Below are positions 1-64,000 of a DNA stretch of 64,000 nt, piece after piece. The stretch covers positions 54,870,001-54,934,000 of the forward strand of contig NC_091995.1 in NCBI RefSeq assembly GCF_044704955.1, written 5' to 3'. The position numbers were made by a program, and so were the translations under genes. Position 1 is the first letter of the stretch, and each line of letters starts with the position of its first letter. Source of the DNA: Pristiophorus japonicus. Taxonomy: Eukaryota. A model generated the notes under the pieces. That model did no database searches. It was given only the letters and a program-made list of their open reading frames with translations, and was not told the origin of the DNA.

Positions 1-7
1 GGATATC

Positions 8-126
8 TCCCAGTCCTGGTGTTGGGATAGCCCACTCAGTGTAGGATCCCAGTCTCGGTATCTGGGAGTTCCCAGTCAGTGTTGACTAGTTCCTAGTCCC
101 AGAGTCTGGGAGTTCCCATTCAGTGT
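8..126. repeat. Degenerate ~40-45-bp tandem repeat, three copies, in b2m intron 1
   Basis: tcc(c/t)agtc...ggga..ccca.tcagtgt recurs at about 8, 47 and 91. Confidence 0.55.
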
Positions 127-189
127 TGGTGATGGATTGGAATCAGTTGCTGTTAAATTACACTCACTCTGTCCCTCCTGTGTCTCTAG

Positions 190-462
190 ATGCTCCACAA
201 GTACATGTCTATACCTACACCCCCCCAAAGGAAGGTGAATCAAATGTTCTGCTGTGCCATGCCAAAGATTTCAGCCCACCCAACATCCAGCTGGAGCTGT
301 TGGAGAATGGAATCATCATACCCAATGCCAACCAGTCTGACCTCTCCTTCGAGACAGACTGGAGCTTCAAGCTCACCACGTTTGTGCACTTTGTCCCCAA
401 GAACAACGTGAAGTATGTCTGCAGGGTGCAACACAACGGCGACAGCAGAGAGTTTCAGCTGG
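190..462 (+). CDS. b2m: Beta-2-microglobulin, Ig-C1 domain exon (equivalent to mammalian exon 2); the leader exon lies upstream of the window
   Basis: Pyrimidine-rich acceptor ...tgtctctAG (188-189), donor G|GTGAGT (463), phase 1 at both ends. Translation (x)APQVHVYTYTPPKEGESNVLLCHAKDFSPPNIQLELLENGIIIPNANQSDLSFETDWSFKLTTFVHFVPKNNVKYVCRVQHNGDSREFQL. Cys codons at 255 and 420 are 55 residues apart (C25/C80). Y10, P32, D53, F56, W60 and F62 fall at human numbering, and the SDLSF..DWSF signature is present. Confidence 0.97.
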
Positions 463-606
463 GTGAGTAATGTGTCTGTTCATCATGGATAATGTACATC
501 AATGCACAGTGCTCCCTCTCTCACTCTCCCTCTGTGATACCAAACTCCATCCAATACATAATGTGGTAAACACAGACTCCTCCTCAACTGAACATGTGAC
601 AGTAAT

Positions 607-838
607 CCTCCATTAGATTGCAGCCTGTAACTCACTGCAGGTTTCCATTATTCAGTATATACACCATCTGATTCCCTCCACTGGATTCTGGCTTGTAACT
701 CACTGCAGGTGTCCATTATTCAGTATATATGCCATTCTACGCCTCGATTTATATAAACCATCTGATTCCCTCCACTAGATTGCAGCCTGTAACTCACTAC
801 AGGTGTCCATTATTCAGTATATACGCCATCTGAACCCC
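607..838. repeat. 68-bp minisatellite, three copies (second has a ~26-nt insert), in b2m intron 2
   Basis: cctcca(t/c)t(a/g)gatt...tgtaactcact(g/a)caggt(t/g)tccattattcagtatat starts at 607, 675 and 769. Confidence 0.85.
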
Positions 839-962
839 TTGGAAAATTAAATGTATACCTTTACCCTTGAATAAAGAGTATGTTTATTTGATATAACCTG
901 CCCATGATCAGGTTAAACTGACCAAGTTCCTGTGGCTCAGTAGTTTCATGAAACCTTCAAGC

Positions 963-1273
963 TTTGAGCACAGCAAGATGCCACAAACAGTAATGTGATG
1001 GTGACCAGATGGGTGTTGGTTGAGGGCTAAATATCGGAGAGAATGTCCTTGGTCTTCAAAATAATGCTTTGGGATCTTTTAAGTCCACTTGAGAGGGCTC
1101 GGGGCTTCGGACTAATGTCTGATCCGAAAAATGGCACCTCCAACAAAGTAGCTCTCCCTCAGTACTGCACTCAAGTGTCAGCCTTGTTTCTGTGCTCCAG
1201 TCTCTGGAGTGGGGTTTGAATCCACAGCCATGTGACTGAGGCTAGAGTGCTACCCACTGAGCCTCGGCTAACA
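963..1273 (-). mobile_element. tRNA-derived SINE of the Deu-domain group (SacSINE1-like), 3'-truncated and diverged
   Basis: Minus strand begins with box A GGCTCAGTGG and box B-like GGATTCAAACC, then gctgacact...gtgcagtactgaggg...ggaggtgcc...aaaagatccc...ccctcaaccaaca...atcacatt.ctgtttgtgg, which I recognise from the shark DeuSINE consensus. Family name is from recall, not a search. Confidence 0.82.
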
Positions 1274-1535
1274 TCTAAAATAATGTGCTGTGATACGTTG
1301 GCACTCTGGATAGAATCTCTGTACAGTGCTTGCGAAGGTGCTGACCTATACACCTAACTCATTTACCTTGGCAGGTTTCTTTCAGGGATAACATTTTTGG
1401 GATACAGGGACATAATGTGTAGTGTGCTTGGGAGGAACGTTGGATTTATGGTTCCCAAAGTTCACCACCACTGGGTCTTTCCTCACCTCCTGTCTGGTCA
1501 CAGACTAATGACGTTTCTTTTTGTTTCTCCCACAG

Positions 1536-1546
1536 ACAGCTACTAG
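1536..1546 (+). CDS. b2m: Beta-2-microglobulin final coding segment, (D)SY-stop, within 26-nt exon 1536-1561
   Basis: Branch-like GACTAAT (1503-1509) and tract tttctttttgtttctcccacAG (AG 1534-1535). G+AC AGC TAC TAG continues the phase-1 frame. Donor GAG|GTAAGC at 1562. Same layout as the tiny mammalian B2M exon 3 (DRDM-stop plus a few UTR bases). Confidence 0.88.
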
Positions 1547-1733
1547 CCTGTCACAGCCGAGGTAAGCAGTGTCTCCCAGCACACAGCTGGTTACTGAAGG
1601 GACATGCTCCAGCACAACGTTCAAATGCCAGACCCTTTTTTCTTTGTGATTGGCTACCACTGGACACCACAGTGAGACTCTTAAACGAATCGACTGGGGG
1701 GCAAATCATCTTCAAATGTAAACTTTTAGCATG

Positions 1734-1743
1734 AATAAATAAA
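1734..1743 (+). terminator. Overlapping tandem AATAAA signals; alternative proximal poly(A) candidate
   Basis: AATAAATAAA about 190 nt after the b2m stop codon. Confidence 0.3.
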
Positions 1744-1867
1744 CTGATACCGGCATTGATCTGATCCTTTAAACGACTTGTGTGATGGGAAGTAAGTTTG
1801 CTTTTGGTTCTGTAATCTCTGCAATTCTACGTGCTCATTTCTGAGATAGTTTTAGCTTCTTGTCCAG

Positions 1868-2625
1868 CTCAGCCTGTGAAATTTTGAAGTGCCGACTCAC
1901 TTGATTTGAAATTTGCCTCCACAAGGACCAGGTTACCCTTCAAATTAAAACATGAGCGAGAAAGGCCCAGTCAAACTCTCGGCCGAGAGATTGAAATGTC
2001 GCCTCATTATCTGAGACCAGGAGGGGGAGGGTATTCGAAGCTGAACCTGGGTCACTCAATCACTTGGTTTAGTTCTGAAGCTTCAGTTGCCCTGAAATGT
2101 GAGCGGTAGATGCACATCTTATGCACTGCTCTGTAACCGAGCACCCCACACAGCAGAGGTTGCAGCAACTTGTGCCTGTACCAGCCAGCTCCCAGCTCCC
2201 AGCTCCCAGCTCCCATCCGGGGCTCTGGATATTGGGTTTCTGTTCTGTCTGGAACACCTCGGGTTAGTACCCTCCAACCTGCTGATTTACTTACCCTGGG
2301 AATCTCTGCATTGGGTGAGGGGAAATCTTGGCTTAGTTCACTGTTTTGAGTTGCGGGGGGCTCAGTTTTCATACCTGGACTTGGCCTGAAACGGAGATGA
2401 GCACCGCATACATTAACTTTTACAAATGCCTTCTAAAACCATAGCCTACATATGACGCCCAACACTGATTATCGTATTTTTGCAACGGGGAATAGTTGAA
2501 TTTAGAGGGTATAGTGCTGTTAATAATAATGATTAGCTTCCAATTTCATGTAATGGGTGCACAATTCTCTGCTGTTCTTTGTATGCTCATTGGTGTCAAT
2601 AAAATATTCTTCCTTATCTTGTTGT
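1868..2625 (+). other. b2m: Candidate non-coding last exon (3' UTR) of b2m; boundaries uncertain
   Basis: The donor at 1562 implies a further exon. A possible acceptor is cttcttgtccAG (1866-1867). AATAAA at 2598-2603 is followed by a U/GU-rich tract. Not verifiable without transcripts. Confidence 0.3.
2185..2215 (+). repeat. (CCAGCTC)4 heptanucleotide microsatellite
   Basis: Four perfect copies plus a partial copy. Confidence 0.9.
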
Positions 2626-2630
2626 TTTCT
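2598..2630 (+). terminator. Candidate b2m polyadenylation signal with downstream U/GU-rich element
   Basis: AATAAA (2598-2603) followed by ttcttccttatcttgttgttttct. Confidence 0.5.
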
Positions 2631-3057
2631 CATTTATAGCCCCTGTTTGATCCTGAAACAAGCATTAGTGTTGGTAATCCCAGATTTATGCCCAGGTTAA
2701 AGGTAGCAGCCTAGAAAGGACAGAGGGTAGCCACCAGCTTCCCTCATTACAAGTAGAGGGGTCAGTGCTTCAGAGATATTTTTACGAATGTTCAGAGGTC
2801 AGTTTGTATAGAAAACAATCTTGGAAAGGAAGACGTCACCCGAGTTATTTCCTGCTGTTTTATTCTGATCTTTGGGTAAGGAGGAGCTGTGGAGACTGCA
2901 ATGGGTGGGGCCAGGCAGCTGCCAATCAGAATAAGCACCGAGGCCGAGTTGGACCAGATCCCCACAGACAGTACCTGGACAGCAGCTCATGGGCTTGAAC
3001 CTGTGTGTGAGATACTTGGCCCTGGATATCGTTCTAACCATCAGGCAGAAACATTAA

Positions 3058-4019
3058 CATAGAATCATAGAAATTTACAGCATGGAAAGAGGCCATTTCA
3101 TCCCATCGTGTCCCCGCCGGCCGACCAAGAGCCATCCAGCCTAATCCCACTTTCCCGTTGTTGGTCCGTAGCCCTGTAGATTACTGCACTTGGATGTGTA
3201 CTTACAAGTATTTTTTAAATGTGGTGAGAGTTTCTGCCTCGACCACCCTTTCAGGCAGTGAGTTCCAGACCCCACCACCCTCTGGGGGGGGGTTTAGTGG
3301 AGGTATGAGGGGTAATGTCTTCACCCAATTACTTTAAATCTATGCGCCCTGGTTGTTGACCCCCCTGCCAAGGGAAACAGGTCCTTCCTATCCACTCTAT
3401 CCAGGCCCCTCATAATTTTATACACCTCAATCAGGTCTCCTCTGTTCCAAAGAATACAAACCCAGCCTATCCAATCTTTCCTCATAGTGAAATTCTCCAG
3501 TCCAGGCAACATTCTTGTAAATCTCCTCTGCACCCTTTCCAGTGCCATCACATCTTTCCTGTAATGTGGTGACCAGAACTGCACGCAGTACTCCAGCTGC
3601 GGCCTAACCGGTGTTTTATACAGTTCAAGCATAACCTACTTGCTCTTGTATTCCATGTCTTGACTAATAAAGGCAAGTATTCCATATGCCTTCTTAACAA
3701 CCTTATCTACCTGGCCTGCTACCTTCAGGGATCTGTGGACCTGCACTCCAAGGTCCCTTTGTTCCTAGACACTCTTCAGTGCCGTACCATTCAATGTGTA
3801 TTCCCTTGGCTTGTTAGACCTCCCCAAATGCATGAATTAACACATGTGGATTGACTTCTATTTGCCACTGTTCTGACCAGTACATTGATATCTTCCAGCA
3901 CTCTGCAGCTTTCTTCTTCATTATCAACCACACAGCCTATTTTAATATTATTTGAAAACTTCTTGAGCCTACCCCCAACATTCAAGTCCAAGTCATTGAT
4001 ACAGACCACAAAAAACAAG
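3058..4019 (-). mobile_element. Old, decayed, 5'-truncated CR1-clade LINE (3' part of ORF2 plus 3' UTR)
   Basis: Minus-strand peptides LYKTPVRPQLEYCVQFWSPHYRKD..LERVQRRFTRMLPGL and INDLD...KKFSNNIKIG (catalytic FADD decayed to FSNN). Frameshifts and deletions present. Tail repeat reads catagaatcatagaa on + at 3058. Confidence 0.93.
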
Positions 4020-6235
4020 TGTAGAAATATGCAGGCTATGGCAGCAAACAACGGGAAGCCCCGAGAGTAAGGTCAAGGAGGGAGCGGGACTGTCCTTCAA
4101 CATAGAAACAAAGTACCAACTGAAACTGAGCTTTAGTCAATCCTGCCTGAGCAAAGCCGCAACAAATCTAAACTAATCATGGAAAATAAAGTTGAGTATA
4201 AACTAATCATCAGGGCGCAGACAAATGTGTATCGAATAGTATAAACCAGCAGGGAAATCCAAATGATTAATGTATACCCGAGACACACACTGTCCACACA
4301 CACTGTCCCCATACACACTGTCCCCACACACACTGTCCCCACATACACTGTCCCCACACACTGTCCCCACACACACTGTCCACACACACACTGTCCACAC
4401 ACACTGTCCCCACATACACTGTCCCCACACACTGTCCCCACACACACTGTCCCCACACACTGTCCCCACACACACTGTCCCCACACACACTGTCCACACA
4501 CACTGTCCCCACATACACTGTCCCCACACACACTGTCCCCACACACTGTCCACACACACTGTCCCCACACACTGTCCACACATACTGTCCCCACACACTG
4601 TCCAGACACACTGTCTCCACACACTGTCCCCACACACACTGTCCCCACACACTGTCCACACACACACTGTCCACACACACTGTCCCCACACACACTGTCC
4701 ACACGCACTGTCCACACGGACTGTCCCCACACACTGTCCACACGCACTGTCCCCACGCACTGTCCACACGCACTGTCCACACACACTGTCCCCACACACA
4801 CTGTCCACACACACTGTCCACACACACTGTCCCCACACACTGTCCCCACGCACTGTCCCCACACACACTGTCCCCACACACACTGTCCCCACACACTGTC
4901 CACACACACTGTCCACACACACTGTCCCCACACTGTCCACACACACTGTCCCCACACACTCACAACACACACTGTCCCCACACACTGTCCCCACACACTG
5001 TCCCCACGCACTGTCCCCAGACACACTGTCCACACACACTGTCCACAGACACTGTCCACACGCACTGTCCACACGGACTGTCCCCACACACTGTCCACAC
5101 GCACTGTCCCCACGCACTGTCCACACGCACTGTCCACACACACTGTCCCCACACACACTGTCCACACACACTGTCCACACACACGGTCCCCACACACTCA
5201 CAACACACACTGTCCCCACACACTGTCCCCACACACTGTCCACACACACTGTCCGCACACACACTATCCCCTCACACTGTCCACACACACTGTCCCCACA
5301 CACTGTCCCCACACACTGTCCACACACACTGTCTCCACACACTGTCCCCACACACTGTCCACACACACTGTCCACACACACTGTCCACACACACGGTCCG
5401 CACACACACTATCCCCTCACACTGTCCACACACACTGTCCCCACACACACACACTGTCCCCACACACACTGTCCCCACACACACTGCGCACACACACACT
5501 GTCCACACACACACTGTCCCCACACACTGTCCACACACACTGTCCCCACACTGTCCCCACACACACTGTCCACACACACTGTCCCCACACTGTCCCCACA
5601 CACACTGTCCACACACACTGTCCACACACACTGTCCACACACACGGTCCGCACACACACTATCCCCTCACACTGTCCACACACACTGTCCCCACACACAC
5701 ACACTGTCCCCACACACACTGTCCCCACACACACTGCGCACACACACACTGTCCACACACACACTGTCCCCACACACTGTCCACACACACTGTCCCCACA
5801 CTGTCCCCACACACACTGTCCACACACACTGTCCCCACACTGTCCCCACACACACTGTCCACACACACTGTCCCCACACACACTGTCCCCACACACTGTC
5901 CCCACACACTCTCTTCTCACACTGTCCACACACACTGTCCCCTCACACTGTCCCCACACACTGTCCACACACACTGTCCACACACACACTGTCCACACAC
6001 ACACTGTCCCCACACACTCTCTTCTCACACTGTCCCCACACACTCTCCCCTCACACTGTCCACACACACACTGTCCACACACACACTGTCCCCACACACT
6101 GTCCACACACACTCTCCCCTCACACTGTCCCCTCACACTGTCCCCTCACACTGTCCACACACACACTGTCCACACACACTGTCCCCACACACACTGTCCC
6201 CACACACACTGTCCACACACACTGTCCCCACACAC

Positions 6236-6263
6236 AGTGTCCACAAAAAAATTTCCACACACA
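6236..6263 (+). repeat. 28-bp A-tract cassette, forward form (representative copy)
   Basis: AGTGTCCACAAAAAAATTTCCACACACA between ctgtccccacacac and atgtcccc. Confidence 0.95.
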
Positions 6264-9200
6264 ATGTCCCCACACACTGTCCCCACACACTGTCCCCACA
6301 CGCACTGTCCCCACACACTTTCCACACACACTGTTCCCACACACACTGTCCCCACACACACTGTCCACACACACTGTCCACACACACTTTCCACACACAC
6401 TGTCCACACACAATGTCCCCACACACTGTCCCCACACACTGTCCCCACACACTGTCCACACACACACTGTCCCCACACACACTGTCCCCACACACACTGT
6501 CCACAGGCACTGTCCCCACGCACTGTCCACACACACTGTCCACACACACACTGTCCCCCCCACACACTGTCCCCCCCACACACTGACCCCCCCACACACT
6601 GTCCCCACACACTCTCTTCTCACACTGTCCACACACACTGTCCCCACACACTGTCCCCACACACACACTGTCCCCACACACACTGTCCCCACACACTCTC
6701 TTCTCACACTGTCCACACACACTGTCCCCACACACTGTCCCCACACACACACTGTCCCCACACACACTGTCCCCACACACACACTGTCCACACACACGAT
6801 TCACACACACTGTCCACACACACTGTCTCCACACACTGTCCCCACACACACACTGTCTCCACACACACTATTCACACACACTGTCCACACACACTGTCTC
6901 CACACACTGTCCCCACACACACTGTCTCCACACACTGTCCCCACACACTGTCCCCACACACTGTCCCCACACACTGTCCACACACACTGTCCCCACGCAC
7001 TGTCCACACACACTGTCCACACGCACTGTCCACACGGACTGTCCCCACACACTGTCCACACGCACTGTCCCCACGCATTGTCCACACACACTGTCCACAC
7101 GCACTGTCCACACACACTGTCCCCACGCACTGTCCACACACACTTTCCGCACACACACTGTCCACACACACTGTCCCCACACACTGTCCACACACACTGT
7201 CCACACGCACTGTCCACACGGACTGTCCCCACACACTGTCCACACGCACTGTCCCCACGCACTGTCCACACGCACTGTCCCCACACACTCTCCCCACACA
7301 CTGTCCCCACACACTCACAACACACACTGTCCCCACACACTGTCCACACACACTGTCCCCACACACTGTCCACACACACACTGTCCCCACACACTGTCCA
7401 CACACACTGTCTCCACACACTGTCCCCACACACACTGTCTCCACACACTGTCCCCACACACTGTCCCCACACACTGTCCCCACACACTGTCCACACACAC
7501 TGTCCCCACGCACTGTCCACACACACTGTCCACACGCACTGTCCACACGGACTGTCCCCACACACTGTCCACACGCACTGTCCCCACGCACTGTCCACAC
7601 ACACTGTCCACACGCACTGTCCACACACACTGTCCCCACGCACTGTCCACACACACTTTCCGCACACACACTGTCCACACACACTGTCCCCACACACTGT
7701 CCACACACACTGTCCACACGCACTGTCCACACGGACTGTCCCCACACACTGTCCACACGCACTGTCCCCACGCACTGTCCACACGCACTGTCCCCACACA
7801 CTCTCCCCACACACTGTCCCCACACACTCACAACACACACTGTCCCCACACACTGTCCACACACACTGTCCCCACACACTGTCCACACACACACTGTCCC
7901 CACACACTGTCCACACACACTGTCCCCACACACTGTCCACACACACACTGTCCCCACACACTGTCCACACACACTGACCACACACACTGTCCCCACACAC
8001 TGTCCACACACACTGTCCCCACACACTGACCCCACACACTGTCCCCTCAGACTGTCCCCACACACTGTCCACACACACTGACCACACACACTGTCTCCAC
8101 ACACTGTCCACACGCACTGTCCCCACACACTGTCCACACATACTGTCCCCACACACTGTCCCCACACACTGTCCACACACATTGACCACACACACTGTCC
8201 CCACACACTGTCCCCACACACTGTCCACACGCACTGTCCCCACGCACTGTCCCCACACACACTGTCCCCACACACACTGTCCACACACACTGTCCCCACA
8301 CACTGTCCACACACACTGTCCACACACACTGTACACACACACTGTCCCCACACTGTCCCCAGACACACTGTCCACACACACTGTCCACAGACACTGTCCC
8401 CACACACACTGTCCACACACACTATCCACATGCACTGTCCCCACACACTGTCCACACACACTGTCCACACACACTGTCCCCACACTGTCCCCAGACACAC
8501 TGCCCACACACACTGTCCACAGACACTGTCCCCACACTGTCCACACACACTGTCCCCACACTGTCCCCAGACACACTGTCCACACACACTGTCCACAAAC
8601 ACTGTCCCCACACTGTCCACACACACTGTCCCCACACTGTCCACACACACTGTCCCCACACTGTCCCCAGACACACTGTCCACACACACTGTCCCCACAC
8701 ACTGTCCACACACACTGTCCACACACACTGTCCCCACACTGTCCCCAGACACACTGTCCACACACACTGTCCACAGACACTGTCCCCACACACACTGTCC
8801 ACACACACTATCCACATGCACTGTCCCCACGCACTGTCCCCACACACTGTCCGCACACACACTGTCCCCACACACTATCCCCTCACACTGTCCACACACA
8901 CTGTCCCCACACACTGTCCTCACACACTGTCCACACACACTGTCCCCACACACTGTCTCCACACACTGTCCCCACACACACTGTCCCCACACACTGTCCA
9001 CACACACACTGTCCCCACACACTGTCCACACACACTGTCCCCACACACACTGTCCACACACACACTGTCCACACACACTGTCCCCACACACACTGTCCCC
9101 ACACACACTGTCCACACACACTGTCCCCACACACACTGTCCCCACACACACACACTGTCCCCACACACACTGTCCCCACACACACTGCGCACACACACAC

Positions 9201-12200
9201 TGTCCACACACACACTGTCCCCACACACACTGTCCCCACACACACACACTGTCCCCACACACACTGTCCCCACACACACTGCGCACACACACACTGTCCA
9301 CACACACTGTCCCCACACACTGTCCACACACACACTGTCCCCACACACACTGTCCCCACACACTGTCTCCACACACTGTCCCCACACACACTGCGCACAC
9401 ACACACTGTCCACACACACACTGTCCCCACACACTGTCCACACACACACTGTCCCCACACACACTGTCCCCACACACTGTCTCCACACACTGTCCCCACA
9501 CACTGTCGCCACACACACTGTCCCCACACACTCTCTTCTCACACTGTCCACACACACTGTCCCCACACACTGTCCCCACACACTGTCCCCACACGCACTG
9601 TCCCCACACACTTTCCACACACACTGTCCCCACACACACTGTCCACACACACTGTCCACACACACACTGTCCCCACACACACTGTCCCCACACACACTGT
9701 CCCCACACACTGTCCACACACACTGTCCACACACACTGTCCACACACACTTTCCGCACACACACTGTCCACACACACTGTCCCCACACACTGTCCACACA
9801 CACACTGTCCCCACACACTGTCCACACACACTGACCACACACACTGTCCCCACACACTGTCCACACACACTGTCCCCACACACTGACCCCACACACTGTC
9901 CCCTCACACTGTCCCCACACACTGTCCACACACACTGACCACACACACTGTCTCCACACACTGTCCACACGCACTGTCCCCACACACTGTCCACACATAC
10001 TGTTCCCACACACTGTCCCCACACACTGTCCACACACACTGACCACACACACTGTCCCCACACACTGTCCACACGCACTGTCCGACGCACTGTCCCCACA
10101 CACACTGTCCCCACACACACTGTCCACACACACTGTCCCCACACACTGTCCACACACACTGTCCACACACACTGTCCCCACACTGTCCCCAGACACACTG
10201 TCCACACACACTGTCCACAGACACTGTCCCCACACACACTGTCCACACACACTATCCACATGCACTGTCCCCACACACTGTCCACACACACTGTCCACAC
10301 ACACTGTCCACACACACTGTCCCCACACTGTCCCCAGACACACTGTCCACACACACTGTCCACACACACTGTCCCCACACTGTCCACACACACTGTCCCC
10401 ACACTGTCCCCAGACACACTGTCCACACACACTGTCCACACACACTGTCCCCACACTGTCCCCAGACACACTGTCCACACACACTGTCCACAGACACTGT
10501 CCCCACACACACTGTCCACACACACTATCCACATGCACTGTCCCCACACACTGTCCACACACACTGTCCACACACACTGTCCACACACACTGTCCCCACA
10601 CTGTCCCCAGACACACTGTCCACACACACTGTCCCCACACACTGTCCACACACACTGTCCACACACACTGTCCCCACACACACTGTCCACACACACTGTC
10701 CACAGACACTGTCCCCACACACACTGTCCACACACACTATCCACATGCACTGTCCCCACGCACTGTCCCCACACACTGTCCGCACACACACTGTCCCCAC
10801 ACACTATCCCCTCACACTGTCCACACACACTGTCCCCACACACTGTCCCCACACACTGTCCCCACACACTGTCCACACACACTGTCCCCACACACTGTCT
10901 CCACACACTGTCCCCACACACACTGTCCCCACACACTGTCCACACGCACTGTCCCCTCACACTGTCCACACATACTGTCCCCACACACTGTCCCCACACA
11001 CTGTCCACACACACTGTCCCCACACTGTCCACACACACTGTCCCCACACTGTCCCCAGACACACTGTCCACACACACTGTCCACAGACACTGTCCCCACA
11101 CTGTCCACACACACTGTCCCCACACTGTCCACACACACTGTCCCCACACTGTCCCCAGACACACTGTCCACACACACTGTCCCCACACACTGTCCACACA
11201 CACTGTCCACACACACTGTCCCCACACTGTCCCCAGACACACTGTCCACACACACTGTCCACAGACACTGTCCCCACACACACTGTCCACACACACTATC
11301 CACATGCACTGTCCCCACGCACTGTCCCCACACACTGTCCGCACACACACTGTCCCCACACACTATCCCCTCACACTGTCCACACACACTGTCCCCACAC
11401 ACTGTCCCCACACACTGTCCCCACACACTGTCCACACACACTGTCCCCACACACTGTCTCCACACACTGTCCCCACACACACTGTCCCCACACACTGTCC
11501 ACACACACACTGTCCCCACACACTGTCCACACACACTGTCCCCACACACACTGTCCACACACACACTGTCCACACACACTGTCCCCACACACACTGTCCC
11601 CACACACACTGTCCCCACACACACACACCGTCCCCACACACACTGTCCCCACACACTGTCCACACACACACTGTCCCCACACACACTGTCCCCACACACT
11701 GTCTCCACACACTGTCCCCACACACACTGCGCACACACACACTGTCCACACACACACTGTCCCCACACACTGTCCACACACACACTGTCCCCACACACAC
11801 TGTCCCCACACACTGTCTCCACACACTGTCCCCACACACTGTCGCCACACACACTGTCCCCACACACTCTCTTCTCACACTGTCCACACACACTGTCCCC
11901 ACACACTGTCCCCACACACTGTCCCCACACGCACTGTCCCCACACACTTTCCACACACACTGTCCCCACACACACTGTCCACACACACTGTCCACACACA
12001 CACTGTCCCCACACACTGTCCACACACACACTGTCCCCACACACTGTCCACACACACTGACCACACACACTGTCCCCACACACTGACCCCACACACTGTC
12101 CCCTCACACTGTCCCCACACACTGTCCACACACACTGACCACACACACTGTCTCCACACACTGTCCACACGCACTGTCCCCACACACTGTCCACACATAC

Positions 12201-14904
12201 TGTCCCCACACACTGTCCCCACACACTGTCCACACACACTGTCCACACACACTGTCCCCACACTGTCCCCAGACACACTGTCCACACACACTGTCCACAG
12301 ACACTGTCCCCACACACACTGTCCACACACACTATCCAGATGCACTGTCCCCACACACTGTCCACACACACTGTCCACACACACTGTCCACACACACTGT
12401 CCCCACACTGTCCCCAGACACACTGTCCACACACACTGTCCACACACACTGTCCCCACACTGTCCACACACACTGTCCCCACACTGTCCCCAGACACACT
12501 GTCCACACACACTGTCCACAGACACTGTCCCCACACTGTCCACACACACTGTCCCCACACTGTCCACACACACTGTCCCCACACTGTCCCCAGACACACT
12601 GTCCACACACACTGTCCCCACACACTGTCCACACACACTGTCCCCACACTGTCCCCAGACACACTGTCCACACACACTGTCCACAGACACTGTCCCCACA
12701 CACACTGTCCACACACACTATCCACATGCACTGTCCCCACGCACTGTCCCCACACACTGTCCGCACACACACTGTCCCCACACACTATCCCCTCACACTG
12801 TCCACACACACTGTCCCCACACACTGTCCCCACACACTGTCCCCACACACTGTCCACACACACTGTCCCCACACACTGCCTCCACACACTGTCCCCACAC
12901 ACACTGTCCCCACACACTGTCCACACACACACTGTCCCCACACACTGTCCACACACACTGTCCCCACACACACTGTCCACACACACACTGTCCACACACA
13001 CTGTCCCCACACACACTGTCCCCACACACACTGTCCACACACACTGTCCCCACACACACTGTCCCCACACACACACACCGTCCCCACACACACTGTCCCC
13101 ACACACACTGCGCACACACACACTGTCCACACACACACTGTCCCCACACACTGTCCACACACACACTGTCCCCACACACACTGTCCCCACACACTGTCTC
13201 CACACACTGTCCCCACACACACTGCGCACACACACACTGTCCACACACACACTGTCCCCACACACTGTCCACACACACACTGTCCCCACACACACTGTCC
13301 CCACACACACTGTCCACACACACTGTCCCCACACACACTGTCCCCACACACTGTCCACACACACTGTCCACACGCACTGTCCACACGCACTGTCCACACG
13401 CACTGTCCACACGCACTGTCCACCTGTCCACACACACTGTCCACACACACACTGTCCCCACACACACTGTCCCCACACACTGTCCACACACACTGTCCCC
13501 ACACACTGTCCCCCCCACACACTGTCCCCACACACTCTCTTCTCACACTGTCCACACACACTGTCCCCACACACTGTCCCCACACACACACTGTCCCCAC
13601 ACACACTGTCCCCACACACACACTGTCCACACACACTATTCACACACACTGTCCACACACACTGTCTCCACACACTGTCCCCACACACACTGTCTCCACA
13701 CACACTGTCTCCACACACTGTCCACACACACTGTCCACACGCACTGTCCACACGGACTGTCCCCACACACTGTCCACACGCACTGTCCCCACGCACTGTC
13801 CACACACACTGTCCCCACGCACTGTCCACACACACTGTCCACACGGACTGTCCCCACACACTGTCCACACGCACTGTCCCCACGCACTGTCCACACGCAC
13901 TGTCCACACGCACTGTCCACACGCACTGTCCACACGCACTGTCCACACACACTGTCCACACACACACTGTCCCCTCACACTGTCCACACACACACTATCC
14001 ACACATACACTGTCCCCACACACACTGTCCACACACACTCTCCCCTCACACTGTCCACACACACTGTCCACACACACACTGCGCACACACACACTGTCCA
14101 CACACACACTGTCCCCACACACTGTCCACACACACACTGTCCCCACACACACTGTCCCCACACACACTGTCCACACACACTGTCCACACACACACTGTCC
14201 CCACACACACTGTCCCCACACACTGTCCACACACACTGTCCACACGCACTGTCCACACGCACTGTCCACACGCACTGTCCACACGCACTGTCCACACGCA
14301 CTGTCCACACGCACTGTCCACCTGTCCACACACACTGTCCACACACACACTGTCCCCACACACACTGTCCCCACACACTGTCCACACACACTGTCCCCAC
14401 ACACTGTCCCCCCCACACACTGTCCCCACACACTCTCTTCTCACACTGTCCACACACACTGTCCCCACACACTGTCCCCACACACACACTGTCCCCACAC
14501 ACACTGTCCCCACACACACACTGTCCACACACACTATTCACACACACTGTCCACACACACTGTCTCCACACACTGTCCCCACACACACTGTCTCCACACA
14601 CACTGTCTCCACACACTGTCCACACACACTGTCCACACGCACTGTCCACACGGACTGTCCCCACACACTGTCCACACGCACTGTCCCCACGCACTGTCCA
14701 CACACACTGTCCCCACGCACTGTCCACACACACTGTCCCCACACACTGTCCACACGCACTGTCCCCACGCACTGTCCACACGCACTGTCCACACGCACTG
14801 TCCACACGCACTGTCCACACGCACTGTCCACACACACTGTCCACACGCACTGTCCACACACACTGTCCCCACACACACTGTCCACACACACTGTCCCCAC
14901 ACAC

Positions 14905-14932
14905 TGTGTGTGGAAATTTTTTTGTGGACACT
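14905..14932 (-). repeat. 28-bp A-tract cassette, inverted form (representative copy)
   Basis: TGTGTGTGGAAATTTTTTTGTGGACACT, the exact reverse complement of 6236-6263, between the same flanks. Confidence 0.95.
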
Positions 14933-17900
14933 ATGTCCCCACACACTGTCCCCACACACTGTCCCCACACACACTGTCCACACACACTGTCCACACACAC
15001 TGTCCACACACACTGTCCACACACACACTGTCCACACACACACTGTCCCCACACACACTGTCCACACACACACTGTCCCCACGCACTGTCCCCACACACT
15101 GTCCACACGGACTGTCCCCACACACTGTCCACACGCACTGTCCACACGCACTGTCCACACGCACTGTCCACACGCACTGTCCACACACACTGTCCACACA
15201 CACACGGTCCACACACACTGTCCCCTCACACTGTCCACACACACTGTCCCCACGCACTGTCCACACACACTGTCCCCACACACTGTCCACACGCACTGTC
15301 CCCACGCACTGTCCACACGCACTGTCCACACGCACTGTCCACACGCACTGTCCACACGCACTGTCCACACACACTGTCCACACACACACTGTCCCCTCAC
15401 ACTGTCCACACACACACTATCCACACATACACTGTCCCCACACACACTGTCCACACACACACACGGTCCACACACACTGTCCACACACACTGTCCACACA
15501 CACTCTCCCCTCACACTGTCCACACGCACTGTCCACACACACTGTCCCCACACACACTGTCCACACACACTGTCCCCACACACTGTGTGTGGAAATTTTT
15601 TTGTGGACACTATGTCCCCACACACTGTCCCCACACACTGTCCCCACACACACTGTCCACACACACTGTCCACACACACTGTCCACACACACACTGTCCA
15701 CACACACACTGTCCCCACACACACTGTCCACACACACACTGTCCCCACGCACTGTCCCCACACACTGTCCACACGGACTGTCCCCACACACTGTCCACAC
15801 GCACTGTCCACACGCACTGTCCACACGCACTGTCCACACACACTGTCCACACACACACGGTCCACACACACTGTCCCCTCACACTGTCCACACACACACT
15901 GTCCACACACACTGTCCACACACACTGTCCCCACACACACTGTCCCCACACACACTGTCCCCTCACACTGTCCCCTCACACTGTCCCCACACTGTCCACA
16001 CACACTGTCCCCACACTATCCCCAGACACACTGTCTACACACACTGTCCCCACACACTGTCCACACACACTGTCCACACACACTGTCCCCACACTGTCCC
16101 CAGACACACTGTCCACACACACTGTCCACAGACACTGTCCCCACACACACTGTCCACACACACTATCCACACGCACTGTCCCCACGCACTGTCCCCACAC
16201 ACTGTCCGCACACACACTGTCCCCACACACTATCCCCTCACACTGTCCACACACACTGTCCCCACACACTGTCCCCACACACTGTCCCCACACACTGTCC
16301 ACACACACTGTCCCCACACACTGTCTCCACACACTGTCCCCACACACTGTCCACACACACACTGTCCCCACACACACTGTCCACACACACACTGTCCACA
16401 CACACACTGTCCCCACACACACTGTCCCCACACACTGTCCACACACACTGTCCCCACACACTGTCCCCCCCACACACTGTCCCCACACACTCTCTTCTCA
16501 CACTGTCCACACACACTGTCCCCACACACTGTCCCCACACACACACTGTCCCCACACACACTGTCCCCACACACACACTGTCCACACACACTATTCACAC
16601 ACACTGTCCACACACACTGTCTCCACACACTGTCCCCACACACACTGTCTCCACACACACTGTCTCCACACACTGTCCACACACACTGTCCACACGCACT
16701 GTCCACACGGACTGTCCCCACACACTGTCCACACGCACTGTCCCCACGCACTGTCCACACACACTGTCCCCACGCACTGTCCACACACACTGTCCCCACA
16801 CACTGTCCACACGCACTGTCCCCACGCACTGTCCACACGCACTGTCCACACGCACTGTCCACACGCACTGTCCACACACACTGTCCACACGCACTGTCCA
16901 CACACACTGTCCCCACACACACTGTCCACACACACTGTCCACACACACACTGTCCCCACACACACTGTCCACACACACACTGTCCCCACGCACTGTCCCC
17001 ACACACTGTCCACACGGACTGTCCCCACACACTGTCCACACGCACTGTCCACACGCACTGTCCACACGCACTGTCCACACACACTGTCCACACACACACG
17101 GTCCACACACACTGTCCCCTCACACTGTCCACACACACACTGTCCACACACACTGTCCACACACACTGTCCACACACACTGTCCCCACACACACTGTCCC
17201 CACACACACTGTCCCCTCACACTGTCCCCTCACACTGTCCCCACACTGTCCACACACACTGTCCCCACACTATCCCCAGACACACTGTCCACACACACTG
17301 TCCCCACACACTGTCCACACACACTGTCCACACACACTGTCCCCACACTGTCCCCAGACACACTGTCCACACACACTGTCCACAGACACTGTCCCCACAC
17401 ACACTGTCCACACACACTATCCACACGCACTGTCCCCACGCACTGTCCCCACACACTGTCCGCACACACACTGTCCCCACACACTATCCCCTCACACTGT
17501 CCACACACACTGTCCCCACACACTGTCCCCACACACTGTCCCCACACACTGTCCACACACACTGTCCCCACACACTGTCTCCACACACTGTCCCCACACA
17601 CTGTCCACACACACACTGTCCCCACACACACTGTCCACACACACACTGTCCACACACACACTGTCCCCACACACACTGTCCCCACACACTGTCCACACAC
17701 ACTGTCCCCACACACTGTCCCCCCCACACACTGTCCCCACACACTCTCTTCTCACACTGTCCACACACACTGTCCCCACACACTGTCCCCACACACACAC
17801 TGTCCCCACACACACTGTCCCCACACACACACTGTCCACACACACTATTCACACACACTGTCCACACACACTGTCTCCACACACTGTCCCCACACACACT

Positions 17901-20900
17901 GTCTCCACACACACTGTCTCCACACACTGTCCACACACACTGTCCACACGCACTGTCCACACGGACTGTCCCCACACACTGTCCACACGCACTGTCCCCA
18001 TGCACTGTCCACACACACTGTCCCCACGCACTGTCCACACACACTGTCCCCACACACTGTCCACACGCACTGTCCCCACGCACTGTCCACACGCACTGTC
18101 CACACGCACTGTCCACACGCACTGTCCACACACACTGTCCACACGCACTGTCCACACACACTGTCCCCACACACACTGTCCACACACACTGTCCCCACAC
18201 ACTGTGTGTGGAAATTTTTTTGTGGACACTATGTCCCCACACACTGTCCCCACACACTGTCCCCACACACACTGTCCACACACACTGTCCACACACACTG
18301 TCCACACACACACTGTCCACACACACACTGTCCCCACACACACTGTCCACACACACACTGTCCCCACGCACTGTCCCCACACACTGTCCACACGGACTGT
18401 CCCCACACACTGTCCACACGCACTGTCCACACGCACTGTCCACACGCACTGTCCACACGCACTGTCCACACACACTGTCCACACACACACGGTCCACACA
18501 CACTGTCCCCTCACACTGTCCACACACACTGTCCCCACGCACTGTCCACACACACTGTCCCCACACACTGTCCACACGCACTGTCCCCACGCACTGTCCA
18601 CACGCACTGTCCACACGCACTGTCCACACGCACTGTCCACACGCACTGTCCACACACACTGTCCACACACACACTGTCCCCTCACACTGTCCACACACAC
18701 ACTATCCACACATACACTGTCCCCACACACACTGTCCACACACACACACGGTCCACACACACTGTCCACACACACTGTCCACACACACTCTCCCCTCACA
18801 CTGTCCACACGCACTGTCCACACACACTGTCCCCACACACACTGTCCACACACACTGTCCCCTCACACTGTCCACACACACACTGTCCACACACACTGTC
18901 CACACACACTGTCCCCACACACACTGTCCCCACACACTGTCCCCACACACTATCCACACACACTGTCCACACACACTCTCCCCTCACACTGTCCCCACAC
19001 TGTCCACACACACTGTCCCCACACTATCCCCAGACACACTGTCCACACACACTGTCCCCACACACTGTCCACACACACTGTCCACACACACTGTCCCCAC
19101 ACTGTCCCCAGACACACTGTCCACACACACTGTCCACAGACACTGTCCCCACACACACTGTCCACACACACTATCCACACGCACTGTCCCCACGCACTGT
19201 CCCCACACACTGTCCGCACACACACTGTCCCCACACACTATCCCCTCACACTGTCCACACACACTGTCCCCACACACTGTCCCCACACACTGTCCCCACA
19301 CACTGTCCACACACACTGTCCCCACACACTGTCTCCACACACTGTCCCCACACACTGTCCACACACACACTGTCCACACACACTGTCCACACACACTGTC
19401 CCCACACACACTGTCCCCACACACACTGTCCACACACACTGTCCCCACACACACTGTCCCCACACACACACACTGTCCCCACACACACTGTCCCCACACA
19501 CACTGCGCACACACACACTGTCCACACACACACTGTCCCCACACACTGTCCACACACACTGTCCACACACACTGTCCACACACACACTGTCCACACACAC
19601 ACTGTCCCCACACACACTGTCCACACACACACTGTCCCCACGCACTGTCCACACACACTGTCCCCACACACTGTCCACACGGACTGTCCCCACACACTGT
19701 CCACACGCACTGTCCCCACGCACTGTCCACACGCACTGTCCACACGCACTGTCCACACGCACTGTCCACACACACTGTCCACACACACACGGTCCACACA
19801 CACTGTCCCTTCACACTGTCCCCTCACACTGTCCACACACACACTGTCCACACACACACTGTCCACACACACACTGTCCACACACACTGTCCACACACAC
19901 TGTCCCCACACACACTGTCCCCACACACACTGTCCCCTCACACTGTCTCCTCACACTGTCCACACACACTGTCCCCACACACTGTCCACACACACTGTCC
20001 CCACGCACTGTCCACATGCACTGTCCCCACACACACTGTCCCCACACACACTGCCCCGTCAAACTGTCCACACACACACTGTCCACACGCACTGTCCACA
20101 CACACTGTCCCCACACACTGTCCACACACACACTGTCCACACACACTGTCCACACACACACTCTCCACACACACACTGTCCCCACACACACTGTCCACAC
20201 ACACACTCTCCACACACACACTCTCCACACACACACTCTCCACACACTGTCCACACAGACACTGTCCCCACACACACTGTCCACACACACTATCCACACG
20301 CACTGTCCCCACGCACTGTCCCCACGCACTGTCCCCACACACTGTCCACACGCACTATCCACACACACTGTCCACACACACTCTCCACACACACTGTCCA
20401 CACACACTGTCCCCACACACACTGTCCCCACACACTGTCCCCACACACACTGTCCCCACACACTGTCCCCACACACTGTCCCCACACACTGTCCACACAC
20501 ACTGTCCCCACACACTAACCACACACACTGACCACACGCACTGTCCCCACGCACTGTCCATACACACTGTCCACACACACTGTCCCCACACACACTGTCC
20601 CCACACACTGTCCCCACACACACTGTCCCCACACACTGTCCACACAGACTGTCCCCACACACACTGTCCACACACACTGTCCCCACACACACTGTCCCCA
20701 CACACACTGTCCACACACACTGTCCCCACACACTGTCCACACGCACTGTCCCCACACACTGTCCACACACACACTGTCCCCACACACACTGTCCACACAC
20801 ACTGTCCCCACACACTGTCCCCACACACTAACCACACACACTGACCACACGCACTGTCCCCACGCACTGTCCATACACACTGTCCACACACACTGTCCCC

Positions 20901-22357
20901 ACACACACTGTCCCCACACACTGTCCCCACACACTGTCCCCACACACTGTCCACACACACTGTCCCCACACACACTGTCCACACACACTGTCCCCACACA
21001 CACTGTCCCCACACACTGTCCACACAGACTGTCCCCACACACACTGTCCACACACACTGTCCCCACACACACTGTCCCCACACACACTGTCCACACACAC
21101 TGTCCCCACACACTGTCCACACGCACTGTCCCCACACACTGTCCACACACACACTGTCCCCACACACACTGTCCACACACACTGTCCCCACACACTGTCC
21201 CCACACACTAACCACACACACTGACCACACGCACTGTCCCCACGCACTGTCCATACACACTGTCCACACACACTGTCCCCACACACACTGTCCCCACACA
21301 CTGTCCCCACACACTGTCCCCACACACTGTCCACACACACTGTCCCCACACACACTGTCCACACACACTGTCCCCACACACACTGTCCCCACACACTGTC
21401 CACACACACTGTCCCCACACACAGTCCCCACACACTGTCCACACACACACTGTCCCCACACACTGTCCACACACACTGTCCACACACACTGTCCACACAA
21501 ACTGTCCCCACACACACTGTCCACACACACTGTCCCCACACACTGTCCCCACACACACTGTCCCCACACACTGTCCCCACACACTGTCCACACACACTGT
21601 CCCCACACACTGTCCACACACACTGTCCCCACACACACTGTCCCCACACACTGTCCCCACACACTGTCCACACACACTGTCCCCACACACTGTCCACACA
21701 CACACTGTCCCCACACACTGACCACACACACTGACCACACACATTGTCCACACACACTGTCCCCACACACACTGTCCCCACACACACTGTCCCCACACAC
21801 TGTCCCCACACACTGTCCACACATACTGTCCACACACACTGTCCCCAGACACACTGTCCACACACACTGTCCACAGACACTGTCCCCACACACACTGTCC
21901 ACACACACTATCCACACGCACTGTCCCCACGCACTGTCCCCACACACTGTCCACACACACACTGTCCGCACACACACTATCCCCTCACACTGTCCACACA
22001 CACTGTCCCCACACACACTGTCCCCACACACTGTCCCCACACACACTGTCCCCACACACTGTCCCCACACACTCTCTTCTCACACTGTCCACACACACTG
22101 TCCCCACACACTGTCCCCACACACTGTCCACACACACACGGTCCACACACACACTGTCCACACACACTGTCCACACACACTGTCCACACACACTGTCCCC
22201 ACACACACTGTCCCCACACACACTGTCCCCTCACACTGTCCCCTCACACTGTCCACACACACTGTCCCCACACACTGTCCCCACACACACTGTCCACACA
22301 CACTGTCCCCACACACTGTCCCCACACACAGTGTCCATAAAAAAATTTCCACACACA

Positions 22358-22389
22358 GTGTGTGGGGACAGTGTGTGGGGACAGTGTGT
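22358..22389 (-). repeat. Short inverted satellite patch (~2.5 monomers) between two A-tract cassettes
   Basis: gtgtgtggggacagtgtgtggggacagtgtgt on the + strand. Confidence 0.95.
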
Positions 22390-25300
22390 CCATAAAAAAA
22401 TTTCCACACACAATGTCCCCACACACTGTCCCCACACACTGTCCCTACACACTATCCACACACACTGTCCCCACACACACTGTCCCCACACACTGTCCCC
22501 ACACACACTGCGCACACACACACTGTCCACACACACACACTGTCCACACACACTGTCCACACACACACTGTCCCCACACACACTGTCTCCGCACAACTGT
22601 CCCCACACACTGACCACACACACTGTCCACATACACACTGTCCACACACACTGTCCCCACACACACTGTCCACACACACTGTCCACACACACACTGTCCC
22701 CACACACTGTCCCCACACACACTGTCTCCGCACAACTGTCCCCACACACTGACCACACACACTGTCCACATACACACTGTCCACACACACTGTCCCCACA
22801 CACACTGTCCACACACACTGTCCACACACACACTGTCCCCACACTGTCCACATGCACTATCCACAGGCACTGTCCACACGCACTTTCCCCACACACTGTC
22901 CACACACACTGTCCCCACACACTGTCCACACACACACTGTCCCCACACACTGTCCCCACACACTGTCCCCACACACTGTCCCCACGCACTGTCCATACAC
23001 ACTGTCCACACACACTGTCCCCACAAACACTGTCCCCACGCACTGTCCATACACACTGTCCACACACACTGTCCCCACACACACTGTCCCCACACACTGT
23101 CCCCACACACTGTCCCCACACACTCTCTTCTCACACTGTCCCCACACACTGTCCCCACACACACACTGTCCCCACACACACACTGTCCCCACACACACTG
23201 TCCCCACACACACACTGTCCACACACACTATTCACACACACTGTCCACACACACTGTCTCCACACACTGTCCCCACACACACTGTCCACACGCACTGTCC
23301 ACACGGACTGTCCCCACACACTGTCCACACGCACTGTCCCCACGCACTGTCCACACACACTGTCCCCACGCACTGTCCCCACGCACTGTCCACACACACT
23401 GTCCACACGGACTGTCCACACGGACTGTCCCCACACACTGTCCACACGCACTGTCCCCACGCACTGTCCACACGCATTGTCCACACGCACTGTCCACACA
23501 CACTGTCCACACACACACGGTCCACACACACTGTCCCCTCACACTGTCCACACACACACTATCCACACACACACTGTCCCCACACACACTGTCCACACAC
23601 ACACACGGTCCACACACACTGTCCACACACACTGTCCCCTCACACTGTCCCCTCACACTGTCCCCACACACTGTCCCCACACACACTGTCCCCACACACA
23701 CTGTCCCCACACACTGTCCACACACACACTGTCCCCACACACACTGTCCCCACACACTGTCCACACGCACTGTCCACACGCACTGTCCACACGCACTGTC
23801 CACACGCACTGTCCACACGCACTGTCCACCTGTCCACACACACTGTCCACACACACACTGTCCCCACACACACTGTCCCCACACACTGTCCACACACACT
23901 GTCCCCACACACTGCCCCCCCCACACACTGTCCCCACACACTCTCTTCTCACACTGTCCACACACACTGTCCCCACACACTGTCCCCACACACACACTGT
24001 CCCCACACACACTGTCCACACACACTGTCCCCACACACACTGTCCACACACACTGTCCACACACACTGTTCACACACACACTGTCCCCACACACACTGTC
24101 CACACACACACTGTCCCCACGCACTGTCCACACACACTGTCCCCACACACTGTCCACACGCACTGTCCACACGGACTGTCCCCACAAACTGTCCACACGC
24201 ACTGTCCCCACGCACCGTCCACACGCACTGTCCACACGCACTGTCCACACGCACTGTCCACACGCACTGTCCACACACACTGTCCACACACACACGGTCC
24301 ACACACACTGTCCCCTCACACTGTCCACACACACACTATCCACACACACACTGTCCCCACACACACTGTCCACACACACACACGGTCCACACACACTGTC
24401 CACACACACTGTCCACACACACTCTCCCCTCACACTGTCCCCTCACACTGTCCACACACACTGTCCCCACACACTGTCCCCACACACTGTCCACACACAC
24501 TGTCCCCACACACACTGTCCACACACACACTATCCCCTCACACTGTCCACACACACACTGTCCCCACACACTGTCCACACACACTGTCCCCACGCACTGT
24601 CCCCACACACTGTCCACACACACACTGTCCGCACACACACTATCCCCTCACACTGTCCACACACACACTGTCCCCACACACTGTCCACACACACTGTCCC
24701 CACACACACTGTCCCCACACACACTGTCCCCACACACACACTGTCCCCACACACACTGTCCCCACACACACTGCGCACACACACACTGTCCCCACACACT
24801 CTCTTCTCACACTGTCCACACACACTGTCCCACACACTGTCCCCACACACTGTCCCCACACACTGTCCCCTCACACTGTCCCCACACACTGTCCCCTCAC
24901 ACTGTCCACACACACTGTCCCCACACACACACTGTCCCCACACACACTGTCCCCACACACACTGTCCACACACACACTGTCCACACACACTGTCCCCACA
25001 CACTGTGTGTGGAAATTTTTTTGTGGACACTATGTCCCCACGCACTGTCCACACGCACTGTCCACACGGACTGTCCCCACGCACTGTCCACACGCACTGT
25101 CCCCACGCACTGTCCACACGCACTGTCCACACGCACTGTCCACACACACTGTCCCCACACACACTGTCCCCACACACTGTCCCCACACACACTGTCCCCA
25201 CACACTGTCCCCACACACTGTCCCCACACACTGTCCACACACACTGTCCCCACACACTGTCCACACACACACTGTCCCCACACACTGTCCACAGACACTG

Positions 25301-28300
25301 TCCCCACACACACTGTCCACACACACTATCCACACACACTGTCCACACACACTGTCCCCACACACACTGTCCACACACACTATCCACATGCACTGTCCCC
25401 ACGCACTGTCCCCACACACTGTCCGCACACACACTGTCCCCACACACTATCCCCTCACACTGTCCACACACACTGTCCCCACACACACTGTCCCCACACA
25501 CACACACCGTCCCCACACACACTGTCCCCACACACACTGCGCACACACACACTGTCCACACACACACTGTCCCCACACACTGTCCACACACACACTGTCC
25601 CCACACACACTGTCCCCACACACTGTCTCCACACACTGTCCCCACACACACTGCGCACACACACACTGTCCACACACACACTGTCCCCACACACTGTCCA
25701 CACACACACTGTCCCCACACACACTGTCCCCACACACTGTCTCCACACACTGTCCCCACACACACTGCGCACACACACACTGTCCACACACACACTGTCC
25801 CCACACACTGTCCACACACACACTGTCCCCACACACACTGTCCCCACACACTGTCTCCACACACTGTCCCCACACACTGTCGCCACACACACTGTCCCCA
25901 CACACTCTCTTCTCACACTGTCCACACACACTGTCCCCACACACTGTCCCCACACACTGTCCCCACACGCACTGTCCCCACACACTTTCCACACACACTG
26001 TCCCCACACACACTGTCCACACACACTGTCCACACACACACTGTCCCCACACACACTGTCCCCACACACTGTCCACACACACTGTCCACACACACTTTCC
26101 GCACACACACTGTCCACACACACTGTCCCCACACACTGTCCACACACACACTGTCCCCACACACTGTCCACACACACTGACCACACACACTGTCCCCACA
26201 CACTGTCCACACACACTGTCCCCACACACTGACCCCACACACTGTCCCCTCACACTGTCCCCACACACTGTCCACACACACTGACCACACACACTGTCTC
26301 CACACACTGTCCACACGCACTGTCCCCACACACTGTCCACACATACTGTCCCCACACACTGTCCCCACACACTGTCCACACACACTGACCACACACACTG
26401 TCCCCACACACTGTCCACACGCACTGTCCGACGCACTGTCCCCACACACACTGTCCCCACACACACTGTCCACACACACTGTCCCCACACACTGTCCACA
26501 CACACTGTCCACACACACTGTCCCCACACTGTCCCCAGACACACTGTCCACACACACTGTCCACAGACACTGTCCCCACACACACTGTCCACACACACTA
26601 TCCACATGCACTGTCCCCACACACTGTCCACACACACTGTCCACACACACTGTCCACACACACTGTCCCCACACTGTCCCCAGACACACTGTCCCCACAC
26701 ACTGTCCACACACACACTGTCCCCACACTGTCCCCAGACACACTGTCCACACACACTGTCCACAGACACTGTCCCCACACTGTCCCCAGACACACTGTCC
26801 ACACACACTGTCCACACACACACTGTCCCCACACTGTCCCCAGACACACTGTCCACACACACTGTCCACAGACACTGTCCCCACACTGTCCACACACACT
26901 GTCCCCACACTGTCCACACACACTGTCCCCACACTGTCCCCAGACACACTGTCCACACACACTGTCCCCAGACACACTGTCCACACACACTGTCCACAGA
27001 CACTGTCCCCACACACACTGTCCACACACACTATCCACATGCACTGTCCCCACACACTGTCCACACACACTGTCCACACACATGTCCACACACACTGTCC
27101 CCACACTGTCCACACACACTGTCCCCACACTGTCCCCAGACACACTGTCCACACACACTGTCCACAGACACTGTCCCCACACTGTCCACACACACTGTCC
27201 CCACACTGTCCACACACACTGTCCCCACACTGTCCCCAGACACACTGTCCACACACACTGTCCCCACACACTGTCCACACACACTGTCCACACACACTGT
27301 CCCCACACTGTCCCCAGACACACTGTCCACACACACTGTCCCCAGACACACTGTCCACACACACTGTCCACAGACACTGTCCCCACACACACTGTCCCCA
27401 CACACTGTCCACACACACACTGTCCCCACACACTGTCCACACACACTGTCCCCACACACACTGTCCACACACACTGTCCCCACACACTGTCCCCACACAC
27501 TGTCCACACACACTGTCCCCACACACTGTCTCCACACACTGTCCCCACACACACTGTCCCCACACACTGTCCACACACACACTGTCCCCACACACTGTCC
27601 ACACACACTGTCCCCACACACACTGTCCACACACACACTGTCCACACACACAGTCCCCACACACACTGTCCCCACACACACTGCGCACACACACACTGTC
27701 CACACACACACTGTCCCCACACACTGTCCACACACACACTGTCCCCACACACACTGTCCACACACACTGTCCACACACACACTGTCCCCACACACACTGT
27801 CCCCACACACTGTCCACACACACTGTCCACACGCACTGTCCACACGCACTGTCCACACGCACTGTCCACACGCACTGTCCACCTGTCCACACACACTGTC
27901 CACACACACACTGTCCCCACACACACTGTCCCCACACACTGTCCACACACACTGTCCCCACACACTGTCCCCCCCACACACTGTCCCCACACACTCTCTT
28001 CTCACACTGTCCACACACACTGTCCCCACACACTGTCCCCACACACACACTGTCCCCACACACACTGTCCCCACACACACACTGTCCACACACACTATTC
28101 ACACACACTGTCTCCACACACTGTCCCCACACACACTGTCTCCACACACACTGTCTCCACACACTGTCCACACACACTGTCCACACGCACTGTCCACACG
28201 GACTGTCCCCACACACTGTCCACACGCACTGTCCCCACGCACTGTCCACACACACTGTCCCCACGCACTGTCCACACACACTGTCCACACGGACTGTCCC

Positions 28301-31300
28301 CACACACTGTCCACACGCACTGTCCCCACGCACTGTCCCCACGCACTGTCCACACGCACTGTCCACACGCACTGTCCACACGCACTGTCCACACGCACTG
28401 TCCACACACACTGTCCACACACACACTGTCCCCTCACACTGTCCACACACACACTATCCACACATACACTGTCCCCACACACACTCGGTCCACACACACT
28501 GTCCACACACACTGTCCACACACACTCTCCCCTCACACTGTCCACACGCACTGTCCACACACACTGTCCCCACACACACTGTCCACACACACTGTCCCCA
28601 CACACTGTGTGTGGAAATTTTTTTGTGGACACTATGTCCCCACACACTGTCCCCACACACTGTCCCCACACACACTGTCCACACACACTGTCCACACACA
28701 CTGTCCACACACACACTGTCCACACACACACTGTCCACACACACACTGTCCCCACGCACTGTCCCCACACACTGTCCACACGGACTGTCCCCACACACTG
28801 TCCACACGCACTGTCCACACGCACTGTCCACACGCACTGTCCACACGCACTGTCCACACACACTGTCCACACACACACGGTCCACACACACTGTCCCCTC
28901 ACACTGTCCCCTCACACTGTCCACACACACACTGTCCACACACACTGTCCACACACACTGTCCCCACACACACTGTCCCCACACACACTGTCCCCTCACA
29001 CTGTCCCCTCACACTGTCCCCACACTGTCCACACACACTGTCCCCACACTATCCCCAGACACACTGTCCACACACACTTTCCCCACACACTGTCCACACA
29101 CACTGTCCACACACACTGTCCCCACACTGTCCCCAGACACACTGTCCACACACACTGTCCACAGACACTGTCCCCACACACACTGTCCACACACACACTG
29201 TCCACACACACTGTCCCCACACACACTGTCCCCACACACACACACTGTCCCCACACACACTGTCCCCACACACACTGCGCACACACACACTGTCCACACA
29301 CACACTGTCCCCACACACTGTCCACACACACACTGTCCCCACACACACTGTCCCCACACACTGTCTCCACACACTGTCCCCACACACACTGCGCACACAC
29401 ACACTGTCCACACACACACTGTCTCCACACACTGTCCCCACACACTGTCCCCACACACTCTCTTCTCACACTGTCCACACACACTGTCCCCACACACTGT
29501 CCCCACACACTGTCCCCACACACACTGTCCACACACACTGTCCCCACACACTGTGTGTGGAAATTTTTTTGTGGACACTATGTCCCCACACACTGTCCCC
29601 ACACACACTGTCCACACACACTGTCCACACACACTGTCCACACACACTGTCCACACACACACTGTCCACACACACACTGTCCCCACACACACTGTCCACA
29701 CACACACTGTCCCCACGCACTGTCCACACACACTGTCCCCACACACTGTCCACACGGACTGTCCCCACACACTGTCCACACGCACTGTCCCCACGCACTG
29801 TCCACACGCACTGTCCACACGCACTGTCCACACGCACTGTCCACACACACTGTCCACACACACTGTCCACACACACACGGTCCACACACACTGTCCCTTC
29901 ACACTGTCCCCTCACACTGTCCACACACACACTGTCCACACACACACTGTCCACACACACTGTCCACACACACACTGTCCCCTCACACTGTCTCCTCACA
30001 CTGTCCACACACACTGTCCCCACACACTGTCCACACACACTGTCCCCTCACACTGTCCCCACACACAGTGTCCACAAAAAAATTTCCACACACAATGTCC
30101 CCACACACTGTCCCCACACAGTGTCCCCACACGCACTGTCCCCACACACTTTCCACACACACTGTCCCCACACACACTGTTCCCACACACTGTCCCCACA
30201 CACTGTCCACACACACACTGTCCCCACACACACTGTCCACACGCACTGTCCACACGCACTGTCCCCACGCACTGTCCACATGCACTGTCCCCACACACAC
30301 TGTCCCCACACACACTGCCCCGTCAAACTGTCCACACACACACTGTCCACACGCACTGTCCACACACACTGTCCCCACACACACTGTCCACACACACTGT
30401 CCACACACACACTCTCCACACACACACTGTCCCCACACACACTGTCCCCACACACTGTCCACACACACTGTCCCCACACACTGTCCCCACACACTGTCCA
30501 CACACACTGTCCCCACACACTAACCACACACACTGACCACACGCACTGTCCCCACGCACTGTCCATACACACTGTCCACACACACTGTCCCCACACACAC
30601 TGTCCCCACACACTGTCCCCACACACACTGTCCCCACACACTGTCCACACAGACTGTCCCCACACACACTGTCCACACACACTGTCCCCACACACACTGT
30701 CCCCACACACACTGTCCCACACACTGTCCCACACACTGTCTCCCCACACTGTCCCCACACACACTGTCCCCACACACACACTGTCCCCACACACACTGTC
30801 CCAACACACACTGCGCACACACACACTGTCCACACGCACTGTCCCCACACACTGTCCACACACACACTGTCCCCACACACACTGTCCACACACACTGTCC
30901 CCACACACTGTCCCCCACACACTGACCACACGCACTGTCCACACACACTGTCCCCACACACACTGTCCACACACACACTGTCCCCACACACACTGTCCCC
31001 ACACACTGTCCACACACACTGTCCACACACACTGTCCACACACACTGTCCACACACACTGTCCCCACACACACTGTCCACACACACTGTCCCCACACACT
31101 GTCCCCACACACACTGTCCACACACACTGTCCCCACACACTGTCCCCACACACACTGTCCCCACACACTGTCCCCACACACTGTCCCCACACACTGTCCA
31201 CACACACTGTCCCCACACACTGTCCACACACACTGTCCCCACACACACTGTCCCCACACACTGTCCCCACACACTGTCCACACACACTGTCCCCACACAC

Positions 31301-34300
31301 TGTCCACACACACACTGTCCCCACACACTGTCCCCACACACTGTCCCCACACACACTGTCCACACACACTGTCCCCCCACACTGTCCCCACACACACTGT
31401 CCCCACACACTGTCCCCACACACTGTCCACACACACTGTCCCCACACACTGTCCACACACACTGTCCCCACACACACTGTCCCCACACACACTGTCCACA
31501 CACACTGTCCCCACACACAGTGTCCACACACACTATCCACACGCACTGTCCCCACGCACTGTCCCCACACACTGTCCCCACACACTCTCTTCTCACACTG
31601 TCCACACACACTGTCCCCACACACTGTCCCCACACACTGTCCCCTCACACTGTCCCCACACACTGTCCCCTCACACTGTCCACACACACTGTCCCCACAC
31701 ACACACTGTCCCCACACACACTGTCCCAACACACACTGCGCACACACACACTGTCCACACACACACTGTCCACACACACTGTCCACACACACACTGTCCC
31801 CACACACACTGTCCACACACACTGTCCCCACACACTGTCCCCCCCACACACTGTCCCCACACACTCTCTTCTCACACTGTCCACACACACTGTCCCCACA
31901 CACTGTCCACACACACTGTCCCCACACACACTGTCCCCACACACACTGTCCCCTCACACTGTCCCCTCACACTGTCCACACACACTGTCCCCACACACTG
32001 TCCACACACACTGTCCCCACACACACTGTCCACACACACTGTCCCCACACACTGTCCCCACACACTGTGTGTGGAAATTTTTTTATGGACACTATGTCCC
32101 CACACACTGTCCCCACACACTGTCCCTACACACTATCCACACACACTGTCCCCACACACACTGTCCCCACACACTGTCCACACACACACACTGTCCACAC
32201 ACACTGTCCCCACACACACTGCGCACACACACACTGTCCACACACACACACTGTCCACACACACTGTCCACACACACACTGTCCCCACACACACTGTCTC
32301 CGCACAACTGTCCCCACACACTGACCACACACACTGTCCACATACACACTGTCCACACACACTGTCCCCACACACACTGTCCACACACACTGTCCACACA
32401 CACACTGTCCCCACACACTGTCCACACGCACTATCCACAGGCACTGTCCACACGCACTTTCCCCACACACTGTCCACACACACTGTCCCCACACACTGTC
32501 CACACACACACTGTCCCCACACACTGTCCCCACACACTGTCCCCACGCACTGTCCATACACACTGTCCACACACACTGTCCCCACAAACACTGTCCCCAC
32601 GCACTGTCCATACACACTGTCCACACACACTGTCCCCTCACACTGTCCACACACACTGTCCCCACACACTGTCCACACACACTGTCCCCACACACACTGT
32701 CCACACACACTGTCCCCACACACTGTCCCCACACACAGTGTCCATAAAAAAATTTCCACACACAGTGTCCCCACACACTGTCCCCACACACTGTCCCTAC
32801 ACACTATCCACACACACTGTCCCCACACACACTGTCCCCACACACTGTCCACACACACACACTGTCCACACACACTGTCCCCACACACACTGCGCACACA
32901 CACACTGTCCACACACACACACTGTCCACACACACACTGTCCCCACACACACTGTCTCCGCACAACTGTCCCCACACACTGACCACACACACTGTCCACA
33001 TACACACTGTCCACACACACTGTCCCCACACACAATGTCCACACACACTGTCCACACACACACTGTCCCCACACACTGTCCACACGCACTATCCACAGGC
33101 ACTGTCCACACGCACTTTCCCCACACACTGTCCACACACACTGTCCCCACACACTGTCCACACACACACTGTCCCCACACACTGTCCCCACACACTGTCC
33201 CCACGCACTGTCCATACACACTGTCCACACACACTGTCCCCACAAACACTGTCCCCACGCACTGTCCATACACACTGTCCACACACACTGTCCCCACACA
33301 CACTGTCCCCACACACTGTCCCCACACACACTGTCCCCACACACTGTCCCCACACACTGTCCCCACACACTCTCTTCTCACACTGTCCCCACACACTGTC
33401 CCCACACACACACTGTCCCCACACACACATTGTCCCCACACACACTGTCCCCACACACACACTGTCCACACACACTATTCACACACACTGTCCACACACA
33501 CTGTCTCCACACACTGTCCCCACACACACTGTCCACACGCACTGTCCACACGGACTGTCCCCACACACTGTCCACACGCACTGTCCCCACGCACTGTCCA
33601 CACACACTGTCCCCACGCACTGTCCCCACGCACTGTCCACACACACTGTCCACACGGACTGTCCACACGGACTGTCCCCACACACTGTCCACACACACTA
33701 TCCACACACACACGGTCCACACACACTGTCCCCTCACACTGTCCACACACACACTATCCACACACACACTGTCCCCACACACACTGTCCACACACACACA
33801 CGGTCCACACACACTGTCCACACACACTGTCCCCTCACACTGTCCCCTTACACTGTCCCCTCACACTGTCCCCACACACTGTCCCCACACACACTGTCCC
33901 CACACACACTGTCCCCACACACACTGTCCACACACACTGTCCACACACACACTGTCCCCACACACACTGTCCCCACACACTGTCCACACACACTGTCCAC
34001 ACGCACTGTCCACACGCACTGTCCACACGCACTGTCCCCACACACTGTCCCCCCCACACACTGTCCCCACACACTCTCTTCTCACACTGTCCACACACAC
34101 TGTCCCCACACACTGTCCCCACACACACACTGTCCCCACACACACTGTCCACACACACTGTCCCCACACACACTGTCCACACACACTGTCCACACACACT
34201 GTCCACACACACACTGTCCCCACGCACTGTCCACACACACTGTCCCCACACACTGTCCACACGCACTGTCCACACGGACTGTCCCCACACACTGTCCACA

Positions 34301-37300
34301 CGCACTGTCCCCACGCACTGTCCACACGCACTGTCCACACGCACTGTCCACACGCACTGTCCACACGCACTGTCCACACACACTGTCCACACACACACGG
34401 TCCACACACACTGTCCCCTCACACTGTCCACACACACACTATCCACACACACACTGTCCCCACACACACTGTCCACACACACACACGGTCCACACACACT
34501 GTCCACACACACTGTCCACACACACTCTCCCCTCACACTGTCCCCTCACACTGTCCACACACACACTGTCCACACACACTGTCCCCTCACACTGTCCCCT
34601 CACACTGTTCCCACACACTGTCCCCACACACTGTCCCCACACACTGTCCACACACACTGTCCCCACACACACTGTCCACACACACACTATCCCCTCACAC
34701 TGTCCACACACACACTGTCCCCACACACTGTCCACACACACTGTCCCCACGCACTGTCCCCACACACTGTCCACACACACACTGTCCGCACACACACTAT
34801 CCCCTCACACTGTCCACACACACACTGTCCCCACACACTGTCCACACACACTGTCCCCACACACACTGTCCCCACACACTGTCCACACACACTGTCCCCA
34901 CACACACTGTCCCCACACACTGTCCCCACACACACTGTCCCCACACACTGTCTCCACACACTGTCCACACACACTGTCCCCACACACACTGTCCCCACAC
35001 ACACACTGTCCCCACACACACTGTCCCCACACACACTGCGCACACACACACTGTCCCCACACACTCTCTTCTCACACTGTCCACACACACTGTCCCCACA
35101 CACTGTCCCCACACACTGTCCCCACACACTGTCCCCTCACACTGTCCCCACACACTGTCCCCTCACACTGTCCACACACACTGTCCCCACACACACACTG
35201 TCCCCACACACACTGTCCCAACACACACTGCGCACACACACACTGTCCACACACACACTGTCCCCTCACACTGTCCACACACACTGTCCCCACACACTGT
35301 CCCCACACACTGTCCCCACACACTATCCACACACACTGTCCCCACACACACTGTCCACACACACTGTCCCCACACACTGTCCACACACACTGTCCCCACA
35401 CACACACTGTCCCCACACACACTGTCCCAACACACACTGCGCACACACACACTGTCCACACACACACTGTCCCCTCACACTGTCCACACACACTGTCCCC
35501 ACACACTGTCCCCACACACTGTCCCCACACACTATCCACACACACTGTCCCCACACACACTGTCCACACACACACTGTCCACACACACTGTCCCCACACA
35601 CTGTGTGTGGAAATTTTTTTGTGGACACTATGTCCCCACGCACTGTCCACACGGACTGTCCCCACGCACTGTCCACACGCACTGTCCCCACGCACTGTCC
35701 ACACACACTGTCCCCACACACACTGTCCCCACACACTGTCCCCACACACACTGTCCCCACACACTGTCCCCACACACTGTCCCCACACACTGTCCACACA
35801 CACTGTCCCCACACACTGTCCACACACACACTGTCCCCACACACTGTCCACAGACACTGTCCCCACACACACTGTCCACACACACTATCCACACACACTG
35901 TCCACACACACTGTCCACACACACTGTCCACACACACACTGTCCCCTCACACTGTCCACACGGACTGTCCCCACACACTGTCCACACGCACTGTCCCCAC
36001 GCACTGTCCACACGCACTGTCCACACGCACTGTCCACACACACACGGTCCACACACACTGTCCCTTCACACTGTCCCCTCACACTGTCCACACACACACT
36101 GTCCACACACACACTGTCCACACACACTGTCCCCACACACACTGTCCCCACACACACTGTCCCCTCACACTGTCTCCTCACACTGTCCACACACACTGTC
36201 CCCACACACTGTCCACACACACTGTCCCCACACACAGTGTCCACAAAAAAATTTCCACACACAATGTCCCCACACACTGTCCCCACACAGTGTCCCCACA
36301 CGCACTGTCCCCACACACTTTCCACACACACTGTCCCCACACACACTGTTCCCACACACTGTCCCCACGCACTGTCCACACACACTGTCCACACACACTG
36401 TCCACACACACTGTCCCCACACACACTGTCCCCACACACACTGTCCCCACACACTGTCCCCACACACTGTCCCCACACACTGTCCACACACACACTGTCC
36501 CCACACACACTGTCCACACGCACTGTCCACACGCACTGTCCCCACGCACTGTCCACATGCACTGTCCCCACACACACTGTCCCCACACACACTGCCCCGT
36601 CAAACTGTCCACACACACACTGTCCACACGCACTGTCCACACACACTGTCCCCACACACTGTCCACACACACACTGTCCACACACACTGTCCACACACAC
36701 ACTCTCCACACACACACTGTCCCCACACACACTGTCCCCACACACTGTCCACACACACTGTCCCCACACACTGTCCCCACACACTGTCCACACACACTGT
36801 CCCCACACACTAACCACACACACTGACCACACGCACTGTCCCCACGCACTGTCCATACACACTGTCCACACACACTGTCCCCACACACACTGTCCCCACA
36901 CACTGTCCCCACACACACTGTCCCCACACACTGTCCACACAGACTGTCCCCACACACACTGTCCACATACACTGTCCCCACACACACTGTCCCCACACAC
37001 TGTCCACACAGACTGTCCCCACACACACTGTCCACACACACTGTCCCCACACACACTGTCCCCACACACACTGTCCCACACACTGTCCCACACACTGTCT
37101 CCCCACACTGTCCCCACACACACTGTCCCCACACACACACTGTCCCCACACACACTCTGTCCCCACACACACTGTCCCAACACACACTGCGCACACACAC
37201 ACTGTCCACACGCACTGTCCCCACACACTGTCCACACACACACTGTCCCCACACACACTGTCCACACACACTGTCCCCACACACTGTCCCCCACACACTG

Positions 37301-40300
37301 ACCACACGCACTGACCACACGCACTGTCCCCACGCACTGTCCACACACACTGTCCACACACACTGTCCCCACACACACTGTCCACACACACTGTCCCCAC
37401 ACACTGTCCACACGCACTGTCCCCACACACTGTCCACACACACTGTCCCCACACACACTGTCCCCACACACTGTCCCCACACACTAACCACACACACTGT
37501 CCACACACACTGTCCACACACACTGTCCACACACACTGTCCCCACACACACTGTCCACACACACTGTCCCCACACACTGTCCCCACACACACTGTCCCCA
37601 CACACTGTCCCCACACACTGTCCCCACACACTGTCCACACACACTGTCCCCACACACTGTCCACACACACTGTCTCCACACACACTGTCCCCACACACTG
37701 TCCCCACACACTGTCCACACACACTGTCCCCACACACTGTCCACACACACACTGTCCCCACACACTGTCCCCACACACTGTCCCCACACACACTGTCCAC
37801 ACACACTGTCCCCACACACTGTCCCCACACACACTGTCCACACACACTGTCCCCACACACAGTGTCCACACACACTATCCACACGCACTGTCCCCACGCA
37901 CTGTCCCCACACACTGTCCACACACACACTGTCCGCACACACACTATCCCCTCACACTGTCCACACACACTGTCCCCACACACACTGTCCCCACACACTG
38001 TCCCCACACACACTGTCCCCACACACTGTCCCCACACACTCTCTTCTCACACTGTCCACACACACTGTCCCCACACACTGTCCCCACACACTGTCCCCTC
38101 ACACTGTCCCCACACACTGTCCCCTCACACTGTCCACACACACTGTCCCCACACACACACTGTCCCCACACACACTGTCCCAACACACACTGCGCACACA
38201 CACACTGTCCACACACACACTGTCCACACACACTGTCCACACACACACTGTCCCCACACACACTGTCCACACACACTGTCCCCACACACTGTCCCCCCCA
38301 CACACTGTCCCCACACACTCTCTTCTCACACTGTCCACACACACTGTCCCCACACACTGTCCCCACACACACTGTCCCCTCACACTGTCCCCTCACACTG
38401 TCCACACACACTGTCCCCACACACTGTCCACACACACTGTCCCCACACACACTGTCCACACACACTGTCCCCACACACTGTCCCCACACACTGTGTGTGG
38501 AAATTTTTTTATGGACACTATGTCCCCACACACTGTCCCCACACACTGTCCACACACACACTATCCACACACACACTGTCCCCACACACACTGTCCACAC
38601 ACACACACGGTCCACACACACTGTCCACACACACTGTCCCCTCACACTGTCCCCTTACACTGTCCCCTCACACTGTCCCCACACACTGTCCCCACACACA
38701 CTGTCCCCACACACACTGTCCCCACACACACTGTCCACACACACTGTCCACACACACACTGTCCCCACACACACTGTCCCCACACACTGTCCCCACACAC
38801 TGTCCCCCACACACTGTCCACACACACACTGTCCACACACACTGTCCACACACACTGTCCCCACACACACTGTCCCCACACACACTGTCCCCTCACACTG
38901 TCTCCTCACACTGTCCACACACACTGTCCCCACACACTGTCCACACACACTGTCCCCACACACACTGTCCACACACACTGTCCCCACACAGTGTCCACAA
39001 AAAAATTTCCACACACAATGTCCCCACACACTGTCCACACGGACTGTCCCCACGCACTGTCCACACGCACTGTCCCCACGCACTGTCCACACACACTGTC
39101 CCCACACACACTGTCCCCACACACTGTCCCCACACACACTGTCCCCACACACTGTCCCCACACACTGTCCCCACACACTGTCCACACACACTGTCCCCAC
39201 ACACTGTCCACACACACACTGTCCCCACACACTGTCCACAGACACTGTCCCCACACACACTGTCCACACACACTGTCCACACGCACTGTCCACACGCACT
39301 GTCCACACACACTGTCCACACACACACGGTCCACACACACTGTCCCTTCACACTGTCCCCTCACACTGTCCACACACACACTGTCCACACACACACTGTC
39401 CACACACACTGTCCACACACACTGTCCCCACACACACTGTCCCCACACACACTGTCCCCTCACACTGTCTCCTCACACTGTCCACACACACTGTCCCCAC
39501 ACACTGTCCACACACACTGTCCCCACACACACTGTCCACACACACTGTCCCCACACAGTGTCCACAAAAAAATTTCCACACACAATGTCCCCACACACTG
39601 TCCCCACACGCACTGTCCCCACACACTTTCCACACACACTGTCCCCACACACACTGTTCCCACACACTGTCCCCACGCACTGTCCACACACACTGTCCAC
39701 ACACACTGTCCACACACACTGTCCCCACACACACTGTCCCCACACACACTGTCCCCACACACTGTCCCCACACACTGTCCCCACACACTGTCCCCACACA
39801 CACTGTCCCCACACACACTGTCCACACGCACTGTCCACACGCACTGTCCCCACGCACTGTCCACATGCACTGTCCCCACACACACTGTCCCCACACACAC
39901 TGCCCCGTCAAACTGTCCACACACACACTGTCCACACGCACTGTCCACACACACTGTCCCCACACACTGTCCACACACACACTGTCCCCACACACTAACC
40001 ACACACACTGACCACACGCACTGTCCCCACGCACTGTCCATACACACTGTCCACACACACTGTCCCCACACACACTGTCCCCACACACTGTCCCCACACA
40101 CACTGTCCCCACACACTGTCCACACAGACTGTCCCCACACACACTGTCCACACACACTGTCCCCACACACACTGTCCCCACACACACTGTCCCACACACT
40201 GTCCCACACACTGTCTCCCCACACTGTCCCCACACACACTGTCCCCACACACACACTGTCCCCACACACACTGTCCCAACACACACTGCGCACACACACA

Positions 40301-40544
40301 CTGTCCACACGCACTGTCCCCACACACTGTCCACACACACACTGTCCCCACACACACTGTCCACACACACTGTCCCCACACACTGTCCCCCACACACTGA
40401 CCACACGCACTGACCACACGCACTGTCCCCACGCACTGTCCACACACACTGTCCACACACACTGTCCCCACACACACTGTCCACACACACTGTCCCCACA
40501 CACTGTCCACACGCACTGTCCCCACACACTGTCCACACACACAC

Positions 40545-41062
40545 TGTGTGTGGGGACAGTGTGTGTGTGGACAGTGTGTGGGGACAGTGCGTGTGGACAG
40601 TGTGTGGGGACAGTGTGTGTGGACAGTGTGTGTGGGGACAGTGTGTGTGTGGACAGTGTGTGGGGACAGTGCGTGTGGACAGTGTGTGGGGACAGTGTGT
40701 GTGGACAGTGTGTGTGGGGACAGTGTGTGTGGACAGTGTGTGTGGACAGTGCGTGGGGACAGTGCGTGTGGTCAGTGCGTGTGGTCAGTGTGTGGGGGAC
40801 AGTGTGTGGGGACAGTGTGTGTGGACAGTGTGTGTGGGGACAGTGTGTGTGTGGACAGTGTGTGGGGACAGTGCGTGTGGACAGTGTGTGTGTGCGCAGT
40901 GTGTGTTGGGACAGTGTGTGTGTGGACAGTGTGTGTGGACAGTGTGTGTGGGGACAGTGTGTGTGGACAGTGTGTATGGACAGTGCGTGGGGACAGTGCG
41001 TGTGGTCAGTGTGTGTGGTTAGTGTGTGGGGACAGTGTGTGGGGACAGTGTGTGTGGGGACA
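40545..41062 (-). repeat. Inverted block of the satellite (~0.5 kb)
   Basis: The + strand reads (ggacagtgtgt)n here, with reverse-complemented markers ggtcag, gttggg, gtatgg and ggttag. Confidence 0.97.
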
Positions 41063-44000
41063 CTGTCCCCACACACTGTCCCCACACACTAACCACACAC
41101 ACTGACCACACGCACTGTCCCCACGCACTGTCCATACACACTGTCCACACACACTGTCCCCACACACACTGTCCACACACACTGTCCCCACACACTGTCC
41201 CCACACACTGTCCCCACACACACTGTCCACACACACTGTCCCCACACACACTGTCCCCACACACTGTCCACACACACTGTCCCCACACACAGTCCCCACA
41301 CACTGTCCACACACACACTGTCCCCACACACTGTCCCCACACACTGTCCACACACACTGTCCACACACACTGTCCACACACACTGTCCCCACACACACTG
41401 TCCACACACACTGTCCCCACACACTGTCCCCACACACACTGTCCACACACACTGTCCCCACACACTGTCCCCACACACACTGTCCCCACACACTGTCCCC
41501 ACACACTGTCCCCACACACTGTCCACACACACTGTCCCCACACACACTGTCCCCACACACACTGTCCACACACACTGTCCCCACACACTGTCCACACACA
41601 CTGTCCCCACACACTGTCCACACACACTGTCTCCACACACACTGTCCCCACACACTGTCCCCACACACTGTCCACACACACTGTCCCCACACACTGTCCA
41701 CACACACACTGTCCCCACACACTGTCCCCACACACTGTCCCCACACACTGTCCCCACACACACTGTCCACACACACTGTCCCCACACACAGTGTCCACAC
41801 ACACTATCCACACGCACTGTCCCCACGCACTGTCCCCACACACTGTCCACACACACACTGTCCGCACACACACTATCCCCTCACACTGTCCACACACACT
41901 GTCCCCACACACACTGTCCCCACACACTGTCCCCACACACACTGTCCCCACACACTGTCCCCACACACTCTCTTCTCACACTGTCCACACACACTGTCCC
42001 CACACACTGTCCCCACACACTGTCCCCTCACACTGTCCCCACACACTGTCCCCTCACACTGTCCACACACACTGTCCCCACACACACACTGTCCCCACAC
42101 ACACTGTCCCAACACACACTGCGCACACACACACTGTCCACACACACACTGTCCACACACACTGTCCACACACACACTGTCCCCACACACACTGTCCACA
42201 CACACTGTCCCCACACACTGTCCCCCCCACACACTGTCCCCACACACTCTCTTCTCACACTGTCCCCACACACTGTCCACACGCACTATCCACAGGCACT
42301 GTCCACACGCACTTTCCCCACACACTGTCCACACACACTGTCCCCACACACTGTCCACACACACACTGTCCCCACACACTGTCCCCACACACTGTCCCCA
42401 CGCACTGTCCATACACACTGTCCACACACACTGTCCCCACGCACTGTCCATACACACTGTCCACACACACTGTCCCCACACACACTGTCCCCACACACTG
42501 TCCCCACACACTGTCCCCACACACTCTCTTCTCACACTGTCCCCACACACTGTCCCCACACACACACTGTCCCCACACACACACTGTCCCCACACACACT
42601 GTCCCCACACACACACTGTCCACACACACTATTCACACACACTGTCTCCACACACTGTCCCCACACACACTGTCCACACGCACTGTCCACACGGACTGTC
42701 CCCACACACTGTCCACACGCACTGTCCCCACGCACTGTCCACACACACTGTCCCCACGCACTGTCCCCACGCACTGTCCACACACACTGTCCACACGGAC
42801 TGTCCACACGGACTGTCCCCACACACTGTCCACACACACTGTCCACACACACACGGTCCACACACACTGTCCCCTCACACTGTCCACACACACACTATCC
42901 ACACACACACTGTCCCCACACACACTGTCCACACACACACACGGTCCACACACACTGTCCACACACACTGTCCCCTCACACTGTCCCCTTACACTGTCCC
43001 CTCACACTGTCCCCACACACTGTCCCCACACACACTGTCCCCACACACACTGTCCCCACACACTGTCCACACACACACTGTCCACACACACACTGTCCCC
43101 ACACACACTGTCCCCACACACTGTCCACACACACTGTCCACACGCACTGTCCACACGCACTGTCCACACGCACTGTCCACACGCACTGTCCACCTGTCCA
43201 CACACACTGTCCACACACACACTGTCCCCACACACACTGTCCCCACACACTGTCCACACACACTGTCCCCACACACTGTCCCCCCCACACACTGTCCCCA
43301 CACACTCTCTTCTCACACTGTCCACACACACTGTCCCCACACACTATCCCCACACACACACTGTCCCCACACACACTGTCCACACACACTGTCCCCACAC
43401 ACACTGTCCACACACACTGTCCACACACACTGTCCACACACACACTGTCCCCACGCACTGTCCACACACACTGTCCCCACACACTGTCCACACGCACTGT
43501 CCACACGGACTGTCCCCACACACTGTCCACACGCACTGTCCCCACGCACTGTCCACACGCACTGTCCACACGCACTGTCCACACGCACTGTCCACACACA
43601 CTGTCCACACACACACGGTCCACACACACTGTCCCCTCACACTGTCCACACACACACTATCCACACACACACTGTCCCCACACACACTGTCCACACACAC
43701 ACACGGTCCACACACACTGTCCACACACACTGTCCACACACACTCTCCCCTCACACTGTCCCCTCACACTGTCCACACACACACTGTCCACACACACTGT
43801 CCCCTCACACTGTCCCCTCACACTGTTCCCACACACTGTCCCCACACACTGTCCCCACACACTGTCCACACACACTGTCCCCACACACACTGTCCACACA
43901 CACACTATCCCCTCACACTGTCCACACACACACTGTCCCCACACACTGTCCACACACACTGTCCCCACGCACTGTCCCCACACACACTGTCCACACACAC

Positions 44001-47000
44001 ACACGGTCCACACACACTGTCCACACACACTGTCCACACACACTCTCCCCTCACACTGTCCCCTCACACTGTCCACACACACACTGTCCACACACACTGT
44101 CCCCTCACACTGTCCCCTCACACTGTTCCCACACACTGTCCCCACACATTGTCCCCACACACTGTCCACACACACTGTCCCCACACACACTGTCCACACA
44201 CACACTATCCCCTCACACTGTCCACACACACACTGTCCCCACACACTGTCCACACACACTGTCCCCACGCACTGTCCCCACACACTGTCCACACACACAC
44301 TGTCCGCACACACACTATCCCCTCACACTGTCCACACACACACTGTCCCCACACACTGTCCACACACACTGTCCCCACACACACTGTCCCCACACACTGT
44401 CCACACACACTGTCCCCACACACACTGTCCCCACACACTGTCTCCACACACTGTCCACACACACTGCGCACACACACACTGTCCACACACACACTGTCCC
44501 CTCACACTGTCCACACACACTGTCCCCACACACTGTCCCCACACACTGTCCCCACACACTATCCACACACACTGTCCCCACACACACTGTCCACACACAC
44601 ACTGTCCACACACACTGTCCCCACACACTGTCCACACACACTGTCCCCACACACACACTGTCCCCACACACACTGTCCCAACACACACTGCGCACACACA
44701 CACTGTCCACACACACACTGTCCCCTCACACTGTCCACACACACTGTCCCCACACACTATCCACACACACTGTCCCCACACACACTGTCCACACACACAC
44801 TGTCCACACACACTGTCCCCACACACTGTGTGTGGAAATTTTTTTGTGGACACTATGTCCCCACGCACTGTCCACACGGACTGTCCCCACGCACTGTCCA
44901 CACGCACTGTCCCCACGCACTGTCCACACACACTGTCCCCACACACACTGTCCCCACACACTGTCCCCACACACACTGTCCCCACACACTGTCCCCACAC
45001 ACTGTCCCCACACACTGTCCACACACACACTGTCCCCACACACTGTCCACAGACACTGTCCCCACACACACTGTCCACACACACTATCCACACACACTGT
45101 CCACACACACTGTCCACACACACTGTCCACACACACACTGTCCCCTCACACTGTCCACACACACTGTCCCCACACACTGTCCCCACACACACTGTCCCCA
45201 CACACTGTCCACACACACACTGTCCCCTCACACTGTCCACACACACTGTCCCCACACACTGTCCCCACACACACTGTCCCCACACACTGTCCACACACAC
45301 ACTGTCCCCACACACTGTCCACACACACTGCGCACACACACACTGTCCACACACACACTGTCCCCACACACTGTCCACACACACACTGTCCCCACACACA
45401 CTGTCCACACACACTGTCCCCACACACTGTCCCCCCCACACACTGTCCCCACACACTCTCTTCTCACACTGTCCACACACACTGTCCCCACACACTGTCC
45501 CCTCACACTGTCCCCACACACTGTCCCCTCACACTGTCCCCTCACACTGTCCACACACACTGTCCACACACACACGGTCCACACACACACGGTCCACACA
45601 CACACTGTCCACACACACTGTCCACACACACACTGTCCCCACACACACTGTCTCCGCACAACTGTCCCCACACACTGACCACACACACTGACCCCACACA
45701 CACACTGTCAGCACACACACTGTCCCCACACACACTGCGCACACACACACTGTCCACACACACACTGTCCCCACACACACTGTCCACACACACTGTCCCC
45801 ACACACTGTCCACACACACACTGTCCCCACACACTGTCCCCACGCACTGTCCATACACACTGTCCACACACACTGTCCACACACACACAGTCCCCACACA
45901 CTGTCCCCACGCACTGTCCATACACACTGTCCACACACACTGTCCCCACAAACACTGTCCCCACGCAATGTCCATACACACTGTCCACACACACTGTCCC
46001 CACACACACTGTCCCCACACACTGTCCCCACACACTGTCCCCACACACACTGTCTCCGCACAACTGTCCCCACACACTGACCACACACACTGTCCACATA
46101 CACACTGTCCACACACACTGTCCCCACACACACTGTCCACACACACTGTCCACACACACTGTCCCCACACACACTGTCCCCACACACTGTCCCCACACAC
46201 TCTCTTCTCACACTGTCCACACACACTGTCCCCACACACTGTCCCCACACACACTGTCCCCACACACACTGTCCACACACACTGTCCCCACACACTGTCC
46301 ACACACACACAGTCCCCACACACTGTCCCCACGCACTGTCCATACACACTGTCCACACACACTGTCCCCACAAACACTGTCCCCACGCACTGTCCATACA
46401 CACTGTCCACACACACTGTCCCCACACACAATGTCCCCACACACTGTCCCCACACACTGTCCACACAAACTGTCCCCACACACTGTCCCCACACACACTG
46501 TCCACACACACTGTCCACACACACACTGTCCCCACACACACTGTCTCCGCACAACTGTCCCCACACACTGACCACACACACTGTCCACATACACACTGTC
46601 CACACACACTGTCCCCACACACACTGTCCACACACACTGTCCCCACACACACTGTCCCCACACACTGTCCCCACACACTGTCCCCACACACTGTCCACAC
46701 ACACTGTCCCCACACACACTGTCCCCACACACTGTCCCCACACACTGTCCCCACACACTGTCCACACACACTGTCCCCACACACTGTCCACACACACACT
46801 GTCCCCACACACTGTCCACACACACTGTCCCCACACACACTGTCCCCACACACACTGACCCCACACACTGTCCCCACACACTGTCTCCACACACTGTCCA
46901 CACACACTGTCCCCACACACTGTCCCCCCCACACACTGTCCCCACACACTCTCTTCTCACACTGTCCCCACACACTGTCCACACGCACTGTCCCCACACA

Positions 47001-50000
47001 CTGTCCACACACACACTGTCCATACACACTGTCCACATACACTGTCCCCACACACACTGTCCCCACACACACTGTCCCCACACAGTGTCCCCACACACTG
47101 TCCACACACACTGTCCCCACACACACTGCCCACACACACTGTCCCCACACACACTGTCCCCACACACACTGTCCCCACACACTGTCCCCACACACTGTCC
47201 CCACACACTGTCCACACACACTGTCCACACACACACTGTCCCCACACACTGTCCCCACACACTGTCCACACACACTGTCCACACACACACTCTCCACACA
47301 CACACTGTCCCCACACACTGTCCACACACACTGTCCACACACACACTCTCCACACACACACTGTCCCCACACACACTGTCCACACACACTATCCACACGC
47401 ACTGTCCCCACGCAGTGTCCCCACACACTGTCCACACACACTATCCACACGCACTGTCCCCACGCACTGTCCACACACACTGTCCACACACACTGTCCCC
47501 ACACACACTGCCCACACACACTGTCCCCACACACACTGTCCCCACACACACTGTCCCCACACACTGTCCCCACACACTGTCCACACACACTGTCCACACA
47601 CACTGTCCACACACACACTGTCCCCACACACTGTCCCCACACACACTGTCCACACACACTGTCCACACACACACTCTCCACACACACACTGTCCCCACAC
47701 ACACTGTCCACACACACTATCCACACGCACTGTCCCCACGCAGTGTCCCCACACACTGTCCACACACACTATCCACACCACACTGTCCACACACACTGTC
47801 CACACACACACTGTCCACACACACTGTCCCCACACACACTGTCCCCACACACACTGCGCACACACACACTGTCCACACACACTGTCCACACACACACTGT
47901 CCCCACACACACTGTCCACAGGCACTGTCCACACGCACTGTCCACACGCACTGTCCACACGCACTGTCCCCACACACTGTCCACACACACACTGTCCCCA
48001 CACACACTGTCCCCACACACTGTCCCCACACACTGTCCCCACACACTGTCCACACACACACTGTCCACACACTGTCCACACACACTGTCCACACACACAC
48101 TCTCCACACACACACTGTCCCCACACACACTCTCCACACACACACTCTCCACACACACACTCTCCACACACACACTCTCCACACACTCTCCACACACACT
48201 GTCCACACACACTGTCCCCACACACACTGTCCACACGCACTGTCCCCACACACTGTCCACACACACACTCTCCACACACACACTGTCCCCACACACACTG
48301 TCCACACACACTATCCACACGCACTGTCCCCACGCAGTGTCCCCACACACTGTCCACACACACTATCCACACGCACTGTCCCCACGCACTGTCCACACAC
48401 ACTGTCCACACACACTGTCCCCACACACACTGCCCACACACACTGTCCCCACACACACTGTCCCCACACACACTGTCCCCACACACTGTCCCCACACACT
48501 GTCCACACACACTGTCCACACACACTGTCCACACACACACTGTCCCCACACACTGTCCCCACACACACTGTCCACACACACTGTCCACACACACACTCTC
48601 CACACACACACTGTCCCCACACACACTGTCCACACACACTATCCACACGCACTGTCCCCACGCAGTGTCCCCACACACTGTCCACACACACTATCCACAC
48701 GCACACTGTCCACACACACTGTCCACACACACACTGTCCACACACACTGTCCCCACACACACTGTCCCCACACACACTGCGCACACACACACTGTCCACA
48801 CACACTGTCCACACACACACTGTCCCCACACACACTGTCCACAGGCACTGTCCACACGCACTGTCCACACGCACTGTCCACACGCACTGTCCCCACACAC
48901 TGTCCACACACACACTGTCCCCACACACACTGTCCCCACACACTGTCCCCACACACTGTCCACACACACACTGTCCCCACACACACTGCCCCGTCAAACT
49001 GTCCACACACACACTGTCCACACGCACTGTCCACACACACTGTCCCCACACACTGTCCACACACACACTGTCCCCACACACTGTCCACACATACTGTCCC
49101 CACACACTGTCCCCACACACTGTCCCCACACACTGTCCACACACACACTGTCCACACACTGTCCACACACACTGTCCACACACACACTCTCCACACACAC
49201 ACTGTCCCCACACACACTCTCCACACACACACTCTCCACACACACACTCTCCACACACACACTCTCCACACACACTGTCCACACACACTGTCCCCACACA
49301 CACTGTCCACACGCACTGCCCCACACACTGTCCACACACACACTGTCCATACACACTGTCCACATACACTGTCCCCACACACACTGTCCCCACACACACT
49401 GTCCCCACACAGTGTCCCCACACACTGTCCACACACACTGTCCCCACACACACTGCCCACACACACACTGCGCACACACACACTGTCCACACACACACTG
49501 TCCACAGGCACTGTCCCCACGCACTGTCCACACACACTGTCCCCACACACTGTCCACACACACTGACCACACGCACTGTCCACACACACTGTCCACACAC
49601 ACTGTCCACACACACTGTCCACACACACACTGTCCCCACACACACTGTCCACACACACTGTCCACACACACACTGTCCCCACACACACTGTCCCCACACA
49701 CACTGTCCACAGGCACTGTCCCCACGCACTGTCCCCACACACTGTCCACACACACTGACCACACGCACTGTCCACACACACACTGTCCACACACACTGTC
49801 CCCACACACACTGTCCCCACACACTGTCCCCACACACACTGTCCACACACACTGTCCCCACACACTGTCCACACACACTGTCCACACACACACTGTCCCC
49901 ACACACACTGTCCACAGTCACTGTCCACACGGACTGTCCCCACACACTGTCCACACGCACTGTCCCCACGCACTGTCCACACGCACTGTCCCCACACACA

Positions 50001-53000
50001 CTGTCTACACACACTGTCCCCACACACACTGTCCCCACACACTGTCCCCACACACTGTCCCGACACACACTGTCCCCACACACACTGTCCTCAGGCACTG
50101 TCCCCACGCACTGTCCACACACACACTCTCCACACACACACTCTCCACACACACACTCTCCACACACACACTCTCCACACACACACTCTCCACACACACA
50201 CTCTCCACACACACTCTCCACACACACACTCTCCACACACACACTCTCCACACACTGTCCACACAGACACTGTCCCCACACACACTCTCCACACACTGTC
50301 CACACAGACACTGTCCCCACACACACTGTCCACACACACTATCCACACGCACTGTCCCCACGCACTGTCCACACACTGTCCACACGCACTGTCCCTACAC
50401 ACTGTCCACACGCACTATCCACACACACTGTCCACACACACTGTCCCCACACACACTGTCCACACACACTGTCCCCACACACTGTCCACACGCACTGTCC
50501 CCACACACTGTCCCCACACACTGTCCACACACACTGTCCCCACACACTAACCACACACACTGACCACACGCACTGTCCCCACGCACTGTCCCCACGCACT
50601 GTCCATACACACTGTCCACACACACTGTCCCCACACACACTGTCCCCACACACTGTCCCCACACACACTGTCCCCACACACTGTCCCCACACACTGTCCA
50701 CACACACACTGTCCCCACACACTGTCCACACACACTGTCCCCACACACACTGTCCCCACACACACTGCGCACACACACACTGTCCACACACACACTGTCC
50801 CCACACACTGTCCACACACACTGTCCCCACACACACTGTCCCCACACACTGTCCCCACACACACTGTCCCCACACACTGTCCCCACGCACTGTCCACACG
50901 CACTGTCCACACGCACTGTCCACACACACTGTCCCCACACACACTGTCCACACACACTGTCCCCACACACTGTCCCCACACACACTGTCCACACACTCTG
51001 TCCCCACACACTGTCCCCACACACTCACAACACACATTGTCCCCACACACACTGTCCCCACACACTGTCCACACACACTGACCACACACACTGTCCACAC
51101 GCACTGTCCCCACGCACTGTCCCCACACACACTGTCCCCACACACACTGTCCCCACACACACTGTCCACACACACTATCCCCACACACTGTCCCCACACA
51201 CACTGTCCCCACACACTCTCCACACACTGTCCACACACATTGTCCACACACACTGTCCCCACACACTGTCCACACACACTGTCCACAGACACTGTCCCCA
51301 CACACACTGTCCACACACACTATCCACACGCACTGTCCCCACGCACTGTCCCCACACACTGTCCACACACACACTGTCCGCACACACACTATCCCCTCAC
51401 ACTGTCCCCACACACTGTCCCCACACACTGTCCACACACACTGTCCCCTCACACTGTCCACACACACTGTCCACACACACCCGGTCCACACACACTGTCC
51501 ACACACACTGTCCCCACACACTCTCCCCTCACAATGTCCCCTCACACTGTCCACACACACACTGTCCCCACACACACTGTCCACACACACTGTCCACACA
51601 CACACGGTCCACACACACTGTCCACACACACTGTCCACACACACTCTCCCCTCACACTGTCCCCTCACACTGTCCACACACACACTGTCCCCACACACAC
51701 TGTCCCCACACACTGTCCACACACACTGTCCCCACACACACTGTCCCCACACACACTGTCCCCTCACACTGTCCCCTCACACTGTCCACACACACTGTCC
51801 CCTCACACTGTCCCCTCACACTGTCCACACACACTGTCCCCACACACTGTCCACACACACTGTCCACACACACACTGTCCCCACACACTGTCCCCACACA
51901 CTGTCCACACACACTGTTCACACACACACTGTCCACACACACTGTCCCACACACTGTCCACACACACTGTCCCCTCACACTGTCCCCTCACACTGTCCAC
52001 ACACACTGTCCCCACACACTGTCCACACACACTGTCCACACACACACTGTCCCCACACACACTGTCCACACACACTATCCCCACACACTGTCCCCACACA
52101 CACTGTCCCCACACACTCTCCACACACACTGTCCCCACAGAATGTCCCCACACACTCACAACACACATTGTCCCCACACACTGTCCACACACACTGTCCC
52201 CACACACTGTCCACACACACTGTCCACAGACACTGTCCACACACACACTGTCCACATACACTGTCCCCACACACTGTCCACACGCACTGTCCCCACACAC
52301 TGTCCACACACACACTGTCCATACACACTGTCCACATACACTGTCCCCACACACACTGCCCACACACACTGTCCCCACACACACTGTCCCCACACACACT
52401 GTCCCCACACACTGTCCCCACACACTGTCCACACACACTGTCCACACACACACTGTCCCCACACACTGTCCCCACACACTGTCCACACACACTGTCCACA
52501 CACACACTCTCCACACACACACTGTCCCCACACACACTCTCCACACACACACTCTCCACACACACACTCTCCACACACACACTATCCACACGCACTGTCC
52601 CCACGCACTGTCCACACACTGTCCACACGCACTGTCCCCACACACTGTCCCCACACACTGTCCACACACACACTGTCCACACACACTGTCCGCACACACA
52701 CTGTCCCCACACACACTGCGCACACACACACTGTCCCCACACACTGTCCCCACACACTGTCCACACACACTGACCACACGCACTGTCCACACACACACTG
52801 TCCACACACACTGACCACACGCACTGTCCACACACACACTGTCCACACACACTGTCCACACACACTGTCCACACACACACTGTCCCCACACACACTGTCC
52901 CCACACACACTGTCCACAGGCACTGTCCACACGCACTGTCCACACGCACTGTCCACACGCACTGTCCCCACACACTGTCCACACACACACTGTCCCCACA

Positions 53001-56000
53001 CACACTGTCCCCACACACTGTCCCCACACACTGTCCACACACACACTGTCCCCACACACACTGCCCCGTCAAACTGTCCACACACACACTGTCCACACGC
53101 ACTGTCCACACACACTGTCCCCACACACTGTCCACACATACACTGTCCCCCACACACTGTCCACACATACTGTCCCCACACACTGTCCCCACACACTGTC
53201 CCCACACACTGTCCCCACACACTGTCCACACACACACTGTCCACACACTGTCCACACACACTGTCCACACACACACTCTCCACACACACACTGTCCCCAC
53301 ACACACTGTCCACACACACACTGTCCCCACACACACTGTCCACACACACACTCTCCACACACACACTCTCCACACACACACTCTCCACACACACACTCTC
53401 CACACACTGTCCACACAGACACTGTCCCCACACACACTGTCCCCACACACTGTCCACACACACTATCCACACGCACTGTCCCCACGCACTGTCCACACAC
53501 ACTGTCCACACACACTCTCCACACACACTCTCCACACACACACTGTCCACATACACTGTCCCCACATACTGTCCACACACACTGTCCCCACACACTGTCC
53601 ACACACACACTGTCCATACACACTGTCCACATACACTGTCCCCACACACACTGTCCCCACACACACTGTCCCCACACAGTGTCCCCACACACTGTCCACA
53701 CACACTGTCCCCACACACACTGCCCACACACACTGTCCCCACACACACTGTCCCCACACACACTGTCCCCACACACACTGTCCCCACACACTGTCCCCAC
53801 ACACTGTCCCCACACACTGTCCACACACACTGTCCACACACACACTGTCCCCACACACTGTCCACACACACTGTCCACACACACACTCTCCACACACACA
53901 CTGTCCCCACACACTGTCCACACACACTGTCCACACACACACTCTCCACACACACACTGTCCCCACGCACACTGTCCACACACACTATCCACACGCACTG
54001 TCCCCACGCAGTGTCCCCACACACTGTCCACACACACTATCCACACGCACTGTCCCCACGCACTGTCCACACACACTGTCCACACACACTGTCCCCACAC
54101 ACACTGCCCACACACACTGTCCCCACACACACTGTCCCCACACACACTGTCCCCACACACACTGTCCCCACACACTGTCCCCACACACTGTCCACACACA
54201 CTGTCCACACACACACTGTCCCCACACACTGTCCACACACACTGACCACACGCACTGTCCACACACACACTGTCCACACACACTGACCACACGCACTGTC
54301 CACACACACACTGTCCACACACACTGTCCACACACACTGTCCACACACACACTGTCCCCACACACACTGTCCCCACACACACTGTCCACAGGCACTGTCC
54401 ACACGCACTGTCCACACGCACTGTCCACACGCACTGTCCCCACACACTGTCCACACACACACTGTCCCCACACACACTGTCCCCACACACTGTCCCCACA
54501 CACTGTCCACACACACACTGTCCCCACACACACTGCCCCGTCAAACTGTCCACACACACACTGTCCACACGCACTGTCCACACACACTGTCCCCACACAC
54601 TGTCCACACACACACTGTCCCCCACACACTGTCCACACATACTGTCCCCACACACTGTCCCCACACACTGTCCCCACACACTGTCCCCACACACTGTCCA
54701 CACACACACTGTCCACACACTGTCCACACACACTGTCCACACACACACTCTCCACACACACACTGTCCCCACACACACTGTCCACACACACACTGTCCCC
54801 ACACACACTCTCCACACACACACTCTCCACACACACACTCTCCACACACACACTCTCCACACACTGTCCACACAGACACTGTCCCCACACACACTGTCCA
54901 CACACACACTGTCCCCACACACACTGCCCACACACACTGTCCCCACACACACTGTCCCCACACACACTGTCCCCACACACTGTCCCCACACACTGTCCAC
55001 ACACACTGTCCACACACACACTGTCCCCACACACTGTCCCCACACACACTGTCCACACACACTGTCCACACACACACTCTCCACACACACACTGTCCCCA
55101 CACACACTGTCCACACACACTATCCACACGCACTGTCCCCACGCAGTGTCCCCACACACTGTCCACACACACTATCCACACGCACACTGTCCACACACAC
55201 TGTCCACACACACACTGTCCACACACACTGTCCCCACACACACTGCGCACACACACACTGTCCACAGGCACTGTCCCCACGCACTGTCCACACACACTGT
55301 CCACACACACTGACCACACGCACTGTCCACACACACACTGTCCACACACACTGTCCACACACACACTGTCCCCACACACACTGTCCACAGGCACTGTCCA
55401 CACGCACTGTCCACACGCACTGTCCACACGCACTGTCCCCACACACTGTCCACACACACACTGTCCCCACACACACTGTCCCCACACACTGTCCCCACAC
55501 ACTGTCCACACACACACTGTCCCCACACACACTGCCCCGTCAAACTGTCCACACACACACTGTCCACACGCACTGTCCACACACACTGTCCCCACACACT
55601 GTCCACACACACACTGTCCCCACACACTGTCCACACATACTGTCCCCACACACTGTCCCCACACACTGTCCCCACACACTGTCCACACACACACTGTCCA
55701 CACACTGTCCACACACACTGTCCACACACACACTCTCCACACACACACTGTCCCCACACACACTGTCCACACACACACTCTCCACACACACACTCTCCAC
55801 ACACACACTCTCCACACACTCTCCACACACACTGTCCACACACACTGTCCCCACACACACTGTCCACACGCACTGTCCCCACACACTGTCCACACACACA
55901 CTGTCCATACACACTGTCCACATACACTGTCCCCACACACACTGTCCCCACACACACTGTCCCCACACAGTGTCCCCACACACTGTCCACACACACTGTC

Positions 56001-57002
56001 CCCACACACACTGCCCACACACACACTGCGCACACACACACTGTCCACACACACACTGTCCACAGGCACTGTCCCCACGCACTGTCCACACACACTGTCC
56101 CCACACACTGTCCACACACACTGACCACACGCACTGTCCACACACACACTGTCCACACACACTGTCCACACACACTGTCCACACACACACTGTCCCCACA
56201 CACACTGTCCACACACACTGTCCACACACACTGTCCACACACACACTGTCCCCACACACACTGTCCACAGGCACTGTCCCCACGCACTGTCCACACACAC
56301 TGTCCCCACACACTGTCCACACGCACTGTCCACACGGACTGTCCCCACACACTGTCCACACACACTGTCCCCACGCACTGTCCACACGCACTGTCCCCAC
56401 ACACACTGTCTACACACACTGTCCCCACACACACTGTCCCCACACACTGTCCCCACAAACTGTCCCGACACACACTGTCCCCACACACACTGTCCTCAGG
56501 CACTGTCCCCACGCACTGTCCACACACACACTCTCCACACACACACTCTCCACACACACACTCTCCACACACACACTCTCCACACACACACTCTCCACAC
56601 ACTGTCCACACAGACACTGTCCCCACACACACTCTCCACACACTGTCCACACAGACACTGTCCCCACACACACTGTCCACACACACTATCCACACGCACT
56701 GTCCCCACGCACTGTCCACACACTGTCCACACGCACTGTCCCTACACACTGTCCACACGCACTATCCACACACACTGTCCACACACACTGTCCCCACACA
56801 CACTGTCCACACACACTGTCCCCACACACTGTCCACACGCACTGTCCCCACACACTAACCACACCCACTGACCACACGCACTGTCCCCACGCACTGTCCC
56901 CACGCACTGTCCATACACACTGTCCACACACACTGTCCCCACACACACTGTCCCCACACACTGTCCCCACACACACTGTCCACACACACACTCTCCACAC
57001 AC

Positions 57003-58773
57003 GGAACAAAGAAATGGCAGACCAATTGAACAAGTACTTTGGTTCAGTATTCACTAAGGAGGACACAAACAACCTTCCGGATATAAAAGTGGTCAGAGGG
57101 TCTATTAAAGAGGAGGAACTGAGGGAAATCTTTATTAGTCGGGAAATTGTGTTGGGGAAATTGATGGGTTTGAAGGCCGATAAATCCCCAGGGCCTGATG
57201 GACTGCATCCCAGAGTACTTAAGGAGGTGGCCTTGGAAATAGCGGATGCATTGACAGTCATTTTCCAACATTCCATTGACTCTGGATCAGTTCCTATCGA
57301 GTGGAGGGTAGCCAATGTAACCCCACTTTTTAAAAAAGGAGGGAGAGAGAAAGCAGGGAATTATAGACCGGTCAGCCTGACCTCAGTAGTGGGTAAAATG
57401 ATGGAATCAATTATTAAGGATGTCATAGCAGCGCATTTGGAAAATGGTGACATGATAGGTCCAAGTCAGCATGGATTTGTAAAAGGGAGATCATGCTTGA
57501 CAAATCTTCTGGAATTTTTTGAGGATGTTTCCAATAAAGTGGACAAAGGAGTACCAGTTGATGTGGTATATTTGGACTTTCAGAAGGCTTTCGACAAGGT
57601 CCCACACAGGAGATTAATGTGCAAAGTTAAAGCACATGGGATTGGGGGTAGTGTGCTGACGTGGATTGAGAACTGGTTGTCAGACAGGAAGCAAAGAGTA
57701 GGAGTAAATGGGTACTTTTCGGAATGGCAGGCAGTGACTAGTGGGGTACCGCAGGGTTCTGTGCTGGGGCCCCAGCTGTTTACATTATACATTAATGATT
57801 TAGACGAAGGGATTAAATGTAGTATCTCCAAATTTGCGGATGACACTAAGTTGGGTGGCAGTGTGAGCTGCGAGGAGGATGCTATGAGGCTACAGAGTGA
57901 CTTGGATAGGTTAGGTGAGTGGGCAAATGCGTGGCAGATGAAGTATAATGTGGATAAATGTGAGGTTATCCACTTTGGTGGTAAAAACAGAGAGACAGAC
58001 TATTATCTGAATGGTGACAGATTAGGAAAAGGGAAGGTGCAACGAGACCTGGGTGTCATGGTACATCAGTCATTGAAGGTTGGCATGCAGGTACAGCAGG
58101 CGGTTAAGAAAGCAAATGGCATGTTGGCCTTCATAGCGAGGGGATTTGAGTACAGGGGCAGGGAGGTGTTGCTACAGTTGTACAGGGCCTTGGTGAGGCC
58201 ACACCTGGAGTATTGTGTACAGTTTTGGTCTCCTAACTTGAGGAAGGACATACTTGCTGTTGAGGGAGTGCAGCGAAGATTCACCAGACTGATTCCCGGG
58301 ATGGTGGGACTGACCTATCAAGAAAGACTGAATCAACTGGGCTTGTATTCACTGGAGTTCAGAAGAGTGAGAGGGGACCTCATAGAAACGTTTAAAATTC
58401 TGACGGGTTTGGACAGGTTGGATGCAGGAAGAATGTTCCCAATGTTGGGGAAGTCCAGAACCAGGGGTCACAGTCTAAGGATAAGGGGTAAGCCATTTAG
58501 GACCGAGATGAGGAGAGACTTCTTCACCCAGAGAGTGGTGAACCTGTGGAATTCTCTACCACAGGAAGTAGTTGAGGCCAATTCACTAAATATATTCAAA
58601 AGGGAGTTAGATGAAGTCCTTAGTACTCGGAGGATCAAGGGGTATGGCGTGAAAGCAGGAAGTGGGTACTGAAGTTTCATGTTCAGCCATGAACTCGTTG
58701 AATGGCGGTGCAGGCTAGAAGGGCTGAATGGCCTGCTCCTGCACCTATTTTCTATGTTTCTATGTTTCTATGT
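57003..58773 (+). mobile_element. Young 5'-truncated CR1-clade LINE (shark HER1-like 3' end) inserted in the satellite
   Basis: Abrupt switch from satellite to ORF2 sequence at ggaacaaagaaatggca. 3' UTR contains the inverted pair ggtgcagg (58707-58714) / cctgcacc (58738-58745) and ends in a (TTCTATGT)3 tail. Confidence 0.97.
57014..58672 (+). CDS. CR1 ORF2 remnant: complete reverse transcriptase domain and C-terminus, no APE endonuclease (552 aa from first in-frame ATG; expression not implied)
   Basis: Uninterrupted frame with KSPGPDG, NYRPVSLTS, QHGF..GRSC, YLDFQKAFDKV, GVPQGSVLGP, FADD (57833-57844), DLGV, RTRGH and FFTQRVVNLWNSLP. Confidence 0.9.
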   Translation: MADQLNKYFGSVFTKEDTNNLPDIKVVRGSIKEEELREIFISREIVLGKLMGLKADKSPGPDGLHPRVLKEVALEIADALTVIFQHSIDSGSVPIEWRVANVTPLFKKGGREKAGNYRPVSLTSVVGKMMESIIKDVIAAHLENGDMIGPSQHGFVKGRSCLTNLLEFFEDVSNKVDKGVPVDVVYLDFQKAFDKVPHRRLMCKVKAHGIGGSVLTWIENWLSDRKQRVGVNGYFSEWQAVTSGVPQGSVLGPQLFTLYINDLDEGIKCSISKFADDTKLGGSVSCEEDAMRLQSDLDRLGEWANAWQMKYNVDKCEVIHFGGKNRETDYYLNGDRLGKGKVQRDLGVMVHQSLKVGMQVQQAVKKANGMLAFIARGFEYRGREVLLQLYRALVRPHLEYCVQFWSPNLRKDILAVEGVQRRFTRLIPGMVGLTYQERLNQLGLYSLEFRRVRGDLIETFKILTGLDRLDAGRMFPMLGKSRTRGHSLRIRGKPFRTEMRRDFFTQRVVNLWNSLPQEVVEANSLNIFKRELDEVLSTRRIKGYGVKAGSGY

Positions 58774-61700
58774 CCCCACACACTGTCCCCACACACTGTC
58801 CACACACACACTGTCCCCACACACTGTCCACACACACTGTCCCCACACACACTGTCCCCACACACACTGCGCACACACACACTGTCCACACACACACTGT
58901 CCCCACACACTGTCCACACACACTGTCCCCACACACACTGTCCCCACACACTGTCCCCACACACACTGTCCCCACACACTGTCTCCACACACTGTCCACA
59001 CACACTGTCCCCACAAACACACTGTCCCCACACACACTGTCCCCACACACTGTCCCAACACACACTGTCCCCACACACTGTCTCCACACACTGTCCACAC
59101 ACACTGTCCCCACACACACACTGTCCCCACACACACTGTCCCCACACACACTGCGCACACACACACTGTCCACACACACACTGTCCCCACACACTGTCCA
59201 CACACACACTGTCCCCACACACTGTCCCCTCACACTGTCCCCACACACTGTCCCCTCACACTGTCCACACACACTGTCCACACACACTGTCCACACACAC
59301 TGTCCCCACACACTCTCCCCTCACACTGTCCCCTCACACTGTCCACACACACACTGTCCCCACACACTGTCCCCACACACTGTCCCCACACACACTGTCC
59401 ACACACACTGTCCCCACACACAGTGTCCACACACATTGTCCACACGCACTGTCCCCACACACTGTCCACACGCACTGTCCACACGCACTGTCCCCACGCA
59501 CTTTCCACACACACTGTCCCCACACACACTGTCCCCACACACTGTCCACACAGACACTGTCCCCAAACACACTGTCCCCACACACTGTCCACACACACTG
59601 ACCACACGCACTGTCCCCACACACTGTTCCCACACACTGTCCACACACACTGTCCCCACACACACTGTCCACACACACACTGTCCACACGCACTGTCCAC
59701 ACGCACTGTCCACACACACTGTCCCCACACACACTGTCCACACACACTGTCCCCACACACTGTCCCCACACACTGACAACACACACTGTCCCCACACACT
59801 GTCCCCACACACTGTCCCCACACACACTGTCCACACACACTGTCCCCACACACAGTGTCCACACACATTGTCCACACGCACTGTCCCCACACACTGTCCA
59901 CACGCACTGTCCACACGCACTGTCCCCACGCACTTTCCACACACACTGTCCCCACACACACTGTCCCCACACACTGTCCACACACACTGACCACACGCAC
60001 TGTCCCCACGCACTGTCCATACACACTGTCCCCACACACACTGTCCCCACACACTGTCCCCACACACTGTCCACACGCACTGTCCACACGCACTGTCCAC
60101 ACGCACTGTCCACACACACTGTCCCCACACACACTGTCCACACACACTGTCCCCACACACTGTCCCCACACACACTGTCCACACACACTGTCCCCACACA
60201 CTGTCCCCACACACTCACAACACACATTGTCCCCACACACACTGTCCCCACACACTGTCCACACACACTGACCACACACACTGTCCACACGCACTGTCCC
60301 CACGCACTGTCCCCACACACACTGTCCCCACACACACTGTCCCCACACACACTGTCCACACACACTATCCCCACACACTGTCCCCACACACACTGTCCCC
60401 ACACACTCTCCACACACTGTCCACACACATTGTCCACACACACTGTCCCCACACACTGTCCACACACACTGTCCACAGACACTGTCCCCACACACACTGT
60501 CCACACACACTATCCACACGCACTGTCCCCACGCACTGTCCCCACACACTGTCCACACACACACTGTCCGCACACACACTATCCCCTCACACTGTCCCCA
60601 CACACTGTCCCCACACACTGTCCACACACACTGTCCCCTCACACTGTCCACACACACTGTCCACACACACCCGGTCCACACACACTGTCCACACACACTG
60701 TCCCCACACACTCTCCCCTCACAATGTCCCCTCACACTGTCCACACACACACTGTCCCCACACACACTGTCCACACACACTGTCCACACACACACGGTCC
60801 ACACACACTGTCCACACACACTGTCCACACACACTCTCCCCTCACACTGTCCCCTCACACTGTCCACACACACACTGTCCCCACACACACTGTCCCCACA
60901 CACTGTCCCCACACACACTGTCCCCACACACACTGTCCCCACACACACTGTCCCCTCACACTGTCCCCTCACACTGTCCACACACACTGTCCCCTCACAC
61001 TGTCCCCTCACACTGTCCACACACACTGTCCCCACACACTGTCCACACACACTGTCCACACACACACTGTCCCCACACACTGTCCCCACACACTGTCCAC
61101 ACACACTGTTCACACACACACTGTCCACACACACTGTCCCACACACTGTCTCCACACACTGTCCCCACACACACTGTCCCCACACACTGTCCACACACAC
61201 ACTGTCCCCACACACACTGTCCACACACACTATCCCCACACACTGTCCCCACACACACTGTCCCCACACACTCTCCACACACACTGTCCCCACACACTGT
61301 CCCCACACACTCACAACACACATTGTCCCCAGACACACTGTCCCCACACACTGTCCACACACACTGTCCCCACACACACTGTCCACACACACTATCCACA
61401 CGCACTGTCCCCACGCACTGTCCCCACACACTGTCCACACACACACTGTCCGCACACACACTATCCCCTCACACTGTCCCCACACACTGTCCCCACACAC
61501 TGTCCACACACACTGTCCCCTCACACTGTCCACACACACTGTCCACACACACCCGGTCCACACACACTGTCCACACACACTGTCCACACACACTGTCCCC
61601 ACACACTCTCCCCTCACAATGTCCCCTCACACTGTCCACACACACACTGTCCCCACACACTGTCCACACACACACTGTCCGCACACACACTATCCCCTCA

Positions 61701-64000
61701 CACTGTCCCCACACACTGTCCACACACACTGTCCACACACACCCGGTCCACACACACTGTCCACACACACACGGTCCACACACACTGTCCACACACACTG
61801 TCCACACACACTCTCCCCTCACACTGTCCCCTCACACTGTCCACACACACACTGTCCCCACACACTGTCCACACACACTGTCCCCTCACACTGTCCCCTC
61901 ACACTGTCCACACACACTGTCCCCACACACTGTCCACACACACTGTCCACACACACACTGTCCCCACACACTGTCCCCACACACTGTCCACACACACTGT
62001 CCACACACACACTGTCCACACACACTGTCCCACACACTGTCTCCACACACTGTCCCCACACACACTGTCCCCACACACTGTCCACACACACACACACTGT
62101 CCACACACACTGTCCCCACACACACTGTCCCCACACACACTGTCCCCACACACACTGCGCACATACACACTGTCCACACACACACTGTCCACACACACTG
62201 TCCACATACACACTGTCCACACACACTGTCCCCACACACTGTCCCCACACACACTGTCCCCACACACACTGTCTCCGCACAACTGTCCCCACACACACTG
62301 TCCACACACACTGTCCACACACACTGTCCCCACACACTGTCCACACGCACTATCCACAGGCACTGTCCACACGCACTTTCCCCACACACTGTCCACACAC
62401 ACTGTCCACACACACACTGTCCCCACACACACTGTCCACACACACACGGTCCACACACACTGTCCACACACACTGTCCACACACACTCTCCCCTCACACT
62501 GTCCCCTCACACTGTCCACAGACACACTGTCCCCACACACACTCTCCCCTCACACTGTCCCCTCACACTGTCCACACACACACTGTCCCCACACACACTG
62601 TCCCCACACACTGTCCACACACACTGTCCCCACACACACTGTCCCCACACACACTGTCCCCTCACACTGTCCCCTCACACTGTCCACACACACTGTCCCC
62701 ACACACTGTCCACACACACACTGTCCCACACACTGTCTCCACACACTCTCTTCTCACACTGTCCACACACACTGTCCCCACACACTCTCTTCTCACACTG
62801 TCCACACACACTGTCTCCGCACAACTGTCCCCACACACACTGTCCACACACACTGTCCACACACACTGACCCCACACACTGTCCACACGCACTATCCACA
62901 GGCACTGTCCACACGCACTTTCCCCACACACTGTCCACACACACTGTCCCCACACACACTGTCCCCACACACTGTCCACACACACACACACTGTCCACAC
63001 ACACTGTCCCCACACACTGTCCCCACACACACTGTCCCCACACACTGTCTCCACACACTGTCCACACACACTGTCCCCACACACACACTGTCCCCACACA
63101 CACTGTCCCCACACACACTGCGCACACACACACTGTCCACACACACACTGTCCCCACACACTGTCCACACACACACTGTCCCCACACACACTGTCCACAC
63201 ACACTGTCCCCACACACTGTCCCCCCCACACACTGTCCCCACACACTCTCTTCTCACACTGTCCACACACACTGTCCCCACACACTCTCTTCTCACACTG
63301 TCCACACACACTGTCCACATACACACTGTCCCCACACACACTGTCTCCGCACAACTGTCCCCACACACTGACCACACACACTGTCCACATACACACTGTC
63401 CACACACACTGTCCCCACACACTGTCCCCACACACTGTCCCCACACACTGTCCACACGCACTATCCACAGGCACTGTCCACACGCACTTTCCCCACACAC
63501 TGTCCACACACACTGTCCACACACACACTGTCCCCACACACACTGTCCACACACACACGGTCCACACACACTGTCCACACACACTGTCCACACACACTCT
63601 CCCCTCACACTGTCCCCTCACACTGTCCACACACACACTGTCCCCACACACACTGTCCCCACACACTGTCCACACACACTGTCCCCTCACACTGTCCACA
63701 CACACTGTCCCCACACACTGTCCACACACGCACTGTCCACACACACACTGTCCACACACACTGTCCCCACACACACTGTCCACACACACTGTCCCCACAC
63801 ACTGTCCCCACACACACTGTCCACACACACTGTCCCCACACACACTGTCCCCACACACACACTGTCAGCACACACACTGTCCCCACACACACTGCGCACA
63901 TACACACTGTCCCCACACACACTGTCTCCGCACAACTGTCCCCACACACTGACCACACACACTGTCCACATACACACTGTCCACACACACTGTCCCCACA
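58771..64000 (+). repeat. Same satellite array, right part, running off the window end
   Basis: Same monomers and variant markers resume directly after the LINE tail. Confidence 0.99.

Follow-up and report, generated by a model that had tools for sequence, protein, structure and literature searches.

The DNA analyzed here, referred to as the window, is a 64,000-nt stretch of the Pristiophorus japonicus genome (GCF_044704955.1, NC_091995.1, positions 54,870,001-54,934,000, forward strand). Its visible content is a beta-2-microglobulin region, a minisatellite array and a LINE-like insert, and two features frame the locus:

190..462, + strand: beta-2-microglobulin exon (Ig C1-set), the upstream landmark, identified by translation, Pfam and PDB matches and AG/GT ends
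4283..64000, + strand: minisatellite with (CA)n-CTGTCC(CC) monomers of 11-17 bp, identified by TRF and a monomer table

The exon matches the Pfam C1-set family at an E value of 1.6e-16, its top PDB matches are beta-2-microglobulin (E 1.2e-41), and inspection of the sequence shows that it is bounded by AG and GT. Beta-2-microglobulin is MHC-linked in elasmobranchs (PMC10751288). The minisatellite begins just 3' of the exon. TRF assigns it a period of 13 and 4394 copies in the window, and it continues ~58 kb past the window to an array end located in the adjoining stretches, for a total of ~118 kb. A second array of the same satellite (~7 kb, 385 monomers) lies on another contig.

Between 6.2 and 44.9 kb of the array, a 28-bp cassette is present in 18 copies, 8 forward and 10 inverted, which vary at a single internal site and thereby fall into four classes: forward-C (5 copies), forward-T (3), inverted-G (8) and inverted-A (2). 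The cassette carries an A7T3 run and is the one AT-rich spot of the array, containing all array 10-mers with at least nine A/T. The copies are as follows:

6236..6263, + strand: forward-C copy, likely context of the founding inversion
14905..14932, - strand: inverted-G copy
15584..15611, - strand: inverted-G copy
18203..18230, - strand: inverted-G copy
22330..22357, + strand: forward-T copy, first half of a fold-back, with A before and G after its right junction
22385..22412, + strand: second forward-T copy, with the standard forward right junction; cassette positions 6-28 restart at 22390
25004..25031, - strand: inverted-G copy
28606..28633, - strand: inverted-G copy
29552..29579, - strand: inverted-G copy
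30067..30094, + strand: forward-C copy
32066..32093, - strand: inverted-A copy, tandem neighbor (671 bp) of forward-T 32737
32737..32765, + strand: forward-T copy with G at +1
35602..35629, - strand: inverted-G copy
36236..36263, + strand: forward-C copy
38492..38519, - strand: inverted-A copy
38990..39017, + strand: forward-C copy with mixed flanks
39557..39584, + strand: forward-C copy
44827..44854, - strand: inverted-G copy

Every copy listed in a preliminary description of this DNA was found where it had been placed and in the class it had been given; 17 of the 18 are exact, and 22385 differs at one terminal base. An exact search of the 5.9-Gb genome with the 27-base core returned 18 matches (8 forward, 10 reverse), all inside the window, and the reversed-sequence control returned 0 genome-wide. 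The same description had pointed to other arrays as places to look for the cassette: genome-wide there is none outside the window, and the second ~7-kb array contains neither the cassette nor a strand-reversed piece.

The forward 28-mer reads as three mutated array monomers, and the array holds a relative of it that is not a cassette:

6373..6420, + strand: non-cassette relative, a TTTCC monomer then an AATGTCC monomer

Because of this array-like relative, and with ancestral state judged by likeness to array monomers, forward is taken as the array-derived orientation. Since it is built from mutated array monomers, the 28-mer is, on sequence grounds, a private micro-inversion and not a mobile cassette. 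Forward-C and inverted-G copies are exact reverse complements of 28 nt, inside the 17-33 nt range of the definite micro-inversions described between human and chimpanzee, and the inverted repeat at the edge (3 pairs, 2 mismatched positions, 4 pairs) compares with the minimum of at least 3 nt used for those cases (PMC8755829). The breakpoint falls between the two mismatched positions of this repeat, and terminal microhomology is 0 bases at both founding breakpoints. The site's weak inverted repeat (7/9 outer pairs) has equals in the array at 2,226 further combinations of position and span, so the repeat alone does not single out the breakpoints. The idea that this site stands out as the strongest inverted repeat of the array was rejected: in a 36-mer scan that masked the cassette surroundings, a 518-bp block described below and the LINE-like insert, 67 of 112,253 unmasked 36-mers also scored 7/9.

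The preliminary description explained the inversions by a strand-switch copying error at quasi-palindromic junctions. Such an error is still the likely cause, but the palindromes cited owe their existence partly to the inversion: folding energy is -10.6 kcal/mol in the inverted state, whereas in the forward state it is -1.4 kcal/mol for the top strand and -4.8 kcal/mol for the bottom strand, which is not better than in shuffled sequences (z of +1.26 and -0.69). A stem-bubble-stem geometry is common to both orientations, with a T:G wobble next to each breakpoint on the G-rich strand. Microhomology-clean inversion products, of inner-stem or outer-stem switching, were sought in 144 kb and numbered 0 each.

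The standard junctions (ACAC directly before the cassette and ATGTCCCC directly after it) are present in 15/15 forward-C, inverted-G and inverted-A copies. Thus all four combinations of orientation and SNP exist, as first described, but not all between identical flanks, for 0/3 forward-T copies have both standard junctions: 22330 runs into a 32-bp inverted left flank, 22385 has no left junction, and 32737 has G for A at +1. Taken as one composite, 22330-22412 has standard outer junctions of the forward type. Among copies with an intact left flank, those of opposite orientation share exact left-flank identity of 5-111 bp; forward-C 6236 and the 14905-type inverted-G copies have 51 bp on the left and 38 bp on the right in common. 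Copy 38990 has a left flank of forward-C type and a right flank of inverted-G type, its right 301 bp aligning to 35602 with 297 matches and no gaps and to 39557 with 269 matches and 9 gap runs, and it likely arose, judging from these alignments, by flank exchange within ~20 bp of the cassette.

When flanks were compared, as the preliminary description had proposed, the five T/A copies (forward-T and inverted-A) grouped as one lineage containing both orientations. They have 61-141 bp of exact left flank in common, plus a downstream marker found only three times in the 144 kb examined (22443, 32124 and 32795); it comes after copies 22385, 32066 and 32737, and so follows forward and inverted copies alike, as had been reported. 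Inverted-A copies 38492 and 32066 have 141 bp in common on the left and differ in their right flanks. Inverted-A 32066 and forward-T 32737 are identical for 111 bp on the left and, after +1, for 170 bp on the right, and ~400 bp of right flank shows 392 matches and 2 substitutions. Because the T/A lineage and the C/G copies each contain both orientations, orientation changed more than once if the SNP had one origin, in agreement with the earlier count of at least two events. A 52-bp left context lies upstream of four forward-C and three T/A copies and 0 inverted-G copies, yet the tree link from T/A to forward-C is thin: its scores are 144-150, where the 99th percentile of the background is 143; 32066 scores 142 against inverted-G 25004 in the same comparison.

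The scars of the forward-T copies indicate where their sequence may have come from. The two differences of 32737 from forward-C, the T and the G at +1, are those of the reverse complement of an inverted-A copy, and 149 bp of 32737 can be reconstructed exactly from 32066 by one template switch of the 3-1-2-4 type. At 22330 the scar is longer:

22358..22389, - strand: left flank of the T/A lineage in an inverted 32-bp copy, identified by flank match and fold

With 22298-22329 this segment forms a perfect 32-bp hairpin stem (-46.1 kcal/mol, z -9.9). It matches its own left flank and the 32066/38492 flank over 32 bp, and inverted-G flanks over 20 bp. Reverse-complemented, an inverted-A copy together with 32 bp of its flank gives exactly positions 22330-22389: the match to 32034-32093 is 60/60 bases, and each of the 8 inverted-G copies matches for only 8 bases.

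We therefore put forward, at about an even chance and from the sequence of one assembly, a history of one founding inversion, spread within the array, and a second strand switch templated on a copy of opposite orientation. The founding inversion would have been a single template-switching or microhomology-mediated break-repair event at the imperfect inverted repeat of 3+4 bp. Ordinary array turnover would then have multiplied both orientations, with unequal exchange shuffling flanks within ~20 bp of the cassette, as 38990 shows in part. Once both orientations coexisted, they would offer 28 bp of perfect inverted homology, the array's best landing site, and later switches would reuse existing junctions rather than cut new ones. 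In one sub-lineage, the copying strand may have jumped to the opposite strand of a neighboring, oppositely oriented copy: one tract copied from an inverted-A copy would supply both the T and the +1 G of 32737, and a longer overshoot would produce the fold-back at 22330-22412. Among the options first offered, conversion between opposite-orientation copies thus fits best, and clean repeated flipping at the same breakpoints was an overstatement, since the scars of the forward-T copies read as an inverted-A copy reverse-complemented. Given 0 terminal microhomology and 2,226 equal inverted repeats, it is unlikely that the same bases were hit twice from scratch, a judgment that presumes equivalent sites (18 copies vs ~2,200 sites). 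Several observations run against the templated route: (i) the forward-C copy in T/A flank context that it requires is absent from this haplotype; (ii) the 32-bp insert matches the left flank of its own copy equally well and may stem from self fold-back of a forward-T ancestor; (iii) 22385 requires a further switch within a 19-bp window; and (iv) the order of events cannot be set from one haplotype.

The strongest competitor, a real contender that we nevertheless consider rather less probable than not, is an intrinsic hotspot in which the A7T3 run within the 3+4 bp imperfect hairpin re-inverts from scratch at an identical pair of bases, in either direction between forward-T and inverted-A, with no opposite-orientation partner. 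This was the main model of the preliminary description. The AT-rich cassette, alone of its kind in the array, could make the site a true hotspot, and both orientations keep the stem-bubble-stem geometry with its wobble beside each breakpoint. The left context of the T/A copies is of forward-C type and the outer junctions of 22330-22412 are standard forward; given the distribution of the 52-bp left context, the fit is at least equally good for a SNP that arose on a forward copy before a fresh re-inversion. Homoplastic micro-inversions needing 3-4 changes are known from bird introns (PMC3123225). A hotspot, however, must remake at both ends a junction that has no terminal microhomology, the two products predicted from in-stem switching number 0 in 144 kb, folding in the forward state is not stronger than in shuffled sequences, and none of the three forward-T copies is free of a scar.

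A single inversion would suffice if the inverted cassette had reached the T-lineage context by flank exchanges and the change (C>T/G>A) had arisen twice. Tight flank exchange is seen at 38990 and the change is a transition, yet this account is very unlikely: there is one variable internal site in 18 copies, a second, identical change has a chance of ~1 in 84 if changes are uniform, it would not be at a CpG and would need to occur within one and the same flank lineage, and the +1 G and the fold-back are left unexplained. Slightly less credible again is an artefact of assembly or library as the source of the T/A copies or of the fold-back. The fold-back is a perfect 32-bp hairpin within a low-complexity array, and six runs (X1, X3, X5, X10, X11 and X12) gave no T/A or forward contig, an absence that is uninformative since contigs are filtered; against this, the T/A allele is found in five copies with consistent private flanks, and an 85-nt contig of run X3 covers an inverted-G copy including both junctions (it is absent from X1 of the same sample).

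RAG cuts at the edge of a heptamer, and its sites combine heptamer and nonamer consensus motifs across a 12/23 spacer. A programmed invertible element, flipped by a recombinase or, at heptamer-like CACAGTG sites, by RAG, is extremely improbable here: CACAGTG or CACTGTG does span the left breakpoint in most copies, but the break lies within the heptamer, a motif with 54 occurrences in the array, and no nonamer (up to 3 mismatches, 11-13 or 22-24 bp spacing) lies around 6236 or 14905. Recombinase-driven switches such as fimS and the hin type invert a defined segment, which is found in two orientations between the same flanks. The cassette resembles them in this last respect and differs in having no long matched crossover sites, in being too short, in its junction scars, in its single locus and in the lack of any recombinase seen. 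Where such an element should show reciprocal products without scars and inverted crossover sites that match, the cassette has scarred products and 0 bases of terminal homology at both breakpoints. Segments below 33 bp have been argued to be too short for recombinase looping (PMC8755829), and the MHC linkage of beta-2-microglobulin (PMC10751288) is a contextual point in favor of such an element.

Micro-inversions flanked by short inverted repeats, and homoplastic ones, are already known. The human-chimpanzee cases are single-copy, come from a survey that excluded repeat-masked regions, and represent one event each; the shark cassette is like them in being an exact 28-nt reverse complement with a short imperfect inverted repeat overlapping its edge, for which template switching or microhomology-mediated break repair was proposed there, and unlike them in that its orientations were multiplied in one tandem array that records a second change of direction (PMC8755829). 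In the four-point template-switching model, prior similarity at the switch points is stated to be unnecessary, and inversion in place (1-3-2-4) accounts for 45% of events (PMC5453318, PMC7954356, bioRxiv 10.1101/2021.11.26.470150), whereas the 3-1-2-4 type makes up 23% of human-chimpanzee events (PMC5453318). The former would suit the founding inversion and the latter the derivation of 32737 from 32066. The model describes a single round on one local template; 22330-22412 needs either three switches or else a point of return lying upstream of the exit, an order that those authors did not see. Segments re-oriented more than once are also known from clathrin introns of birds and from hairpin-loop inversions in plastids (PMC3123225); recurrence there spans species and tens of millions of years, with no stem-loops in the birds, whereas in the shark it is among paralogous repeat units of one chromosome. 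The 2022 preprint mentions VNTRs evolving by template switching (bioRxiv 10.1101/2021.11.26.470150), and a search of the literature, largely that outside subscription journals, found no micro-inversion in both orientations inside a tandem array.

Template-switch surveys omit repeats and low-complexity DNA, so cases inside arrays are rarely seen. Here paralogous units preserve several stages together, from the forward and inverted states to a re-inverted one scarred at a single base and a duplication by fold-back. Should copies of opposite orientation serve as templates for each other, an initial micro-inversion would raise the local rate of inversions and hairpins, and orientation would be an unreliable marker of satellite genealogy. 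A stronger version, a self-catalyzing toggle in which copies template the flipping of their neighbors at fixed breakpoints without a recombinase, seems improbable; if true, minority flipped molecules should be detectable in sperm or soma, along with hairpin fold-backs by the shark MHC. We would expect no effect on beta-2-microglobulin or on any function, and the cassette itself probably has none.

Signs of strand reversal were also sought outside the cassette. The C>G center of ACA-C-TGT was considered as a mark of one-base flips and rejected, as the centers counted over the whole array (G 70, T 67, A 60, C 6348) show no excess. A genome-wide search for a monomer-to-monomer fold-back junction gave 0 matches with one tight pattern, which misses even the 40545 junction of the following block:

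40545..41062, - strand: independent 518-bp strand-reversed block, both junctions at the monomer ACA-C-TGT palindrome

This block contains inverted copies of both adjoining flanks, with exact matches of 285 bp upstream and 115 bp downstream. Because it is a third reversed block, unrelated to the others, the array does make strand-reversal errors.

Exact and fuzzy searches recovered all 18 copies of the 28-bp cassette at the coordinates claimed in the preliminary description: 5 forward-C, 3 forward-T, 8 inverted-G and 2 inverted-A (orientation × SNP; the T/A copies, named by start coordinate, are 22330, 22385, 32066, 32737 and 38492). Internal variation is limited to position 9, and forward-T 22385 has a single terminal difference. 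A genome-wide search (5.9 Gb) returned the identical 18 matches (control, 0); thus, the cassette is private to this locus. It shows no sign of function and is a clean, instructive case of a known mutational process.

Flanks were compared as encoded monomer strings, with 22330/22385 as one row (17 rows in all). Because background similarity was high (median 102, 99th percentile 143, out of 200), only close groupings count. Exact left flanks of 61-141 bp are shared among 22330, 32066, 32737 and 38492. The downstream marker, correctly described earlier as following both an inverted (32066) and a forward (32737) copy, also follows 22385 and has no further occurrence in the 144 kb examined. Copies 32066 and 32737 belong to tandem units spaced by 671 bp, identical over 111 bp to the left and over 170 bp to the right of the +1 base (the first base right of the cassette). 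The T/A copies form one lineage, which, given one SNP origin, needs at least two orientation changes; this is the outcome of the flank comparison that the preliminary description had proposed. Forward-C 6236 matches four inverted-G copies over 51 bp on its left side and 38 bp on its right, a context that is likely the site of the first inversion. The right flank of forward-C 38990 (region 38990-39320) is of the inverted-G 35602 type (297/301 matches, no gaps), with the exchange point 11-19 bp from the cassette, and flank exchange close to the cassette thus appears to happen.

All four classes exist, but the identical flanks ascribed to them do not extend to forward-T, where 0/3 copies have both standard junctions. 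Positions 22330-22389 are the reverse complement of inverted-A 32066 plus 32 bp of its left flank (60/60 bases); the inserted 32 bp match inverted-G flanks over 20 bp only. Copy 32737 differs from forward-C at two positions, the SNP and +1, and at each it has the base expected if inverted-A were reverse-complemented. A single 3-1-2-4 switch (the switch-point order in the four-point template-switch model) with 32066 as template reproduces 32737 exactly. The 32-bp insert matches 22330's own flank equally well, so a self fold-back from a forward-T ancestor is a possible origin of this structure. The switch-point order this would need is unobserved in a human-chimp survey, as far as its available text goes (PMC5453318).

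With about half of our confidence, we favor a route in which a single founding micro-inversion would have come first, unequal exchange would have spread it, and later switches would have taken an opposite-orientation neighboring copy as template. On this route a junction pair has to arise without homology just once; the route also explains both T and G of 32737 by one copied tract, and accounts for the clustering of strand-reversed features at one of about 2,200 equally weak sites. Against it, the route requires a forward-C copy in T/A flanks, and there is none; moreover, of 15 occurrences of a 52-bp left context, 7 immediately precede a cassette, and these are 4 forward-C and 3 T/A copies but no inverted-G copy. 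The latter observation speaks for a SNP arising on a forward copy followed by fresh re-inversion, a less probable but serious contender. Recurrent mutation, also raised in the preliminary description, is quite improbable. Artefact has a slight chance. In the filtered contigs from which sequencing support was drawn, an 85-nt contig of one public run (X3; depth 26) spans an inverted-G copy together with its two junctions; its differences (5 and 2) fit 25004, 29552, 35602 or 44827 but none of the remaining six inverted copies. Forward and T/A copies did not appear among these contigs, an absence that counts neither for nor against them. A recombinase or RAG origin is very unlikely, the cassette having failed tests for a recombinase switch and, around copies 6236 and 14905, for a RAG signal.

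Two other array features are relevant here:
6373-6420: array monomers, a non-cassette relative
40545-41062: strand-reversed block of 518 bp, the third such feature in the array, both junctions at ACA-C-TGT

The forward cassette can be parsed into three mutated monomers: variants of the AGTGTCC and A-rich TTTCC types, then the start of one of AATGTCC type. Together with the relative, this makes forward the likely original orientation. Leaving the LINE-like insert aside, every 10-mer of the array with at least 9 A/T falls in the cassette. The site has the layout of an imperfect but symmetrical hairpin, in which 3 pairs are followed by 2 mismatched positions, then 4 pairs and an 18-base loop. Both breakpoints sit between the mismatches and hence lack terminal microhomology. 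Two products predicted from switching inside a stem were searched for and are absent, the forward-state fold is no better than shuffles, and 7 of 9 pairs also form at 2,226 other combinations of position and span.

The 518-bp block is built from inverted copies of both neighbors (40263-40547 and 41069-41183, exact over 285 and 115 bp, respectively) and holds an internal duplicated monomer run. Its presence shows that the array makes strand-reversal errors independently of the cassette. All strand-reversed pieces lie within the first 41 kb of the array, with none found beyond 45 kb. The cassette has the tested features of inverted-repeat-flanked micro-inversions, as given in the available part of PMC8755829, and of short-range template switches. 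Repeated micro-inversion is described from bird introns (PMC3123225, available text). We found no report, in open-access literature, of a single array in which a micro-inversion has multiplied in its two orientations.

The host minisatellite (11-17 bp monomers, (CA)n-CTGTCC(CC)) begins at 4283 and, with the window's numbering continued past its end, stops near 122,040 (~118 kb); it has strong strand skew (49% C, 9% G). It starts about 3.8 kb past a beta-2-microglobulin C1 exon. The peptide encoded there matches Pfam C1-set and, in the PDB, beta-2-microglobulin structures, with presumed shark proteins as the top hits. Beta-2-microglobulin is MHC-linked in elasmobranchs (PMC10751288, in part). 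The intron after this exon holds a 94-bp unit twice (656-829). A 37-mer of the satellite has 299 matches genome-wide (295 forward, 4 reverse); the 96 forward matches listed are all in the main array and all 4 reverse ones in a second array, so that the satellite is nearly confined to the main locus. A 1.8-kb non-array insert (56999-58776), with a short 8-bp tandem tail at 58745-58773, resembles the 3' portion of a LINE, apparently of CR1 type. The second array (~7 kb, same monomer) lies on another contig at about 2.661-2.668 Mb, and about 5 kb from it is a different, GGACAG-rich repeat in opposite orientation.
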